Shown here: positions 1 to 64,000 of the stretch, in pieces
Layout of the letters: the number at the start of each line of letters is the position of its first letter
How positions within the stretch are numbered: position 1 is the stretch's first letter
IMG/VR virus record: IMGVR_UViG_3300013723_000002
Reading direction: 5' to 3' (one strand)
DNA from: a virus
Length of the DNA stretch: 64,000 nt
Program-made: the position numbers and the translations under genes
The notes under the pieces: generated by a model
Database searches by the model: none
Seen by the model: the letters and a program-made list of their open reading frames with translations, nothing else
What the model was told of the DNA's origin: nothing

Positions 1-258
1 ATTGGCCACTTGATCCCGTAAATGAGCCTCAAAATATTTCTTTGCTGCAGTAACTAGATCCTTTCCATGAGTAATAGGATTGCCGGCCTCATCTACTGGA
101 CTGTCTAATAGACTTGTTACTTCATCCCCTTTAAGAGTGGCCACAACTGGAAAGTTTTTGCCTTTTTGCTTTAAATCCTGAATTGCTATTGCAAGTTTTT
201 CAGCCTGCTCAAGCACATCTTTGGGGTTCTGTGCCTGAACCAAATCTGTAATGCTCAT
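1..258 (-). CDS. hypothetical phage late protein, N-terminal part only (runs off the window start)
   Basis: ATG at 258 on the minus strand, open to position 1 (MSITDLVQAQNPKDVLEQAEKLAIAIQDL...). Late motif at 311-325 with the usual spacing. Confidence 0.5.
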   Translation of the reverse strand, partial: MSITDLVQAQNPKDVLEQAEKLAIAIQDLKQKGKNFPVVATLKGDEVTSLLDSPVDEAGNPITHGKDLVTAAKKYFEAHLRDQVAN

Positions 259-310
259 ATAACACCTGTCATGTATGATCAGATGCAGTCTAAGTTTAAG
301 AAATGGGCCT

Positions 311-325
311 AAATTTTTTTGTTCC
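311..325 (-). promoter_or_regulatory. late-unit motif copy 1 (sense: GGAACAAAAAAATTT)
   Basis: GGAAC plus A-run, 67 nt upstream of the ATG at 258. Confidence 0.5.
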
Positions 326-378
326 AGCTGTCAAAAGTTGAAAGGCTATACTCAAAACTTCATTAAATAAAAATATTT

Positions 379-834
379 TTATTCTCGGCGGTGTATAAAT
401 TCAACTTTTCCATTATGTAGAGTAATACTACCCAAACTTCTATAGTCCCAAGTTTCGCTTATTCCATATTTGCTTTCCGTACTTCTCTTAGAAAAAGGCT
501 TACCCCAAGTAGATTCCAAAAGTTCACTCGCGGTCATACCGACTTTTGGAATTTTTTTATTAAGAAAAGATGAACCTTTATAAGTTCCATCTTTATCAAA
601 TTTTTCAGGATATTTTTGCTTATATGCTTCTATATCAGCCTTTCTATTTTCTACGCCAATTGCTCCACTATAAAGAGAGCGGTCATTATCAGGAATGGTA
701 ATTGTAGTAGTTGATTTTGCAATTTCTTCAGAATGATTAGTTTCTATGGACAGTGGAATGCTTACAATCTCTACTTGTTTTGCATAAGCTGTTGAAGATA
801 TTAAACCTAGTGAAATTAATAAAATTTTATTCAT
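379..834 (-). CDS. secreted protein of unknown function (moron)
   Basis: N-terminal signal peptide (MNKILLISLGLISSTAYA). The C-terminal GMTASELLESTWGKP...ETWDY...GKV pattern resembles a BamE/SmpA_OmlA-like fold. AT-rich insert lying between a terminator and the next late motif. Confidence 0.55.
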   Translation of the reverse strand: MNKILLISLGLISSTAYAKQVEIVSIPLSIETNHSEEIAKSTTTITIPDNDRSLYSGAIGVENRKADIEAYKQKYPEKFDKDGTYKGSSFLNKKIPKVGMTASELLESTWGKPFSKRSTESKYGISETWDYRSLGSITLHNGKVEFIHRRE

Positions 835-903
835 TTAGATATGTCCAAACTAAGGTCTGAATATCTTAGCTTAAATCCACAATTAGAATTCTGTAGATCT
901 ATG

Positions 904-929
904 AAAAAAGGCCCTCAAGGGGCCTTTTT
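904..929 (-). terminator. rho-independent terminator after 931..1701
   Basis: GGCCC-TCAA-GGGGCC hairpin flanked by A- and T-runs. Confidence 0.6.
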
Positions 930-930
930 G

Positions 931-1701
931 TTATGTTGCCATGAGTATGACTTTTTCTTGTACCACCTTAGCGGCGGCCGGTAATAAATAATGTTCCGGA
1001 TCTTCTTCAGCATACCCCAGTGCTTGTGCGATTAGTGCCTGGTCTACTTCTGCCCCATCGATGATAGATTGATAAAATGCGCCAGCTGCATCAATCGGCG
1101 GATCTTCCCTATTATCCTGGGCTTCTGTTTCAAAATCTTCATCTGCCGTTGTACTATCATCATCAATTGCCACACTACTAAATAGATCATTCGGGTTATG
1201 ATGCTTGACCGCTTTATCACCAGTTATAAATAGATCCTGAATATATGCCCACTCAATAAAGGGCCAGATCGCATTTTTAGGCTTGATATAGTCATCAATT
1301 GCCATGCCGCCGTCTTTTTTCTGGATATATAAACCTTCTGCTAAATCAGTAAATAACCGGGCACGAACAAATGGCTGGCCCTTTTCATCATGCAAGTTGG
1401 CATTTAAAGCAAGAAGAATAGGAGTTATTAAGTCAGTCTGGCCCTTATGTTCTGCGACAAAATTATGTAACTGTTTTTCCAGGTCTACATGCGGTTTAAG
1501 TCGTACACCTAAACGGCCCTTTTCCTGGACAATTTCACTTAAAGTTTTGCCTGCAATATCACCACCAGTAAGGTCCTTAATAATTTCATCAATACGGCGT
1601 ACTTTCTCAATACGTTCCATTAATGGCAAGGTACCACCGAGTACCAGGTTAGCTAGGTTGTCCAGTTCCTGAGTCAGTTTTAGCTTAGTAATTAGATCCA
1701 T
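931..1701 (-). CDS. hypothetical virion-associated protein with acidic C-terminal half
   Basis: 256-aa ORF that abuts the stop of 1705..4377. I recognise no family. Confidence 0.55.
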   Translation of the reverse strand: MDLITKLKLTQELDNLANLVLGGTLPLMERIEKVRRIDEIIKDLTGGDIAGKTLSEIVQEKGRLGVRLKPHVDLEKQLHNFVAEHKGQTDLITPILLALNANLHDEKGQPFVRARLFTDLAEGLYIQKKDGGMAIDDYIKPKNAIWPFIEWAYIQDLFITGDKAVKHHNPNDLFSSVAIDDDSTTADEDFETEAQDNREDPPIDAAGAFYQSIIDGAEVDQALIAQALGYAEEDPEHYLLPAAAKVVQEKVILMAT

Positions 1702-1704
1702 GTC

Positions 1705-4377
1705 TTAAACTCCCTGCGCCTTGGCAACTTTAGCTTTAGTTACAGTGTTTAAGGCTTCTTCTAATTTCGCATAAATTGGCTGATCCGGCTCACTGGCATA
1801 TTTTTGGGCTACGTTCATAAAATCGTCCATATTTAACGTGGTCGCATCAATTTCGCCTCCAATAATCTGGTCTAGCCAGGCTTCATCTGGATTCATTTCA
1901 TTACCCTGTATTGGATCTGTTTGTTCGGCTAAAAGCCCATGTTGCTGTAAATAGATTTTGCTCTTTTCCATACGGTCTTGGGTCACACTTAAACCTACAT
2001 CGTCCAGATTGCCGCGTTCAATTTTACCCTGGTAGAGTTCATAAAGTTTTTCATGAGCAAAGTTTATCTCTGCTTCAGATAGTTTCCCTGCATCTTTTAA
2101 TTTGTTGGCCAGTAAATCAATATGACGGTTGGCCAGATCTGCTGGATCTACACTATCTGTTTTATTTAAAAACTTGATCCAGTTTTCTTCGTGGTCGTAA
2201 CGTTCAAAAAGATTCATTTCTTCATTAGCCCGGACTCGCTCCATAGGATTATCAGACAGTGGATTGAGCTTGCCGTTTTCATCCCGTAATTGATCCAGCT
2301 GGGCATTTAAATCTAATTTTTTCTGTTCAGAGGCAAGTTGTTTTTTTGCTTTAATAACTTCAATCGGCTGAGCTTCACGGCCTTGGGCTATATCCGCTGC
2401 GAGCTTTGAATCATAGCTATTCATGGCTTTGATTAGGCCACTTGCAAAGAGTTCAGCTTTACTCATTTTTTCAAGTGTGGCCAGCGCTGCATCATGAGCC
2501 TGTTTAACACTGGCATAGAAGAAAACATCATTGCCCTTTTCATCTTTAGACGGAATAGACAAATGAGATTTTGAATATATGACTTCTAAGCCTTTCGCCG
2601 TACCTTGGAATGAATCAACCACATAGAACGTTTCCCCATGCACCTGGAAAATTAAACGCGGTTCGGCTTCTGTCACCATTTCGCTATATTTCGGATGGCC
2701 AACGATTACTTTACCGGTCGCTTTAAAATGTTCATCTTCTAGCTCATGTAGAACATAGCCTTCCTCTGTTTTCATAGGTATGTAGCTAGAAAGGTTATGT
2801 GTATTCTTAAATCGATTGGTCATCGATAAAACGCTAAAAGGTTTACCCTTGGGCAAAGTCAAAATATTACCGGCCTTGTCGGTCTTAAAGCCTGCTGCTT
2901 TTGCTGCTTCAGCACCAGGACTAACTACCGGATTGTCTTTACGATACTGATTTAAGTATTCAATTCCTTCCTCTTTCCATTCTGCCTGGGTCGTAGAAAT
3001 GCGGTAGGCCCAGCCTTGTGTTACGGCGTAATTGATCGGCTTGTAAACTTCTGGCGTGTTGTACCATAGTCCACCCCCTGTAAACTGCCGTTCCATTTCA
3101 GTTTTACGTCTAAACGCTGTGGCCACCTCTTCAATGGTGTACGCTTCTTTATCAGTTTTATCAGCATCAGGCTCTATTACTGGCTCATTTTCAGGATCTT
3201 GCTGTGCTGGTATTGGTTCTTGGGCAGCTTCTGTTTTTACTTCTGGTGTTATAACTGCTGCACTTAATGGCTGGTCCAGCTGCTCTTGTAGAGCTGCAAT
3301 TTCTTGATCTAACAGCTGCTCTTCCTGGATCTTCGCCTGTTCATCTTTTTCTAGGTCTACCAATACTTGTTCAGCCTGGGCTTTTCTGGCTAGGCCTTTC
3401 ATAAAACGAGCACTATTGCCTTCAACAATAAGCATCATACGCTTGGCCAAGGTTTGAATATTTACGTTTTTACCGCTCTTGGGTTGCAATACTGCAGTTA
3501 CATCACGCTTATTTAATAAAAACTTCCAGCTGGTTAGTGTATCTGTTGCATCAAGACGTTTTGGCGTAGCATCTGGGTTGTGATAAATAATACTGACGCT
3601 CTGGCCATCACTCATGGTAAAAACAGTCGCAATATTGACTACGCCGTTTTTCTTAAATGGATCTGAGGTAGTCACCTCAACCGGCTTCACTTTTTCACCT
3701 GCAGCTTTACCCATAGCCACCAGTACCCGTTTAGAAAGGGCTTCTAATCGGGAATATTGGGAGATAACTGCATCGAAACCTTCTATTTCAGCGCCATCCA
3801 TAACTTCTTGAATAATCGCTTCCGGTTTAACCGGTAATAGCAATTCACGTGATTCATCATAGGTCGAAATATCGCGTATCAAATGTGAAGCGCTTGCATG
3901 TGAAGTGCAATTATTTTCTTCCCATACAACTGGGTTACCGGTAATTTGAGCGCGTAATGTATCAATCTCTTGTTGAGTAATACGCCCCTGGTAATTTTCT
4001 CGTGAAGCATGATTAACCAGGCGCTCTAAAACGAATGTAGGCGCTTCTATTACGTCATAAGCATTAATCTGAGCAATTGCCCCATAATCATAATTAAACA
4101 TCCGTAGCGCGAAATTAGCGGCTTGCTCGTCACTGATTGCACCCAGAACGGCGACTGAGGTTAAAAACACATTGTTCTGGTCCACCAAATTAGTAATACG
4201 CCATGTATCACGTTGGGTATAACCAGGAATTGCGAGTGCTTTAAGGGCAGTATATTGGCCATAAATATACCCAACATCGGCAATACAAATTGCCTCACCT
4301 TTTGAACCATCCTGATTGTTATATGGTCGGCTAGTTCCCTTATAAAAACTCACCGTTAAAATTGAATCATTTTTCAT
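1705..4377 (-). CDS. large (890 aa) phage structural or ejected protein, function unknown
   Basis: Long ORF with a central coiled-coil/Q-E-rich segment and its own late motif. Confidence 0.6.
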   Translation of the reverse strand: MKNDSILTVSFYKGTSRPYNNQDGSKGEAICIADVGYIYGQYTALKALAIPGYTQRDTWRITNLVDQNNVFLTSVAVLGAISDEQAANFALRMFNYDYGAIAQINAYDVIEAPTFVLERLVNHASRENYQGRITQQEIDTLRAQITGNPVVWEENNCTSHASASHLIRDISTYDESRELLLPVKPEAIIQEVMDGAEIEGFDAVISQYSRLEALSKRVLVAMGKAAGEKVKPVEVTTSDPFKKNGVVNIATVFTMSDGQSVSIIYHNPDATPKRLDATDTLTSWKFLLNKRDVTAVLQPKSGKNVNIQTLAKRMMLIVEGNSARFMKGLARKAQAEQVLVDLEKDEQAKIQEEQLLDQEIAALQEQLDQPLSAAVITPEVKTEAAQEPIPAQQDPENEPVIEPDADKTDKEAYTIEEVATAFRRKTEMERQFTGGGLWYNTPEVYKPINYAVTQGWAYRISTTQAEWKEEGIEYLNQYRKDNPVVSPGAEAAKAAGFKTDKAGNILTLPKGKPFSVLSMTNRFKNTHNLSSYIPMKTEEGYVLHELEDEHFKATGKVIVGHPKYSEMVTEAEPRLIFQVHGETFYVVDSFQGTAKGLEVIYSKSHLSIPSKDEKGNDVFFYASVKQAHDAALATLEKMSKAELFASGLIKAMNSYDSKLAADIAQGREAQPIEVIKAKKQLASEQKKLDLNAQLDQLRDENGKLNPLSDNPMERVRANEEMNLFERYDHEENWIKFLNKTDSVDPADLANRHIDLLANKLKDAGKLSEAEINFAHEKLYELYQGKIERGNLDDVGLSVTQDRMEKSKIYLQQHGLLAEQTDPIQGNEMNPDEAWLDQIIGGEIDATTLNMDDFMNVAQKYASEPDQPIYAKLEEALNTVTKAKVAKAQGV

Positions 4378-4430
4378 GCAGAAAAACCTTATTGAACGTA
4401 TGCCGCAAGATTAATTCTTTTAAAAAATGC

Positions 4431-4446
4431 TAAATTTTATTGTTCC
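4431..4446 (-). promoter_or_regulatory. late-unit motif copy 2 (sense: GGAACAATAAAATTTA)
   Basis: GGAAC lies 69 nt upstream of the ATG at 4377, directly downstream of the terminator at 4458-4476. Confidence 0.5.
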
Positions 4447-4457
4447 AAGAAAATAAC

Positions 4458-4476
4458 AAGGCCCATAAAAGGGCCT
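4458..4476 (-). terminator. terminator hairpin after 4482..5171
   Basis: AGGCCC-ATAAAA-GGGCCT hairpin. Confidence 0.5.
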
Positions 4477-4481
4477 GAGCA

Positions 4482-5171
4482 TCACAATGGCATAAACGGT
4501 CGGGCTTGGGAAAAAGTGATTGGAATAGTTAGGGCTGATCCTTCTGACGCTGCCAGTTCTAGTGAGGCTTGGGTCGCCTTAACCAAATATCGGGATTTAA
4601 AAGATGGAGCGGCAAGGCCCTTGTCACGGTTATAAAGCCATAGATCCATCCACATAACATATTCAGCCGGTAATCCATAACTGCCATCTACATGACAAAC
4701 TAGCTGAGCATATTGCATCAAACTGTGAGCCACATAATTATTTTTCGTTTCAATCATTGTTAAAGTAATCTCAGGCGACTGGCTACCTGTGATGTGATTA
4801 GCGTTGTAATGGCCCATGCGTTTACTATCAGTATCAAACTGAAGTAATGGCACAGATAGCTCGGTAGCTAACCAAGGCATAAGATTATTAGTAACAAGTT
4901 CTAAATTGCGGGTTGCATTATTTCTGTAAGCTGAAAACTGCACTAAATAAAAGGATTTATGCTGAATACCCAATTTATAAAGATCTCGATATAGACCCAC
5001 AAATCTATCTCTAGGCATACCGCCCCAATTTAGGTTTACTGGTCCATTTCCTGTAGCCGTGGTACCAAGATCAAGGCCTCCCATATTAGGCAATCGGTCA
5101 CTGATAAAACCTTTCGCAGCTGTTTTAGCTTTACCGGCCGCTTTTTGTTTAAGCTGATTTATGTCGAGCAT
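4482..5171 (-). CDS. hypothetical virion structural protein (229 aa)
   Basis: Start overlaps the stop of the upstream gene (TAATG), which suggests translational coupling. Confidence 0.55.
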   Translation of the reverse strand: MLDINQLKQKAAGKAKTAAKGFISDRLPNMGGLDLGTTATGNGPVNLNWGGMPRDRFVGLYRDLYKLGIQHKSFYLVQFSAYRNNATRNLELVTNNLMPWLATELSVPLLQFDTDSKRMGHYNANHITGSQSPEITLTMIETKNNYVAHSLMQYAQLVCHVDGSYGLPAEYVMWMDLWLYNRDKGLAAPSFKSRYLVKATQASLELAASEGSALTIPITFSQARPFMPL

Positions 5172-6778
5172 TAGTAATCCTCTTCATTATCATTGAAACC
5201 TGTGCCATTAGCTGCTGGCTCTTCATAATCACCAGGATTATCCTCACCAGATAAATCAGTCTGCGGCTTACCCTTTTCTAAAGCATTCACATAGATCTCG
5301 GCCTCTTCATCATCACAACCGCCGATTTTAGTAAGTACAGTAAAGTTACTTTCTCTGTCCAGATTAAGTTCTTTAAGCGTACCCAATGCACTACCAAACA
5401 TGGCCATTGTATTGGATCTCGTTTGCTTGTTTGTCAGTGCTTCAGTTGAGGCCGCTGAAATATCAGAATAAAACTCGAATTGCCAAGGCAGATCTTGAGG
5501 ATCAAACATATAGCCGTATTTATAGCCAATATGAACATTGGCAATATGATTAAAGGCTTTCGTTGTTGCGGCACGAACATGAACGGAGCGTTGGGCAACT
5601 TGCGCCGATGTATGAAAAAAACCACCATCACCAAGACCACCAGACAATTGTTCAGCCCATCCCAAAAGTGATAAGTCTGTACCCAGTGCCCCTGCCATAC
5701 GGCGAACATTGATCATGAGCGGTTCAGGATTCACTGGTGCGGATCTGCGACTCATATCACCAATTGCATTAAGCACTTGCTTGTCACCCCACACGGGTAA
5801 AATATGCCAGGCTTTAGACCAAATCGCGTCCCCACCTTTTAAGGCATCCCGGACATTGTTTTTATGGGATTGCAACATTTGAGTGAGGCCGGCTTTATAT
5901 TTTTTCCGTTGTTCTGGCGGCATACCCGATACGTCAAATGTTAAAAATGCTTGCTCTACACTATCTGCAATCTGTTGTGAGTTTAATGCTTGTAGCAGCA
6001 GCTGAACGTTTGCCCAAGGTTCTTCGGCGTCATACAGAATAGATCCGCCAATCTCACTGGCCACAATCGGAAGTTTATTAATATCATTCTCAGACAGCAT
6101 ATTTTTATGCAAATACGGATTAATTGAGAATTGCGGCACTGGTGTGTAACGTGGCATTTTCATACGTGCCATCTGAAAAGTAGTGAGCTTGGTGAGCTTT
6201 CGCATTTCCAGATCATTTTTTTCTAAAATATGATAACCAATTGTTCGCCCGCCCTGCTCATAAGACTGAATTAACGGCGGTTCAGTATATTCATTACAAA
6301 TAAGCTGCAGCAGTCCTGCACCTTTGGCCCCATACATACGCACATAACTATCGCCGTAAGATACGCCGTAACGTGCCATTGGGAATGCAATTTCATTGAA
6401 AAGCGGCATCAATAGCCGGGCTTCTCTCTCAACCAACTGTCTTAAATGTCGTGCTCGTTTTCCGCCATTCCTTAGTTTTTGAGAAGGTGTCATAAAAACC
6501 ACATCACCACGGGATTCATGGCCCCCTAAAGCTGCTGTGGTCTGCAAGTTAAGAGCAGCTGCAATGGTCGGATCATGTTGCATTACCGCCCACGTGGTAT
6601 AGATCGTTTTACGGTCACGTTTGCGAAGTTCGCTGTTTTCATAGGTGCCCAGTGAAAACATTTCAAAATTATCGTACCGGCTATCTACTTCACCGATATT
6701 GGCCTGTATTTGTCCGGCAGATGCCGCACGTTCGGCATGAATAAACTGGCCCAAGAAATTACCAAATAACGATTTCAT
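5171..6778 (-). CDS. putative portal protein (535 aa)
   Basis: Size, acidic C-terminal tail and position at the head of a structural unit. The family was not verified. Confidence 0.4.
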   Translation of the reverse strand: MKSLFGNFLGQFIHAERAASAGQIQANIGEVDSRYDNFEMFSLGTYENSELRKRDRKTIYTTWAVMQHDPTIAAALNLQTTAALGGHESRGDVVFMTPSQKLRNGGKRARHLRQLVEREARLLMPLFNEIAFPMARYGVSYGDSYVRMYGAKGAGLLQLICNEYTEPPLIQSYEQGGRTIGYHILEKNDLEMRKLTKLTTFQMARMKMPRYTPVPQFSINPYLHKNMLSENDINKLPIVASEIGGSILYDAEEPWANVQLLLQALNSQQIADSVEQAFLTFDVSGMPPEQRKKYKAGLTQMLQSHKNNVRDALKGGDAIWSKAWHILPVWGDKQVLNAIGDMSRRSAPVNPEPLMINVRRMAGALGTDLSLLGWAEQLSGGLGDGGFFHTSAQVAQRSVHVRAATTKAFNHIANVHIGYKYGYMFDPQDLPWQFEFYSDISAASTEALTNKQTRSNTMAMFGSALGTLKELNLDRESNFTVLTKIGGCDDEEAEIYVNALEKGKPQTDLSGEDNPGDYEEPAANGTGFNDNEEDY

Positions 6779-6832
6779 TAATTTTCACTAATCTGTTCTA
6801 TTTGACAGCATTTTGAAGCAGCAAAAATAGGG

Positions 6833-6848
6833 TATTTTTTTTAGTTCC
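6833..6848 (-). promoter_or_regulatory. late-unit motif copy 3 (sense: GGAACTAAAAAAAATA)
   Basis: GGAAC lies 70 nt upstream of the ATG at 6778. Confidence 0.5.
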
Positions 6849-6860
6849 AGAAAAAAATAA

Positions 6861-6875
6861 GGCCCTATTCGGGCC
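6861..6875 (-). terminator. orphaned terminator hairpin (GGCCC-TATTC-GGGCC)
   Basis: Same hairpin-then-motif layout as the other late units. The gene it should terminate (9316..10518) is now separated from it by the IS and ADH insertion. Confidence 0.45.
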
Positions 6876-7044
6876 AGATTATTTGATTTAAATTATTTTG
6901 CTTTATGCAGATCTATCATAAAAATATTCACTTTCAGCAATAAATTATGCAAAAAAAGCGGATTTTCTTGCAGTTTTTATTAGTTTTTGATGAAGAAAAT
7001 TGAAAAATAAAAACAGGTGATTTGATCTGTCTTGATTAAAGAAT

Positions 7045-7069
7045 AAAAAGCGCCTAGAAGGCGCTTTTT
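7045..7069. terminator. bidirectional terminator downstream of the ADH gene
   Basis: AAAAAGCGCC-TAGA-AGGCGCTTTTT perfect hairpin with an A-run and a T-run. Confidence 0.7.
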
Positions 7070-7084
7070 ATTCTTTAAGTAAAT

Positions 7085-8248
7085 TTACGGCGTTAGAATG
7101 ACTTTACGACAGTCTTCTTCCTTTTTATCAAAAATACGGTAACCTTCCGCAGCATCTTCCAGTTTCATGCGATGGGTAATAATCACATCCGGAGACAGAT
7201 CTCCATTTTCGATATGTTCGAGTAACTGCGGCAAGTATTTATGCACATGGGTTTGTCCCATTTTAAAAGTTAAACCTTTGTCAAAGGCATCACCAAACAG
7301 AAAGCCATGAATTGGACCGGCATAAATCCCAGGTACACTCACCACACCGCCGCGTCGGACTGCTGCAATACATTGTCTTAGTGCTGAACCACTCGAACCT
7401 TCTAATTTCAGGTTGGTCATTACTGTTTCCAGAACACTCCCTTTGGCTTCGAAACCAACGGCATCAATAACTGCATCAACACCACGATAACCTGCTGTAT
7501 TTTGAATAATAAATTCAGCTGCATCGACTTCATCAAAGTTGACCGGAATGACCCCATAGGTTTGATGAGCAAATTGCAAGCGATAAGGGTGATGGTCGAC
7601 CATGAAGATCTGTTCGGCACCGAGCATCCGTGCACAAGCGGCAGCCATCAGACCGACTGGACCAGCACCATAAATTGCCACTGTAGAACCACGGGTGACT
7701 TGAGCATTGGTTACTGCCTGCCAGGCTGTTGGCAGAATATCGGTCAGGAATAATACTTTTTCATCAGGCAAGGAGCCGGGAACCTTAAACGGTCCGACAT
7801 TGCCTTTGGGAATCCGCACATATTCGGCCTGACCACCCGGAACACCACCAAACAGGTGGCTAAAGCCAAACAAGGCCGCTCCTGGTGGAATCTGTTTTTT
7901 ATTGAGAATTGCACCACGACCCGTATTGGTATTTTCACAGGCAGCCATCAGTTCATGTTCACAGAAAAAACAGTGACCGCATGCAATGACAAAGGGAATG
8001 ATCACCCGGTCACCTTTTTTGACTTCTGTCACTGCAGGGCCGACTTCTTCTACAACTCCCATAAATTCATGGCCGAAAATATCACCGTCTTCAGTGGCCG
8101 GGATTTTACCCCGGTATAGATGTAGGTCTGAGCCACAGATGGCAGTGGCTGTCACCCTTAAAATAACGTCATCTGGTTCCTGAATCACTGGATCTGGAAC
8201 AGATTCAACTCGTACATCCCGAGCACCATGATAGGTAAGAGCACGCAT
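7085..8248 (-). CDS. Zn-dependent alcohol dehydrogenase, glutathione-independent formaldehyde dehydrogenase-like
   Basis: Catalytic-zinc motif ICGSDLH and GHEFMG. Structural-zinc cysteines [15 protein letters not shown]. Rossmann GAGPVG. Confidence 0.85.
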
Positions 8249-8449
8249 GCGGATTTCCTCTCTAGTTCAACATAAATAGTCTCAAATAAGGCTGCTGATT
8301 ATTAATAAGCCTTTTTATTAGAGCCTTATAACCTGACCTAGAGCTGTAAATTAATGTATGAAATAAGGGAGCCGAGTGTTTAAAAAATAAATTTATATAG
8401 TACTTGCGTAATTCACTAAAAAATATGTCAAAAATCGAGTAAATGATTA

Positions 8450-9307
8450 GGGTCTGTTGATACTTACTGTTCATAATTAACCCTATAAAGGTAGCCATAA
8501 AAATATACAGGCTAAGGCAACAGAACTTTGATAATTTCTTTTGAGCTTGTCATATCGAGTAGCTATTTCTCTAAATTGCTTTAATCTACAAAACATATTT
8601 TCAACTAAATGCCTGATTTTATATAAATACCAGTCCATATGGTCATTGTTCGATTGGCTATTCGTTTTCTTTGGTATATTCGCTTTAGTCCCTGTTTTCC
8701 TGATCTGTTCACGCAGTGGTTCTGAATCATAGCCTTTATCTGCGCATACCACTTTTGTCTCTTTTAAATCTAATGTTGATATTAAATCAGGCGCAACTTT
8801 AACATCATGTGTGGTTCCATCGGTAATCATGAAATCAATAGGATTGCTATGTGCATCAACAATCAAATGTATTTTTGAGGAGTTTCCTCCTACACTTTTA
8901 GAAATAGATTGATTCGCTATGCCGGCAGAATGTTGATGAGCACGTACATGAGAGCCATCAATAAAAATCCACTCCATATCGGGGCATGAGGCTAGTAATT
9001 TGAATAATCTAAGTAACTTACCGCTGCTTGACCAACGATTAAAACGTTTGAAAATAGAGTTTGAATGACCAAAACAAGAAGGAATATCTCGCCACGGACA
9101 GCCTGTTCTAATTCTATAGAGAATAGCTTCAATAAAATTGCGTAAATTTGAGTTGTGGTGAATGGATAAATTACGCTGAATAACTTTCAACTTTTGCCAG
9201 TGTTGATCTGTCAGCATGGTACGAGGCATAGCGAATAGTAAAATTGGGTTTGGTGATTTGATTTTACTACTTCGCTATTTTTTTAAGCTAAAAGTGTCAA
9301 CACACCC
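8450..9307 (-). mobile_element. IS5-family insertion sequence (~858 bp)
   Basis: Terminal inverted repeats GGGTCTGTTGATACTT (8450-) and GGGTGTGTTGACACTT (reverse complement ending at 9307). Flanking TA on both sides. Single transposase ORF. Confidence 0.8.
8483..9229 (-). CDS. tnp: IS5-family DDE transposase (248 aa)
   Basis: MPRTMLTDQHWQKLK..., GCPWRDIP, DGSHVRAHQH, ADKGYDS and HLVENMFCRLKQFR motifs typical of IS4/IS5 DDE transposases. Confidence 0.85.
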   Translation of the reverse strand: MPRTMLTDQHWQKLKVIQRNLSIHHNSNLRNFIEAILYRIRTGCPWRDIPSCFGHSNSIFKRFNRWSSSGKLLRLFKLLASCPDMEWIFIDGSHVRAHQHSAGIANQSISKSVGGNSSKIHLIVDAHSNPIDFMITDGTTHDVKVAPDLISTLDLKETKVVCADKGYDSEPLREQIRKTGTKANIPKKTNSQSNNDHMDWYLYKIRHLVENMFCRLKQFREIATRYDKLKRNYQSSVALACIFLWLPL

Positions 9308-9315
9308 TAGTTTTT

Positions 9316-10518
9316 TCATATTCCTATCACAAAAATATCAATCTGGCCCCCTGGAATAGAATGGCTAGAATGGCCGTGACATTCAGTTAGACTCGCATTT
9401 AGTGAATCTACGTGAACAATAAAAGGCTCTGTTCCCACTGGGCTAGCCATTATCATTGGTCTGGTTGTAAAGCCGGCGCTGGAATAATCACATGACCAAT
9501 TTTCTGCTGAAGGTATCACGTCCCGCCAGATCTTCATTGATCCGGTCGCTAGTAAACCTGCTTGATTGTAAACCGTCACTTTAGGCTCTAGGCTTTTCAC
9601 CCATTCAGCCTGGGTTCCTTGGAAACCTTCTAAAACGGCAGATTGATAAGCAGAAAGGCCATTTTTACCATTTTTACCCGGTTGGCCATCCTTCCCCGGT
9701 GCGCCGTCTTTACCTGGCTGGCCATCTTTCCCCGGCGTACCATCTTTACCGGGTTGGCCATCTCTTCCGGGTAATCCTGGCAAGCCTGGCACACCTATAC
9801 CATCTTTCCCCGGTGCGCCGTTCTTACCCGGTTGGCCATCTTTCCCCGGTGCGCCGTCTTTACCTGGCTGGCCGTCCTTCCCCGGTGCGCCGTCTTTACC
9901 TGGCTGGCCGTCCTTCCCCGGTGCGCCATCTTTACCGGGTTGGCCATCTTTCCCCGGTGGCCCTGGTGGACCAGGAGGGCCAGGCTCTCCCGGTACTGTT
10001 GCACCACCTTCCCCAGTTCCTGGATCTGTTGCACCACCTTCCCCAGTTCCTGGATTGCCGGCTGTTCCCCCGACTGGTGGCCCACTATTATCTGGTCCAG
10101 CTTTTACGTTTGAATGGGGGTGTGACATAAGAGATACGCCGCCTGCAACCACATCACCGGTACTTTTTACGTCTTTTGTGACGATAACTTTTGCATCCAG
10201 TAGGATCTCTTCTGCAATAAGTTCGATTTTCTTATGACGTAAACGGCGAATATCTGTAAGACTGCCTTCGCCGTGTGTCCTGAAAAAAGCAATGACGGGA
10301 TCACTAAATTGGCCATTTTCAAAAAATACCCAAATATCTGGCTGGCCATTAATTGAAAGTTCTGTGTCTAAATCATCATCACCTACTGGATATGCCAGCC
10401 TTGCGGTTACACCTTCATCTGAACCTTTTGTAAAAGGCGGAATACTAACCTGTGCGCGTTTGGTATTTTTGTTATAGCTCAGCAGCTTGCCAGGGAAAAA
10501 GCCAAGTAAATTATCCAT
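9316..10518 (-). CDS. baseplate spike (gpV-like N-terminus) fused to a collagen-like triple-helix repeat and a C-terminal fibre-type domain
   Basis: N-terminal ~85 aa resemble phage baseplate assembly protein V. About 37 G-X-Y triplets ([13 protein letters not shown]...). A post-collagen [24 protein letters not shown] motif is common in phage collagen-like fibres. Confidence 0.6.
9658..9990 (-). repeat. collagen-like G-X-Y coding tandem repeat (9/18-bp periodicity)
   Basis: Repeated ccccggtgcgccgtctttacctggctggcc units. Encodes aa ~177-287 of 9316..10518. Confidence 0.85.
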
Positions 10519-10519
10519 A

Positions 10520-11416
10520 TTATTCCCCGCTTAACGTGGCAAGCCACATGACTGTGGCATGAGCTGTAGCGCCACCCACGGCGCCAGACTCAAAGTGATG
10601 GGCTGCGGTCAAAATGATGTATTTAGTATCATTAATAAGCACAATATCCCCAGCATTTAGATTCATGCTTAGCGCACGGGTAATCATGCCACGGGTAACT
10701 AGAACGGTTCTAAGATTCTTCAGGCGGCGAGCATCAAGGCCCGGATAATAATAACCAGGTGCATTGTTCTTTAAACTATCTTCAATGATCTGCCCGTCCT
10801 CACTTACGCTTACAAATGACGGTACTTCTCTTTGTTCAATTTTCGGGTTATCAATCCAGGATACGGCGCCGCTATCCAGCATGGTTACTGGCTCTTGCTT
10901 GAAAAGTTGTTGTAATCGCATGATATTGAGTTTCTTATCACGGTAAACAATTACAGCGGCTTCTTCTTGCAAGCGCTTAGCAATTTCATACGTTGCAAAA
11001 ACGCCGTAAGGACTAGAAAACTTCATCAAAGAAATATTATTGCCCACCGGCACTTTACAGCCACATGCTTTATATACAGCTGCAAAACTTGAATCTTCCA
11101 GGCTGATTAATTTGCTTTGAGGATCTATTAAAGATTCACAGCCTTGTAAAACTGCAATAATCGAGAAGTATTTTAGGCGAGTATCATCCTGGATTGTTTG
11201 TGTCCGGATCTCATTTAACTTAACGATAGTCACTGGAATATGTTGGTCACTTACCAGTAAAACTGCGCCGTTATGAATCAGATCCTTAATATCATTTTCA
11301 ACTTTTATTGTAGCTTCCAAGGTTACGGGTACGGGGATTAAATCCGTTCGTAACGTTGCCGCTATAATATTTTGCATACCAATAGATTGGCCATTTTTCG
11401 CGATCTGGATAAGCAT
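10520..11416 (-). CDS. hypothetical tail/baseplate protein (298 aa)
   Basis: Tightly packed in the baseplate-spike operon, 1-nt gap to the spike gene. Confidence 0.5.
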
Positions 11417-11425
11417 AATTTTCCC

Positions 11426-11866
11426 TTAATCAAGTTCTAGGGAAAAAGGAGGCTCAATACATGCCAGTTGTGGCAGTTTTGCACGTTCCTCTAAATACAA
11501 TTGGCTCGCTTCACTGGCACTTAAACCAAATTCAGCACCACCCAGGCTTTTTAGCGCCTCGATCCGCTGCGCCTCGACTACATTACAATGAGCACGTATA
11601 ACTGGCTCAAGTATGGACCATTCAAAACACTCAATTGTCAGGCTGGAATCTAATGCTACTTTTGCTTTTTCTTGGGCTTGAAAAGCTGCCCATCCCGCAT
11701 AGTAACGGCACTCAGCCAGGATAAGAGTTTCAATCTCGTCCTGGCTCAGTGAATAGCCCGACAATGTGAGCAGATCAAATAACCCTAGGGCTAGTTCTTG
11801 TATAGTACCCGCCTGGCTTGATGGGTAAATATTCAAAACATCGATCTGGCTTAACATTGTCGTCAT
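11426..11866 (-). CDS. hypothetical tail protein (146 aa)
   Basis: ORF in the same operon. No family recognised. Confidence 0.5.
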   Translation of the reverse strand: MTTMLSQIDVLNIYPSSQAGTIQELALGLFDLLTLSGYSLSQDEIETLILAECRYYAGWAAFQAQEKAKVALDSSLTIECFEWSILEPVIRAHCNVVEAQRIEALKSLGGAEFGLSASEASQLYLEERAKLPQLACIEPPFSLELD

Positions 11867-11877
11867 AATTAACTCAC

Positions 11878-12507
11878 TTAAAATAAATTCTTAACTGAGT
11901 TGGATACGTCTACACCGGTTTTAACCAGATTTAAGAGGTTTTGGGCTTTCGTCAGCAATTCACTATTTCCTGTGCCTTGGATCTGGATACCACCAGCCAC
12001 GGCATTAGAAACAATACCTGCAGATGAAGATTGGCCAAAGAACATATAGCTCATGTTTCCGCTGATAGTCATAATTTGTGACCGGCTTTCTGCATCAACT
12101 TCGCCTGGTTCTAAAGTCAAAGCACAATCAGTTAATTCGTGTACTTTGGTCCAACGATCATAACGTCCATCGTAAACCAGACAGTTTGTAGTGCCGTTAT
12201 TGGCGGCAAGTAGGTCAGCAAAATCAGACACTATGCCCTTTTCGGTTTCAATGATAGTATATGCGCCCTCATAAGAAGTTTTAATAGTGCCAGGAACATG
12301 CGCTGCTAGACCACCTGCATAGGCCACTTCTGCCTTATCGTTATTGGTCAATATTGGTCGGGGATAGCTTTTAAAAAGTAGTCGTAATTCTGGTGCAATT
12401 TCTGGTACCAGCATGGCATTACACTGTAGCATGGGTGCGCCCAGACCTTTGGCCACTTCATAATCACGGCGTAATTCGGCTGGGGTGGAGTAAAATTTTT
12501 GACGCAT
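11878..12507 (-). CDS. hypothetical tail protein (209 aa)
   Basis: First gene of a late unit, motif at 12561-12577. Confidence 0.5.
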   Translation of the reverse strand: MRQKFYSTPAELRRDYEVAKGLGAPMLQCNAMLVPEIAPELRLLFKSYPRPILTNNDKAEVAYAGGLAAHVPGTIKTSYEGAYTIIETEKGIVSDFADLLAANNGTTNCLVYDGRYDRWTKVHELTDCALTLEPGEVDAESRSQIMTISGNMSYMFFGQSSSAGIVSNAVAGGIQIQGTGNSELLTKAQNLLNLVKTGVDVSNSVKNLF

Positions 12508-12560
12508 GATTGATCTCGGTTAGTTAAATCATGCGTAAAGTGTGAAGGCTAAAAAAGGGG

Positions 12561-12577
12561 CTAATTTTTTTCGTTCC
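12561..12577 (-). promoter_or_regulatory. late-unit motif copy 4 (sense: GGAACGAAAAAAATTAG)
   Basis: GGAAC lies 70 nt upstream of the ATG at 12507. Confidence 0.5.
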
Positions 12578-12584
12578 CAAAAAC

Positions 12585-12606
12585 AAAAAAGGGCTTAAAG
12601 CCCTTT
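12585..12606 (-). terminator. terminator after 12624..13229
   Basis: AAGGGC-TTAA-AGCCCTT hairpin. Confidence 0.55.
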
Positions 12607-12623
12607 GGTAAACTGCCGGCAAC

Positions 12624-13229
12624 TTACCACTCTTCTGGTTCAAAATTACCAATAAGAGCAGGCTGTACACCGGCAGCAAGTTTTAATTCTATATCATTCA
12701 CTTCAAGTTCAATTGCTACACTGGGTACCAGATTTGCAGGGACTAATTTTGCCAGTGTCGGGGCAAGTTCGGCCAGCTCTTCTAAATCAATATCTGGACT
12801 CATTGAAACGTGTAAACGTGAAGTGAGAAACGTATCGCTAGACTGCGTATAAGTCAGGCGGGCTGGGTAACTGCTGGCATACACTTTAGAGTGATATAAG
12901 CGCCGTAATTTGTACTGTCCGGGCCAAATCATTTTTAAAACAAACTCTAAAAATGCCAGGCCACGCTTAGACCCTAATGCTTTCCAGTTTGCATAAATGA
13001 CCCGCATGATGGCTTCACTGGTTCCCGGACGACGCAACACCACCAGCCCATCCTGTTTGGTGAACCGTTCTACAACACTGGGACCGGCCATGTGGGGCAC
13101 GCTGTAGTCAAATAAGCTCTTTAAATCTTCTTCAAAAAGCTCTAAAAATGTTTTGCTATAGATACTCTGCAGGGCTTCTTCGAGCTCATTTGCAGTATGT
13201 GAATGAACAAGCGGCGCTAATAAGTCCAT
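12624..13229 (-). CDS. tail protein I-like (P2 gpI-like) baseplate component
   Basis: Follows and overlaps the J-like gene. N-terminus MDLLAPLVHSHTANELEEAL resembles the gpI-type LLPxxxTxLExAL. Confidence 0.45.
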   Translation of the reverse strand: MDLLAPLVHSHTANELEEALQSIYSKTFLELFEEDLKSLFDYSVPHMAGPSVVERFTKQDGLVVLRRPGTSEAIMRVIYANWKALGSKRGLAFLEFVLKMIWPGQYKLRRLYHSKVYASSYPARLTYTQSSDTFLTSRLHVSMSPDIDLEELAELAPTLAKLVPANLVPSVAIELEVNDIELKLAAGVQPALIGNFEPEEW

Positions 13230-14668
13230 AATGCCTCTCCCGATGAAGCACTACGCTGAATCTTAATCTCGATACTGCTATCAGTCATAAATACCCATTC
13301 ATGCGGTTTAATCGGGTTCCTGGCCAGATCCTCAATGTCGAGTCGGAAATCAGCAATTCGGTCCTGAAATGCAGCGACTTTCTCCCGGATCAGCTTAGAA
13401 ATTTCTTGCGAATTAAACCCATCTGCAATGAAATAAGAGCTTGCGATTGTCTCTTGGCCATATTTTGAAAGTAGAAGATTTTTTATTTCCTGCTTCACTG
13501 ATTCAACGTTATGTACTGGGGCCAGCTTTGCATTAATGGTGATCTGAAAGGGCCGCTGCTGTACGGGCCTTTCTTTAACTTTTCCATCGTACAAGCCATC
13601 TAAATGGGCAATATGATTTTTTATATCCTGGGCCAGTTGAACGGCTTCAGCTGTCACTCTAGGTACAAAAGCAATATTTAAGTGATTAATATCGTCCAGC
13701 GTGGCGCCGTAATATTTCTCTTGCTGTGCTTCATTCCAGACTGCAATGTAGTGACAGCGGCTCATAAAGGCTTTTTGGACTGCATAGTTAAAATCAGATA
13801 AGAAGACGGCGTTATCATCATGTGTCGGATAACTTGCCAAAAGCTTTAGCTGAGCGATGCTCAGCGGATTTGCACCGGCACGGACCAGGCCGCCTGCTTT
13901 AAATAGAATCTGGATCTTTCCTTCATCTGCTGTAACCAGCTCAGATAAAGCGGCTTCACGTAATACGCTGGTATCAATATAGCCGTCGGTTTCAGTGAGC
14001 TCAAAATTTAATACTGTGTTGGCCTGTATCGTGGTACCGCAACGCTGGGCATCTCCAAATTCGGCAGTAATCCGCTGCATTGAATCTGTTTTTAACGTAT
14101 AGGCCGCTTCACCTGCAGGTGCATTCATCCAGCGCCGGCGGTGGATAAAATTAGTTCCACTTTCATCGTAAACCCGGATAGCCGCCAGATAATAATCATC
14201 CAGAATATTGAGCGTCACCTGGTGAAAGGCTTCTGTAAAAATAGCTTTATATTTCTCAGTTCTGACTTGGCTCTGTTCAGCCAGGACTTCCGTTGTTTCT
14301 CCTGCGATCATATTAGCGGTCTGCAGTAGCCGCCAGATCCGGCCCTGCATATCTTCAATTAAGCGTCCGGCAGAAATGGTAACGGTCCGCTCTCCCTTAT
14401 TTTTAAATTCTAAATAATGCTGGCACGGCGTAGCAACCGGCAAGATCCCCTTATTTGTAGCATCAGCTAAAATCGTGCTATCCCGACTTTTAATAAAGGG
14501 CTCAATTATAGCAATAGCCATATCGCTAGACAGATCAGCCATAAAACTTGCCTGCGCTTTAAGTGGGGCGGCTACGGTGGGTTCACCGGCTTCAAACCGG
14601 GCGGAAATTTCAGGATAATCCTGCAGATTAATTCGCAGACGCTGGTTAATTTCATTGAGCGAACGCAT
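13217..14668 (-). CDS. baseplate J-like protein
   Basis: 483 aa, sits between the gp25/W-like and I-like genes with overlapping junctions (canonical W-J-I order). Confidence 0.5.
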   Translation of the reverse strand: MRSLNEINQRLRINLQDYPEISARFEAGEPTVAAPLKAQASFMADLSSDMAIAIIEPFIKSRDSTILADATNKGILPVATPCQHYLEFKNKGERTVTISAGRLIEDMQGRIWRLLQTANMIAGETTEVLAEQSQVRTEKYKAIFTEAFHQVTLNILDDYYLAAIRVYDESGTNFIHRRRWMNAPAGEAAYTLKTDSMQRITAEFGDAQRCGTTIQANTVLNFELTETDGYIDTSVLREAALSELVTADEGKIQILFKAGGLVRAGANPLSIAQLKLLASYPTHDDNAVFLSDFNYAVQKAFMSRCHYIAVWNEAQQEKYYGATLDDINHLNIAFVPRVTAEAVQLAQDIKNHIAHLDGLYDGKVKERPVQQRPFQITINAKLAPVHNVESVKQEIKNLLLSKYGQETIASSYFIADGFNSQEISKLIREKVAAFQDRIADFRLDIEDLARNPIKPHEWVFMTDSSIEIKIQRSASSGEALWTY

Positions 14669-14993
14669 TGTAAGTTTCCCCCGTTAAATTGCTTTCTTGT
14701 TTAGTCCCCAGTGGAATCACGATAGAGCCCAGCTGGATATAAAAGTGCTTTTTATCATGATCAATATCTTCTGAAACAATGCTGAGTGCATTGCTATCGA
14801 GATCAGCTAACAGCGGAATATCTTCCTTCATTTTGTCTAAAAAGCTGTCAGCTGCTTCGGTGTGCATTGGCACAAATAGGAGCTTTCTTAAATCGGCGCC
14901 GTAGCTACTGCCGTAATAGGCATTGGCTGGTGTATCTAGCCAGTGTTCAATCATGGCCTGTATCTGCTCTACTCTAAGATTTACTACGCTCAA
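14652..14993 (-). CDS. baseplate wedge protein, GpW/gp25-like
   Basis: YGSSYGADLRKLLF motif typical of the GPW_gp25 family. I prefer the TTG start at 14993, which has AGGAGG 6 nt upstream and a TTGA overlap with the upstream stop, over the longer track ORF. Confidence 0.55.
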   Translation of the reverse strand: MSVVNLRVEQIQAMIEHWLDTPANAYYGSSYGADLRKLLFVPMHTEAADSFLDKMKEDIPLLADLDSNALSIVSEDIDHDKKHFYIQLGSIVIPLGTKQESNLTGETYNAFAQ

Positions 14994-15364
14994 TGTGACC
15001 CTCCTAGAGCACCGTAGCGCTCTTCTGCAACTTCGACCATAGACACAGTGACTTGATACCAAAAAAGGCAATACAGACAATATAGGCTGCTTAGAATTGC
15101 AGTAAGCCAGCTTACATACGGCGCTATATCTAAACTTAATAAAAAATCAGCAGTACGCCAGCCAATAAATAGCACCACAATTAATAAAAATGAGATATGA
15201 GTAATAATCTTGGTACGACATTGGCCAAACAAAAATGCCATGCTGGTCTGTCGTAATGCTATGCCCAAATTCTTTTTAACTTTTTTAAAAACAAGCTTGG
15301 AATAACCCAGGTAGATAAACAGCACCAAGATCAACAAAAGATCAAAATATTGAGGTAGATTCAT
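14990..15364 (-). CDS. multipass membrane protein (3-4 TM segments) inside the baseplate operon
   Basis: Hydrophobic stretches LLLILVLFIYLGY, ISFLLIVVLFIGW and WLTAILSSLYCLYCLFW. Start abuts the stop of 15364..15993. Confidence 0.5.
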   Translation of the reverse strand: MNLPQYFDLLLILVLFIYLGYSKLVFKKVKKNLGIALRQTSMAFLFGQCRTKIITHISFLLIVVLFIGWRTADFLLSLDIAPYVSWLTAILSSLYCLYCLFWYQVTVSMVEVAEERYGALGGSH

Positions 15365-15993
15365 TAGGCATTACCCACTGGGGTATTAATTAAGTCGGCT
15401 TGTTGTTGACGAGTAGATAATTGCTGCTGCAGGTCATCACGTAATGCTTTCTTTTGTGTAATGCGTTCATCAATTGAACTGATCCGGAGTTTTACTTCCT
15501 TACTTTGCGCTGTAACAGATCCGCCCGAACGTTGCCCAGCCGGTTTAGGAATATTAACTTTCTGGCCAGCCATTCTTTTATCAAAAGCGGCTTGATTAGC
15601 ACGAACACGCTCAGCAATTTCATTAACTGCCTTTGCAAAGACGGAGGCATGACTAAAACGATCCTGGTTATTCATGGGAAGGCCCATAGTAGGTGTGCTG
15701 GCCGTGAATTGATAAGAGTCCGGGCTAAAATGCCAAAGCTCATTTTTAAGAGGTAGATCTTTGCCATTTAATTTAACGCGCACAATGTCGCCATCTGTAC
15801 GCACGACTAAAGTAACAGCTTGGCCATTCTCAAGCTGGAAATCCAGATCCTTGGTTGCCTCTCCTGCTATTTTCTTAATCTTTCCTGGAATAACAGCAAC
15901 GACTTGCTGCCCAGTCGCTTTCTGAAACGCCGTTTTAAACTGTTGTGCCAGGGAATGATCTTCATTTACTTTGTTTAGCTCAAAATTAGCCAT
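15364..15993 (-). CDS. hypothetical phage protein (209 aa)
   Basis: First gene of the baseplate unit, late motif upstream. Confidence 0.55.
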   Translation of the reverse strand: MANFELNKVNEDHSLAQQFKTAFQKATGQQVVAVIPGKIKKIAGEATKDLDFQLENGQAVTLVVRTDGDIVRVKLNGKDLPLKNELWHFSPDSYQFTASTPTMGLPMNNQDRFSHASVFAKAVNEIAERVRANQAAFDKRMAGQKVNIPKPAGQRSGGSVTAQSKEVKLRISSIDERITQKKALRDDLQQQLSTRQQQADLINTPVGNA

Positions 15994-16046
15994 TTTCGGT
16001 ATTTCCGTAACTAGGTTTTGGCCTATTTTGAAGTTGTAGAAAGACT

Positions 16047-16063
16047 CTAATTTTTATTGTTCC
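16047..16063 (-). promoter_or_regulatory. late-unit motif copy 5 (sense: GGAACAATAAAAATTAG)
   Basis: GGAAC lies 70 nt upstream of the ATG at 15993. Confidence 0.5.
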
Positions 16064-16093
16064 CAAAAAAAAGTCCTGGCTTGCAGGACTTTT
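16064..16093 (-). terminator. terminator after 16105..17235
   Basis: AGTCCTG-GCTTG-CAGGACT hairpin with flanking A- and T-runs. Confidence 0.6.
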
Positions 16094-16104
16094 CTGAAGA
16101 GAAG

Positions 16105-17235
16105 TTAGCTTTTTACATTGACGCTGGTCCAGACCTGGGCACCACATGAACGCAACACATAATCACCACCAAAGGCCTTAGTCACAATACAGTTATCAAC
16201 ACCAGGCGTTGCCCACAATTCAACGGTCATGGGTGCACCACTTCCAGCTGGCGCGCCTTGGATTGGATAATCATAGGAAACTAAGAAATTTCGCGGCTCA
16301 GCATCATTAAGAGTCTTAGCGGCTTCTAGGTTTATAAATGCTGGACTATAAGCTAATAAATTAACTAAAACTGTTTGAACCGTTGCATTACGATCAGTAT
16401 TTTCTTCATGGGTATAAATGCCGCCGCCATTAACACTGAATCTAAAAGTTAGATTATCAACACCCATTTTCTGATTCAGCATAGGTACAACTGATGGTGT
16501 ACATTGAATAGGCTCAGGTATTTCTCCATTTGAAGGTGAAAGACATGCACTGGCAACTAATCCATCTGAATTAAGAATTGCAGGATTATTTCCTAGCGCA
16601 AAAACCTTTATTAATCCTGGATTGTTTGCTGAACAATCATATTTAATGCGAATATTTGAGCTGCTGATATTTGTAAATTTAGAAAGAAGTGACAAGGCCA
16701 TACCAGATGGTGAAGGTAGAAGAACATCAATAGGCGGGTTATTAATATCGAGATCTTGCAATTTAAGCAGTCCATCAAAAGATACTACATCATTTGGATT
16801 AAATACCTGATCATTGATCTCTAACTTCATACTTAACATTGCAGATTGTAGTTGATCCATTGGCTTAGAGGTGTCCATAAACATGGCCAGATAGATACTT
16901 TCTGTTGCACCCGTACAGCTGATAGTGCTGCCGCTACCAGGTCCACCACCTGGGCCAGTATCCACCTTGGCGAGTATCCGCATTACCCAGACAAATGGTG
17001 CACCACTGGCCAAGGCATCTTCTACGGCCACGTAATCTTTATTGGTTGGGTCATAACCCAGCTTTGCCCGGATATTGTCACTTGTCACTTTAAACGGTTT
17101 ATCAAAACGACCACGCTTAAACTGGCCAAAGACCACGCTGTTGAGCAGCTGGACAGTTGGATCTGCCTCAGATTTATCGCTTACACCTGAATATTGAATA
17201 CCAGCCTGAGCGCCTAATACTTTTGTTACTGTCAT
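16105..17235 (-). CDS. monocistronic structural protein (376 aa) with a tail-sheath-like N-terminus
   Basis: Has its own motif and terminator, which suggests high expression. VVFGQFKRGRFDKPFKVTSDNIRAKLGY resembles sheath N-termini. A second copy starts at 63808. Confidence 0.4.
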   Translation of the reverse strand: MTVTKVLGAQAGIQYSGVSDKSEADPTVQLLNSVVFGQFKRGRFDKPFKVTSDNIRAKLGYDPTNKDYVAVEDALASGAPFVWVMRILAKVDTGPGGGPGSGSTISCTGATESIYLAMFMDTSKPMDQLQSAMLSMKLEINDQVFNPNDVVSFDGLLKLQDLDINNPPIDVLLPSPSGMALSLLSKFTNISSSNIRIKYDCSANNPGLIKVFALGNNPAILNSDGLVASACLSPSNGEIPEPIQCTPSVVPMLNQKMGVDNLTFRFSVNGGGIYTHEENTDRNATVQTVLVNLLAYSPAFINLEAAKTLNDAEPRNFLVSYDYPIQGAPAGSGAPMTVELWATPGVDNCIVTKAFGGDYVLRSCGAQVWTSVNVKS

Positions 17236-17284
17236 GGATCTATACCACTATTTGAAAAGTGATATTTTGCAGCCTGGCCAAAAT

Positions 17285-17302
17285 GCTTTTTTTTATTGTT
17301 CC
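17285..17302 (-). promoter_or_regulatory. late-unit motif copy 6 (sense: GGAACAATAAAAAAAAGC)
   Basis: GGAAC lies 67 nt upstream of the ATG at 17235. Confidence 0.5.
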
Positions 17303-17307
17303 AAGAT

Positions 17308-17338
17308 AAAAAAATACTGCCCGGAGGCAGTATTTTTT
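17308..17338 (-). terminator. terminator after 17358..18179
   Basis: ATACTGCC-CGGA-GGCAGTAT hairpin with A- and T-runs. Confidence 0.65.
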
Positions 17339-17357
17339 AAACTATAGAATAGAGCGA

Positions 17358-18179
17358 TTACATAGCACGATTTTGTTTATAGATGCCACGTTTATGGCCG
17401 ATGGCCAAGGATTTTACACGGCGCTTAATAGCGTTTGGTGCAATCGCTTTAGCTGCAGCTTTGCGTAGAGCAGCTTTTTGTTTTGGTGAAAGTTTAATTT
17501 TACCGGTACTGCCGATACGCTTATTCACTACTGTAATTTTCCCTTTCCGGACAGCTTTAATTCCGCGGTACACCAGCGTCTGGCCAGCTTTGTTTTTACG
17601 AACTGTATTTTTACCCAGCTGTGCAGCATCATACTCTTCAGTAATCTGGCCAATCACATCTTCATCTTCGCCGTAAATGAGATCTTGGATAAAATCATCC
17701 AAAGCATCGCCTTGAGGTAGATTGCTAATTACCGTTTCTGCAATTTCAGAAATGGCCAGATCAGCATTATCAATATCTGAACCAAAGGCATCTGCAATCG
17801 TATCTTCATCTACACCTAGGGCAATAAACAGATCTGACATATTAGCGGCCATAATCTGAGCCATTTGCTTGTTCAGCAGGCTAGATTCTTCATCGTCATC
17901 ATCTGGCAGATCAGCTGTTAAATACATATCCAGGCGGTCACTTGGAATTTCTGCATCTTCCAGATTATCTTCAAGAATATCGTCTACCAGCTGTAGGCCA
18001 TACATGATGGCATTTTTACGCATGGCCAAAAGCTCAGAATTAAATGCTTTGTCATCTAATGTCATAACCTTTTTAGCCGCTTCAGCTGCTGCACTATCAA
18101 AACCGTTTACGATTGTTTGTTTGGTTACTTCGTTCTGGCGTTTTACTTGCTGAATGAAGCCGAAATTTAATTTAGTCAT
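17358..18179 (-). CDS. hypothetical protein with acidic body and basic C-terminal tail (273 aa)
   Basis: D/E-rich centre and K/R-rich end. Could be scaffold-like or chaperone-like; not verified. Confidence 0.45.
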   Translation of the reverse strand: MTKLNFGFIQQVKRQNEVTKQTIVNGFDSAAAEAAKKVMTLDDKAFNSELLAMRKNAIMYGLQLVDDILEDNLEDAEIPSDRLDMYLTADLPDDDDEESSLLNKQMAQIMAANMSDLFIALGVDEDTIADAFGSDIDNADLAISEIAETVISNLPQGDALDDFIQDLIYGEDEDVIGQITEEYDAAQLGKNTVRKNKAGQTLVYRGIKAVRKGKITVVNKRIGSTGKIKLSPKQKAALRKAAAKAIAPNAIKRRVKSLAIGHKRGIYKQNRAM

Positions 18180-18192
18180 ATATCACCTGATA

Positions 18193-19596
18193 TTACTTGT
18201 GAACACTTGTATTTAAGTAAACTGCACGTACCGCACCTTCAGGCCGGTAGCCGCTATTAAGTTCGATTGCATCATGCGGACGGTCTGCACGGTCACTAAT
18301 TGAAAGTACATACTTTCCACCAAGATCTTCAGACTCGACTAATAGCCCAGCTTGAGGACTTGCACACGCTTCCATAAATGATTGGCACTCACGCAGGGCA
18401 TCTGCCTTATAAGTGGTTTTACCTTTGAGTAAATGACGTCCACAGATTTCAATAAGCCGTTTATCAATGAACATTGAAATTTCAGAAGCATTTGTTAAGC
18501 GTAATACACTGGTTTTACTGTCATATTGGGTTAAACAGTCACCCACTACAAAACGGATACCTGTATCGTATTTCTTCCGCATAACTGGATTGATTTTGGC
18601 CTTGGCCAAACGATCTAATGCTTCATCATTTAGCTTAATATCACTACGCATTTCCATTCCGCCCCAAGGCATCGGGAAATAGTGCCCAGCAACAGGATTT
18701 TGCAACGGCGGCAGGCCCTGTGCGTTGGTATTGGAGTTACGAAGCAGCATGTAGCCCAGAATCGCGCCTAACGCATAACGCGGCTTTTTCCGGCCACGTA
18801 ATGTCTGGGCATTGTTCGGCCGAGAAAGTACCAAATTCCAGTAGATCCAAACTAAATGACTTTTTGCACTTAACTCTTCTGCAATCTGACAAGCCTGGTC
18901 TAAGGACAAGGTAGGATCTAGCTCAACCAGAAGTGGAGTATTTAGCTTTTCAGCAGCACGTAAAGCTGTTTGGAACTGCGGTAAATTATTGTTATAGAAC
19001 ATCACCAGATAATTAGGTGTGTCATCAAACTCAACAATTGCATCAAACAGATTCTGTCCGTCTAACGCCGTTTTTTCTGTATCCGGAGCAAGAGGCAAAG
19101 ATACAAATTTACGGCCTAATGTGTTTACTTCATTGTAAGCATCAACAATGGGTTTAACACCAGGCGGAGGCCCATCAAGTGAAGCCATTGTCTTTGACTC
19201 GACCGGTACACCCCCACTCATAAACTCTTCAAAGAATTTACCAATCACCAGGTCAAAAGTTGCAAACTCTTCAGTAGCATCAGCGACGCTTAGAATGCTG
19301 GCATAATCTTCCGGGTCAGGATTTAAGGTACCCATCACACTTAGCACTACATCATTATGATAAGTGTCACGCCAGGTTAGCTTTATAACGGTATCTTCTG
19401 GCTTTTTAGAAATAGAGCTTTTCTGAAAAAGTGCGACTTCTAACTGAACATTATCATCCATGACTGAATGTGTATCGATCAACAGCGCGAACGCCATTGG
19501 TTGATTTTGTACTTGCTCAAAAGCTTCCTCTATTTGATCTTGAGGCATACCTATACAGCCGAGATAGCCGTCTGACGCGGCTAAGATATAGCTCAT
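18193..19596 (-). CDS. tail sheath-like protein (467 aa)
   Basis: The C-terminal region (KINPVMRKKYDTGIRFVVGDCLTQ...RLTNASEISMFIDKRL) resembles the sheath C-terminal domain pattern. Confidence 0.4.
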   Translation of the reverse strand: MSYILAASDGYLGCIGMPQDQIEEAFEQVQNQPMAFALLIDTHSVMDDNVQLEVALFQKSSISKKPEDTVIKLTWRDTYHNDVVLSVMGTLNPDPEDYASILSVADATEEFATFDLVIGKFFEEFMSGGVPVESKTMASLDGPPPGVKPIVDAYNEVNTLGRKFVSLPLAPDTEKTALDGQNLFDAIVEFDDTPNYLVMFYNNNLPQFQTALRAAEKLNTPLLVELDPTLSLDQACQIAEELSAKSHLVWIYWNLVLSRPNNAQTLRGRKKPRYALGAILGYMLLRNSNTNAQGLPPLQNPVAGHYFPMPWGGMEMRSDIKLNDEALDRLAKAKINPVMRKKYDTGIRFVVGDCLTQYDSKTSVLRLTNASEISMFIDKRLIEICGRHLLKGKTTYKADALRECQSFMEACASPQAGLLVESEDLGGKYVLSISDRADRPHDAIELNSGYRPEGAVRAVYLNTSVHK

Positions 19597-19599
19597 ACA

Positions 19600-20214
19600 T
19601 TAATCCTCAATAACATAGCGGTTGGCACCCGCAAATTTATTTAACGTATTTAATTTAGAAACAATTAAGTCACGCTGGCGCAAGCTGGTACACGTGATAG
19701 TCGTGACCTGGCCAGCTGGCAATGCTGTTCGCGTGTACAATTCAAAGCTGGCCGCACCATTGTTTTTAATTTTAAGAATCAGGGAGTCATGACTCTTAGA
19801 TTGCTGTTGATTAAACTGGCCGAATTGAAAAAAGTGGCCAGGCTTTACTGTAGGAGTTTCAGCTGGGCTTTCAGCTTGAATTTCAGATACCGATGCAGGC
19901 GGCTCGCCGCTTTGTGCTTCAAGCGCCGGATCTGGCTGAGTTGTTGCTGAGTCTGCCACTGTCTGTACTGCTGCTTCAGTTTCTGATGTTTCTGCCACAT
20001 CGTTAGCTGCTTTCGCTGCCTCTTCAGCCGCTTTTGCTGCTTTTGCTGCTGCGGATTTCGCGGCTTTAGATTGAGTAGCTTTTTTGGGTGTATCTGCCGG
20101 AGTTTCTGCCGGTACTACCACTTCAGTTGGTTCCGGAGCTGTATTAACAGCCTCATTTACAGTTTCTGTTGCTGCATTTTCTGTTGTATTGGTATCAGGC
20201 ATCGTATATTCCAA
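19600..20214 (-). CDS. hypothetical protein with an Ala/Thr/Glu-rich low-complexity N-terminal half
   Basis: The track start at 20214 is TTG; an ATG at 20202 is an alternative. Follows the candidate capsid gene, so it may be a decoration-like or scaffold-like protein. Confidence 0.45.
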   Translation of the reverse strand: MEYTMPDTNTTENAATETVNEAVNTAPEPTEVVVPAETPADTPKKATQSKAAKSAAAKAAKAAEEAAKAANDVAETSETEAAVQTVADSATTQPDPALEAQSGEPPASVSEIQAESPAETPTVKPGHFFQFGQFNQQQSKSHDSLILKIKNNGAASFELYTRTALPAGQVTTITCTSLRQRDLIVSKLNTLNKFAGANRYVIED

Positions 20215-20233
20215 AATTTAGAAAAAGAGGGAG

Positions 20234-20259
20234 TAACGGCGCACCAGAGTGCGCCGTTA
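20234..20259 (-). terminator. intra-operon hairpin (attenuator/terminator) after the 601-aa gene
   Basis: TAACGGCGCAC-CAGA-GTGCGCCGTTA, an 11-bp perfect stem. Confidence 0.5.
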
Positions 20260-20265
20260 TAAAAC

Positions 20266-22071
20266 TTATTTTTTGATTAAAGAGGCAGGCAGATTAACTA
20301 CTTCGATTACTACAATTTGATCAGCGAAGCGTTCAAGCGGGTTAAGTTCTGCTGCAACACGGGTCTGTGCAGTTACACCCTGTTCAAAGTCAACCGTGTT
20401 CGATTCACGTATTGTTAAAGGCCGTGCTACAAAGCCGGTGAATGCGTTACGAACAGGTATTGTGCTGCGACCAATAACCATGATTTCTGCTGCATCGTCA
20501 TGTTCATCAAGCAAGTTGGCAGAAGTCGGAACGTGATACACATTCGTGCCGCCAGGGAATGAACCGATACGGGTAATCTGGTTAGGGGCACCTACAGAAA
20601 CGCCCGCTTTTTTGTAATGTGTGTCGTCAGCTAACTGGTCAAATAACACAGCCATTGTGTCACCAATGTAAATGTCATGGCCAGACGGCACTACATCAAG
20701 CAGCTTGTTAATATCCAGTTTTGCCGCACTAATCGTTACCGTTAGTTCGCGGGCTAAATCAGAGGTATTGTTGAATGCTGCTGCATCAGTTACGCCACGT
20801 CCCAGATCTGCAACAAGTACACGCTTAAAGCCTTTTGCACGACGTTTACCACGGCGTAGCAACCGGATATTAGACTCAAGCAGCTGTTTAGAGGCTACGA
20901 TTGCGGTAAATGCACCACGCGGATCTAAGCCGAGTTCATTTTGTGCCTGGCTGATTGCATCATCAGTTGCACGATATAGAGCACGAATTGAATAGGCATG
21001 AAGAGAACGGGCTTTTAACACCATATCGACGCCTGGTGCGTCTAGCACTGGGGCTTTACCATTTTTACGTTCAAAGTCAGCAATCAGGTTCACTGATACT
21101 TCTGTACCTGCTGGCAGTTCTTCAGCGAAGGTTACTGTAATCTCGCCTTTATCCAGATCAGCTTCACCAGATTGCAATTTGACTTTAATGCCGTCCAGTA
21201 CCAGGCCATGGTCATTTAAGCCAATAATTGTACTTAGACCTGAAAATTTCGCATGATCAGTTGTTGCATCATGGCCGACTTCCACACCATTAACCATGAC
21301 ACGTACACGGCCACCAATAAACGGTAATACCGGCTGATTTGGGTCAGGCAAATGGCTGATATTGTCTTTATAGGCAATTGTTGGTTTCAGGGTATAAATA
21401 CGAGGATTAGCGTCATCCTGGGTTGCCTGGAATTCAAATTGTGAATCGAAATACTGGCAGGTTGCGGCCGGTCCATCGATAAAGTCATTTGCTTTAGTTT
21501 CCCCCCAGGTTGTATTGGCCACAGTACGTGCATACACCAGTGGTAAAGCATTAGAGCCGGTCGGATTCGGCAAATACGCTACGATTGGCAAAGCATTAGC
21601 GATTTGCGTTGAAATGGTGACAATCGCTTGTGTTGGAATGACAGCAAGCGCTTCATGTCCCCCTGCACTTAACTGAGTGCCGATTGCCCCGGCAGAGTCA
21701 AATTCTGCTTTAATGGCTTGTAGACCAGAGGAAAGAGCAGCTGCAACCATGTCAGCGCGCGGTGCTTCGCCATCATGACGATCTTTATAGCCCTTAATTC
21801 CTGTTTCAATGGCGGACAAAAGATATTCACGATTTTCCGGAACAACACTGTCAAACATTGCCACTAAGCTAGCTGGGATGGCTTCAGGTAAACTTTGATT
21901 TACTTCTGCAGTAGCATGAACACTGTCATAAGCCTGAATTACTTGCACACCCTCATTACGGCGCGCTTCAAAACTTTTTAAAAAATTCGCGGTCGCTTGG
22001 ATCTCGGCAGTTTGCAGAGAATGTTGGTCACGCTGTTCTTTATTTAATTGATCACTCATGGATTGCCTCAT
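20266..22071 (-). CDS. large virion protein, candidate major capsid protein
   Basis: First gene of a late unit and followed by a strong hairpin. An alternative ATG at 22059 has a better GAGG Shine-Dalgarno. Family not verified. Confidence 0.35.
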   Translation of the reverse strand: MRQSMSDQLNKEQRDQHSLQTAEIQATANFLKSFEARRNEGVQVIQAYDSVHATAEVNQSLPEAIPASLVAMFDSVVPENREYLLSAIETGIKGYKDRHDGEAPRADMVAAALSSGLQAIKAEFDSAGAIGTQLSAGGHEALAVIPTQAIVTISTQIANALPIVAYLPNPTGSNALPLVYARTVANTTWGETKANDFIDGPAATCQYFDSQFEFQATQDDANPRIYTLKPTIAYKDNISHLPDPNQPVLPFIGGRVRVMVNGVEVGHDATTDHAKFSGLSTIIGLNDHGLVLDGIKVKLQSGEADLDKGEITVTFAEELPAGTEVSVNLIADFERKNGKAPVLDAPGVDMVLKARSLHAYSIRALYRATDDAISQAQNELGLDPRGAFTAIVASKQLLESNIRLLRRGKRRAKGFKRVLVADLGRGVTDAAAFNNTSDLARELTVTISAAKLDINKLLDVVPSGHDIYIGDTMAVLFDQLADDTHYKKAGVSVGAPNQITRIGSFPGGTNVYHVPTSANLLDEHDDAAEIMVIGRSTIPVRNAFTGFVARPLTIRESNTVDFEQGVTAQTRVAAELNPLERFADQIVVIEVVNLPASLIKK

Positions 22072-22102
22072 AAGCCCTTACGGGCTGGTTTAGATGAGGC
22101 AA
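22063..22102 (-). promoter_or_regulatory. 5' leader stem-loop covering the start region and SD of 20266..22071
   Basis: TTGCCTCAT (22063-22071) pairs with ATGAGGCAA (22094-22102). This outer stem encloses an inner AGCCC-TTAC-GGGCT hairpin. Confidence 0.45.
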
Positions 22103-22123
22103 TTGTGCAAGCACAAAAAAGGG

Positions 22124-22140
22124 CTAAATTTTTTTGTTCG
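22124..22140 (-). promoter_or_regulatory. late-unit motif copy 7 (sense: CGAACAAAAAAATTTAG)
   Basis: GCGAAC variant, 69 nt upstream of the ATG at 22071. Confidence 0.45.
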
Positions 22141-22145
22141 CATAC

Positions 22146-22709
22146 TTACGCGCTATCTATTTTTGGTCTTTCCTGAAAAGCAGCTAAATAAGCCAGGTCA
22201 TCACGCTTATTTAATAAATATTTCACTCCAAAATCTGCATGAATCGATTGTCCTTGCTGGCCTACGTTTTCTACCCATACTACATAATCCTTAGAAATAA
22301 GCAGGCATAGCACATCCCCACTTTCCGGATACCATCCTGTACTATTCTGTAACTGCTGCCCCAGTTCTATATCCGGATCAAAGGGTTCAATTTGGGCAAA
22401 AAAAGCAGCATCCGCACTATCTACCCCAATTAGTCCTTTATTAAGTGCCGCCCCGGTGAATTGATCCAGCATGACCATAGCGAAACCTTTTTCTTTATAG
22501 TCAATTGCCTGTTCATCTTCATCAGTTAAGACGCCTAGCCCGCCCCAAACTAGCTCTTCACGGTCGGCTGTTTCTCCTGGTACTTGATCAATAGTTTTAT
22601 AGAACACGACTGCAGGTATGCTGGCCAAACCGTTTAAAACCACTTTTCTGGCCAGCTGTTTACGTCCTGCGGCCACACGGTTAGCAATTGGATTAATATT
22701 TCCGAGCAC
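22146..22709 (-). CDS. hypothetical phage protein (187 aa)
   Basis: Overlaps the upstream gene by 17 nt, operon context. Confidence 0.5.
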   Translation of the reverse strand: MLGNINPIANRVAAGRKQLARKVVLNGLASIPAVVFYKTIDQVPGETADREELVWGGLGVLTDEDEQAIDYKEKGFAMVMLDQFTGAALNKGLIGVDSADAAFFAQIEPFDPDIELGQQLQNSTGWYPESGDVLCLLISKDYVVWVENVGQQGQSIHADFGVKYLLNKRDDLAYLAAFQERPKIDSA

Positions 22710-23745
22710 GTTCTACCCCCATATAAAAATTAAAATCCTCTTTACTGATTAAGCCAGCTTTGAAATTGGCCTCAAGCCGGGCAATACGGCGCCGTTTTTC
22801 ATCAATCTTGGCATTATTTTGTTCTAAACGTTCAGTTGCTGATTTGACCTTATCATGTAGTTTTTTAAGTTCACGCGCCGTAGCCGGTTTAATCTTTTGT
22901 CTGGCCTTTCCGATGCTCTGCAATTGCTTGTCTAGCATTTCCACCATATCAGCTGGGGATTCACTATAACGGCGGCCATGTTGCTTGATACGATCCTGAT
23001 TAACGATCTTTTCTAAATAACTTTGGCCAAGTGGCCCCTTGGCCACCGCGACAGCGCGTAAAATATGCTTACATGCAATACCGGTTAATTCCGGGTTTTT
23101 TTCCTTGGGAAAGCCGGCCTCTTTGCGACCATTCACAAAATTTCCGACTGTGGCAATGTAGCGATACCAGAAGCGAAAACGACCACAATCACATTCAATA
23201 TGAACCTTACCATTGGCCAGGCGGTTTTTAATCGTTGTTTTGGTCTGCTTCTCAATATCCAGCACAACACTCGAAAAAGCTAAAAACTTAATTTTGACGG
23301 TATGATTGGACACGTCACTATTGGGGCCGGCATTGGTTATAAACGTCACTTCTCCGGCTTTGTGTGATACCGGCATGGCTGTGTGGATCTCTTTATTCGC
23401 CCGGTCAATATCAGCCTGTCTGGATAAGCTAATAATTTGTGGAATAGTAATACCGCCCTTATAAGCGGCGGCCAGTGTCTGAATATTTTTCTGAAAGGCC
23501 TTTAAATCTTCCAGTTCAATTTCACGGGCTTCACCGCCTAGTGTCGTTATCAGGGCCTTACTAAAATCATAATCGCCGGATATATCACTTGGCCTTAGAA
23601 ATACTGGCCAAGTTTTATCTTGCTGCTCAGCAATACGGCGGGCATCTTTATCAAATTTAATCGATTGGTTAGCCTGCTTATGCAGGCTATTTGCTTCACT
23701 AAACTGCTGTCTAAGTCTGTCAGCATCAAAAATACGTTTGGCCAT
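22693..23745 (-). CDS. SWIM zinc-finger protein (350 aa from the ATG at 23745)
   Basis: CDCGRFRFWYRYIATV...GIACKHILR fits the CxCx(n)CxH SWIM signature. The start forms a TAATG overlap with the upstream stop. Confidence 0.5.
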   Translation of the reverse strand: MAKRIFDADRLRQQFSEANSLHKQANQSIKFDKDARRIAEQQDKTWPVFLRPSDISGDYDFSKALITTLGGEAREIELEDLKAFQKNIQTLAAAYKGGITIPQIISLSRQADIDRANKEIHTAMPVSHKAGEVTFITNAGPNSDVSNHTVKIKFLAFSSVVLDIEKQTKTTIKNRLANGKVHIECDCGRFRFWYRYIATVGNFVNGRKEAGFPKEKNPELTGIACKHILRAVAVAKGPLGQSYLEKIVNQDRIKQHGRRYSESPADMVEMLDKQLQSIGKARQKIKPATARELKKLHDKVKSATERLEQNNAKIDEKRRRIARLEANFKAGLISKEDFNFYMGVERARKY

Positions 23746-24020
23746 TAGACAACCCCGTATTTCTTTTTCAGCTTCAAAATGTCCCCAATGACGGGCAAGT
23801 AGATTGCCCGTATCGGTAAAGGTTGACTTACATAGGATACGCCACACGCTACACGTACCACATCGGCATAGATACGTGCACCGTACACTCGCTGGCTGAC
23901 CAGCGTTGCATCGTGGATCTCGTCCTCATTTACCTGGTAAAAATGTAACTGATCCGATTTTCCCCGGCGTTTGGCCAGATCAATAGTCTGCCGGATTGCA
24001 TTGTGATACTCGTTTAGCAT
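23745..24020 (-). CDS. hypothetical small phage protein (91 aa)
   Basis: ORF between the Ig-repeat gene and the SWIM gene. Confidence 0.45.
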   Translation of the reverse strand: MLNEYHNAIRQTIDLAKRRGKSDQLHFYQVNEDEIHDATLVSQRVYGARIYADVVRVACGVSYVSQPLPIRAIYLPVIGDILKLKKKYGVV

Positions 24021-24033
24021 GACTTATCCCCGC

Positions 24034-25689
24034 TTATTCAGCATAAAGCTCTTTAGCGGTCTGAACACCGTGAGTATTAATACATGCAACAACAACGGCT
24101 TGGCCAGCAGCTAAATTGCGTCCTAGGGCTACGCTGTATGGGCCACTTACCTGTTGTTCGATGGTGCTGTTGTCATCCAGGATAATCCGCAATAAACAGT
24201 CTGGATCTGTTATCCCTTCTAAGACACTATTTTCAGAAGTCAGAAAAGCTGTAAATTTTTGGATTTCAGTGAATGTCAAAGTCTTTAATGCTCCATTATG
24301 GCCAATTGTTACCAGCTCGCCTGGATTTAGTGCGGTATCCAAGGCTAATTTCCATTCGTAATCTATAACCTGGACTGTTTTGGCATCTTGGCCAGGTAAA
24401 GTAATCGTTACTTCTGGTCCATTCGCTGTACCAAATACACTTAATCCATCATTGGCCAGATAGCCTTCAAACGGCATAATATAAGTTGCTTCTAAAGACT
24501 CACGTATTGTTGAAACTTTAACTATTTCGCCTGGTACCAATGCAGTTGGTAAGGTGTACTGCCAATCTCCATTTGAGTCTGGGAAGGTACTAGATGACGC
24601 GCCGTTTATTTCAATATGAACCTCAAGATCTGGGCGGGCTTTACCTGCTAAATGTCGGTTATCCAAGATTTGAAAAGAAAGGGGATAGCTAGGTGCACTT
24701 TGGCCCGTATATGTGACTTTTGCAGCATCTACCGTATTAATTAATATTGTGACCACTTCGTTATGCTGTAGACCGTATGGCAATGCAATAGTCCAGTTGC
24801 CGGTTAAATCTGCAACATCAGAAAGTATGTTATTACTGTCTGTCACAATACTGACTTGAGCGTGTGGCTCAGGTGCGGTACCTGACACAAAATAGCCCGC
24901 TTCATCCAAAAGATAGCTGAATTTAAAACAGGTCAGTTCTTTAGCTTCACTTCGTTCTTCAGTATTTGCGATATAGACCTGAATCTTATCCCCGTGAATA
25001 AATTCTTCTTCAGACGTCCAAGACCAGGATAAATCTGGACCAGGTTGAGCGGTAACATTCCCCAGGCGTGAAGTGATATATACCTTGGCGCGGCTATCTT
25101 CTACCATACCTGAAACTGTCTTATTGTCTTGGCCCAAAATGGCCGTAAAATCTTTATCTAGCTGCACATACGGCGCGGCCTTCTCAACGTTGATAATGAC
25201 CATATCTTGTGGCTTGGTGCCTATAAAGATAATGATATTGTTTGTACCAACTTGAAGGTTATTTTCATCTAGTGAATATTGCCAGTTGCCCAGTTCATCT
25301 GGCTCAGCGTTTGTATTTGTACCATCTTCAAACACAATCCGAACCACGGATTTTAACGGCGCTGTGCCGCGTAATATCATCGTTTCAACATCATAAGCCG
25401 CAGCAAATGTAATATTGTCGGTATCGGTTGCCTGGTTAGTGTTGGTAAATTTAAATACGTTCTGGCCAACCAGATTATTAGCCAGGTTTAATGAACGGCG
25501 GATAGAGTCTGCATTAATATCGCCGCTCACTTGAATATCGTATTCAGCGCCTATTGGCAGATTAATTTCATTAACAGCAGATAAAATAATTTCACCGCCT
25601 TCAGTGAAAACGGTTTCATTGCGTACTGTCTGGACTGTACTGGTAATCTCAGTTGAAACGGTATGCTTCAACGTTTGATCTTGGTTCAT
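24034..25689 (-). CDS. virion surface protein with tandem Ig-like domains
   Basis: At least five repeats, each ending in a G(N/D)W(Q/T)(Y/I)(S/T/A)LP-type motif (GNWQYSL, GNWTIALP, GDWQYTLP, YEWKLAL). Confidence 0.55.
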   Translation of the reverse strand: MNQDQTLKHTVSTEITSTVQTVRNETVFTEGGEIILSAVNEINLPIGAEYDIQVSGDINADSIRRSLNLANNLVGQNVFKFTNTNQATDTDNITFAAAYDVETMILRGTAPLKSVVRIVFEDGTNTNAEPDELGNWQYSLDENNLQVGTNNIIIFIGTKPQDMVIINVEKAAPYVQLDKDFTAILGQDNKTVSGMVEDSRAKVYITSRLGNVTAQPGPDLSWSWTSEEEFIHGDKIQVYIANTEERSEAKELTCFKFSYLLDEAGYFVSGTAPEPHAQVSIVTDSNNILSDVADLTGNWTIALPYGLQHNEVVTILINTVDAAKVTYTGQSAPSYPLSFQILDNRHLAGKARPDLEVHIEINGASSSTFPDSNGDWQYTLPTALVPGEIVKVSTIRESLEATYIMPFEGYLANDGLSVFGTANGPEVTITLPGQDAKTVQVIDYEWKLALDTALNPGELVTIGHNGALKTLTFTEIQKFTAFLTSENSVLEGITDPDCLLRIILDDNSTIEQQVSGPYSVALGRNLAAGQAVVVACINTHGVQTAKELYAE

Positions 25690-25716
25690 AGCGTTATCTC
25701 ACTCTAAAGATAACGC
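25690..25716 (-). promoter_or_regulatory. leader hairpin abutting the start codon of 24034..25689
   Basis: AGCGTTATCT-loop-AGATAACGCT, a 10-bp perfect stem immediately 5' of the ATG. An AGGAG lies upstream of the hairpin. Confidence 0.45.
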
Positions 25717-25740
25717 TATTTTGTCTGCTCCTGAAAAGTG

Positions 25741-25756
25741 CTTATTTTATTGTTCC
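25741..25756 (-). promoter_or_regulatory. late-unit motif copy 8 (sense: GGAACAATAAAATAAG)
   Basis: GGAAC lies 67 nt upstream of the ATG at 25689. Confidence 0.5.
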
Positions 25757-25762
25757 CAAGTT

Positions 25763-27814
25763 TTAAAGCGCCGTAATCTGAACGGTCGCACAACCGGCTT
25801 CACCAATTTTTCCGTTATTCAGCTCAGGTGTAATGCTGTCCGGCCGGCCATAATTTCCAACTTGAATAGTGCCCTTGACCGGCTGATTTGACGTATTTTC
25901 AAAAACAAGATGAATATGAGCACCAGATCCACCGCCAGCGCCATAACAACGATGCTTGCGTGTTTCCACTGTATAGCCCCCTTCACCACCTTGGCCAAAC
26001 ATATAACGTGTTAAGCCGCCGCGTGTATCACGGTTACACCAGTCATGGGCAGTTTCCAGATAGGCTTTTTCACCATTGGTCTGGCTAATTAATTTAGCTT
26101 GGCCAAGATTTACCAAGTTTACTGTTCCACCCTCACCCGCTACACCTTGGATGTAAGCACTACCATTGTTCCAGACTCCACGGTAGCCCCCTTTCCCGCC
26201 GCCAGCGATTAAATGAGTATCGCCCAAGTCTAAAATAGTATCGTTGCCAGCATCCATTTTTAACCAGGCGGCGCTGATATTTGAGGCCCATAAGGAACCT
26301 GCACCCGATCCACCCGCCCCTACAAGGTGTATTTCAGCACGTGATTTGGCCGGGATAGTAATTTCATGAGTTCCTGCACGATACAAGTCATAGCCGCCGT
26401 CCAGCTCAAAGACAGCCCAGCTGACTGGTCCCGTATAAGCAATCGGATTACTGCCAGACCGGTCATATACATCAATATCAAAAGACTTACTGTTACGTTT
26501 GATCTGCCAGGCTTCATGAGCACCTTCCGGGGTAATCTGCAACATATAGTTCGGACTCGTAAAGTCCCATTTCTGGCCAGATGGTACCTGCACCTTAAAC
26601 GTCCCGCTACTCGATACGCCAGACATTAACAGCCGTGGATTAACTGCCCCTTTTTCTAATATATTCTGGCCATCATTTGGCTGGAAAACTGCATAACTGA
26701 CCTGGCCAACATAGCCCACGCGACTGGTACCCGAACGATTAAAAAGATTTACCGTAAGTTCTTTATCAGTTTTAGAAATGATCCAGGCTTCATGAGCGCC
26801 TTCCGGGGTAATCAATACGGTGCACTTTGATATATCGATATTACTATCAGCTGGACGTGAAATTTTCATCGTACCGCTCACTGGTACACAACCTGACATG
26901 ACTAAACCAGGCATGGCCTGAGCTGTCATTTCATCACGTTCTTGGCCATCAATTATGGCCCAGTTAATTTTTCCGGAATAACCAACGCGACTGGTACCCG
27001 AACGGTTATAGACTGAAAGACTAAAAGCCTTCGCCTGGCGGCTGAGATTCCAACCCTCATGAGCACCTTCAGGCGTTACCAGGATACTGTAACGTTGATC
27101 AGTCAAAACGCCGTTAAATGTATCATTCATGAGCACGTTATTTGAAGATTGGCCAAGCTGCAAAATGCCGCCATATAAGCGTTTGGGCAACATGGATAAG
27201 AATACTTCATTCAGACGGCGCACTTGATCGATATAGCCCTGAATAATAGATCTTACGTCAAACTTAGTTGCATATTGCGGGTGTGGATCTGCATGGTTGA
27301 TATGGGCCTTGAAGATCTCTTGAATGAAATAAATATATTGCGGATGGGGATTTTTATGTTGTAGGTGCATTTTCATAAGTGCCGACAAAATCATATCTTG
27401 TGGGCTAAAACTTAATTTGATCTTTTTCCCAACAATATTCTGGTCCAGTGCTACCGCAAAAAACAGACTGAAGAATGAGCCTGGTTCTGTAGTAAAAAAT
27501 TGTCCTGCTTCCAGGCTGGCCACGGCGAATAGAACGCCGTTACGGTCAAATAGGCCTATCTCACTGATTTGAATTTCCTGATTGACCTGACCAGATGAAA
27601 TAAAGCGAAGTATCTGATTATCTGTATCAATATGACCATTAACAAGCGGAAATTCAGCCCATTTGCTGCTTAAACTTAGAATAGCTGGATCTGTTTTATA
27701 ATGGCCAGTACCCAATTGAATGCTGCCAAATTCAAGTTGAAAACCGCTATTTAAAACAGAAGTCATGGCTGCTTTTCCGGCAGCGGTCATAGTTAAAAAA
27801 ATAGTTTTAGACAT
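25763..27814 (-). CDS. tail fibre protein, paralogue 2
   Basis: P2 gpH-like N-terminal collar domain, DPHPQY repeats, three copies of a PEGAHE(G/A)W...NRSGT...W repeat, and a glycine-rich C-terminal domain. Start taken at MSKTIFLT (27814). Confidence 0.7.
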   Translation of the reverse strand: MSKTIFLTMTAAGKAAMTSVLNSGFQLEFGSIQLGTGHYKTDPAILSLSSKWAEFPLVNGHIDTDNQILRFISSGQVNQEIQISEIGLFDRNGVLFAVASLEAGQFFTTEPGSFFSLFFAVALDQNIVGKKIKLSFSPQDMILSALMKMHLQHKNPHPQYIYFIQEIFKAHINHADPHPQYATKFDVRSIIQGYIDQVRRLNEVFLSMLPKRLYGGILQLGQSSNNVLMNDTFNGVLTDQRYSILVTPEGAHEGWNLSRQAKAFSLSVYNRSGTSRVGYSGKINWAIIDGQERDEMTAQAMPGLVMSGCVPVSGTMKISRPADSNIDISKCTVLITPEGAHEAWIISKTDKELTVNLFNRSGTSRVGYVGQVSYAVFQPNDGQNILEKGAVNPRLLMSGVSSSGTFKVQVPSGQKWDFTSPNYMLQITPEGAHEAWQIKRNSKSFDIDVYDRSGSNPIAYTGPVSWAVFELDGGYDLYRAGTHEITIPAKSRAEIHLVGAGGSGAGSLWASNISAAWLKMDAGNDTILDLGDTHLIAGGGKGGYRGVWNNGSAYIQGVAGEGGTVNLVNLGQAKLISQTNGEKAYLETAHDWCNRDTRGGLTRYMFGQGGEGGYTVETRKHRCYGAGGGSGAHIHLVFENTSNQPVKGTIQVGNYGRPDSITPELNNGKIGEAGCATVQITAL

Positions 27815-27865
27815 AATAAAAAAAGGTTCCAGAATTACTTTCATTATGGGAAAGTTCCTGGAACC

Positions 27866-27882
27866 CAATTTTTTTTATTACC
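27866..27882 (-). promoter_or_regulatory. late-unit motif copy 9, variant (sense: GGTAATAAAAAAAATTG)
   Basis: GGTAA replaces GGAAC, 68 nt upstream of the ATG at 27814. Confidence 0.35.
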
Positions 27883-27888
27883 AGATTA

Positions 27889-29964
27889 TTAGACTTCAAA
27901 ACTCAAGATAGCAAAACCAACACCGCCGTCATCACCAGGATTACCATTAGTCTGAGCAGTTGGTGCTTTCCAGCCAGCACCTTTTTTCCCTACATTCAAA
28001 CTAAGATTAACGGCCTCTTGACTGGTATTAATAAACTCAAGCCTCATATAAGCACCAGATCCGCCGCCGCCGCCATAAGACCACTTTTCATCCCCGATAC
28101 CCCAGGCCCCTTGGCCACCCGCATTATTAACCTGCAAGCCTGAAATTAATGAAGTGGCCACGCCGCCTGGTTGCCGCACCCATCGTTCAACACGTATAGC
28201 ATCATTACCATTTTGGCTTTCAAGTAATTTAAATGACCCTAGTTCATTAATGGTATTTTTACCACCCGGACCTGGTGCACCATTAGTAAATGATGACCCG
28301 TTCCCCCAGTTTGCACCGCCCCCACCTTTACCACCGCCGGCAGTTAGTAAAGCTGGTCCATACTGAAGAACAATATCTCCACCGTCCCCCCCATTGGATG
28401 GAATATTCCAGATCTGACTTGAATAGTTATGAATTGATCCGCCGCCGCCGCCCCCAGCTGCGAATAAATCAATCGTGACTTTTTGCCCAGGTTTTATAGC
28501 TACCTGATGTTGTCCTTCGTAATAAATTACCCGCTTAATTGGCCGTTTAATCGCGAATACCGCCCAGTTTACCCGGCCGCTATAAGCACTCTGGTTTGTT
28601 CCGGAACGGTTATACACGGCGACATTAAAGCGCTCACTTGAGCGGCCAATTGTCCAGCCTTCATTTTGATTATCTGGCGTAACAAAGACTGCATAGTTAG
28701 GATCTGTAAAATCCATATCCGTTGGTGCATTAATAGAAAAATTAGCACCGTCAGCAGTACCAGCTAAGACCAGTTTAGGATAACTTCCCGCCAGATCTGG
28801 CGGCACGGCTTTAGCCTTCATTAAAGACCAGTTAATGCGTCCCGTGTACGGAATCCGGTTTGTTCCGGAGCGTTCATAAACGTTAATACTGATTTCTGCA
28901 TCAGTCCGGGTAATTTCCCAGCCTTCATGAGCGCCTTCAGGTGAAATAAGCAAGACTACTCTAGGATCTGTATATCTGAGTTCTTCCCAGCTTTCCCGGA
29001 TAATTTTTGTAGTCTGGCCAACATTAAAAACACCGGATTTAATTTCATTATCAAACTGATTACCTGGTGCAATAAAACCCTTATTACTTAATGTCCGTAT
29101 AGTATCCAGGACTAACCAGTTACCGCGTCCCGTGCTGTCAATTCGATTTGTGCCAGAACGGTTATAAGCATAGGTTTTAATCTGGTTAGCCTCTCGCGTA
29201 GTGGACCAACCTTCATGTTGTGATTCTTGGCAGTACATATAGACCAGCCCGGCATCTTGTAAGCTGTAATGCGCGCCTGGTGGCAACGTAGCTATACTAT
29301 TTGCCCCCATATCACTACCCATTCGCAAAAGTGGCGGAAAAAAGACCTGTGTAATACCGATTAGATTTTTAATCTGGTCATCGAGCTTCTTAGTTTCATC
29401 ATTTAAGAATGTCTTTAATGCGTATTGCGGGTGTGGATCTGCTGCGTCTAAGTGCGCTTGCATCATAGCGTTTGCTAGAGCGGTATATTGCGGGTGTGGA
29501 TCTTCGGCCAAGCTGTGTGCCTGCATCAATGTAGCAGCTAATGGCGCCGTACCATCAGTGACGACCTCAATATTATTCGGACTGAGCGCATTTTCGATAG
29601 GTAGACCAAAATTCGCCACATAATCCAGACTTGGATATAAACGGAAATAATAGCCTTGTGGTTTAGAGGCCACGGCAAATAGAACACCGGTAGAGGTATA
29701 AATCCCAATCTCTGTAACGTTTTTCTCTAGCGTATGGGACATGATCATCGTGAAGCGTAAAGATCCGGTTGTTTCTTCTACGCCACCTGCGGATATACCT
29801 TTATCAGTAAATTTCGCGGCCATTTCGGTACGATCCGCCGTGGGTATGTATTGACCAGATCCCAGCCCCACTTTACTTAAAGTTAATTTGATCCCAATGG
29901 CGGCGGCGTCTATTGCTGCCAGCCGGCCTACTTTGGTCACTATAAAATTAATTGGTTCAGACAT
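27889..29964 (-). CDS. tail fibre protein, paralogue 1
   Basis: Same architecture as 25763..27814. Start taken at MSEPINFIV (29964). Confidence 0.7.
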   Translation of the reverse strand: MSEPINFIVTKVGRLAAIDAAAIGIKLTLSKVGLGSGQYIPTADRTEMAAKFTDKGISAGGVEETTGSLRFTMIMSHTLEKNVTEIGIYTSTGVLFAVASKPQGYYFRLYPSLDYVANFGLPIENALSPNNIEVVTDGTAPLAATLMQAHSLAEDPHPQYTALANAMMQAHLDAADPHPQYALKTFLNDETKKLDDQIKNLIGITQVFFPPLLRMGSDMGANSIATLPPGAHYSLQDAGLVYMYCQESQHEGWSTTREANQIKTYAYNRSGTNRIDSTGRGNWLVLDTIRTLSNKGFIAPGNQFDNEIKSGVFNVGQTTKIIRESWEELRYTDPRVVLLISPEGAHEGWEITRTDAEISINVYERSGTNRIPYTGRINWSLMKAKAVPPDLAGSYPKLVLAGTADGANFSINAPTDMDFTDPNYAVFVTPDNQNEGWTIGRSSERFNVAVYNRSGTNQSAYSGRVNWAVFAIKRPIKRVIYYEGQHQVAIKPGQKVTIDLFAAGGGGGGSIHNYSSQIWNIPSNGGDGGDIVLQYGPALLTAGGGKGGGGANWGNGSSFTNGAPGPGGKNTINELGSFKLLESQNGNDAIRVERWVRQPGGVATSLISGLQVNNAGGQGAWGIGDEKWSYGGGGGSGAYMRLEFINTSQEAVNLSLNVGKKGAGWKAPTAQTNGNPGDDGGVGFAILSFEV

Positions 29965-30015
29965 AAGAAAGCCCATCATTAGAATGGGCTTATTATTGGC
30001 TGGCCAGAATATTGC

Positions 30016-30030
30016 CTAATTTTTTGTTCG
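30016..30030 (-). promoter_or_regulatory. late-unit motif copy 10 (sense: CGAACAAAAAATTAG)
   Basis: GCGAAC variant, 66 nt upstream of the ATG at 29964. It directly abuts the terL stop. An AAGCCCAT...ATGGGCTT hairpin at 29969-29991 lies in the leader. Confidence 0.45.
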
Positions 30031-31614
30031 CTAATCAATATCATCAGCAATAGCAGCCAATTCCTCAAAACTTCCAGTTGGCGGCGCCGTTTCTGCGGCT
30101 TGTTCATTTTCCCCGACCTTTTCAGCTTGATCCGGTTCATCCCAGTTTGACTTGGCAGGTGTATAGTGAATGTTCTCCATATAGATAAATGCCAAGGTAT
30201 CTGACATATCCGGGGACTTAATCCCTTTGCGCCGCATTTCCTCTTTTGACAGCACTTTATAACGGCTCTGGTCATCAAATGTATAAGCAATCCGGGTAAT
30301 TTGCTCTTCCATCTTGGCTTTATATTTTTTAGTTAAAATTTTGATACGTCCTGCCTTAATCGCCCTGGCTAGAGTGACGTTAGCTTGAGCACGGCGGTTG
30401 ACGAATTGTTTTTTATTATCATTGTCAAAGCAAGCTCCACCCCAGTGGATCTCTTTAAAGTAGATTCCTTTTGACTTTAAGTTTTGTGCCAGACCACGGC
30501 CCGCGCCGTTAGCATCCAGTAAAATTGTCAGGTTCGGATATGTCAGTAAACACTCTTCAAGAATACCGGTTGTTTCATGCAGATCTTCGGTATTTTTGCA
30601 CATCGGTATATCGATTACTTCAACACGGCGGGCACGATCTCCCCACTGTGCCTCACCCCATACCCTAGCAATCGTGACTACCGTATCATCACGGCCCACG
30701 CCGCCGCCCACGTCCACCGATGCAATATAACCATAGTCCGCATGTTTCTTACGGCTAATTGCTTTTTTACCATTGTATAGGCGAGCAGCTTGCGCCCTGG
30801 TCACTAGAAATTCTTTGGCCAGATCTGGAAATAGTCCACGAATCCGGATCATGTACTGCGGATCATTTCTTGATCCATATTGCATTAAAGATTCTTTAAG
30901 TTTCTTTAAAGAAACAATAGGCGACAGCTCACCATTAAAGGTTAAAGCATTCCAGATCCCACCAGCCGCTTTAGAAAGTTTATGATGTGTGTCATGAAAA
31001 AAGCCGTTTGCACGGGCAGGCTGTGACGTTAGACAAGCCCGGTTATTTGCATGGGTTAATGCACCCATAGCAACGTCCATTGCCGCGTCATCAATACCGC
31101 AGGCTTCATCACCCCATAGGAAATAGTTATCGCCGTGCTGACCGGCTAGGTTAGTAGGTTGGTTTTTTGGTGCAGTTTTAGCGATTACATGCCAGGTTTT
31201 ATCGTGGCCTTTGATATAAACCGTTTCAGCCAGAATCGTTACATAATCAGCAAGCCAGGCTAAATGGGTTGTCTTTAACCGTGCTAGACAGATGGCAATT
31301 TCTTTCCAGACTAATTTACGCAACTGGTCAATTTGCGGCGCCGTAAACATCATTACTGAATCGGGAAAGAATAGAAGATGCCAAAGCGCAATAATGGCCG
31401 CGGATCTGGTTTTACCCGTACCGTGCCCAGATGCAACAGTCGTCCGGCTACCGTCCTGAGCGACTGACAAGAATAAAAGGTGCTGCTGCCAAGTTACCTC
31501 CTGACCCGCCTCCTTTGTCATATTCAGACCTTCAACGGCGAATCGGGTAATATCGTAGCGGTAGCGCAAACAAGCCTCTTCCCATTCCGGTAAAGACTTT
31601 AAATCTTTAAGCAT
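30031..31614 (-). CDS. terL: terminase large subunit
   Basis: Walker A SGHGTGKT, Walker B-like FLWGDEA, followed by a nuclease-half pattern. 527 aa. Confidence 0.85.
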   Translation of the reverse strand: MLKDLKSLPEWEEACLRYRYDITRFAVEGLNMTKEAGQEVTWQQHLLFLSVAQDGSRTTVASGHGTGKTRSAAIIALWHLLFFPDSVMMFTAPQIDQLRKLVWKEIAICLARLKTTHLAWLADYVTILAETVYIKGHDKTWHVIAKTAPKNQPTNLAGQHGDNYFLWGDEACGIDDAAMDVAMGALTHANNRACLTSQPARANGFFHDTHHKLSKAAGGIWNALTFNGELSPIVSLKKLKESLMQYGSRNDPQYMIRIRGLFPDLAKEFLVTRAQAARLYNGKKAISRKKHADYGYIASVDVGGGVGRDDTVVTIARVWGEAQWGDRARRVEVIDIPMCKNTEDLHETTGILEECLLTYPNLTILLDANGAGRGLAQNLKSKGIYFKEIHWGGACFDNDNKKQFVNRRAQANVTLARAIKAGRIKILTKKYKAKMEEQITRIAYTFDDQSRYKVLSKEEMRRKGIKSPDMSDTLAFIYMENIHYTPAKSNWDEPDQAEKVGENEQAAETAPPTGSFEELAAIADDID

Positions 31615-31620
31615 TAAAAA

Positions 31621-31648
31621 AGACCTACAACCACGTGGCTGTAAGTCT
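31621..31648 (-). promoter_or_regulatory. leader hairpin plus U-run immediately upstream of the terL ATG (attenuator-like)
   Basis: 12-bp stem. Its two G-U pairs are valid only in the minus-strand RNA. Followed by UUUUUUAAUG. Confidence 0.45.
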
Positions 31649-31665
31649 ATGGGCAGAAAAAATAG

Positions 31666-31682
31666 CTAAATTTTTTTGTTCC
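31666..31682 (-). promoter_or_regulatory. late-unit motif copy 11 (sense: GGAACAAAAAAATTTAG)
   Basis: GGAAC lies 68 nt upstream of the terL ATG. Confidence 0.5.
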
Positions 31683-31690
31683 AGACTCCT

Positions 31691-32242
31691 TTAAAGGCAA
31701 AATGGAGCGTCAAAATCATCACTATCACTTTGTTGATAGGTCGGATCTGGCTCATTAATAATTTCAGCTGATATATCATTACTAATCAATTTAGCCGCAC
31801 ACCAGCAGGCCAGGAGAATACAGATATTCCCGTTTTCTGTTTCTGTTGATAGTTCCCATACCGAACCTGCAACCACATCGAGCTTACGCTGCTGTAAGAC
31901 GCCATCTGGCCGGTAGCGCATAACTGAATCAGCCATCTTTAACAAGCCATTCTTATGCTTGTCATGATATGCCTTAATAGCCTGTTCCAAATGTTCCCGC
32001 TCATTGAAAGCAATATCCCAATTAGCCAGGGTGTTGGGGGAATCTGTCACAACTACACGGCGTTCGTTAAGTATGATCTCTTTTAAGCGTTCCGCAGCGG
32101 TTTTATCCTTTTTAGGCGGATTATAAGGTTTTTCAGCACTAATATAGATCCGGCCACTGAGCGAGTCACAAGTGGCAATAAGCCGGGTAGGATTACCTTG
32201 ATAATTATTCACACGAATATCAATAATCAGTGTTTTACTCAT
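31691..32242 (-). CDS. hypothetical protein upstream of terL (possible small terminase subunit)
   Basis: Start MSKTLIIDIR at 32242 overlaps the upstream stop (ATGAGTAA). The functional guess rests on position only. Confidence 0.3.
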   Translation of the reverse strand: MSKTLIIDIRVNNYQGNPTRLIATCDSLSGRIYISAEKPYNPPKKDKTAAERLKEIILNERRVVVTDSPNTLANWDIAFNEREHLEQAIKAYHDKHKNGLLKMADSVMRYRPDGVLQQRKLDVVAGSVWELSTETENGNICILLACWCAAKLISNDISAEIINEPDPTYQQSDSDDFDAPFCL

Positions 32243-33098
32243 GATTAGGTACTCGCTCAATATGCCGTTCACCCGTTTCCGGATCTGCAATAGCCCGGAA
32301 TATTTCTGACTCTGTTCTGTCCTTATGGTGTAAATCGGCCTCTACAATGACGGACCACTCTTGCTGTATTGGCGGTTTAATTTCTTCACCCGTATCCGGG
32401 TTATATTCTCCTGGTATCTCTACAGGATCGCGGCCGTCCATATCTACATGTTCTTCATCTTCATCACCCAGGCCGACGACTTGCGGTAATAGTCCAACAA
32501 ACTGAAAGTCTACAGTGACCAAGGACAGGTTATTTTGACCAGACGGCACACTATCCGGATAAAGTGAATTTTCAAGGACTGTCATTTCCCAGTCATCTTT
32601 TACGCCGTTACCCAGGTCATAAGTAACCTTAAAACGGCGCTTGTAGTCGTCCCCCATATAAGCCACAAACTGATTAATAACGCTTTGGGTAGTATCAGCA
32701 TCGGCACTGACCATGAGCAGCTGGACACGGTACTGTCGTGCAATTGTGCGTAACTTGATTGGTGTGTTTTTGGGATCTGTAGGAATAACCGTATCCAGCC
32801 AGTAAGGTGTATTGCGTAGACTAGATATATCTGGCGGACTAACCATAGGTGCTAGGGCTACTAACATTATGGGCAAAGGCCCGGTAAAGTCTTTTTCAGG
32901 AGCTTGCTGGCGGTATTTGGCCAGCATAGCATCTGCATCATCAATCATGCGTCCAGCCACAACCTGGATTGCGTGACGTGCCTCCAAGCGTTTCCAGTGC
33001 CGGAAAGGTTTTGTATCAGGCTTAGTCCACTTCTTAAAATCAATCAGAAGGCGCCCTACGGCGGATTTGACACATTCTAAATTAGATAATTCTTGCAT
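32235..33098 (-). CDS. hypothetical phage protein (287 aa)
   Basis: ORF in the packaging/head unit. Confidence 0.5.
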   Translation of the reverse strand: MQELSNLECVKSAVGRLLIDFKKWTKPDTKPFRHWKRLEARHAIQVVAGRMIDDADAMLAKYRQQAPEKDFTGPLPIMLVALAPMVSPPDISSLRNTPYWLDTVIPTDPKNTPIKLRTIARQYRVQLLMVSADADTTQSVINQFVAYMGDDYKRRFKVTYDLGNGVKDDWEMTVLENSLYPDSVPSGQNNLSLVTVDFQFVGLLPQVVGLGDEDEEHVDMDGRDPVEIPGEYNPDTGEEIKPPIQQEWSVIVEADLHHKDRTESEIFRAIADPETGERHIERVPNHE

Positions 33099-33101
33099 GG
33101 T

Positions 33102-33971
33102 TTAGCCCCGTCCACCGCCTATGAATTTCCCTAAAAGTCCCATCATCTTGTCGGCTTGCTGGGCTTGCTTTGTTTTCGGGCTTTCCGCTTCATTAATTTG
33201 AGCAATCAGGAAGTTATTAGCCTGGTTAAATTGATACTGAAAATCTGTTTCCGGACATAGAGCGCTATCAAATTCATTCTGAATAATCTCACCCTCTTTT
33301 TCGGCGCGCCGTTTATCTTTCTTACGTTGTAATTCAAGTTTACGCTCTGCTTTTCTGGCACGGGCTAAAGCGGCCTCACTCATATCATGTAATTGTGCTA
33401 TTTCACCGATACTGTCATAAAGCTGTACAATTTCTAGCTCTAAACGCTGTTCTAAAAGCTCCTTTTCTTCATCAGCGTGAATTGAGTCAAAGAGTGCATA
33501 GCCAACGTTATCAACAAAGTTCGGCTGAAGAACATAGTCATAGCCGGCAAAATTCCGCGGTACCAATATGCCGCCTGGTTGCACGAAATAATCACATGCT
33601 GTTGAGAAGCCGCCCACATTGGCCATGTACTGACGCATAGCATGATTACCAGCATCATTCTCTAAAAACTCAGTCTTATGCGTTACGTTGCCATCTGGAT
33701 CTGCTCTTAAATAAATGGTTCGGATTGCTGGCTCTAAGCGAATGATCTTATCGCCAATCATTACGGTTTCGGGTGGATTCATGCCATAACGCTGGCGGAT
33801 CTGGTGCCCGTAATAACCAATCAGCTGGCCATTTTTCACAAACTCTTGTACTTCAGCTGAATTGATCTTATGAATCATGCTTTGAGCGTCTACATTAGAA
33901 CGGTCTTTACCGGTCACATTGCGACCACGGTTATGTAGACTATAGGTAATTTCCTGGGTAATACGTGACAT
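33102..33971 (-). CDS. hypothetical head-morphogenesis protein with a globular N-domain and coiled-coil C-terminus
   Basis: C-terminal KELLEQRLELEIVQ...RKAERKLELQRKKDKRRAEKE coiled coil. A prohead protease/scaffold role is a guess. Confidence 0.3.
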   Translation of the reverse strand: MSRITQEITYSLHNRGRNVTGKDRSNVDAQSMIHKINSAEVQEFVKNGQLIGYYGHQIRQRYGMNPPETVMIGDKIIRLEPAIRTIYLRADPDGNVTHKTEFLENDAGNHAMRQYMANVGGFSTACDYFVQPGGILVPRNFAGYDYVLQPNFVDNVGYALFDSIHADEEKELLEQRLELEIVQLYDSIGEIAQLHDMSEAALARARKAERKLELQRKKDKRRAEKEGEIIQNEFDSALCPETDFQYQFNQANNFLIAQINEAESPKTKQAQQADKMMGLLGKFIGGGRG

Positions 33972-34024
33972 GGGATTGCCTTAAAAATAATGCTCAGGCT
34001 TATTCTGCTATGGTTAAAAACGGC

Positions 34025-34040
34025 GCTTTTTTATTGTTCC
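34025..34040 (-). promoter_or_regulatory. late-unit motif copy 12 (sense: GGAACAATAAAAAAGC)
   Basis: GGAAC lies 69 nt upstream of the ATG at 33971. Confidence 0.5.
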
Positions 34041-34048
34041 CATAAATG

Positions 34049-34075
34049 AAAAGGCTAGCATTTAAGCCAGCCTTT
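34049..34075 (-). terminator. terminator after the spanin genes
   Basis: 10-bp stem with one G-U pair that is valid on the minus-strand RNA. Confidence 0.5.
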
Positions 34076-34093
34076 CACGTTTTAATAGTTAGG

Positions 34094-34615
34094 TTAGTTC
34101 ATCCGGATATCCGGTTGAGGATCAACGGCAGTTGGATAGCTCTCAATTATTCTTTCAATTTCTGCGTCATACTCTCTTGCGATACGGTCTGCTTCAGTAA
34201 GAAGGGCTGTACATTCGCTAACGCCGTTTGACTGGGCCGTGGCGTAAGCCTCAAGGGTTTCCCTGGTAATTGTGGGCATATATTTGATGGTTTCGGTGGT
34301 GTGGTACTGCACCCGGTTAGCCAGCTGCAAATTATCAGCGTACTGGCTATGGATAGCTTGAATGTCTTGAGTGTATTTTTCATAAGCCTTTTGCTCTTTA
34401 ACTTTCCAGTCGAGTTCTGTCTGTATTGCCTCTGCCTGGTACTGCAATTTTAACTTTTGGTTTTCCTGGATCTGTAATTTTGCGGCTGCCTCAAAATCAT
34501 CTACGGCGTTTTGATAATGTGAACAGGTATTTACTGCAATAAGTAAGAATAAGACCAGGGCCGCCGTAAAAATAATGCTCAGTGAGTCTTTCAGATTTTT
34601 AAATGCGTTAAACAT
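34094..34615 (-). CDS. Rz: i-spanin (Rz-like)
   Basis: N-terminal TM anchor (LSIIFTAALVLFLLIAV), coiled-coil periplasmic domain, and an embedded lipoprotein gene. Start taken at MFNAFKNL (34615), which is 67 nt from the motif. Confidence 0.7.
   Translation of the reverse strand: MFNAFKNLKDSLSIIFTAALVLFLLIAVNTCSHYQNAVDDFEAAAKLQIQENQKLKLQYQAEAIQTELDWKVKEQKAYEKYTQDIQAIHSQYADNLQLANRVQYHTTETIKYMPTITRETLEAYATAQSNGVSECTALLTEADRIAREYDAEIERIIESYPTAVDPQPDIRMN
34147..34383 (-). CDS. Rz1: o-spanin (Rz1-like lipoprotein) nested out of frame inside Rz
   Basis: Signal peptide with lipobox LTGC, followed by a Pro-rich mature part (CSTTPPKPSNICPQLPGKPLRLTPRP). Lies entirely within 34094..34615 in another frame. 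Confidence 0.7.
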   Translation of the reverse strand: MKNTLKTFKLSIASTLIICSWLTGCSTTPPKPSNICPQLPGKPLRLTPRPSQTALANVQPFLLKQTVSQESMTQKLKE

Positions 34616-34664
34616 AGTCACCAATTCTTGGAAGGTGCACATATTCTCGCCAGACTTAAAAACG

Positions 34665-34682
34665 CTCTTTTTTTATTGTTCG
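34665..34682 (-). promoter_or_regulatory. late-unit motif copy 13 (sense: CGAACAATAAAAAAAGAG)
   Basis: GCGAAC variant, 67 nt upstream of the Rz ATG at 34615. Confidence 0.45.
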
Positions 34683-34750
34683 CAATTAAGTTGTACATTT
34701 TTAAGGTATAAGTAATAAATTTTTTTCATAGTTATTAAAAGGGGCTAAGA

Positions 34751-36031
34751 ATGGGACAAGCAAAAAGAAGAGGTAGTTTAGAAAATAGAATTAAAACAGC
34801 TAACTTTGATTGCATTATATGTAGAGAAAATAAAGTATATACAGAACGTAGTGACGAACACGTCATACCAGATGCCTTAAATGGCTACTATCACATTTAT
34901 AATGTATGTACGACTTGTAACAAGGATTTAGGCAATAATGTCGATACCCACTTAATCCATCATAAATTTAGCGAATTTTATCGTTTCATTGAGAAGATTC
35001 CAGGCAAAAGTGGAAAGATCCCTAATCCTTTCAATGGTTATTTTGAAGTAGAAAATGAACCTGGACGACTAATTAAAGCTGATGTAGATAAAAAGGGAGA
35101 ATTATCTTATACCTTTATTCCGCAAAGTCCTGAGATCAAAGAGAAAGACGGGAAAGTACATTTTTCTATTAGCCTAGATGCAAAAGACCGCCATAGATTG
35201 CCAGCAATTCGAAAAAAATTTCTTTCTCGAAATAAACTATCTGAAAATCAAATTATAGAAGATGAATTTGTCGAAAATATAATAGAAAACCCTGTCCTTA
35301 AAGGAAAACTTGAAATAGATTTTTTAAAATTTAAAATTGGTTTACTAAAAATCGCTTATGAGTTTGCGGTTGATAGTATTCCCTCATATTTTGATGATCC
35401 ACAAGCAAAGAAAATATCTAAAATTTTGAAAGATGGAAATATAGAGGCTTTAAAAACCTTAGAGATAGGTAATGGTCTTGATAAAGAAATTTTAAAGCCT
35501 TTAGAGGAAATAGTCGATTTTGAAGCGAAAAGACATATTTTAATTTTGACTTCATCTGACAGTGGGCTTCTATGTATTATCAAATTAGATGGACTATTTA
35601 CCATAGGAGTTAGGCTATCAAAACGCCGTTATATTCAATTTAGGAATACTCTAATTGGCATTAATGATTTAGAAAAGCGGACATTTATCAAAGATAATCT
35701 TTTTAATCTATTTGATAAAAATACTCAAAATGAATATATAAAATTTAAGTTTTCCCTAAATTATTGTGAAATAGATCCAAATAACTTTAACTATGTGAAA
35801 CACGAAAAAGTCTTTTTTAAACTTTTTACAAAAAATGGCCACAGGCACCCTTTAGCAATTAAGAATTTTATTGAGAAAGGTGGATATAAATTACGCTATG
35901 AAAATAATCATATGATTAATAGTTACCTACTGAGTAGTAAAGACTTACCGGCTTTTGTTAAGTCTGAGGATACAGGTATTCTTTATGAAATCACTGGTTT
36001 TGATTTAATAACAGATCATAAAAAAGTATAA
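34751..36031 (+). CDS. HNH (His-Me finger) motif protein with a large uncharacterised C-terminal region (426 aa)
   Basis: CIICRENK...SDEHVIPDALNGYY...CTTCNKDLGNNVD matches the CxxC...EH...N...CxxC HNH signature. Very AT-rich. The rest of the protein is unrecognised. Confidence 0.55.
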   Translation: MGQAKRRGSLENRIKTANFDCIICRENKVYTERSDEHVIPDALNGYYHIYNVCTTCNKDLGNNVDTHLIHHKFSEFYRFIEKIPGKSGKIPNPFNGYFEVENEPGRLIKADVDKKGELSYTFIPQSPEIKEKDGKVHFSISLDAKDRHRLPAIRKKFLSRNKLSENQIIEDEFVENIIENPVLKGKLEIDFLKFKIGLLKIAYEFAVDSIPSYFDDPQAKKISKILKDGNIEALKTLEIGNGLDKEILKPLEEIVDFEAKRHILILTSSDSGLLCIIKLDGLFTIGVRLSKRRYIQFRNTLIGINDLEKRTFIKDNLFNLFDKNTQNEYIKFKFSLNYCEIDPNNFNYVKHEKVFFKLFTKNGHRHPLAIKNFIEKGGYKLRYENNHMINSYLLSSKDLPAFVKSEDTGILYEITGFDLITDHKKV

Positions 36032-36040
36032 ATGAATATA

Positions 36041-36096
36041 AAAAGGGCCAGCATTTCTGCTGTCCCTTTTGGCCATCCAGTAACTACAACCGGATA
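36041..36096. terminator. conserved structured element copy A (bidirectional terminator hairpin plus conserved tail)
   Basis: GGGCCAGCA-TTTC-TGCTGTCCC hairpin, then TTTTGGCCATCCAGTAACTACAACCGGATA. Homologous to 37394-37450 with compensatory stem changes. Confidence 0.55.
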
Positions 36097-36141
36097 TGAC
36101 TATTTATAACAGGAATCGACCATAGTTAGAAGGATCAGATT

Positions 36142-36363
36142 TTATACTTTTCCTTGGTTACACTTATAGCGCCATTCTTTGTAATTCATACGTTTAAGAC
36201 TATTACAGACTAGATAATCAGTGGTATGCATGTATCTGGTATAAGTAGGGCCACTGACAGTCTGTATACGCACTACTGAGGCCGGTTTAGTATTACGGCT
36301 GGTTCTGGTAGCTGTTATAGAGCTGGACGTAGTAGCGGGCTTAAATGAGCTACTACTAAATAT
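36142..36363 (-). pseudogene. start-less 73-codon open frame (probable gene remnant)
   Basis: Minus-strand frame open from the TGA at 36364-36366 to the TAA at 36142-36144 (…SGPTYTRYMHTTDYLVCNSLKRMNYKEWRYKCNQGKV*). There is no ATG with an SD near its 5' end. Confidence 0.3.
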
Positions 36364-36517
36364 TCAAAAGCATCTTATCGGTTAAAACTTCAAAATACTC
36401 TTTCTATATTCTAAGATAGAATAATTAAAAATATGATTTTTTATTATTTTTAATAAAAATAAACACTTAGACTTAAAATAAATTGAAAAAAGAAAATATA
36501 ATATAGAGGACTATAAT

Positions 36518-44948: not shown

Positions 44949-45272
44949 TTAAGAAGGGTCGTGAGTTTTAAGGGCCAGCTCTATATGCTTGATACGTTCC
45001 AATAGCGCTGGTGTTGGAGAATCAGCAGCCAAAGTACGATAGTAATGAAGCAGGGCACCTAAAAGATTTTCACTTTTAATGCCGTCATTATCTATCTGTA
45101 TAGATTGCTGACTTCCATCTTCTGATAAAAACTCGTAACTACCTGGGCTTACATAAATATGCTGTCCCTCCTGAACGCCGGTCACATTTACATAAACTTT
45201 TTGATTATCCCTTTCAAATATCTTTAGTCCTCTTACGTGTTCTGCTGTTTGTACATACACATCGAATGGCAT
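44949..45272 (-). CDS. hypothetical protein (107 aa)
   Basis: Isolated ORF with its own terminator. Confidence 0.5.
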   Translation of the reverse strand: MPFDVYVQTAEHVRGLKIFERDNQKVYVNVTGVQEGQHIYVSPGSYEFLSEDGSQQSIQIDNDGIKSENLLGALLHYYRTLAADSPTPALLERIKHIELALKTHDPS

Positions 45273-45443
45273 AAAACTACCCTACTTTTTTCTTAAATTA
45301 ACGGCGCTTTCAAGGACTTTTTTCGCTGCAGCCGCACCGTTTTAGCTCACGGATAATACAGTGCTAAACTGTCCTTTTCACGCAAAATTTGGTTACATGA
45401 AGCTAACATACGCATAAATAATTGAAACATATTGACCTATTTT

Positions 45444-46322
45444 TTAGTCGTTAATCTCCTCAACTTCGTCCAGGTCATCCAGGTCCTGATTCTGTTCAAT
45501 TTCCATTTCTTCCAATGCTATACGGCGCTTCATTTCTTCTTCTACCTCAGCTTCAAACGTGCCGCTATTGATGTACTGTGTACGTTCTGTCATTGCCTTG
45601 TACTGTTCGCTCAAGCCAAGACGTGCCTGATCGAAAACAGTGTCATCGTTTAGCTTGCTCATGCGTGTTGATGTGACAGCTTCTTTCGTGTCATCCGGAG
45701 TAATGCCAAATAGGGCAATATCCATTTTCATTAATTTCAACGCCGTGTTAGATAGGCTATCTACATGGCTCACAATATCGGCCACCATCCTGTATTTACG
45801 GTGTGCTATTTCTTGCTCTTCACTTGTTAAATCAATTCTAAATGCGGCTTCTTTACTTTCGTATAGCCACTCCATTGTTTCCTCTGTCAGCTGGCCAATA
45901 CGTCCAGCTCTACGCCGATGCTCCTGGATCACACCCGCCGTAGTTCTATTTTTATAGGCAATGTCATTTATAGCGGAGATATGTGGGTTGGATACATCCG
46001 AAAAGACTATAAGTTTACCGTATTGATCCATTTCGCCAATAACATTATCCGCCTGATATTTTTCATATTCTTTTTTTAATTCTTCAAAAAGCTCTCTTTG
46101 GGTTTTCTGCAAATTTCTATCGCTATTTCTGCAATATGCGCGTTTATTCTTAATCCATTTTTCTGATTTAGCTTTTTTTGCTACATAAGCGGGTGACGGC
46201 GTTTCTTGGCCAAGCAGTTGAGAAACAAGTTCACATAGATCCGCGTATGAAATTTTGTCATAAGCCTCCCAAAATTTACGCAAGAACCACCAAATTATGG
46301 GATCAAAACTTTTACCACTCAT
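45444..46322 (-). CDS. hypothetical DNA-binding or regulatory protein (292 aa), possible terminase small subunit-like
   Basis: Basic N-terminal HTH-like part, coiled-coil centre and acidic tail. Coupled (4-nt overlap) to the upstream XRE-type gene. Confidence 0.35.
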   Translation of the reverse strand: MSGKSFDPIIWWFLRKFWEAYDKISYADLCELVSQLLGQETPSPAYVAKKAKSEKWIKNKRAYCRNSDRNLQKTQRELFEELKKEYEKYQADNVIGEMDQYGKLIVFSDVSNPHISAINDIAYKNRTTAGVIQEHRRRAGRIGQLTEETMEWLYESKEAAFRIDLTSEEQEIAHRKYRMVADIVSHVDSLSNTALKLMKMDIALFGITPDDTKEAVTSTRMSKLNDDTVFDQARLGLSEQYKAMTERTQYINSGTFEAEVEEEMKRRIALEEMEIEQNQDLDDLDEVEEIND

Positions 46323-47005
46323 ATATCTGCTTGGTCCTCTTCTAAAAATGGAGTATGCGGAATTTGTTGACCCTTCTCAGCGCGTATATCCGTGGCATAT
46401 TTCACTGTTATCTCTCTATCCATACGCTCAATATGGTCAAAGATATTTAATTCCATAATCCGGTTATGTCTGGCAACAGAAGTAGACAGCTGACGGCTAT
46501 TTTCATCAAGTGCGGTGATGGCCTCTTTTAAATCGTCACTTGTAGAGCTATGAAAAACCATATCGTTCTGATTTTCCCTAAAACGCTTAATCACCTCCAA
46601 GGCTGCATCTAATAAGAGTGTTGCCTGCATTTTAGGCATAACAGACACCTGTTTAGCCAACGTGTGGCCAATACGTTCAACAATTTCAAGTGCAGTTTCC
46701 CGTAGACCCTGAACAACAATACCGGCGCGTGAACATTCCAGATCTCTTTCTATGTCATTAGACATACCAAAGATAAAATCTAAACTTACGCCATATAAGA
46801 TAGAAAATTTTAGTAGCTGGTAGACCGTAGGCATACGTGCCCCAGTTTCTATTTCGCTTAGACGGCTTTTTTTGTTTCTATCTCCCCAGATCTCCTGGCA
46901 GACCTCTTGCATTGACATACGGGCGACTCTTTGCCGCGCACTCTTCAAGTTAAGTCCTATTACTCGCTGTAGCTGAAGTTCTGTATATTCTCTATTGCTT
47001 TCCAT
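46319..47005 (-). CDS. XRE-family HTH transcriptional regulator (228 aa)
   Basis: NLKSARQRVARMSMQEVCQEIWG...RLSEIETGARMPTVYQLLKFSILYGVSLDFIF is a typical Cro/C1-type HTH. Confidence 0.6.
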   Translation of the reverse strand: MESNREYTELQLQRVIGLNLKSARQRVARMSMQEVCQEIWGDRNKKSRLSEIETGARMPTVYQLLKFSILYGVSLDFIFGMSNDIERDLECSRAGIVVQGLRETALEIVERIGHTLAKQVSVMPKMQATLLLDAALEVIKRFRENQNDMVFHSSTSDDLKEAITALDENSRQLSTSVARHNRIMELNIFDHIERMDREITVKYATDIRAEKGQQIPHTPFLEEDQADI

Positions 47006-47083
47006 ACATACCTACAAATAAAACACTTAAAAGCATTTACGCTTTTACTCTTAAAAGTATCAGCGTAAATACATTTTTACTCT

Positions 47084-47509
47084 TTAACGGCGATTAAGAT
47101 AGGATTTTATGACGTTCATCACACCGATTGCGCTATAACACGTTTGAATGCGATAGCCATTTCTAGCAAGTGCAAAATGGTGAGGCAAGGTTACTGATTT
47201 TATACTTTCTCCCTTGGCCATTAAATCAATATGCAAACCATTAAAAGGTTCACTTCTTAAATTTAATCTTACATTTGCCATGTTTGAATCATGGCTAAAC
47301 TCTAAATGATTTAATAAATGTTTCCCCTGGTGACGCTCAGCCTTAGCCCAGGCATGTACTAAATTTTGCTCATGATTCAAGTTAAATTTAGCTGTTGATC
47401 TCACTGGCTGTTTTTTAGTCTTACTTAGGCTAATAGCCTGCTTTTCCCCTGATTGCTTTTTCCCAGGATCTTTGTTTATCTCAGCAGGTTTATTTTTACG
47501 GCGGCTCAT
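47084..47509 (-). CDS. hypothetical protein with a basic N-terminus (141 aa)
   Basis: ORF; GTAAA-repeat module downstream. Confidence 0.5.
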   Translation of the reverse strand: MSRRKNKPAEINKDPGKKQSGEKQAISLSKTKKQPVRSTAKFNLNHEQNLVHAWAKAERHQGKHLLNHLEFSHDSNMANVRLNLRSEPFNGLHIDLMAKGESIKSVTLPHHFALARNGYRIQTCYSAIGVMNVIKSYLNRR

Positions 47510-47511
47510 AC

Positions 47512-47757
47512 TTATGACTCTAAGGCTGTATTCTTAACATGGGCTTTTGCAGCATGTATAGCATCATCTTCCAAGCTACTTACACGATCCTCCAACTGCA
47601 CTAAAACACGGCCTTCTAATACTTTAATACGTTCATCATTTTTAACATTCTGACGGCGCTGATTTGAATAGAGCACCAATAGCAAAACACTGATGACCAG
47701 GCTTAAAAAAAGTAGCCCAATGAAAATTACCAATGTATTTAAATCTTCAACCTGCAT
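47512..47757 (-). CDS. small single-pass membrane protein (81 aa)
   Basis: TM segment LVIFIGLLFLSLVISVLLLVLY followed by a coiled coil. Confidence 0.5.
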   Translation of the reverse strand: MQVEDLNTLVIFIGLLFLSLVISVLLLVLYSNQRRQNVKNDERIKVLEGRVLVQLEDRVSSLEDDAIHAAKAHVKNTALES

Positions 47758-47806
47758 TTAAATATCCCCTAAAGTTGAAACCCGATTGTAGGCCAGATAA
47801 AAAAAC

Positions 47807-48232
47807 TCATGTTGCTAGTACGTCCACTTTATTTTTTGTGGCCAAACTAACGCGCTTTTTAATATGCTCTAGCAAGACTAATTTCTTCAGCTGATTAGGC
47901 TCATAAATCTTTAATGAGCCCCTATCGTGAATTTCATAGAATTGGCCTCTATCTTCAGTAATGTATTTACCATTATGTAGGCTGAAAAAAAGGGCCGGAG
48001 CTGGTGCCTGGTTCAAGATCTCGACAAGCCTTGCAATATCTATTTCTTCTATACGGCGCTGGCTATCCAGTTCACGTAAAAAGTTCAATGCCACATAACC
48101 AGGTGCATTACCTGATCCCATATTTACAAAGCAATCTTGTTCAATATTCCAATGGGTACTGCATAATGGCGAGCGACTTAATACATGACGGCTCATAATT
48201 TTCAGTTCGTTTATAAGTTCTATAAAATCCAT
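47807..48232 (-). CDS. hypothetical early protein (141 aa)
   Basis: ORF preceded by a GTAAAAGAGTAAATACG module. Confidence 0.5.
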   Translation of the reverse strand: MDFIELINELKIMSRHVLSRSPLCSTHWNIEQDCFVNMGSGNAPGYVALNFLRELDSQRRIEEIDIARLVEILNQAPAPALFFSLHNGKYITEDRGQFYEIHDRGSLKIYEPNQLKKLVLLEHIKKRVSLATKNKVDVLAT

Positions 48233-48304
48233 GGTTACCTCTTTTTCTCTTTTACTATTAAGCGTATTTACTCTTTTACTTTAAAAAGCAAATACGCTTT
48301 TGCA

Positions 48305-48568
48305 CTATTCAATTAACTTCTTTAAATCGCTTAACTTAATAAATCTATCTGTCATGTCATCTAGCTCACTGTTATAGCGGGTAGCAGTTTGCCAAGTGTC
48401 AGCTGTTACATGCAGCCGCGCATTATTACGGCGGCCCTGGGTAAAGTATTTGTCTATGCCAAAGTGCCAATAAATTTCTTTGGCTATCGCATCTGGACAA
48501 GCTGGTGCATTCTTAATGATGAATTTAGCCTGCTTAACCGTTATTTTTAAACTCTCTAAAGTTTGCAT
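48305..48568 (-). CDS. hypothetical early protein (87 aa)
   Basis: Start abuts the upstream stop. Confidence 0.5.
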   Translation of the reverse strand: MQTLESLKITVKQAKFIIKNAPACPDAIAKEIYWHFGIDKYFTQGRRNNARLHVTADTWQTATRYNSELDDMTDRFIKLSDLKKLIE

Positions 48569-48750
48569 TAGGCTGATTTTCCTTTTTTAAGGTTGGTATA
48601 GCGTTTATTGCGAATAGCTTTACAGTTCACACATTCCAGCTTATTCACATAATGCAATTGATCCGGGCCACACTTTTTACAGGTCGCTTTAAACTGGGTT
48701 TTATTTTCAGCTACAGCTTCTAGTGCTAACTGGGTTTTGGTTTTAGACAT
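48568..48750 (-). CDS. zinc-ribbon protein (60 aa)
   Basis: CKKCGPDQ...CVNCKA is a CxxC...CxxC pattern with a basic tail. Confidence 0.5.
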   Translation of the reverse strand: MSKTKTQLALEAVAENKTQFKATCKKCGPDQLHYVNKLECVNCKAIRNKRYTNLKKGKSA

Positions 48751-49156
48751 TTTTAACTGCTCTCAATACAACATTTACTTCATCCGCATACAGCGCCAAG
48801 GCTTCAAGTTCAGGCTGAATATCCTTTAACCAGATCTGGTTAGCCTGCACAATGGCATCAGTCGCGAATACTGGACTGTTAAACTTAAAATTCATTACAT
48901 GCGGGGTAGGGCTTCTTACTTGATCCAACGTTTTAGCTTGTGTGGTGATAGTCACGCTCCAAGGTAATGGCTTATTACGGCCACGGCTTAGTAGTAGCTC
49001 TACACCGTTGCCTTTATAAAAACGTCTATAAGCCGCCTGGTTCGTGCTATATGAAAACTCGCTGCTACCCACATACTTGATAAACTTTTGCACTTCCAGC
49101 AGTTCATAACTAATCGTGATTAGCTTTCTTTGGGGCTTTGACACTTTACGCTTCAT
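48743..49156 (-). CDS. hypothetical early protein (137 aa)
   Basis: Overlapping operon member. Confidence 0.5.
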   Translation of the reverse strand: MKRKVSKPQRKLITISYELLEVQKFIKYVGSSEFSYSTNQAAYRRFYKGNGVELLLSRGRNKPLPWSVTITTQAKTLDQVRSPTPHVMNFKFNSPVFATDAIVQANQIWLKDIQPELEALALYADEVNVVLRAVKNV

Positions 49157-49757
49157 AAAGATCAGATCTCGATAAAGTTATCTGGCCATTTACTGTGGTG
49201 ACTGTGACTACACTTTCGGTACGGGCTGCAATCTGGGCACACATCAAACATAAAATATGGTAATCCTTAACGCCCACTCGATAAGAAAAAGCATTCAGGC
49301 TGATTTGTCTGGTATTACGCAGACAATCATTTAAACGGCGGAGTAAGTGACCAGGCACTTTGTTATAAGGATTTAACTTATAGGCAATGCAATTACCAAT
49401 AGGGCAATATTCCCATGATAATAATTTTTCATTAATCAGATCCTGGATAACTTTTTGACGCAGTTCAGCAGGAATACTAAAAATACTGGCCAGCTCTCGC
49501 ATGTAACGCGGTCCCTCTACAAACGCCTCTAGCAGATAACGGCGGGCCATATCTTCATCAATCATTATGGAATATTCACCCTTTATTTGCTTGTACGCTT
49601 CATGGATCTGTGGCAATCGAATTAAGTAGGGCGTTAAAACTTCAAACATGATTCTCGGTAATCGTCCATCGAGCGCCATGTGCCAGCAAGACTCTAATTC
49701 TGTTTTATCCAGGGAAAAGTGTTCACGAAGTAATGAGGCGAAGAGCATTTTTGACAT
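49146..49757 (-). CDS. hypothetical early protein (203 aa)
   Basis: Overlapping operon member. Confidence 0.5.
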   Translation of the reverse strand: MSKMLFASLLREHFSLDKTELESCWHMALDGRLPRIMFEVLTPYLIRLPQIHEAYKQIKGEYSIMIDEDMARRYLLEAFVEGPRYMRELASIFSIPAELRQKVIQDLINEKLLSWEYCPIGNCIAYKLNPYNKVPGHLLRRLNDCLRNTRQISLNAFSYRVGVKDYHILCLMCAQIAARTESVVTVTTVNGQITLSRSDLYEA

Positions 49758-49759
49758 TT

Positions 49760-49942
49760 CTATTTAACCAGTTTTAGTGCGTTATAGATTTTCTCAACCT
49801 GACTTTGAGTGATAGCGGTATGACCAAGGCACATACTGACCAATTCATCAGGATTAAATCCGGTGGCGCTTATTAAGTATGCTGCATCAAAAGTTAGCAG
49901 CGTTCTAACAAGAAACTCTCGGCGGTATAACTGATCCATCAT
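49760..49942 (-). CDS. hypothetical small protein (60 aa)
   Basis: Abuts the stop of the Cro-like gene. Confidence 0.4.
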   Translation of the reverse strand: MMDQLYRREFLVRTLLTFDAAYLISATGFNPDELVSMCLGHTAITQSQVEKIYNALKLVK

Positions 49943-50346
49943 TAAGCGCTGGCCAAATGTGGAAAGTCAGAAGGATGAAAGTGCCCGCGTGTAACTTCTT
50001 CCAGGCGTTCGGCTTTTTCTAATGAAATTTCAGATTTTTTAAATAGCCATCCATTAACTGAAGGCTGAGAAATTTCTAGCGCTTGGGCGGTATTACTTTG
50101 ACTGCCAAAATAGGCAATGACCTTTAAATAAATCGGATCGCAAGCAATTTCCTTATTGGCCAGATCCTTTACTGAATATTCAGGACGTTCAGCGGCGATA
50201 CAGATTGCCTGGGTAATCCCCATATCTTTACCACTTAGCCACTTATAGACCGTGCTTACATTCCAGCCGAAGTTATAAGCCATCAATACTGGCCCATTAA
50301 ATGAGTCAATCAGATCCTTATAAAGCTCTAATTTGTTTTGTTCCAT
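49942..50346 (-). CDS. cro: Cro/YdaS-like HTH regulator (134 aa)
   Basis: QALEISQPSVNGWLFKK...LEKAERLEEVTRGHFHPSDF is a YdaS/Cro-type motif. Divergent from the CI-like gene. Confidence 0.6.
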   Translation of the reverse strand: MEQNKLELYKDLIDSFNGPVLMAYNFGWNVSTVYKWLSGKDMGITQAICIAAERPEYSVKDLANKEIACDPIYLKVIAYFGSQSNTAQALEISQPSVNGWLFKKSEISLEKAERLEEVTRGHFHPSDFPHLASA

Positions 50347-50358
50347 TGGGAGGTTATA

Positions 50359-50408
50359 CCTATAAATAAAAATTGACTTTCTATAGGCTTGCCTATAGTT
50401 TTATAGTT
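50359..50408. promoter_or_regulatory. operator cluster in the cI/cro intergenic region
   Basis: CCTATAAATAAAAATTGACTTTCTATAGG plus GCTTGCCTATAGTTTTATAGTT. The latter nearly matches GCTTGCCTATAATTTTATAGTC at 42186. A TTGACT -35-like hexamer lies within. Confidence 0.55.
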
Positions 50409-50563
50409 TAATTATAGTTATAGTTTTGTAATACACAAGTCGCATAACTTATAAATTTAATGTTTTTGGCTATAAAATGACTATAATTAATAAGGAGTAA
50501 TTACTCTTCAAATGCCGTGCAATAAGCCGTCTTTTAGAATTTATTAAAATAGGTAATTGTTTA

Positions 50564-51226
50564 ATGTTCCGCACATACCCGCCTTTGGCCTCATTAAAGG
50601 AAAGATTATCTTTTCTTTTTGAAAATGATCCGCGCTCACAATCTGTAATTGCGAAGCAAGCTGGAATTAGTCAACCATCATTTAGCGACTTATTAACCGG
50701 TAGAACGTCTACGTCTAAACACTTAGAAAAGATTGCTGAGGCTTTTGATGCAGATTATCAATGGGTACTTACTGGCATTCCTTCTGAGGATGCTGTGAGC
50801 GTACCCGTGGTAAATGTTCCTCTACTTGAAAACTATAAGGATTATTTAAATACACGTGCAAAAAATAAGACTCTTCCAGCGTCTGAAACTGCACCGCTTG
50901 ATATTAAAGCCTTTACACGGCGTAAGGTTGACATTGCTGGCGCTCGATATGTACCTATGCCAGACACAGGTATGGAGCCTCAGATCAGTGAGAATGCCAT
51001 GGTGTTTTTTGATAGTTCTAAACAGCTCATTGAAGATAAAACAACGTATGTAATGAATCACGGCGGTATATTGTTAGTACGCCAGCTGTTTAACCTGCCA
51101 ATGGGCGGCGTTCGTATTAACGCTTTTAATTCAGATTTTGACGATATAAATTTGTCGTATGAAGAAATTGAGAAACAGGCCTTTTCTGTCATCGGTAAAG
51201 TTTTTGCTGTAGTTAATTTTTACTAA
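50564..51226 (+). CDS. cI: CI-like repressor (XRE HTH plus S24 peptidase-like C-domain)
   Basis: N-terminal QSVIAKQAGISQPSFSDLLTGRTS HTH. The C-terminal LexA/CI-like fold has DTGMEP where GDSMEP is expected. Confidence 0.65.
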   Translation: MFRTYPPLASLKERLSFLFENDPRSQSVIAKQAGISQPSFSDLLTGRTSTSKHLEKIAEAFDADYQWVLTGIPSEDAVSVPVVNVPLLENYKDYLNTRAKNKTLPASETAPLDIKAFTRRKVDIAGARYVPMPDTGMEPQISENAMVFFDSSKQLIEDKTTYVMNHGGILLVRQLFNLPMGGVRINAFNSDFDDINLSYEEIEKQAFSVIGKVFAVVNFY

Positions 51227-51251
51227 ATTACCTTATCGTTAAGGTTATCTT

Positions 51252-51285
51252 AAAAGCCCTAATACCAATAGGGCTTTCTTTTTAT
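51252..51285 (+). terminator. terminator after the CI-like gene
   Basis: AAAAGCCCTA-ATACCAA-TAGGGCTTT hairpin followed by CTTTTTAT. Confidence 0.6.
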
Positions 51286-51326
51286 CTGATGTATTTATAT
51301 TTAAATTAGTAAAAAATTTATATTTA

Positions 51327-52066
51327 TTAAGGCTCTAGACTAGCAGATTTACACTTAATTTTACCTAATGAGGTTCCACAGCTCAGTTGCTAACTCATTA
51401 GGTTCCCTCATCCAACGCCATTCAGTTTCTTTAAGATGATAATCAAAGTACTCTTTTGATATGCCGTTAAACTTTGCTAGCCTTCTTTTACAAAAGCTCC
51501 AAAATGATTCTATTCCATTTATATGACATTCTCCTCTAGCAAACTCATTTGCTCCGTGATTTACCCTAAAATGCTTTGAATAACCCACATCAACAAGACC
51601 ATTATAGCCACGCCATCCATCACTATAAATCACACTCTCAAGTGAAACTTTACCAATGATAACCTCTTGTAAAGTCTTCATTTTACAGTCAGGTACGATT
51701 TCAGTATAGACGCGCCCATTACGTTCGAATATTCCAAATACTGGCTGTTTTAGAGTCCCACGACCACGCTTTAACTTTCCATGAAACCCACGTTGCCTTT
51801 TCGCTCCAAAATAGCTTTCATCTACTTCTATTGAACCAACAAACTTAGCTCTTAAATCTGTTTGATGATCATAGATAGTTTCTCTAAAAAGCATGTACCA
51901 ATAGTTAATCGTATTACGATTTAAATTGAGTAATAAGGCTGTTTTGGAAGCAGGAATATCAACACAAAAGCATTGAATAATTTTTTTAATCTTGTAGTGA
52001 CTTAATTTACTGTTTTCTATCATGATTCTAGACTAACATAATCATTTTGCTAGTCTAGAGCCTTAT
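51327..52066 (-). mobile_element. IS1595-family insertion sequence (~740 bp)
   Basis: Perfect 19-bp terminal inverted repeats TTAAGGCTCTAGACTAGCA. TTATTAA is present on both flanks; the exact ends are ambiguous by 4 nt. Confidence 0.75.
51361..52023 (-). CDS. tnp: IS1595-family DDE transposase (220 aa)
   Basis: EVDESYFG...GRGT..KQPVFGI.ER.GRVY...SDGWRGY...H.INGIESFWSF.KRRL motifs. Confidence 0.8.
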   Translation of the reverse strand: MIENSKLSHYKIKKIIQCFCVDIPASKTALLLNLNRNTINYWYMLFRETIYDHQTDLRAKFVGSIEVDESYFGAKRQRGFHGKLKRGRGTLKQPVFGIFERNGRVYTEIVPDCKMKTLQEVIIGKVSLESVIYSDGWRGYNGLVDVGYSKHFRVNHGANEFARGECHINGIESFWSFCKRRLAKFNGISKEYFDYHLKETEWRWMREPNELATELWNLIR

Positions 52067-52224
52067 TAATAATTTTACTTAGAGTCTAATCATTAATATC
52101 TAACCCATTAACATTACTCATTGTTTTTATTATCTATTTTTCTTACATAATCTTAATATTTCATTAATGTTTCACTTATATAAATAGATTTATATTTTTT
52201 TTACCCATTCCTGCAATAGCCTTA

Positions 52225-52306
52225 CCTATAAAATTATAGGCAATTTTGACTATCTCGTATTGCATACGCTTATTTTTGCCTATAATATTATAGCCACATT
52301 ATAGGC
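52225..52306 (+). promoter_or_regulatory. operator palindromes overlapping the promoter of the rightward operon
   Basis: CCTATAAAATTATAGG (52225-52240), GCCTATAATATTATAGCC (52278-52295) and half-site TTATAGGCA. TTGACT/TTGCAT and TATAAT-like hexamers are interleaved. Confidence 0.5.
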
Positions 52307-52322
52307 AAAAAGAGTTTTAAGC

Positions 52323-52523
52323 ATGAAGATTGTTATTAATACTAATCAAGCAGCTGAAGTAAGCACAGATCTATTCTTTTTAGCTCTACGTTTCCTTGGC
52401 TATCTTTTCATTATCGTACTTGTCGCCTTTCTGTTTGTCAGTCTGGTCTTAGGTATGAAAGAATTTTTTGTACGTGCTGATGTATTTCTGGATACCCTAA
52501 AACTACTTAACGCTTCTTCTTAA
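52323..52523 (+). CDS. small membrane protein (66 aa)
   Basis: TM segment LFFLALRFLGYLFIIVLVAFLFVSLVLG. Confidence 0.45.
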   Translation: MKIVINTNQAAEVSTDLFFLALRFLGYLFIIVLVAFLFVSLVLGMKEFFVRADVFLDTLKLLNASS

Positions 52524-52627
52524 AAGCGTAAAAGAGTAAATACGTTTAAGCTTAAAAGAGTAAAAGTGTAAAAGCACAAGTTATATAAGAGTGGGTATAT
52601 CGCCCACAATATTGGAGAAAAGCAATA

Positions 52628-53452
52628 ATGACTCAAGCAGCAAACATTAAACAGTTCCCCCGTAATCAACAACAGGTAGAACAATCACAACCTATGGCAC
52701 AAATTGGCCAGGTTTATCAGTGTAAAGCAAATATGCAAAGTGAAATTTCACAAGGCGGGCTAGGGAAGTGCCAAGAAGCTATAGATTGGAAAGGTGATGT
52801 ACTTTATAAATTTCGGGGTATTGATGATATTCAAAATCTGCTAGCGCCTCTACTCAGCAAGCATAACCTTGATATAACCCCAATATGTCGAGAAATGATC
52901 TTAAAAGAACAAGTAGTGAAAGATAAACTTTTGTTCGCTTGTACAGTTAAGGTGGATTATATCTTTACTTGTACAACTGATGGATCTCAGCTGATCGCGA
53001 CCATGTATGGCCAAGCTAACGACTATGGTGATAAAGCAATATCTAAGGCTATGTCGATGGCTTACAAATACATGGCTATTCAGGCCCTTTGTATTCCAGT
53101 ACAAGGTGAAGATCCAGATGCTTTCGTACATGAGCCAATTAACCCGAATCAGCGCCAAGTAATAAATCATTCAAACAACCACGCCCAGCAGCACCAGAAT
53201 GGCCAGCAAAGCCGTAATAACGCCCAGCAGCACCAGAATGGCCAGCAAAGCCGTAATAACGCCCAACAGCACCAGAATGGCCAGCAGCAGCCGGCTACGA
53301 TTAATAAACAGCAAGAGCAGCAACTATTGGAACTGATGCACAAAAGCAACTACGACCCTAATCGTCTGCTTCAAAAGTACCAGTTAAACAATTTAAGCCA
53401 GATCACAGTACGAGCATTCAACGAGCTATGTACACGCTTGGCAAATTTCTAA
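52628..53452 (+). CDS. erf: ERF-family single-strand annealing recombinase
   Basis: YKFRGIDDIQNLLAPLLSKHNL and GDKAISKAMSMAYKYMAIQALCIPVQGEDPD resemble the P22 Erf core. Q/N-rich repeat tail. Confidence 0.7.
   Translation: MTQAANIKQFPRNQQQVEQSQPMAQIGQVYQCKANMQSEISQGGLGKCQEAIDWKGDVLYKFRGIDDIQNLLAPLLSKHNLDITPICREMILKEQVVKDKLLFACTVKVDYIFTCTTDGSQLIATMYGQANDYGDKAISKAMSMAYKYMAIQALCIPVQGEDPDAFVHEPINPNQRQVINHSNNHAQQHQNGQQSRNNAQQHQNGQQSRNNAQQHQNGQQQPATINKQQEQQLLELMHKSNYDPNRLLQKYQLNNLSQITVRAFNELCTRLANF
53174..53290 (+). repeat. 39-bp tandem repeat, about 3 copies, encoding NNAQQHQNGQQSR
   Basis: Direct reading: aacgcccagcagcaccagaatggccagcaaagccgtaat repeated. Confidence 0.85.
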
Positions 53453-53712
53453 ACATTGCTTAGTTATGCAGGCAGCCTAATGGTTGCCTTTTTATTGGTG
53501 AACTATAAATTTTGTACAGCAGGTCTGAATCTAAGATTAATGCTTGTTGACTGTAACGGGTATCTCTATGCCAAATGATTACACAAGAATCGAAAATGAT
53601 GGCACTTACTGGAAAGAAGTTAATGGCCAATGGTTTTACTGGCGTGAAATTTGGGGCTGGTGTCCGTATGTTGGATCTTTAAATCAAAACTTTTTCAATA
53701 AATTTAAATAAG

Positions 53713-53740
53713 AAAAGGCCCTATATCTAGGGCCTTTTTT
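53713..53740. terminator. bidirectional terminator
   Basis: AAAAGGCCCTA-TATC-TAGGGCCTTTTTT. Confidence 0.7.
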
Positions 53741-53759
53741 ATACCTGTTAGTAAGATGA

Positions 53760-54176
53760 TTACTTCAGGACTTCAATACGCTTCACGAAACATAAAACTT
53801 CAGTAAAGTGATGAATCGAATGTTGTGTATAAAGCTCGTCACAAGTTACACGGATCTTACTGTTGAGTTTTATCTTCTTCAGATCATTATAAGATCCAGC
53901 GACTAGCTGGATATAACGCTGATTCTTGTAGAGTTGATAGCCGTCATCCATTTCATTAGGCAGGTTAAAGGTTTTCGGCTGATCTAACTGAATGGCTCTA
54001 TATTGAATAGGTTTACCCTGGTTAATCATATCTATAATTTCAGGATCATTTTCAGATCTTAGAATCATTTTTCCATTTAGAGTAGTCGCGGCACTTGCAA
54101 TGGTAGACCAGATACACATTGCAACAACCAGACCGATTCTAAATTTATCCCCTATATTTCTAATATATTTATTCAT
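53760..54176 (-). CDS. secreted protein of unknown function (138 aa)
   Basis: Signal peptide IGLVVAMCIWSTIASAAT. Confidence 0.5.
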   Translation of the reverse strand: MNKYIRNIGDKFRIGLVVAMCIWSTIASAATTLNGKMILRSENDPEIIDMINQGKPIQYRAIQLDQPKTFNLPNEMDDGYQLYKNQRYIQLVAGSYNDLKKIKLNSKIRVTCDELYTQHSIHHFTEVLCFVKRIEVLK

Positions 54177-54211
54177 ACATACGCCTTACTTATTAAAAAA
54201 AATTACCAGGC

Positions 54212-54240
54212 AAAAAAAAGGGCCTTTACGAAAGGCCCTT
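54212..54240 (-). terminator. terminator after rep
   Basis: AAGGGCCTTT-ACGA-AAGGCCCTT hairpin with an A-run. Confidence 0.65.
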
Positions 54241-54244
54241 ATTC

Positions 54245-55732
54245 TTATCGATAATTAGGGAGATAATCTAACAGATCCGGGAATAAGGACAAGTCACCTG
54301 CTAACCGCTGTAATAAATTTTGTTTTACCTGGGCCGGATCAGTCATACCAATAGGCGCATATTTACTTAAAAAGCCCGCATTTTTAACCAATTCCTCACG
54401 ATCTAATTGTGGTAAGAAGCTAAGTGTATGCCCTGGTGTTTCATTCTTCTTATGAACAATCCGATGTTGCAGCTTTTGTTCTATCATGTTTTTAGCCATA
54501 TCATGGCCAACTAAGGTTTTCCATCTGTCATATTCCGGATGACGAATAATTAGATCATTTGGGATCTCTTTCATGTTGTAAATATAAAAGCCAGGCAAAT
54601 GCAGCTTTGAAAGAATAAAATCTATATCCCAATTCCCGTTTTCATCGGGTAGCGCTGACAGTGTATTGCCATCCCCCCGGATAGCCTTTTTAACTTCGCT
54701 AATTTCTTTAAACTCTGCATCTTCAGGTTCAACCTCTGTATCGTCGTAGCGCAAAGAGGTTCCAGTAGCGCCAAGTGAGTCTAATCGTTCCTCTTCAGTA
54801 GGTGCCTGATTAATATTTTGCGGCGGTATAGGTGGCGGTAGATCCGCTTCATCTATCGGCAAGTGTCCATTACCACTTTCAAGAGATTCAGCTGCTTCCT
54901 GGCTAATGCTAACCTTCTGCTTAACAGTAAATTGATAGCCGCTCAAAATACGGCCCTTACTATTCGGATTAGTAATGTACTGGGCTTCAAAATCAATAAT
55001 TAGATCTGTTTCACGGGCAATAGTTTTGACTGTAGTTTTTAATAACCGTCCAAAATTGCTTGTCGTGGCAAATTGCTTGTCATCAAAAATTCCTAAAGCC
55101 TGGCGCAAGTTTTCCTTTTTCATCTGGAAAACACCCTTATTTTTCCAGGCTACGGCCAGCTCATACATACGAAATTCATAAGGGTTATTTAAGTTACCCA
55201 GGTTCCGGATTTCATAGGTTGAGTAATTGCCTTCCAGGTACTGCAAGAACGGGATAATTTGTGGCGAGAAATAAACCTGGATCAATGCCTCGCCTTCCAC
55301 ATAGCTGCACATCGTTGTCCAGCTTAAATCGTTCAGGCGCTTACTTACTTTAGTTGCGCCCTGGTAATCGTCAATCCAGCTGATTGTCCGTTTACGCAAA
55401 CTCTGAGCTGCTTCAGCTAAAACGCCGTAAGCATTCTGTTTAGTGGTTTTAAAGAAATTAGCATAAGTATTTGCATGAATCGTTACCGGTTCCAATGGGC
55501 TAAACTCAACCTTGGTCTGGTCACGGCGCATAATGACAATAGCCAAGGCAATGATACGCATTTCAGTGAGTGATAGCTCATAAGCTGCGGAAATTAAGCT
55601 ATTGTGCTTAAAGATTTTTTCATAACCCTGTACTTGGTATTCTTGCGGGTCAAGACTCTGCATATACGCCAATGAAGAAAGGTTAGGATCAAATGGCTTT
55701 TTTTCAGCTTCTATTTTAGAGGTTTTAGGCAT
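54245..55732 (-). CDS. rep: Rep_3-family plasmid replication initiator with a long C-terminal extension (495 aa)
   Basis: KHNSLISAAYELSLTEMRIIALAI is a Rep_3 hallmark. An adjacent iteron array is present. Confidence 0.8.
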   Translation of the reverse strand: MPKTSKIEAEKKPFDPNLSSLAYMQSLDPQEYQVQGYEKIFKHNSLISAAYELSLTEMRIIALAIVIMRRDQTKVEFSPLEPVTIHANTYANFFKTTKQNAYGVLAEAAQSLRKRTISWIDDYQGATKVSKRLNDLSWTTMCSYVEGEALIQVYFSPQIIPFLQYLEGNYSTYEIRNLGNLNNPYEFRMYELAVAWKNKGVFQMKKENLRQALGIFDDKQFATTSNFGRLLKTTVKTIARETDLIIDFEAQYITNPNSKGRILSGYQFTVKQKVSISQEAAESLESGNGHLPIDEADLPPPIPPQNINQAPTEEERLDSLGATGTSLRYDDTEVEPEDAEFKEISEVKKAIRGDGNTLSALPDENGNWDIDFILSKLHLPGFYIYNMKEIPNDLIIRHPEYDRWKTLVGHDMAKNMIEQKLQHRIVHKKNETPGHTLSFLPQLDREELVKNAGFLSKYAPIGMTDPAQVKQNLLQRLAGDLSLFPDLLDYLPNYR

Positions 55733-55805
55733 AGCTTAGTTTGAATCCGAAGGTATAGCGTCTTGATTCAAACTAATATAAACACATCTTATAGCTAAAT
55801 CAATA

Positions 55806-55948
55806 CCTATAATTTTATAGTCTAAATATAGGTGAATATAAGATAAACAGAGTAAACTAGCTGAAAAAACCCTAAAACCATGTAAGTTACTTGATCTTAT
55901 CTATTTTTTTATAAGTAAATTTCATATTTTGCCTATATATTTATAGCC
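55806..55948. promoter_or_regulatory. operator palindromes upstream of rep (CCTATAATTTTATAGT at 55806-55821 and GCCTATATATTTATAGCC at 55931-55948)
   Basis: The 55806 site is identical to the core at 42191-42206. A partial iteron, CTTGATTCAAACTA, lies at 55762-55775. Confidence 0.5.
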
Positions 55949-56432
55949 TAATAAATTAATTTTATAGGTTTTGATTGCTTATTTTGCATTCAACTTGTTC
56001 ATTTTTTATATATTTTTCAGTGGTTAATAAAAAAACAATAAATTAATTTAATTAAGTAATTGTTTTTTAGTATTTAATTTTTTGACGTGTAAGTTACTTG
56101 ATTCAAACTAGGCGCATGTAAGTTACTTGATCTGAACTCTTTTTACCCATGTAAGTTACTTGATTCAAACTAGGTACTTTCATGTAAGTTACTTGATTCT
56201 TTCATACTAAATATTTGTTTTTAATAATAAAAAATATCGTCATGTAAGTTACTTGATTCAAACTAAAGCTATTTTTGGCTAAACAATATACTTTTTACAG
56301 TATAAGTTTTTGTTTTATATAAATATTTAAGTAAAAAACCATACTGAGTGTTTTTTAAGCATGTAAGTTACTTGATTCAAACTATGTAAGTTACTTGATT
56401 TAAACTAGGTACTTTCATGTAAGTTACTTGAT
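55881..56432 (+). repeat. oriV iteron array: nine direct copies of TGTAAGTTACTTGAT(TCAAACTA)
   Basis: Cores start at 55881, 56088, 56117, 56150, 56183, 56243, 56362, 56385 and 56418. An AT-rich block at 55950-56080 lies inside the array. Confidence 0.85.
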
Positions 56433-56847
56433 TCACACAAAGCTGGAAAGCCTTGCTACATAAGGCTTTGCCGGGAGCGGAAAAGATATAGTTTAAAAAG
56501 ATATATCTATATAAGATATAGACTCATTACTGATTCATTACCACGGTAAATAATCATTCATAAAAAATGCTACGCATTTTTTATTCATTTACGAAGTTTA
56601 TTTAAAGAAAAAAGACTTAGCTGGCTACGCCAGCTAAGTTTTATCTTTTTAAATTTTTAAATTTTTGTTTTTGTACGATTACATTAAGGACTTCACGACC
56701 AGATCTATAACTTGGATATTCGGTTATTAATTTAAACATCTTGGGATACTTTGATAACTAATAAATCATTTCACCTATAAAAATAGAGTGAATAGCCTAA
56801 GCCTATTATTTGTCCAGTAAGGCAATATTTAAATAAAATCTCTTGAA

Positions 56848-56877
56848 GCTCTATTTTTATAACTATATATTTAGAGC
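56848..56877. promoter_or_regulatory. palindrome upstream of parA (GCTCTA-N18-TAGAGC)
   Basis: GCTCTATTTTTATAACTATATATTTAGAGC, about 65 nt before the parA ATG. Possible par operator. Confidence 0.3.
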
Positions 56878-56943
56878 GTCAGCGTAAAAACACGTTTTCT
56901 CTTTTACGCTTTTTCACTTTAGAGTTTTGAGAATTACAACTTC

Positions 56944-57606
56944 ATGAGTACAGAAAAGAAAAATACAAAATTTATCACTTTGGCCCAGCTCAAGGGTGGA
57001 GTAGGTAAAAGTACCCTGGCTGTCCACATTGCAGGTTTTCTGGCAAACAATGGTCATACTGTCGCGTTACTTGATAGCGATAGCCCACAATATACATCAA
57101 CAAACTGGTACAACATTGGACCAGAAAAAACCAATATTGATCTTGGCCAAGTATCTACTGCTGAAGAGTTAATAGCTGCAGTAAACCACTATGAAGGTAA
57201 AGTGGATTTTGTAGTAACGGATCTCGCGCCACGTTTGGAAGAAATTACAAAAGTCGGTTTGGCCATATCTGATTTTGCCGTAGTACCGGTCAATATGGAT
57301 CTCGTTGAAATATGGGCCTTGGATATTATGCGCGGCCTACTGGTCAAGGCTGCTGAAGATGTGCCCCATTTTAACTATCGTGTCCTGGCCAACAAATTTA
57401 AAACGAATGATCCTGACCACCAGGAACGTTATGAATTGATTAAGTCTGAATTTGGACTTGAACTGTTTGAAACTAAGATTGGCCAGCGTAAAGCTGTTCG
57501 CCAGATGCTTGAACAGGGTAAGACTGTTTTTGAGTCGAAAAACTCTATTGCTAAGAATGAGTTTATGTCCCTGATCAACGAAATTAAAACTATATTGGAA
57601 ATCTAA
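56944..57606 (+). CDS. parA: ParA-family partition ATPase
   Basis: Deviant Walker A, LKGGVGKST. 220 aa. Confidence 0.85.
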   Translation: MSTEKKNTKFITLAQLKGGVGKSTLAVHIAGFLANNGHTVALLDSDSPQYTSTNWYNIGPEKTNIDLGQVSTAEELIAAVNHYEGKVDFVVTDLAPRLEEITKVGLAISDFAVVPVNMDLVEIWALDIMRGLLVKAAEDVPHFNYRVLANKFKTNDPDHQERYELIKSEFGLELFETKIGQRKAVRQMLEQGKTVFESKNSIAKNEFMSLINEIKTILEI

Positions 57607-57608
57607 AC

Positions 57609-57866
57609 ATGAGTATCAAAACACCATCATCACGTGCTGCAGCTGCCCAGTCATTTCTTAAAGAAACAGAACAGCCAGCCCAGGTAATCGAAGTTGAAGA
57701 GGAAAAAAAGCGAATTAATGCCTGGATCGCTATTAGTTTGCATAAGGCTATTAAATCTCATATTCCACATGATGAAGATTTTGACTCTATCACGGATCTG
57801 GTAGAGCACTTGCTAGAAAAGTATGCAATAGAGAAAGGGATCTATACCAAGAAAAAGACCCGATAA
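57609..57866 (+). CDS. small ribbon-helix-helix (ParG-like) partition adaptor
   Basis: 85 aa directly after parA. KRINAWIAISLHKAIK is an RHH beta-strand/helix pattern. Confidence 0.55.
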   Translation: MSIKTPSSRAAAAQSFLKETEQPAQVIEVEEEKKRINAWIAISLHKAIKSHIPHDEDFDSITDLVEHLLEKYAIEKGIYTKKKTR

Positions 57867-57872
57867 TTTTCT

Positions 57873-58571
57873 ATGAAAAAAGCCATAGGTTATGTGCGTG
57901 TTAGTACCGATAAGCAGGCGACTGAAGGCGTATCTATTGAAGCTCAAATAGAGAAGATTAAGGCCTGGGCAATATTCAATGAATATGAGCTGCTGCATAT
58001 CTATAACGATGAAGGTATTTCTGGTGCCTCATTGAATAAACGTGACGGAATGCAGCAAGCCTTATCACAAGTTAAAAAAGGCATGGCTTTTGTTTGCTAT
58101 AGCTTGAGCCGTGTTAGCCGTGATCTTGCTGATACCCTGCACATTAGCCGTACTATTGAAAAAGCTGGCGCGGATCTGGTAAGCCTGAGTGAAAAAATTG
58201 ATACTACAGGCGCCTCCGGAAAAATGGTTTTTAATATGTTCGCCGTACTCAATCAGTTTGAGCGTGACCAGACGGCGGAACGTACCAGATCTGCAATGCA
58301 ATATAAAAAAAAGAATGACCAGGCTTATAGTCCTACACCTTATGGCTATGATCGCCAGGATAAAGAGCTGGTATTAAATCCGATAGAGGCGGCCGTAGTC
58401 GTGGCCATTCAGGATATGGCCCAGGAAGGCAAAGGTTATGCCGAAATAGCCAGGCATTTAAATCAAAATAATATACCGACCAAGACAGGTAAACTGTGGA
58501 GGGCCAATACTGTTTTTTATCTGCTGCAAAGAACAAAAATTACTGCTGATATGCTGACGTCCTTGGAATAA
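57873..58571 (+). CDS. serine recombinase (resolvase/invertase family)
   Basis: MKKAIGYVRVSTDKQ catalytic-serine motif and a C-terminal HTH (GYAEIARHLNQNNIPTKTG). Confidence 0.85.
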   Translation: MKKAIGYVRVSTDKQATEGVSIEAQIEKIKAWAIFNEYELLHIYNDEGISGASLNKRDGMQQALSQVKKGMAFVCYSLSRVSRDLADTLHISRTIEKAGADLVSLSEKIDTTGASGKMVFNMFAVLNQFERDQTAERTRSAMQYKKKNDQAYSPTPYGYDRQDKELVLNPIEAAVVVAIQDMAQEGKGYAEIARHLNQNNIPTKTGKLWRANTVFYLLQRTKITADMLTSLE

Positions 58572-58656
58572 TGAAAAATAGAATCAAAGGTTCGTGTTGA
58601 GTTTTTTCTGTTGAAACAAAACTGGCTTTATTTTTAATATTAAATACGATATATTG

Positions 58657-58680
58657 AATTGTACAGGATTCTGTACAATT
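58657..58680 (+). promoter_or_regulatory. yefM-yoeB operator palindrome
   Basis: AATTGTACA-GGATTC-TGTACAATT. TGTACA cores are known from YefM-YoeB operators. Confidence 0.6.
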
Positions 58681-58703
58681 GATATTTTTAGCTGGGATGA
58701 ACC

Positions 58704-58967
58704 ATGCAAGTATTCACATATTCAGATGCGCGTAACAATCTAAAGACTGTTTTGGATCGTGTTATTGATGATGCAGACGTGGCTATGATTACTCGTAAAG
58801 AAGGACAACACGCGGTTGTAATGGGTCAAGATCATTACAACAGTTTAATGGAAACTTTGCACCTAATGTCATCACCAAGTAATGCAGCACGTTTAGCAAA
58901 ATCTATCGCAGAGTTACGAGCATCTAAAGCAGTCGAAAGAGAACTTTTAGATGAAGCGCAAGACTAG
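58704..58967 (+). CDS. yefM: YefM/Phd-family antitoxin
   Basis: MQVFTYSDARNNLKTVLDRVIDDADVAMITRK... is a typical YefM N-terminus. Confidence 0.9.
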   Translation: MQVFTYSDARNNLKTVLDRVIDDADVAMITRKEGQHAVVMGQDHYNSLMETLHLMSSPSNAARLAKSIAELRASKAVERELLDEAQD

Positions 58968-59214
58968 TTTTACTCCAACCGCCTGGGAAGATTATTTGTA
59001 TTGGCAAGGCCAGGACAAAAAGACCTTAAAACGGATTAATGCCTTGGTAAAAGATTGCCTACGGGAACCATTTGAAGGAATCGGAAAACCTGAACCACTA
59101 CTTGGAGATCTGGCCGGGTTTTGGAGTAGACGTATAGATGAGCAACATCGATTAGTTTACGAAGTCACTGATGCCGCTATTACTATCGTGGCATGTCGTT
59201 ATCACTACCAGTAG
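58951..59214 (+). CDS. yoeB: YoeB/Txe-family toxin (ribosome-dependent mRNA interferase)
   Basis: FTPTAWEDYLYWQ...GIGKPEPL...WSRRIDEQHRLVY...ACRYHY. Overlaps yefM by 17 nt. Confidence 0.9.
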   Translation: MKRKTSFTPTAWEDYLYWQGQDKKTLKRINALVKDCLREPFEGIGKPEPLLGDLAGFWSRRIDEQHRLVYEVTDAAITIVACRYHYQ

Positions 59215-59241
59215 AAAAAGGCCCTCTATAGAGGGCTTCTT
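59215..59241. terminator. terminator between yoeB and the convergent gene
   Basis: AAGGCCCTCTA-TAGAGGGCTT. Confidence 0.6.
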
Positions 59242-59248
59242 AATAAGA

Positions 59249-59665
59249 CTACTTAAAAATAGCTTTTAGATCTTCAATGTATTCCAAGTTTTCCTTATTT
59301 TTTTCATTTACAGCCTGAGTCATATATTTAATTATACAGTTTCCCCAAGCTTTAGTTTTGTCATCACGTATTGACGAATAAGGCTCTATATTTAATTGCT
59401 CACGACACTTTTCTTTATAGTAGTAGTCGAGATTTAATAACAGGTTATAGTTTACTTCCGCTTCTTTTAATCCTGCAGTTGGTATACCGGTGGCTTTTTC
59501 GTCCTCAGCCACATCTTCAGCTGTTAGAAAGGTTGCACAGAAGGTACCTTTGTCATTGCAATAATCATAGATCAGTGTTGGAGGTTGTTTAGCTGCATCT
59601 GCACATACAACATGAGTACAAGCAGACAAAACGAGAGCCACTACAATTTTTCTCATTCTTATCAA
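59249..59665 (-). CDS. putative lipoprotein/secreted Cys-rich protein (138 aa)
   Basis: Signal peptide with an LSAC lipobox-like site. Confidence 0.5.
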   Translation of the reverse strand: MIRMRKIVVALVLSACTHVVCADAAKQPPTLIYDYCNDKGTFCATFLTAEDVAEDEKATGIPTAGLKEAEVNYNLLLNLDYYYKEKCREQLNIEPYSSIRDDKTKAWGNCIIKYMTQAVNEKNKENLEYIEDLKAIFK

Positions 59666-60151
59666 TCCTAACTAGCATTTTGAATATTAGAGCGGAAATA
59701 TAAATTTAAGAAAGACAAAATGATGACTTTTTATTCATTTATCCATTCACAAGGGAGCGGTTGTGAATGGAAAATACAAAATAAATTGCGTAAATCGGCC
59801 GTGGAACGTTTTTTACTGTTTCATAATCGCCGCCAAAAGCTAAATTTCAGCTCAAGGCAGTTTTATAATCATTAATTCAGTTATTGAAAATAATTTAATT
59901 ATTTAAAGTGATCCAGTCTCTAACGTATGGTTTAAGGTGAGCATCAAGATGAAAAATTATTTTAAAACAGAGCCAGATAAAAGTTAAAAATCTGTAGGAT
60001 ATTATGTAGATAATATATATATTACATAAGATATACTGTAAGAATGTGCCAGACTTTATGTTAAGTACATAATCAGAAATCTCTTTATTTAGGCGCTTCT
60101 CATAGCATCTATTATTTCAATTTATAAGATTATTAGTCCGGAATTCTAATT

Positions 60152-60892
60152 ATGGAAATATGGAAAGATTGCTGGAGCTGCAAAAACGAAACTCCTCAAG
60201 AAAGAATATACTTTAAGATTTTTCCAAGACCAGTAGAAGGTTTTATAAAAGATCCAAGAACTGGTCTAGCTATTAGCTTCTGGACTATTTCTATAGATAC
60301 ATATCAATTCAGTGAATGCAGAAAGTGTAAAGCTCCCATCTTGCATATAGATGTATACAAGATAAAAACTAATAAAGAAAATATAGAGAAACTGGCTGAT
60401 AATATTAAAGAGTTACACTCGGCTATAGAAATTAATGGTAGTTGCAAGAGTTATGACTATGAAAGTTTTTCATATCCTAATTTTGATACAGGCCCTTTAA
60501 AAGAAAAGAAGTGGTCTTTTAATTTACCAGAAGAAGATATGATACTTTATTTCGAAGTTATATCAGCATGGGATAAAGGGCTATTTATATTGGCACTATC
60601 GGGTATCAGAACTTTAGTTGACAGATATATAGTTAAAAAAATTGGGGATATAGGTAATTTTAAAGATAAATTAAAGAAGATGCTTGTAGAGCAACATATC
60701 AATCAGCAGCAATATAATTTACTAGGCACTGTAATCGAGGCTGGGAACGCTGCAGGACACAGAGGTTTTAAACCAGACAAAGAAATGTTAGATAATTTAC
60801 TGATGGTCGTTGAAGATATAATGTCTTTAGAGTATAGAACTTTAAATTTCGATGAATATAAAAAAAGTATTCCAAAAAGAGTTAAAAAATAG
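60152..60892 (+). CDS. zinc-ribbon plus DUF4145 (HEPN-like) domain protein
   Basis: N-terminal CWSC...CRKC. The C-terminal LSGIRTLVDRYI...VIEAGNAAGHRG matches the GNxAAH core I associate with DUF4145. AT-rich. Confidence 0.5.
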   Translation: MEIWKDCWSCKNETPQERIYFKIFPRPVEGFIKDPRTGLAISFWTISIDTYQFSECRKCKAPILHIDVYKIKTNKENIEKLADNIKELHSAIEINGSCKSYDYESFSYPNFDTGPLKEKKWSFNLPEEDMILYFEVISAWDKGLFILALSGIRTLVDRYIVKKIGDIGNFKDKLKKMLVEQHINQQQYNLLGTVIEAGNAAGHRGFKPDKEMLDNLLMVVEDIMSLEYRTLNFDEYKKSIPKRVKK

Positions 60893-60971
60893 ATTTTTTT
60901 CCTTTTATATCAATTAGTTTTCATAACTGCACTTATCTTTTTTTAAGGATTATTAAGTTTCATCTTATTTA

Positions 60972-61830
60972 GGGCGTGTTGAACATTGGGTATAAATTAA
61001 TGGCAAAAAAAATAGCGAACGGTTAATCTTTAAGTTCTCACACAAAAAAGATATCGTTCGCTATGCCTCGCACCATGCTCAAAGATGAACACTGGACAAG
61101 ACTGAAACCTATATTACTAGAACTTAATATCTATGACAAAGGAAATCTTAGACAAACGGTTGAAGGCGTGCTTTATCGCATGCGTGTTGGCTGTCCTTGG
61201 CGCGACTTACCCGAGTATTTTGGCAAGCCTAATACCATCTATAAAGCTTCCCAGCGCTGGTTTCGCAGTAATAAGCTGATTGCATTATTTACGTTACTGA
61301 TCAAAGACGCAGACCTTGAGTGGGTCTTTATCGATGGCACTCATATTAAAGCGCATCAGCACAGCAATGGAGGCAACGAGAACCTACAATCCATTAGCAA
61401 AAGTGTGGCAGGCCGCGCGACCAAGATTCACTTAGCAGTTGATGCTCATGGCAATCCGATTATCTTTCTTTTATCAGATGGCACAACCCACGATGTCAAA
61501 GTCGCACCTGATTTAATAGATAAGGTTAATTTGAGCGATACAGAGGTTTTATGTGCCGATAAAGGCTATGATTCTGATGCACTACGAGCCCATATTGAAC
61601 AAGCAGGGACGCATAATAACATCCCTCGAAAACGAAACACTCAGTCTTCTAACGACCATATGGACTGGGACTTGTATAAAGCCAGGCATCTAGTAGAAAA
61701 TGCTTTCGCTAAGCTAAAACAGTATAGGGCGGTTGCCACCAGATTTGATAAGCTCAAGCAGAGTTATGAAAATACGGTCGCTCTTGCTTGTGCTTATATC
61801 TGGCTCAAATTATGAATGTTCAACAGGCTC
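60972..61830 (+). mobile_element. second, diverged IS5-family insertion sequence (~859 bp)
   Basis: Inverted repeats GGGCGTGTTGAACATT and (reverse complement) GAGCCTGTTGAACATT. TA on both flanks. Confidence 0.8.
61063..61815 (+). CDS. tnp: IS5-family DDE transposase (250 aa)
   Basis: Collinear with 8483..9229 (MPRTML.D.HW..LK, GCPWRDLP, ADKGYDS, HLVENAFAKLKQYR) but clearly diverged from it. Confidence 0.85.
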   Translation: MPRTMLKDEHWTRLKPILLELNIYDKGNLRQTVEGVLYRMRVGCPWRDLPEYFGKPNTIYKASQRWFRSNKLIALFTLLIKDADLEWVFIDGTHIKAHQHSNGGNENLQSISKSVAGRATKIHLAVDAHGNPIIFLLSDGTTHDVKVAPDLIDKVNLSDTEVLCADKGYDSDALRAHIEQAGTHNNIPRKRNTQSSNDHMDWDLYKARHLVENAFAKLKQYRAVATRFDKLKQSYENTVALACAYIWLKL

Positions 61831-61965
61831 TAGTTATAACTTCCAAACTTTAAATTAATTGAGTAGAACGCACTGCCTTACACAATAACGCTTTATACTT
61901 TTCTATTGTCATGTTCAAATAAAACTGATTAAAAATAATCTGATCATAACAAAGGTACTTAACCT

Positions 61966-62784
61966 ATGATAATGAATAAAAACGTGAATAATAAATGGCA
62001 TGCTGACCCATTTTTTCAACAAGCCACCCACACAAGACAGATGTCACAAGGTGAGGCTCAGCTGCCTATTAAGTACTTTGATGCGTCAAGCCTGATTGCT
62101 TTTTTTATGGTCGATTATGACAAAGCAGTCAGTGTATTGGACAATCCAAAGTTAAAGGTTGCTAAGCTTATAGGCAATAAAGCGTTATTTAGTCTAGCTT
62201 TCTATGATTATCGTGAATTAACTGATGGCGAGCCTTATCACGAAGTTGCATCAAGTATGCTTGTCTATCCTGCAGACCAAGACACACCGACTCATCCATT
62301 GGTGGAAATGACATTACCACCAGATCGACGCAATACCGGCATGTGGGTTTGTGATTTACCGGTAACCACCGAAGTTGCGTGTCGTGCAGGTAAAGAATTA
62401 TGGGGCTACCCGAAATTCGTCACCGATATTGATTTTAATTTAGACAATAAGGATTTTAGTAGTTCTGTCAAACATCCAGAGAATCCTCAAACATCAATCT
62501 TGTCATTATCAGGTACGATCGGCGCATCAGTTACCGCACCTTGGGCAGACTTAGTTTTATATTCAATGTTAAATGATGCGTTAATACGGGCAACCGCAGA
62601 TACACGTACATTAAATGGCGCTAAAATTGCCACTAAAGGTGATCTTAAGCTAAGTGTTGATACAACGAACAGTCACCCAATGGCACAAAGGCTCAATAGT
62701 CTTGAGTTAAATGGTGCGACGCCTTTTTCAGTCACCTTTACTGATAGCTTGCAATTGCGTTTAAATGAAGGCGTAATTTTTTGA
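61966..62784 (+). CDS. acetoacetate decarboxylase (ADC)-like family protein
   Basis: PIKYFDASSLIAFF...F.DY....GEPYHEV...GKELWGYPKF pattern. Recognised from memory only. Confidence 0.45.
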   Translation: MIMNKNVNNKWHADPFFQQATHTRQMSQGEAQLPIKYFDASSLIAFFMVDYDKAVSVLDNPKLKVAKLIGNKALFSLAFYDYRELTDGEPYHEVASSMLVYPADQDTPTHPLVEMTLPPDRRNTGMWVCDLPVTTEVACRAGKELWGYPKFVTDIDFNLDNKDFSSSVKHPENPQTSILSLSGTIGASVTAPWADLVLYSMLNDALIRATADTRTLNGAKIATKGDLKLSVDTTNSHPMAQRLNSLELNGATPFSVTFTDSLQLRLNEGVIF

Positions 62785-62910
62785 TTGATGATTTGAACTT
62801 CAAAAATCTGCTTACAGTAAATTTTTTTAAGGAGCAATTCAATAATCAATTAACTCCTTCTACTTTAATGCTAACATGCTTACTTAAACAATCAGACTCA
62901 TAATATCTAT

Positions 62911-62938
62911 TGTTCGCATAACGGGCGTTATGACAAAT
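62911..62938 (+). promoter_or_regulatory. pdif-like XerC/XerD site
   Basis: TGTTCGCATAA-CGGGCG-TTATGACAAAT, compared with the Acinetobacter pdif pattern ATTTCGYATAA-N6-TTATGTTAAWT. Confidence 0.4.
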
Positions 62939-63150
62939 GACTTCAATTAGAACGGTAATCATCCCAAGTATCAGACCCTTATCTAATAGAATTAAGTTGC
63001 ATACCACTCTTTGAGCCGGTAGTGAGAAGTCAATTACTTTTTAACAGACGGTATACCCCAAAGGAACCACTTAAAAAGCCTCTTAGGCCTATTAATAGGC
63101 TACCTAAAACAGACCAATATAAGAGAACCACTTATAATAAACTGCTAGCC

Positions 63151-63593
63151 TTAATACTCTAAATAATCCCTGATTGGACGTTTCTTAAATTGAGAAGCGT
63201 CTTTTTTAAGGCGATTAACCATCTCAAACTCCCATCCTTGCTGCGACTGTCCAGCTGGGCTAGTCGGACTTACTAAATGATTGTATTCTGCCATAAAAGC
63301 AGGATTGCGAACGATACGTCCTAGCTGTTTATCATTTAAACCCTCAACTGTGAACATATCAGCAGTATCAACATCACGCAACTTACTTGTTTTTTCTGTT
63401 TTAGTTTTCAGTTTCTCATGAACTACAAACTTAAAGCCTGTAATTGTCCTACCTTTTTTCACCTGCGTATAACTGACTTTAATATCTGATTTTTCATTAA
63501 TTTCTTTAACAGCAAGGTCTAATACTCTTAGTTTAAAGTTACCCATACGCTTGTATTCATGATCTTCTATACCTAACTGGTCTCTGAACTTGT
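63151..63593 (-). pseudogene. 5'-truncated Rep_3-family replication initiator gene
   Basis: The C-terminal half (…LGIEDHEYKRMGNFKLRVLDLAVKEINEKSDIKV…) reads through to the IS remnant junction at 63593/63594. The N-terminal half is missing. Confidence 0.65.
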
Positions 63594-63675
63594 TAAGCTC
63601 AAGCAGAGTTATGAAAATACGGTCGCTCTTGCTTGTGCTTATATCTGGCTCAAATTATGAATGTTCAACAGGCTC
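63594..63675 (+). mobile_element. 82-bp remnant identical to the right end of the IS at 60972..61830
   Basis: Matches 61749-61830 base for base, including the IRR and the following TA. Confidence 0.85.
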
Positions 63676-63740
63676 TAATATAGCAGTGATTATATTTGGT
63701 AATTTTTATAAGAAATCCTTTATGAGCTTTTTCTTTTCCT

Positions 63741-63758
63741 GGAACAATAAAAAAAAGC
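63741..63758 (+). promoter_or_regulatory. late-unit motif copy 15 (plus strand: GGAACAATAAAAAAAAGC)
   Basis: GGAAC lies 67 nt upstream of the ATG at 63808. Homologous to 17285-17302. Confidence 0.5.
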
Positions 63759-63807
63759 ACTTTGACTAAGATGCAAAATATCACTTTTCCAATAGTGGTA
63801 TAGATCC

Positions 63808-64000
63808 ATGACAGTAACAAAAGTATTAGGCGCTCAGGCTGGCATTCAATATTCGGGTGTAAGCGATAAATCTGAGGCAGATCCAACCGTCCAGCTACTC
63901 AACAGCGTGGTTCTTGGCCAGTTTAAGCGTGGTCGTTTTGATAAACCGTTTAAAGTGACAAGTGACAATATCCGGGCAAAGCTGGGTTATGACCCAACCA
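63808..64000 (+). CDS. second, inverted copy of the 16105..17235 structural gene (N-terminal 64 codons, runs off the window end)
   Basis: MTVTKVLGAQAGIQYSGVSDKSEADPTVQLLNSVVLGQFKRGRF... About 6 nucleotide differences over 193 nt against the reverse complement of 17043-17235. Confidence 0.8.
   Translation, partial: MTVTKVLGAQAGIQYSGVSDKSEADPTVQLLNSVVLGQFKRGRFDKPFKVTSDNIRAKLGYDPT

Follow-up and report, generated by a model that had tools for sequence, protein, structure and literature searches.

A putative circular phage-plasmid of Acinetobacter combining a P1-type virion module with its own replication, immunity and late-transcription systems

Among the described systems closest to the element analysed in this work, ABMM1 is a plaque-forming myovirus (PMC10345192). 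It encodes a tyrosine integrase, and regions resembling ABMM1 occur in A. baumannii chromosomes. The plasmid of A. oleivorans S4 (NZ_CP110255.1), a closed circle of 82,563 bp, is by sequence comparison the closest relative of the element, with pGFJ2, an A. chengduensis contig and the integrative phage ABMM1 being more distant. The window (the whole stretch of 64,000 nucleotides analysed) is read here as 64 kb of a phage-plasmid of about 75.8 kb, a prophage kept as a circle outside the chromosome of an Acinetobacter host, with a P1-type virion module and its own plasmid, immunity and late-transcription systems, and we give this reading a probability of roughly 0.85. The comparisons indicate an undescribed Acinetobacter phage-plasmid lineage, which is filed in databases merely as "plasmids" and unrecognised as a temperate phage. 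The A. oleivorans plasmid is fully syntenic with the element over both the phage and the plasmid modules, and the two share 53 reciprocal best hits (Rep about 38–39%, ParA 46%, recombinase 69% and toxin-antitoxin 80% identical). The 31 reciprocal best hits with ABMM1 cover the virion module, and the integrase of ABMM1 has no counterpart in the element. Because ABMM1 forms plaques and shares this module, it supports the functionality of the virion type. The initiator of pGFJ2 is a different one, and N15, SSU5 and the AB group of siphovirus phage-plasmids are unrelated to the element. The comparisons put the element in none of the P1, N15, SSU5 or AB groups, in agreement with the earlier proposal of a lineage without simple kinship to N15 or SSU5.

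The virion, packaging and Dar proteins are distant homologues of coliphage P1 proteins. At least 13 proteins, the Dar antirestriction set included, share PHROG families or BLAST matches with P1. BLAST matches were obtained to Prt, PacB, Pro, gp25, BplA, DarA, DdrB, DarB, Hdf and PmgB, and PHROG families were common with gp23, gp22, gp21, gp6, BplB, Tub, Pro and PmgA when the P1 proteins were scanned too. All coordinates in this and the next paragraph refer to the minus strand. The head-maturation/packaging block (30031–33971; PHROGs 4727/1801, 4333, 4179 and 5902/2) contains a Pro-like gene (33102–33971), whose product is 33% identical to P1 Pro and falls in the same PHROGs, a 287-aa ORF (32235–33098), a small-terminase candidate with a PHROG match (31691–32290) and a PacB-like large terminase (30031–31614; 35% identical to P1 PacB, full length, E 1e-80). 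Two paralogous tail fibre genes (27889–29979 and 25763–27868) lie directly after the large terminase, as the initial annotation had stated, with matches to phrog_4545 and tail-fibre PHROGs; an Ig-domain protein of 551 aa (24034–25689; Pfam Big_6) is encoded further downstream. The P1-type core block (17358–23847) matches phrog_1722, 1014, 1036 and 1053, and P1 gp23, gp22 and gp21 match phrog_1014, 1036 and 1053. It comprises a gp25-like gene (22693–23847; 36% identical to P1 gp25 by BLAST), a 187-aa ORF (22146–22709), the gp23-like major capsid protein (20266–22071), the gp22-like sheath (18193–19596) and a gp21-like gene (17358–18179), with a 204-aa ORF between the capsid and sheath genes.

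The baseplate/tail block (9316–15993; PHROGs 1620, 4683/1896, 1369, 1120, 1390 and 11) includes Hdf-like (15364–15993; BLAST to P1 Hdf E 4e-4), PmgA-like (14652–15080), BplA-like baseplate (13217–14668; 26% identical to P1 BplA by BLAST), BplB-like (11878–12507) and gp6-like (10520–11416) genes, as well as a spike with collagen-like repeats (9316–10518; Pfam collagen). A 201-aa ORF separates the bplA-like and bplB-like genes, and a 146-aa ORF the bplB-like and gp6-like genes. Downstream of the spike, where the portal had been placed previously, the operon 379–6778 (phrog_1497, 7274/24337/1842 and 8883/1926) encodes a Prt-like portal (5171–6778; 26% identical to P1 Prt), a Tub-like tail tube (4482–5171), an 890-aa protein with a Pfam DarA_N domain (1705–4377; 32% identical to P1 DarA) and two ORFs (931–1701 and 379–834). 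Past the end of the window, the operon goes on with the gene for a DdrB/DarB-like protein of 2184 aa (Pfam LPD3/ddrB-ParB/InPase/ResIII; DdrB 45% and DarB E 4e-8 in BLAST against P1). A 738-aa tail-lysin-like protein (42317–44533) matches phrog_6922 at E 4.5e-183 and, more weakly, endolysins and tail-associated lysins. Its partners in pGFJ2 and ABMM1 are annotated as "tail tip lysozyme", and it is the candidate for a tape-measure or injection role corresponding to that of P1 Sit. The candidate i-spanin of 182 aa (34094–34642) has a late motif upstream at 34682 and contains an embedded ORF of 78 aa (34147–34383) with an LTGC lipobox found by a lipobox scan; the two fit an Rz/Rz1-type spanin pair. 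Thus, PHROG matches and the embedded lipoprotein ORF bear out the terminase, portal, baseplate, sheath-like, fibre and spanin genes reported initially. The module had also been called a complete contractile-tail virion module: a full myovirus set is present, but the virion and lysis module is incomplete within the window because the holin, endolysin, DarB-like and PmgB-like genes lie outside it.

P1 gene order is kept in short blocks (gp23-22-21 and pmgA-bplA). Given the P1-type ancestry, the late gene order, earlier described as scrambled and as suggesting a lineage apart from simple P1 relatives, is for the most part inherited P1-type organisation with additional rearrangement. It is no peculiarity of this lineage. 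The other half of that claim, the lack of a simple relationship to P1, stood: the wGRR proxy to P1 was 0.016 (calculated from our own ORF calls and BLASTP, not by the published pipeline), no homologues of P1 RepA, ParAB, Cre, Phd-Doc, C1, Lpa or PacA were found in the element, and the late-promoter motif differs from that of P1. These comparisons place the element outside the P1 group.

The late-promoter-like motif GGAACAAWAAAA was detected by a motif scan on the minus strand, e.g., at 4435–4446, with other copies starting at 325, 6848, 12577, 16063, 17302, 22140, 25756, 31682, 34040, 34682 and 44603, and one outside the window at 68562 of the closed circle. A copy on the plus strand starts at 63741. 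Together with the first part of a late gene of 220 aa, which runs off the window, it takes up 63741–64000, inside an arm of an inverted repeat of 341 bp (window arm 16975–17314, paired with an arm at about 63728–64068). The 13 matches compare with 0.14 expected in shuffles, an enrichment of about 90-fold, and a hairpin with a T-run terminator stands directly before 7 of the 14 listed late sites, in keeping with the motif and terminator pairs noted earlier. There are 11 copies in the A. oleivorans plasmid, all on the late-gene strand and several just upstream of late genes, one in pGFJ2 and none in P1.

The CI/Cro switch was recovered by Pfam as a divergent pair (49942–51226, both strands), in which a Cro-like gene (49942–50346, minus strand; P22_Cro/HTH_3) faces a CI-like repressor (50564–51226, plus strand; Peptidase_S24/HTH_3, with a 434-repressor-like HTH) across a 217-bp spacer with many CTATA/TATAG repeats. 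The catalytic Ser and Lys columns of the S24 domain are occupied by Gly and Arg, and the domain appears to lack the catalytic residues. The early operon downstream of cro (44949–49942, minus strand) consists mostly of small ORFs without assigned function. It includes a conserved pair of a 228-aa HTH protein (46319–47005; Pfam HTH_3) and a 292-aa protein (45444–46322), which fall in PHROGs 7396 and 7533 and have orthologues in the A. oleivorans plasmid, pGFJ2 and ABMM1. Both recombination genes named in the initial annotation were also supported, namely an ERF single-strand annealing protein (52628–53452, plus strand; Pfam ERF, E 1.3e-10), kept in the A. oleivorans plasmid and pGFJ2, and a RuvC-like Holliday-junction resolvase (38300–38758, minus strand; phrog_1770, E 8.6e-26).

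We hypothesize the following life cycle. During lysogeny, Rep would bind the iterons and fire the origin, with copy number limited by handcuffing; the copies would be segregated by ParA and its partner, dimers resolved by the recombinase, and plasmid-free segregants killed by the toxin-antitoxin pairs. The leftward cro/early operon would be repressed by CI. Upon derepression, an early product may activate about 14 late promoters in which GGAACAAWAAAA precedes a -10-like hexamer by roughly 33 nt; many of these follow immediately on the terminator of the operon before them. The PacB-like terminase would then package concatemers by the headful mechanism, Dar proteins loaded into the heads would shield incoming DNA from restriction, and the cell would be lysed by the holin, the GH19 endolysin and the spanins. 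In the next host, the terminally redundant DNA could be recircularised by ERF, host recombination or the serine recombinase, and become a plasmid again. Alternatively, the element could be a defective or domesticated phage-derived plasmid, which replicates and segregates and no longer makes infectious particles. Three IS-related insertions and the apparent loss of the CI catalytic residues would be in line with this, as would the scans of the element with PHROG, Pfam and BLAST, in which neither recognisable lytic replication genes nor an Lpa-type late activator were found. However, none of the virion, packaging and lysis ORFs is truncated, they align over their whole length with their counterparts in the A. 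oleivorans plasmid and in ABMM1, and the IS insertions are intergenic with clean target duplication. Moreover, about 14 operons keep GGAACAAWAAAA upstream, a relative whose proteins are only about 50% identical shows the same enrichment, and copies that are nearly identical but differ in cargo were met in many samples, in keeping with recent spread by horizontal transfer. Domestication is thus unlikely, and we prefer a phage-plasmid which presumably still makes particles.

In the plasmid backbone, the Rep_3-family initiator of 495 aa (54245–55732, minus strand; Pfam Rep3_N, E 2.9e-27) has a WH1 domain at residues 40–193 and phmmer matches in PDB to pPS10 RepA and F RepE. Nine iterons (ATGTAAGTTACTTGATTCAAACTA) in a single orientation (55880–56441, plus strand) occupy the spacer of 26% GC between rep and parA and presumably make up the plasmid origin and the array that controls copy number. 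In the A. oleivorans plasmid, at least nine iterons of diverged sequence (CATGTAAATGA...) are found at the same place. The remaining genes are on the plus strand. A partition operon (56944–57866) encodes a ParA ATPase of 220 aa (56944–57606; Pfam ParA/CbiA/MipZ/VirC1) and an 85-aa partner (57609–57866), presumed to be the centromere-binding protein; they are 46% and 27% identical to their A. oleivorans counterparts. ParA and a small partner were thus confirmed, while the RHH fold earlier ascribed to the partner found no supporting family match in the searches made, Pfam included. A small serine recombinase of 232 aa (57873–58571; Pfam Resolvase, E 6e-40) starts 6 bp downstream of the par genes and is presumed to be a multimer resolvase; it is 29% identical to P1 Cin and 69% identical to the recombinase at the same position in the A. 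oleivorans plasmid. It is followed by a type II pair of YefM antitoxin (58704–58967; Pfam PhdYeFM_antitox, E 1e-18) and YoeB toxin (58951–59214; Pfam YoeB_toxin, E 2e-40), each 80% identical to the A. oleivorans pair. The initiator with nine iterons, the serine resolvase and YefM-YoeB had all been named correctly.

A recent cointegrate or assembly chimera of a Rep_3 Acinetobacter plasmid and an ABMM1-like phage, with no old lineage behind it, was considered as well, since IS elements and cargo of ordinary plasmids border the plasmid region, the initiator of pGFJ2 differs, and a 143.9-kb contig, in which the element is joined to unrelated DNA across ISAcra1, shows that IS-mediated joins happen (that join could be a true cointegrate). 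It is, however, very improbable: the order CI-ERF-Rep-iterons-ParA-partner-recombinase-toxin-antitoxin recurs, flanked by the same phage genes, in the A. oleivorans plasmid, and the plasmid-region proteins, at 27–80% identity, have diverged from it like the virion genes, which argues for an old linkage. Among 72,556 PLSDB records searched by tblastn, this plasmid alone gave a full-length Rep match (38% identity) and alone matched the long C-terminal part of Rep, and the junctions recur in several independent assemblies.

The phage-plasmid extends beyond the bounds of 1–59241 that had been drawn for it; the whole window belongs to the element and both ends are overrun. A further 11,812 bp, covered by two overlapping loci of another assembly, bridges both window ends and closes a circle of 75,812 bp. 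The loci, on contig JANRFT010000015.1, overlap the window ends at 100% and 99.99% identity, and both ends of that contig fall inside ISAcra1, which the window spans. Circularity is accordingly that of the window combined with a near-identical contig of another assembly, not of a single closed record. The bridging DNA contains the DarB-like giant gene, a PmgB-like gene, late genes, the holin, the GH19 endolysin and a second toxin-antitoxin pair (RelE/Xre-like). On the closed circle, where every ORF of at least 380 aa was accounted for, neither an integrase nor a protelomerase was found. None of the contigs with Rep or a 151-aa ORF exceeded 200 kb (46 and 114 collection blocks, respectively). 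Several stand-alone contigs of 70.5–75.2 kb carry the element among many assemblies, and a UViG of 70,991 bp in IMG/VR encodes an identical capsid protein. The reading as an ordinary integrated prophage with integrase and att sites beyond the window, which the integrase and chromosomal relatives of ABMM1 might suggest, is hardly tenable against an integrase-free bridge of phage DNA, the size of the carrying contigs, the Rep, iteron, par, res and toxin-antitoxin genes, and a closed circular relative of the same layout; the proposal of a phage-plasmid without integrase is upheld.

The three IS-related insertions in the element are all intergenic. ISAcra1 (IS1595 family; 51331–52062, minus strand; 99.7–100% identity, Pfam DDE_Tnp_IS1595) sits between the CI and ERF genes, is flanked by a TTATTAA target duplication and is missing from other copies of the element. 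The cargo between the spike and portal genes (6981–9309, minus strand; 99% identity to Acinetobacter plasmids) carries a Zn-dependent alcohol dehydrogenase (7085–8248) and the ISAba31 transposase (8483–9229), and is missing from the 71-kb variants. A low-GC island (34751–37369, plus strand; GC 0.28–0.34), on the strand opposite its neighbours, encodes a 426-aa HNH endonuclease (Pfam HNH_5, E 4.5e-13) and a 283-aa ORF. It gave no match in PADLOC and is likely accessory cargo; the HNH homologue is placed elsewhere in the A. oleivorans plasmid. The accessory region 60152–63677, with megablast matches to Acinetobacter, Moraxella and Psychrobacter plasmids, includes by Pfam a DUF4145 protein (60152–60892), an acetoacetate-decarboxylase-family (ADC) gene (61966–62784) and a Rep3_C fragment (63151–63546), together with an IS5-family element (about 60970–61832). 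An 88-bp IS-end repeat is present at 61745–61832 and 63590–63677, and the Rep3_C-ADC-IS5 unit was also found in chromosomes.

The window has a GC content of about 42%, almost all genes between 379 and 50346 lie on the minus strand, and no tRNA genes were found in it. Two overlapping loci of contig JANRFT010000015.1 matched the ends of the window at 100% and 99.99% identity, and the gap between these ends was bridged by 11,812 bp, which yields a circle of 75,812 bp (positions above 64000 are coordinates of this closed circle). Both ends of the contig lie in a copy of ISAcra1 that the window spans. The initial annotation had confined the element to 1-59241, which proved too narrow, as the element comprises the whole window and a further 11.8 kb. 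The bridging DNA encodes a 2184-aa DdrB/DarB-like polyvalent protein, a RelE-like and Xre/MqsA-like pair, four late genes of no known function (one of them PmgB-like), a holin-sized ORF with a GH19 endolysin, and two late genes on the plus strand. No integrase was found in this DNA, and neither an integrase nor a protelomerase was present among the ORFs of at least 380 aa on the circle, every one of which was assigned. Look-ups by exact protein showed that several isolate assemblies and JGI metagenomes contain these genes on contigs of their own, 70.5-75.2 kb long, and all contigs carrying the element were at most 200 kb. Furthermore, IMG/VR holds a 70,991-bp UViG with an identical capsid protein. 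Because the circle closes without an integrase, the carrying contigs stay within 200 kb and a syntenic relative is itself a closed circle (Acinetobacter oleivorans S4 plasmid unnamed1, NZ_CP110255.1), the element appears, judged from assemblies, to be an extrachromosomal circular replicon lacking an integration module. The phage-plasmid reading appears to be right, and every plasmid, lysogeny and phage gene class named for it was recovered, mostly with Pfam and PHROGs. In one assembly (GCA_040067275.1, contig JBEACJ010000005.1 of 143,868 bp), coordinate arithmetic puts about 75.2 kb of the element at one contig end, followed by ISAcra1 and about 68 kb of unrelated genes (GGDEF, ABC transporter, AraC, MFS, DAHP synthase). 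The junction reflects either a genuine cointegrate formed via the IS or a joining of sequences at ISAcra1 during assembly.

The plasmid functions are gathered on one replicon. A Rep3_N initiator (54245-55732, minus strand; Pfam, E 3e-27), which also matches the RepA/RepE structure family, is separated from a ParA gene (56944-57606, plus strand; Pfam) by a spacer of 26% GC, in which nine 24-bp iterons ATGTAAGTTACTTGATTCAAACTA occupy 55880-56441 in a single orientation. The initiator beside direct repeats in an AT-rich origin points to an iteron-controlled Rep_3 replicon, and no DnaA box within one mismatch was found in the origin search. ParA is followed by an 85-aa ORF without a family match, a small serine recombinase (57873-58571, plus strand; Pfam), and YefM (58704-58967) and YoeB (58951-59214), both assigned by Pfam. 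The 85-aa ParA partner, for which the initial annotation had proposed an RHH fold, gave an all-helical single-sequence AlphaFold model (pLDDT 73) and had no Pfam match, no PDB sequence match and no Foldseek match against PDB. The initiator is unusually long (495 aa), and the Pfam match covers no more than residues 40-193 (WH1). Matches to ordinary Acinetobacter RepM proteins are confined to its first ~290-370 residues, and for its C-terminal part the sole match in PLSDB was the A. oleivorans plasmid. The immunity region consists of a CI-like repressor with HTH and S24 domains (50564-51226, plus strand), divergent from a Cro-like gene (49942-50346, minus strand), and ERF follows at 52628-53452 on the plus strand (all Pfam). 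The RelE-like (107 aa) and Xre/MqsA-like (104 aa) proteins form a second toxin-antitoxin-like pair at 4088-4851 of locus L012, a part of the bridging contig; on the closed circle this corresponds to about 68.6-69.4 kb, with the DarB-like gene on one side and the next late operon on the other. The 71-kb variants of the element (L008-L010) have a single 266-aa gene instead.

The virion, packaging and lysis set is complete, with terminase, portal, capsid, Pro, sheath, tube, baseplate, fibre and spanin genes in the window and the holin and GH19 endolysin in the bridge. PHROGs placed two fibres directly after the large terminase and the portal downstream of the spike, and also recognised the sheath, baseplate proteins, a collagen-repeat spike, a 738-aa tail-lysin-like protein and a RuvC-like resolvase. 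The ORF at 4482-5171, beside the portal, was first read as the Pro protease; this was excluded and the ORF is assigned to the tail tube, because it shares PHROGs 24337 and 1842 with P1 Tub, and the Pro homologue is 33102-33971. A lipoprotein ORF embedded in 34094-34642 fits a spanin pair. The lysis genes are divided between two late operons, as the spanin pair lies about 31 kb from the holin and endolysin (65085-66244). In its alignment to the P1-type sheath profile, the sheath (18193-19596, 467 aa) covers only positions 93-531, and the absent N-terminal ~95 residues of the profile are matched by the N-terminus of a separate 376-aa protein (16105-17235, minus strand). The latter gene takes part in a 341-bp inverted repeat of 95% identity (16975-17314 and ~63728-64068, the second arm running past the window), each arm of which contains the 5' end of a gene (its first ~80 codons) together with a late-promoter motif, the other gene being a 220-aa ORF that starts at 63808 on the plus strand. 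Since the repeat is shared with the 376-aa ORF, its 220-aa paralogue should carry the same sheath-like N-terminus. If the arms recombined, about 46 kb would be inverted and the C-terminal parts of both proteins exchanged. Some JGI contigs appear, by coordinate arithmetic, to begin near the repeat. In the spike (9316-10518), collagen-like Gly-X-Y repeats arise from a 36-bp DNA period (9692-9963), and its length varies among copies of the element, with 400 aa in the window and 387 aa in the 71-kb variants.

Among known systems, the element was compared with P1. Its genes predict a lifestyle like that of P1, as a plasmid prophage that replicates under iteron control, is actively partitioned and has a toxin-antitoxin system and a site-specific recombinase. 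BLAST tied ten proteins to P1 counterparts, namely PacB (35% identity over the full length), Prt (26%), Pro (33%), gp25 (36%), BplA (26%), DarA (32%), DdrB (45%), DarB (E 4e-8), Hdf (E 4e-4) and PmgB (28%). When the proteins of P1 itself were scanned against PHROGs and their families compared with those of the window proteins, further pairs were obtained: gp23 (capsid) with 20266-22071, gp22 (sheath) with 18193-19596, gp21 with 17358-18179, gp6 with 10520-11416, BplB with 11878-12507, Tub and Pro with the tube and protease genes, and weakly PmgA with 14652-15080. The antirestriction set DarA, Hdf, DdrB and DarB is common to both. These matches indicate P1-type morphogenesis, packaging and Dar proteins, although PacA and Sit of P1 had no match in the element. 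P1 is the classic case of late genes scattered over many short operons, and the element also has many short operons with a late promoter for each, and retains the local P1 orders 23-22-21, pmgA-bplA and 6-5. The scrambled order of the late genes, which the initial annotation had pointed out, is therefore largely inherited from a P1-type organisation and has been rearranged further.

On the other hand, membership of the P1 group itself (P1/D6; types P1_1 and P1_2) is not indicated. Identities between the element and P1 are only 23-45%, and the gene-repertoire relatedness by our own proxy of wGRR, calculated from our ORF calls and BLASTP rather than by the published pipeline or tyPPing, was 0.016, with 10 reciprocal best hits, 5 of them with at least 50% coverage. 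For the P1 group, published wGRR values are about 0.75 inside a subgroup and 0.23 across subgroups (PMC7969092). The plasmid module likewise seems to be analogous but unrelated, as RepA, ParA/ParB, Cre and Phd-Doc of P1 had no BLASTP match at E <1e-3. In place of RepA/incA-incC, ParA-ParB-parS, Cre-lox and Phd-Doc, and of P1 immunity, the element has Rep_3, a small ParA with its 85-aa partner, the serine recombinase, YefM-YoeB and the CI/Cro pair. The genome is also smaller (75.8 kb against 94.8 kb), without tRNAs, and no invertible fibre segment was seen. The earlier statement that the element is no simple relative of P1 therefore holds for the whole genome and for the plasmid and immunity modules, and fails for the virion module, which is homologous to that of P1. 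The AB group (AB_1) shares the host genus and lifestyle category, but its members are SSU5-related, siphovirus-type elements of 101-122 kb with recA/recF and ParB (PMC7969092; PMC12977533), whereas the element has 75.8 kb and encodes a sheath and baseplate. In PLSDB, the Acinetobacter records matched by the portal protein numbered only 9 and were plasmids of 71-83 kb or chromosomal regions resembling ABMM1, none of the PLSDB portal matches listed had 101-122 kb, and by size, tail genes and portal matches the element would thus fall outside this group. An N15-type linear phage-plasmid is contradicted by the predicted circular map, the full assignment of the ORFs of at least 380 aa and the lack of any N15-like record among the portal matches.

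Late gene control also departs from P1. The most over-represented non-iteron word was GGAACAAWAAAA, and the pattern GGAAC[AGT]AWWAAA occurred 13 times against 0.14 expected. Its copies lie upstream of late operons on the transcribed strand, about 33 nt before a -10-like hexamer, with one exception inside an ORF at 40339. Fourteen late sites were counted, with looser copies upstream of three further operons, and 7 of the 14 stand directly behind a strong hairpin and T-run, which bears out the motif and terminator pairs proposed previously. The specific motif and the folding of 50 nt upstream were informative where generic scans were not; in the latter, promoter-like sites of the sigma-70 type were not enriched, and enrichment of terminator-like sites was absent from the first 20 kb and only modest in the second. 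The A. oleivorans plasmid has 11 copies of the motif, only on the late-gene strand and several just upstream of late genes. In P1 there was none, and in the A. soli plasmid pGFJ2 there was one, which is chance level. P1 late promoters have a -22 box CAAGTGACT, whereas the late operons of the element have GGAACAAWAAAA instead. The -22 box forms AAGTGACTT/AAGTTACTT were absent from the late promoters of the element; they lay within the iterons, and elsewhere only at two sites that are not promoters. The iteron core carries AAGTTACTT, identical to the -22 box variant of P1 LPs, LPdar and LPhot; it was rejected as a P1-type late promoter because it belongs to the iterons, and given this position the match is most likely a coincidence. 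No homologue of C1/Coi/Ant, RepL or Lpa of P1 was found in the element, which thus appears to use neither the immunity nor the Lpa/-22-box late control of P1. The first candidate for a late activator, by inference only, is a conserved pair of a 228-aa HTH protein and a 292-aa protein at 45444-47005.

Megablast of the window against INPHARED and PLSDB returned only cargo and IS matches and no close whole-element relative, and the capsid protein gave a single return among genome contigs, an A. chengduensis contig at 55% identity. Matches of the portal protein comprised four Acinetobacter plasmids that are closed and 71-83 kb long, chromosomal regions of A. baumannii that resemble ABMM1, plasmids of Pseudomonas, Burkholderia and Vibrio, and the phages ABMM1, Xanthomonas Rb1, P1, P7 and D6. 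The nearest relative compared, the A. oleivorans plasmid (82,563 bp, annotated only as a plasmid), is collinear with the element in its phage as well as its plasmid genes; the comparison yielded 53 reciprocal best hits, and the wGRR proxy was 0.28. Its proteins are about 24-80% identical to those of the element overall (Rep 39%, ParA 46%, ParA partner 27%, recombinase 69%, YefM/YoeB 80%). It has the same Rep type and at least nine iterons of diverged sequence between rep and parA, lacks the 376-aa gene of 16105-17235, and carries different cargo, with copper/heavy-metal resistance and T6SS-effector-like genes. Because this plasmid is collinear and similarly diverged in both modules and has its own iterons at the same site, in this lineage the plasmid backbone has the same age as the virion module, which speaks against a recently formed cointegrate. 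The phage-plasmid pGFJ2 (NZ_CP016898, a closed plasmid of 78,649 bp; 30 reciprocal best hits, wGRR proxy 0.11) has the virion module in common with the element, as well as ParA, ERF and a CI-like repressor, but its replication initiator is different, and its cargo includes lasso-peptide and methyltransferase genes. The Acinetobacter phage vB_AbaM_ABMM1 (OQ471969; 75.7 kb, the same genome size as the element) is a plaque-forming temperate myovirus with a tyrosine integrase and is reported to integrate (PMC10345192). It had 31 reciprocal best hits and a wGRR proxy of 0.11, sharing the terminase, capsid, sheath, tube, baseplate, portal, DarA-like and Sit-like proteins and the HTH and 292-aa pair, but no Rep_3, ParA or serine-recombinase counterparts were among these hits.

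The repressors of these relatives differ at the catalytic site. The CI-like protein of the element has a 434-like HTH and an S24 fold, and in a MAFFT alignment with LexA, lambda CI and UmuD, comprising few sequences, Ser is replaced by Gly and Lys by Arg in the catalytic columns. The same columns contain Gly and Arg in the A. oleivorans plasmid and Ala and Arg in pGFJ2; the repressor of the integrative ABMM1 retains GDSM...K, i.e., both Ser and Lys. The Ser-Lys dyad of self-cleaving LexA/CI-type S24 repressors thus appears to be absent in CI, an assignment that is provisional because few sequences were aligned, and self-cleavage was probably lost in the plasmid-borne forms. If so, induction would not proceed via RecA-stimulated self-cleavage.

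Three solutions for lysogeny accompany the shared virion module: the element and the A. oleivorans plasmid are Rep_3 plasmids, pGFJ2 has another replicon, and ABMM1 has a tyrosine integrase. We hypothesize that the P1 superfamily has an undescribed branch in Acinetobacter, roughly of genus to family level, of which the element is the first member to be recognised. In this branch, one virion module would be combined with interchangeable lysogeny strategies, the S24 repressor of the plasmid forms would be catalytically dead, and a sub-branch would use a GGAACAAWAAAA late code of its own and no Lpa. This reading is tentative, and we give it a probability of about 0.45. If true, the shift between integrative and plasmid lysogeny would have been accompanied by rewired induction and late gene control. 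No paper was found in the literature that describes the lineage or names CP110255, CP016898, CP029389 or CP032280 as phage-plasmids, and the database entries of the closed relatives describe simple plasmids, most of whose proteins are labelled hypothetical. As a class, phage-plasmids are well recognised and many are on record, which makes one more unsurprising; what we describe is a new, uncharacterised group inside this well-known class. It would extend P1-type phage-plasmids to Acinetobacter, for which the AB (siphovirus-type) elements are the sole well-defined type in the typing paper (PMC12977533). Moreover, several database "plasmids" of 71-83 kb would turn out to be prophages of this kind. 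The group offers a clean natural case of module exchange, in which an apparent loss of the self-cleavage residues correlates with plasmid forms, and a new late-promoter code.

In the life cycle that we propose, iteron-controlled Rep_3 replication, ParA partition, dimer resolution by the recombinase and post-segregational killing would maintain the plasmid during lysogeny, when CI would repress cro and the early operon. After derepression, ERF, the RuvC-like resolvase and a weak VRR-NUC-like relative would probably support recombination-dependent replication, and an activator would switch on the GGAAC late regulon. The PacB-like terminase would then fill headfuls, Dar proteins would be loaded into the heads, and the holin, GH19 endolysin and spanins would lyse the cell. 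Incoming terminally redundant DNA would recircularise and become a plasmid again. As a predicted headful packager with a terminase of the P1 (PacB) type, living among Acinetobacter resistance plasmids, the element could act as a generalised transducer in that genus. It acquires IS and cargo 99-100% identical to those of Acinetobacter plasmids and may move DNA between strains by this route, in a genus where traffic of resistance genes matters.

The recognised insertions are all intergenic, and most of the cargo is 95-100% identical to Acinetobacter, Moraxella or Psychrobacter plasmids. A Zn-dependent alcohol dehydrogenase with ISAba31 (6981-9309) and ISAcra1 (51331-52062, with a TTATTAA target duplication) are absent from other copies of the element. 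A low-GC HNH island (34751-37369, GC 0.28-0.34) on the opposite strand encodes a 426-aa HNH endonuclease and a 283-aa ORF of no known function; in the A. oleivorans plasmid, the HNH homologue is positioned after YoeB. PADLOC made no defence-system assignment among ten unknown or accessory ORFs, including this island and a DUF4145 protein. A unit of IS5, acetoacetate decarboxylase and a Rep3_C fragment (~60970-63677) behaves as mobile cargo. The same unit, with IS5 intact or partial, was also found on another Acinetobacter contig (locus L013) and on chromosome-sized contigs (L015 and L016), and in the window it is flanked by an 88-bp copy of an IS end (61745-61832 and 63590-63677).

Follow-up and report, generated by a model that had tools for sequence, protein, structure and literature searches.

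A GGAAC element and a -10 box 28 bases downstream as the most likely halves of a previously undescribed late promoter in a phage-plasmid

The 64,000-nucleotide stretch of viral DNA analyzed here (IMG/VR record IMGVR_UViG_3300013723_000002; hereafter the window) raises the question of what role is played by a GGAAC motif that recurs at a nearly constant distance before each virion and lysis gene block of an Acinetobacter phage-plasmid. The original prediction described 15 copies, and suggested either a phage-specific late promoter or activator site or an element acting at the RNA level. All 15 sites were located in the window, every one in the sense orientation with no antisense match found, and with the start codon at offset 66-70 from the first G, just as claimed. 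The coordinates first given for them lead to the right sites and give the distal edge of the motif in plus-strand terms, not its first G, which lies at 325, 4446, 6848, 12577, 16063, 17302, 22140, 25756, 27882, 30030, 31682, 34040, 34682 and 44603 on the minus strand and at 63741 on the plus strand. In our analysis, the most probable role of GGAAC is that of the upstream element in a late promoter not described before, which is completed by a -10 box 28 bases downstream.

As for the background rate, an issue raised together with the original prediction, a search for GGAACAAWAAAA with at most one mismatch gave 17 matches in the window against 1.98 expected, a count reached in none of 100 dinucleotide-preserving shuffles, and the real sites are sense and intergenic. 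At a threshold of 18 bits, a PWM covering offsets -3 to +26 gave 15 hits in the window and none in each of 10 shuffles. Three sites carry CGAAC instead of GGAAC, and the site at 27882 is degenerate (GGTAA), with a PWM score of only 12 bits. Two further, weaker matches (40339 and 50344, minus strand) lie within coding sequence; they are regarded as chance, since they encode M-E-Q-K/N and no PWM hit is present near the homologous gene of the closest relative.

It had been stated that the motif shows no sigma-70 -35/-10 pattern. This holds for the -35 box: a sigma-70 consensus scan does not single out these sites as full promoters, and its lone call near a site (27914-27885) uses a hexamer other than the -10 box assigned to site 27882. 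It does not hold for the -10 box, as a -10-type hexamer (pattern NANAAT; e.g. CAAAAT, TAGACT, CACAAT) lies 28-29 nt downstream of GGAAC, at offset 33-34, in 15 of 15 window sites. The spacing is wrong for sigma-54, as noted before. Among 26 sites picked blind to that region (the 15 window sites of the original prediction and 11 from A. oleivorans located by a PWM stopping at +26), a hexamer with A2 and T6 is present at offset 33-35 in all 26, compared with a background of 30%. Pooling of 62 sites from five genomes, which include orthologues and are thus not independent observations, and which in ABMM1, A. soli and A. defluvii were in part selected by eye, gave A2 in 60, A4 in 53, A or C at position 5 in all 62 and T6 in 59. 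Position 1 counts against the assignment, C being favoured there (29/62) where sigma-70 prefers T. The pooled logo holds zero information from +14 to +32. The GGAAY-to-hexamer offset is 33 or 34 in 59 of the 62 sites, whereas the distance from hexamer to ATG is variable (mean 28.4 nt, sd 5.3), and across relatives GGAAY-to-ATG ranges from 58 to 85 nt as against a variation of about 1 nt between GGAAY and hexamer. Such rigid spacing upstream of a variable one points to promoter geometry over a translation-linked RNA element. Therefore, the distance of 66-70 nt to ATG, correct for the window, does not seem to be constrained in itself and would simply result from a short leader.

The question of whether the signal is conserved in homologous Acinetobacter phage-plasmids could be answered positively: GGAAY-N28/29-(-10 box) precedes late genes in seven of the seven related elements examined. 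The upstream box of A. oleivorans and ABMM1 is GGAAC; A. soli and A. defluvii have GGAAT; metagenome relatives carry either GGAAG or GGAAC; and in relatives with 44-46% G+C the signal is AGGAAC-N28/29 followed by CATAAT, TACAAT or TATAAT. These comparisons support a two-part signal common to a family of Acinetobacter and related phage-plasmids and temperate myoviruses, and this family-wide recurrence lends support to the proposed phage-specific late promoter or activator site before each late unit. The A-run, the TTTAGC or other G/C core and the T-run, formerly counted as parts of the motif, are missing from ABMM1 and the 44-46% G+C relatives; these segments are therefore lineage-specific decoration outside the conserved signal.

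The putative promoters, delimited here from GGAAC to the end of the hexamer, are all on the minus strand except the last. The one at 287-325 comprises GGAAC (321-325), an A-run/TTTAGG/T-run and TAGACT (287-292), and its gene starts at 258 and continues beyond the window. At 4408-4446, GGAAC is paired with TAATCT ahead of an 890-aa gene (1705-4377) and downstream genes, with a terminator hairpin directly upstream at about 4459-4480; at 6810-6848, GGAAC and CAAAAT precede the portal gene (5171-6778), again with a terminator directly upstream (about 6861-6878). The tail tube gene (11878-12507) is served by 12539-12577 (GGAAC, CACACT), with a terminator upstream at 12588-12606 and a leader hairpin at 12502-12536 enclosing the ATG. 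The promoter at 16025-16063 (GGAAC, CAAAAT; terminator 16068-16094) precedes 15364-15993 and the baseplate block, and that at 17264-17302 (GGAAC, CAAAAT; terminator within 17304-17343) precedes gene 16105-17235. The latter promoter and the 5' end of its gene are duplicated at 63728-64000, in which the inverted copy (63741-63779, plus strand; GGAAC, CAAAAT) precedes a gene that starts at 63808 and continues beyond the window. The promoter at 22102-22140 (CGAAC, CACAAT) serves 20266-22071, the sheath gene and others; its Shine-Dalgarno sequence and first ATG lie within a leader hairpin (22062-22103, -20 kcal/mol), and the second ATG, at offset 81, is better placed as a start.

For gene 24034-25689, the promoter at 25718-25756 (GGAAC, CAAAAT) is followed by a leader hairpin (25688-25719) that extends from the final bases of the hexamer into the ATG. 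The two tail-fibre genes have the degenerate copy at 27843-27882 (GGTAA, CATAAT; gene 25763-27814), where a long hairpin (27824-27866 plus T7) holds the hexamer in its loop, and 29992-30030 (CGAAC, AATAAT; gene 27889-29964), where a hairpin at 29969-29991 is followed by TCTT-ATG. Upstream of the large terminase gene (30031-31614), the promoter at 31644-31682 (GGAAC, TAGACT) overlaps in its hexamer with a terminator-like leader hairpin (31621-31648 plus T6). The promoter at 34002-34040 (GGAAC, CAGAAT; terminator 34046-34078) serves 33102-33971, 32235-33098 and 31691-32290, and that at 34643-34682 (CGAAC, GAGAAT) serves gene 34094-34615, the true start of which is the ATG at 34615, not 34642. 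Finally, 44565-44603 (GGAAC, CAACAT), with a terminator directly upstream, precedes a displaced virion gene (42317-44533) within the early region, which encodes a tail-tip lysozyme-like protein of 738 aa.

Upstream terminators had been ascribed to most units. A strong hairpin with a T-run lies directly upstream of seven sites (4446, 6848, 12577, 16063, 17302, 34040 and 44603), and site 25756 is an eighth with a strong hairpin and a weak T-tail; hence, terminators do occur there, and "most" was a slight overstatement. Hairpins that straddle the predicted transcription start are an RNA-level feature absent from the original prediction. Leader hairpins with z below -2 were found in 25 of the 62 leaders (~40%), in all 25 of which the 5' arm begins 0-2 nt past the hexamer, and the leader folding energy changes from -6.1 to -2.0 kcal/mol when the RNA begins at the predicted +1. 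In many of these hairpins, a T-run is present or the Shine-Dalgarno sequence and ATG are sequestered, and at least a dozen leaders across the family resemble intrinsic terminators ending 0-6 nt before the ATG. The stronger the upstream hairpin, the weaker the leader hairpin tends to be (Spearman rho -0.40, p 0.0012), and the sign of this correlation is negative in five of five genomes; exclusivity by Fisher test depends on the threshold (p 0.0007 at -9.5/-10, 0.009 at -10/-11 and 0.16-0.2 at two other cut-offs). We infer that leader hairpins would block read-through transcripts only, as in T4 gene e. Strong hairpins without exception begin just past the hexamer, so that transcription starting at the hairpin base, or ahead of it, would agree with these data as well.

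The best explanation overall, to which we assign a probability of about 0.68, is that these are activator-dependent late promoters on the host sigma-70 enzyme, lacking a -35 box and arranged in insulated units. Host RNA polymerase with ordinary sigma-70 would read each of them from a usable -10 hexamer (consensus cAnAAT); with neither a -35 box nor a TG extension, such a promoter should be silent alone. A phage activator would bind the asymmetric GGAAY, separated from the hexamer by 28-29 bp and located upstream at about -45 to -41 relative to the predicted start, and would recruit or activate polymerase. Mu C and lambda cI contact RNA polymerase from about that position. The spacer from -40 to -20 would be filled, in this lineage, by A-run, G/C core and T-run, which may provide a bend or a second contact. 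Transcription is predicted to start ~7 nt past the hexamer, leaving a leader of ~21-25 nt, which would account for the near-constant 66-70 nt to the ATG. Insulation could be achieved in two ways. A terminator upstream of GGAAY may stop read-through; alternatively, a hairpin may straddle the start, with its 5' arm between hexamer and +1 and its 3' arm holding the Shine-Dalgarno sequence or ATG, often next to a T-run. The straddling hairpin would form in read-through transcripts only, leaving them terminated or untranslated, while transcripts from the late promoter would have no 5' arm and hence no hairpin.

The late promoters are probably switched on by an activator pair. We propose as activator a 228-aa XRE-type HTH protein with a helical C-terminal half (46319-47005, minus strand; phrog_7396), probably acting with a 292-aa all-helical protein with an acidic tail (45444-46322, minus strand; phrog_7533), both families being of unknown function; this assignment is based on conservation and gene order. 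The pair lies at the end of the early operon, directly ahead of the first late promoter, with the gene of the 292-aa protein always after the HTH gene and before that promoter. In the non-structural half of the window, the two candidates and the virion lysozyme-like gene are the only ORFs with homologues in each of the four fully sequenced relatives, and the order nuclease, HTH protein, ~290-aa protein, late promoter and lysozyme-like gene recurs in distant metagenome contigs. The HTH recognition helix, N-R-L-S-E-I-E-N-G, is largely conserved across lineages (R48, E51, E53 and G55 invariant), and its near constancy matches the invariant GGAA. Counting against the proposal, an HTH protein whose helical tail probably mediates dimerisation would not usually recognise an asymmetric site of 5 bp, and no second half-site was found. 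The structure model of the HTH protein is poor (pLDDT 59), and the 292-aa protein has no match in Pfam, PDB or BFVD.

Other explanations were weighed against activator-dependent promoters. Chance, in the form of A/T-rich intergenic DNA downstream of terminators, could appeal to a genome of 59% A+T and to intergenic sites beside T-runs; it is hardly credible, being refuted by the shuffles, the hexamer statistics and a two-part spacing conserved in seven further elements, some without A-runs, and the strict sense orientation also speaks against it. An RNA-level element, such as a processing, ribosome-binding or protein-binding site at a fixed distance from the start codon, would suit the 66-70 nt spacing in the window, and the AU-rich single-stranded stretch beside a stem-loop resembles an RNase E-type site. 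We consider it very improbable and the earlier suggestion unsupported for GGAAC itself: in relatives it is the distance to the hexamer that stays fixed and not that to the ATG, no Rfam family matched in the window, the A-run and T-run could form weak A-U pairs only and are absent from ABMM1 and higher-G+C relatives, and half of the sites directly follow a terminator, so that little upstream RNA would carry the motif.

GGAAC is also the classic -35 core of ECF sigma factors, and might be read by an ECF-like alternative or phage sigma, with a -10 element in the T-run, a start in or just before CAAAAT and the leader hairpin as the 5'-terminal stem-loop of the late mRNA. With +1 inside CAAAAT, GGAAC would occupy exactly -35 to -31; the window sites share a conserved T-run at offset 20-25; and strong leader hairpins all start 0-2 nt past the box, as stabilising stem-loops would. 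Promoters of E. coli sigma-E (GGAACTT-N16-TCAAA) share the GGAAC core and an A-rich downstream box, but their spacing is 16-17 nt rather than 28-29 nt, and the box here varies like a sigma-70 -10 (TAGACT, TAATCT, TATAAT, TACAAT, CATAAT; A2 and T6 invariant) and not like an initiator. Moreover, offsets 14-32 lack family-wide conservation, with no common -10 element there in ABMM1 and higher-G+C relatives; no sigma family was matched in Pfam (10 early and plasmid-region ORFs), in PHROGs (30 ORFs) or by the two regulator candidates; hairpins with a T-run or a buried Shine-Dalgarno sequence or ATG would cause those late mRNAs that are most abundant to be cut short or silenced; and a stabiliser role does not predict the anticorrelation with upstream terminators. 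This makes an ECF-like promoter unlikely. Less likely still is antitermination or translational activation at the leader hairpin, in which a promoter upstream of the hairpin fires, GGAAC is the loading site of a phage RNA- or polymerase-binding factor, like the lambda Q-binding element, and the factor reads through the terminator or frees the ribosome-binding site. The terminator-like leaders would agree with this, the genes of the candidate regulators follow one for a RusA or VRR-NUC nuclease, which is the place of Q in lambdoid phages, and the 292-aa protein, matching no known fold, could be anything. However, units outside the 25 with a significant hairpin would need no factor, a processive antiterminator would render 15 separate promoters and upstream terminators pointless, and both the hairpin position relative to the hexamer and the anticorrelation fit exclusion of the 5' arm from late transcripts.

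Activator-dependent promoters of this kind have known counterparts. In phage P1, 11 Lpa-dependent late promoters combine a sigma-70 -10 box with a conserved phage-specific element that replaces the -35 box (PMC10695390). P1, which uses Lpa and host SspA, is likewise a temperate myovirus maintained as a plasmid with dispersed late promoters (11, versus at least 15 here), and P1-like accessory functions occur here in a Hdf-like protein and the 890-aa protein, which matches a PHROG family described as released from the phage when it infects its host. The P1 element differs in being a 9-bp inverted repeat, centred near -22, instead of an asymmetric pentamer at about -45, and none of the scanned early and plasmid-region ORFs matched a PHROG family described as late promoter activator, so that the place of Lpa would be taken by the function-unknown candidates. 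The late (C) and middle (Mor) promoters of Mu share the -10 hexamer and poor -35, and several Mu late promoters are dispersed in the genome as well. With its centre near -43.5, the Mu activator site is located immediately before the -35 position, and GGAAY has a similar centre (about -43 to -44); however, C binds as a dimer to an imperfect dyad, whereas a conserved dyad is absent here, and Mor and C (~130-140 aa) are unrelated to the candidates. P2, 186 and P4 (Ogr, B, Delta) also combine dispersed late promoters having a -10 and no -35 with a small phage activator, but its site, the dyad TGT-N12-ACA at about -55, is absent here, and a 60-aa zinc-ribbon ORF (48568-48750) is not conserved in the four fully sequenced relatives.

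The leader hairpins have a parallel in T4. Its late promoters (TATAAATA) require gp55, gp33 and gp45 and, unlike those here, lack an upstream box. For gene e and I-TevI of T4, the 5' strand of an inhibitory hairpin contains the late promoter (PMC3014915); in these genes and soc, the hairpin buries the ribosome-binding site in upstream transcripts, and late transcripts lack the 5' arm (PMC3014915). Here, likewise, the 5' arm begins just past the hexamer in all 25 significant hairpins, and folding collapses when the RNA begins at the predicted +1. The T4 effect is translational only, whereas many hairpins here have a T-run and resemble intrinsic terminators, and an arrangement confined to a few genes in T4 is predicted from sequence for many units across this family.

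All 15 sites described by the original prediction, each a copy of a GGAAC motif preceding a late gene, were found to be present in the window (G+C content, 40.7%). They lie in the sense orientation relative to the following gene, as had been claimed (14 on the minus strand and the site at 63741 on the plus strand), and the start codon was measured at 66-70 nt from the first G in every case, in agreement with the reported distance. Read in the sense direction, each site consists of (T/C)(T/G)-GGAAC, a 9-nt A-rich run, TAGC or a short G/C core, and a T-run. GGAAC or CGAAC occurs in 14 of the 15 sites, with CGAAC replacing GGAAC at three of them, and the site at 27882 is degenerate (GGTAA). The genes downstream were also expected to be late (virion or lysis) genes, and their PHROG assignments agree: portal, tail tube, sheath, two tail-fibre paralogues, large terminase and a tail-tip lysozyme-like protein.

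The pattern GGAACAAWAAAA, with at most one mismatch, occurs 17 times in the window versus 1.98 expected, a number reached by none of 100 dinucleotide-preserving shuffles. A position weight matrix (PWM) spanning offsets -3 to +26 (first G of GGAAC = offset 0; hit threshold, 18 bits) gave 15 matches of at least 18 bits in the window and none across ten shuffles. Chance occurrence is excluded, since shuffled sequences never reach the motif counts. The PWM matches include 13 of the 15 reported sites (the site at 30030 is right at the cut-off of 18 bits), and the degenerate site at 27882 scores 12 bits. The two remaining matches, at 40339 and 50344, are weaker and intragenic, each falling on codons for Met-Glu-Gln-Lys/Asn. 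No PWM match was found near the homologous gene of the closest relative, A. oleivorans, and both were treated as coding coincidences. The match at 40339 (GGAACAAAAAAATAAGC, minus strand, 18.7 bits) is located inside ORF 40207-40755 and has CAATAA at offset 33, with the next ORF start 116 nt downstream; it may be an internal late promoter but is probably a coding coincidence.

The original prediction saw no sigma-70 -35/-10 pattern at these sites. This holds for the -35 element but not for the -10 element: when the 15 sites were aligned on the first G of GGAAC, a hexamer of -10 pattern appeared in all of them, at offsets 33-38 (34-39 at two sites). The hexamers are CAAAAT (five sites), TAGACT (two sites), TAATCT, CACACT, CACAAT, CATAAT, AATAAT, CAGAAT, GAGAAT and CAACAT. 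A at position 2 together with T at position 6 was found in 26 of 26 blindly chosen sites from the window and A. oleivorans, against a background of 30% for the same four-offset search. A consensus scan of 11-31 kb did not single out full sigma-70 promoters at the sites. Within window positions 11001-31000, sigma-70 consensus promoter-like sites are rarer than in shuffles (27 vs 40.3, sd 6.5), and terminator-like sites are commoner (27 vs 18.7).

A megablast search with 20 kb of the late region returned no phage record and one weak plasmid match, and thus there are no close DNA relatives. Protein searches with an XRE-HTH protein of the window (46319-47005) retrieved a few Acinetobacter plasmids and one isolated temperate myovirus, vB_AbaM_ABMM1. 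The complete genomes of A. oleivorans NZ_CP110255, A. soli pGFJ2, ABMM1 and A. defluvii p1_010030 were compared, and the signal, whose conservation in related Acinetobacter phage-plasmids had been proposed as a check, was found before their late genes. In A. oleivorans, the PWM identified 11 copies upstream of homologous late genes, and the hexamer, which lies beyond the PWM span, is at offset 33-35 in all 11. ABMM1 carries TGGAAC 28-29 nt upstream of tCAAAATAg-type boxes at 12 late units, with both the A-run and the T-run absent. The box is (GGT)GGAAT in A. soli and tAGGAATAT in A. defluvii, where it is followed by RARAAAC-GCG-TTTTT. Four metagenome contigs (L009, L010, L012 and L013) carry divergent homologues of a 292-aa protein of the window. 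CTGGAAG or GTGGAAC, N28 and CAAAAT were found in L009 and L010 (44% G+C), and AGGAAC, N28/29 and CATAAT, TACAAT or TATAAT in L012 and L013 (44-46% G+C). The A-run, G/C core and T-run are features of the window's lineage and lie outside the core signal.

When 62 sites from five genomes were pooled (those in ABMM1, A. soli and A. defluvii having been partly picked by eye), information was confined to GGAA(C/T) and the hexamer, apart from weak A-richness between +9 and +13. The hexamer columns are strongly biased, with A2 in 60/62 sites, A4 in 53/62, A or C at position 5 in 62/62 and T6 in 59/62, and C (29) is preferred over T (14) at position 1. The pooled logo is flat at offsets 14-32, giving no -35 hexamer, and G occupies the position expected for a TG extension of the -10 in just 12 of 62 sites. 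The conserved box, GGAAY in its family-wide form, is found in the sense orientation before virion and lysis genes only. It lies 28-29 nt upstream of the hexamer (offset 33 or 34) in 59 of 62 sites, and the hexamer-to-ATG distance averages 28.4 nt (sd 5.3), such that GGAAY-to-ATG distances range from 58 to 85 nt. A rigid offset combined with a variable ATG distance indicates that the constrained quantity is promoter geometry rather than distance to the start codon.

The sites are therefore most likely late promoters of the host sigma-70 holoenzyme that need a phage activator at GGAAY: a -10 element without a -35, preceded by a phage-specific box and repeated at each late unit, leads to this activator-dependent reading. 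If the hexamer is placed at -12 to -7, GGAAY would fall at about -45 to -41, immediately 5' of the -35 position; occupancy of GGAAY by the activator would allow the host sigma-70 holoenzyme to transcribe the late units. Transcription is predicted to start about 7 nt past the hexamer, giving a leader of 21-25 nt, and such a short leader would account for the 66-70 nt originally noticed.

This arrangement matches a general class of phage late promoters (P1 Lpa, Mu C and P2 Ogr) in having a sigma-70 -10, no -35 and a phage-specific element at a fixed position. The binding positions are near -43.5 for Mu C and near -55 for P2 Ogr. Each of the 11 late promoters of this kind in P1 carries a 9-bp inverted repeat as the Lpa site (PMC10695390). 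In contrast to this inverted repeat, the family-wide element here is an asymmetric pentamer; a pseudo-palindrome made of A-run, G/C core and T-run is present at about -30 in the window, A. oleivorans and A. defluvii lineages only. Among the descriptions of the PHROG families matched by 30 ORFs of the early and plasmid regions, none was of a late-promoter activator. In the T4-type late promoter (gp55), TATAAATA at -10 suffices and no upstream element is needed. The tCAAAATA box matches it at 6 of 8 positions, but here, unlike in T4, GGAAY is conserved upstream at constant spacing, and PHROG scans of the same 30 ORFs gave no sigma-type or late-transcription family. Two other promoter types were set aside. 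The spacing had been considered wrong for sigma-54, and rightly so: GG-to-GC distances are 13-15 nt and variable versus exactly 10 required, and the GC is missing in relatives. TTTAGC could be taken for a weak -35 (spacer, 15 nt) in the window and at some ABMM1 sites, but the pooled logo does not support this.

Many of these promoters are followed by RNA structure. Between the hexamer and ATG, 25 of 62 leaders contain a hairpin with a folding z below -2, and in all 25 the 5' arm starts 0-2 nt past the hexamer. Examples in the window are located at 31621-31648, 27824-27866, 29969-29991, 25688-25719, 22062-22103 and 12502-12536. The 3' arms hold Shine-Dalgarno-like GGGC or GAGG, or the ATG itself, and at least 12 leaders have a T-run after the 3' arm that ends a few bases before ATG. 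The predicted +1 falls inside the 5' arm in 25 of 25 hairpins, and the mean folding energy weakens from -6.1 to -2.0 kcal/mol when the RNA starts at this position. A late transcript starting about 7 nt past the hexamer would thus largely be without the 5' arm. Upstream and leader hairpins were further compared by hairpin energies and rank correlation. A strong upstream terminator and a strong leader hairpin tend not to occur at one and the same site: the strengths of the two hairpins are negatively correlated (Spearman rho -0.40, p 0.0012), with the same sign in five of five genomes. At cut-offs of -9.5/-10, 4 sites have both, 21 the upstream hairpin only, 22 the leader hairpin only and 15 neither (Fisher p 0.0007); the p-value is 0.009 at -10/-11 and 0.16-0.2 at two other cut-offs tried. 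The upstream terminator and the leader hairpin could be alternative means of stopping or silencing read-through into late genes, and we hypothesize that the start-straddling hairpins act as a read-through block. There is a precedent in T4 gene e and I-TevI, where the late promoter lies within the DNA for the 5' strand of an inhibitory hairpin (PMC3014915). What characterizes this type of control is a hairpin that lies immediately before the gene and either sequesters the ribosome-binding site or ATG or acts as a terminator, and the same 25 leaders show it here.

Hairpins that begin just past the box could also be explained if transcription started inside CAAAAT, as it would if an ECF-like or phage sigma factor read GGAAC as its -35 element. 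A GGAAC-type element is indeed available at 14 of 15 sites (GGAAC or CGAAC). Such a factor needs a -10 at 16-17 nt, yet offsets 21-27 are unconserved family-wide and the sole downstream box is at 33-38, where it varies like a sigma-70 -10 and includes TATAAT in distant relatives. Moreover, late mRNAs starting inside CAAAAT would bear the terminators or buried ribosome-binding sites. The original prediction had seen no obvious sigma gene, and the scans point the same way: among early and plasmid-region ORFs, no sigma family was found in PHROGs (30 ORFs) and no Sigma70_r2/r4 in Pfam (10 ORFs), and the conserved pair of candidate regulators described below is also without a sigma match. The spacing and the unconserved -10 region led us to reject this explanation; GGAAC might still be read by a sigma factor of the host.

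The leader terminators might instead be overcome by antitermination, which fits only a subset of the data because it covers just the hairpin-bearing units and would make 15 promoters redundant. The alternative offered by the original prediction, an RNA-level element tied to the start codon, is suggested by the constant 66-70 nt in the window but is contradicted by the relatives, in which the ATG distance varies; searches of the window for Rfam families and tRNAs also gave no match.

To look for a candidate activator, all ORFs of the window were searched against the four complete genomes with tblastn. Within the non-structural half (34.7-64 kb), just three proved to have a homologue in each genome: the lysozyme-like gene of the virion (42317-44533), a 228-aa XRE-HTH protein (46319-47005; phrog_7396, Pfam HTH_3) and the adjacent 292-aa protein (45444-46322; phrog_7533). 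The gene order is nuclease (RusA or VRR-NUC), HTH, ~290-aa protein, first late promoter and lysozyme-like gene. The same order is found in ABMM1, A. defluvii and metagenome contigs L009-L011 and L014, and the portion covered by the short contigs L012 and L013 agrees. In lambdoid phages, Q is kept at the position matching that of this pair. From conservation and position, we infer that the XRE-HTH and 292-aa proteins may together be the late activator. The recognition helix of the HTH protein (N-R-L-S-E-I-E-N-G) is little changed across lineages, and its invariant R48, E51, E53 and G55 would be in line with the invariant GGAA. In A. defluvii, the homologue (L007 32314-33618; 434 aa) consists of the whole HTH and helical module duplicated in tandem.

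The AlphaFold model of the HTH protein, built from 13 sequences, was poor (pLDDT 59) and was left out of the fold search. For the 292-aa protein, whose profile search gave 92 representatives, a confident all-helical model (pLDDT 86) was obtained from a 57-sequence alignment; it shows a small four-helix domain at the N-terminus, followed in the description by long helices and an acidic tail. Foldseek searches of this model against PDB and BFVD returned generic helical bundles only (E above 0.3). Nothing credible was found for the 292-aa protein in Pfam (E up to 5) or in PDB sequence and profile searches, the best hints being the Mu repressor DNA-binding domain (E 0.5) and MADF (0.38). Likewise, no sigma-, Ogr-, Mor/C- or Q-type family was found by PHROG scans of 30 early/plasmid-region ORFs or by Pfam scans of ten of them. 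Assignment of the 292-aa protein as the small terminase was set aside, as a separate 199-aa gene (31691-32290), conserved in the four relatives, belongs to the unit that immediately precedes the large terminase gene, where a small terminase is usually found.

A 60-aa C4 zinc-ribbon ORF (48568-48750) is present in the early operon and was undetected by tblastn in the four complete relatives. In more distant relatives, a zinc-finger gene of the TraR/DksA type lies two genes before the HTH/~290-aa pair (L009 8137-8379). Proteins of this type bind the secondary channel of RNA polymerase, so a zinc-finger protein might have a part in switching from early to late expression.

It is well known, and the norm in phages, that dispersed late promoters with a -10 but no -35 are under positive control, so no principle is overturned here. 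As variants of this principle, the site with its asymmetry and position is new, as are the candidate regulators and the use of start-straddling hairpins throughout the family. We found no description in the literature of the motif, the ABMM1 promoters, the late promoters of this phage group or the candidate proteins, and the candidate pair occurs in one of 50,697 phage records, that of one isolated phage. Our full proposal is that a new two-protein activator, formed by the XRE-HTH protein and a 292-aa protein of no known fold, reads a single asymmetric GGAAY at about -45, and that the late units are shielded by split terminators or hairpins occluding the ribosome-binding site, with transcript fate set by the promoter of origin. 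Resting on sequence statistics and comparative genomics, this proposal is tentative, and we put its probability at roughly 0.35. The family with such a system would be a widespread and unstudied one of Acinetobacter and related phage-plasmids and temperate myoviruses, whose members carry metal-resistance, toxin-antitoxin and other cargo. For the Acinetobacter phage-plasmid family, GGAAY-N28/29-NANAAT provides an annotation rule for late operons, and two genes without assigned function become the probable master switch of the lytic phase. Should the start-straddling hairpins function in the proposed way, they would extend the T4 gene e trick to a family-wide insulation device, and this compact part could find reuse in synthetic biology.

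Several other features of the window and its relatives were observed. A Hint/homing-endonuclease (intein) domain is present in the large terminase homologues of A. soli pGFJ2, L009 and L013, and the window terminase (527 aa) is apparently without it. A 273-bp inverted duplication of 94.5% identity (17043-17314 and 63728-64000, reaching the window end) comprises a late promoter together with about 65 codons from the 5' end of gene 16105-17235 (phrog_14345). The matching N-terminal module in A. oleivorans adjoins a serine recombinase gene, a homologue of which is located at 57873-58571 in the window. The duplicated module and its recombinase context suggest paired or switchable tail-fibre-like genes sharing an N-terminus. 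ORF 9316-10518, which has homologues in all four relatives, contains internal direct repeats at 9668-10055 (offset of ~36 bp and longer, 77-91% identity), and a 43-bp near-perfect palindrome (93%) at 7036-7078 lies just downstream of ORF 7085-8248, an ORF without a homologue in the relatives. An 88-bp direct repeat (61745-61832 and 63590-63677, 98.9% identity) has one copy overlapping the end of a transposase-like ORF (61063-61815), of which a diverged partial copy is present in inverted orientation at 8597-8860; these may be insertion-sequence remnants. Several direct repeats of ~37-51 bp (88-98% identity) at 56088-56434, between a RepB-like initiator gene (54245-55732) and a ParA-like gene (56944-57606), look like plasmid iterons or a partition site.
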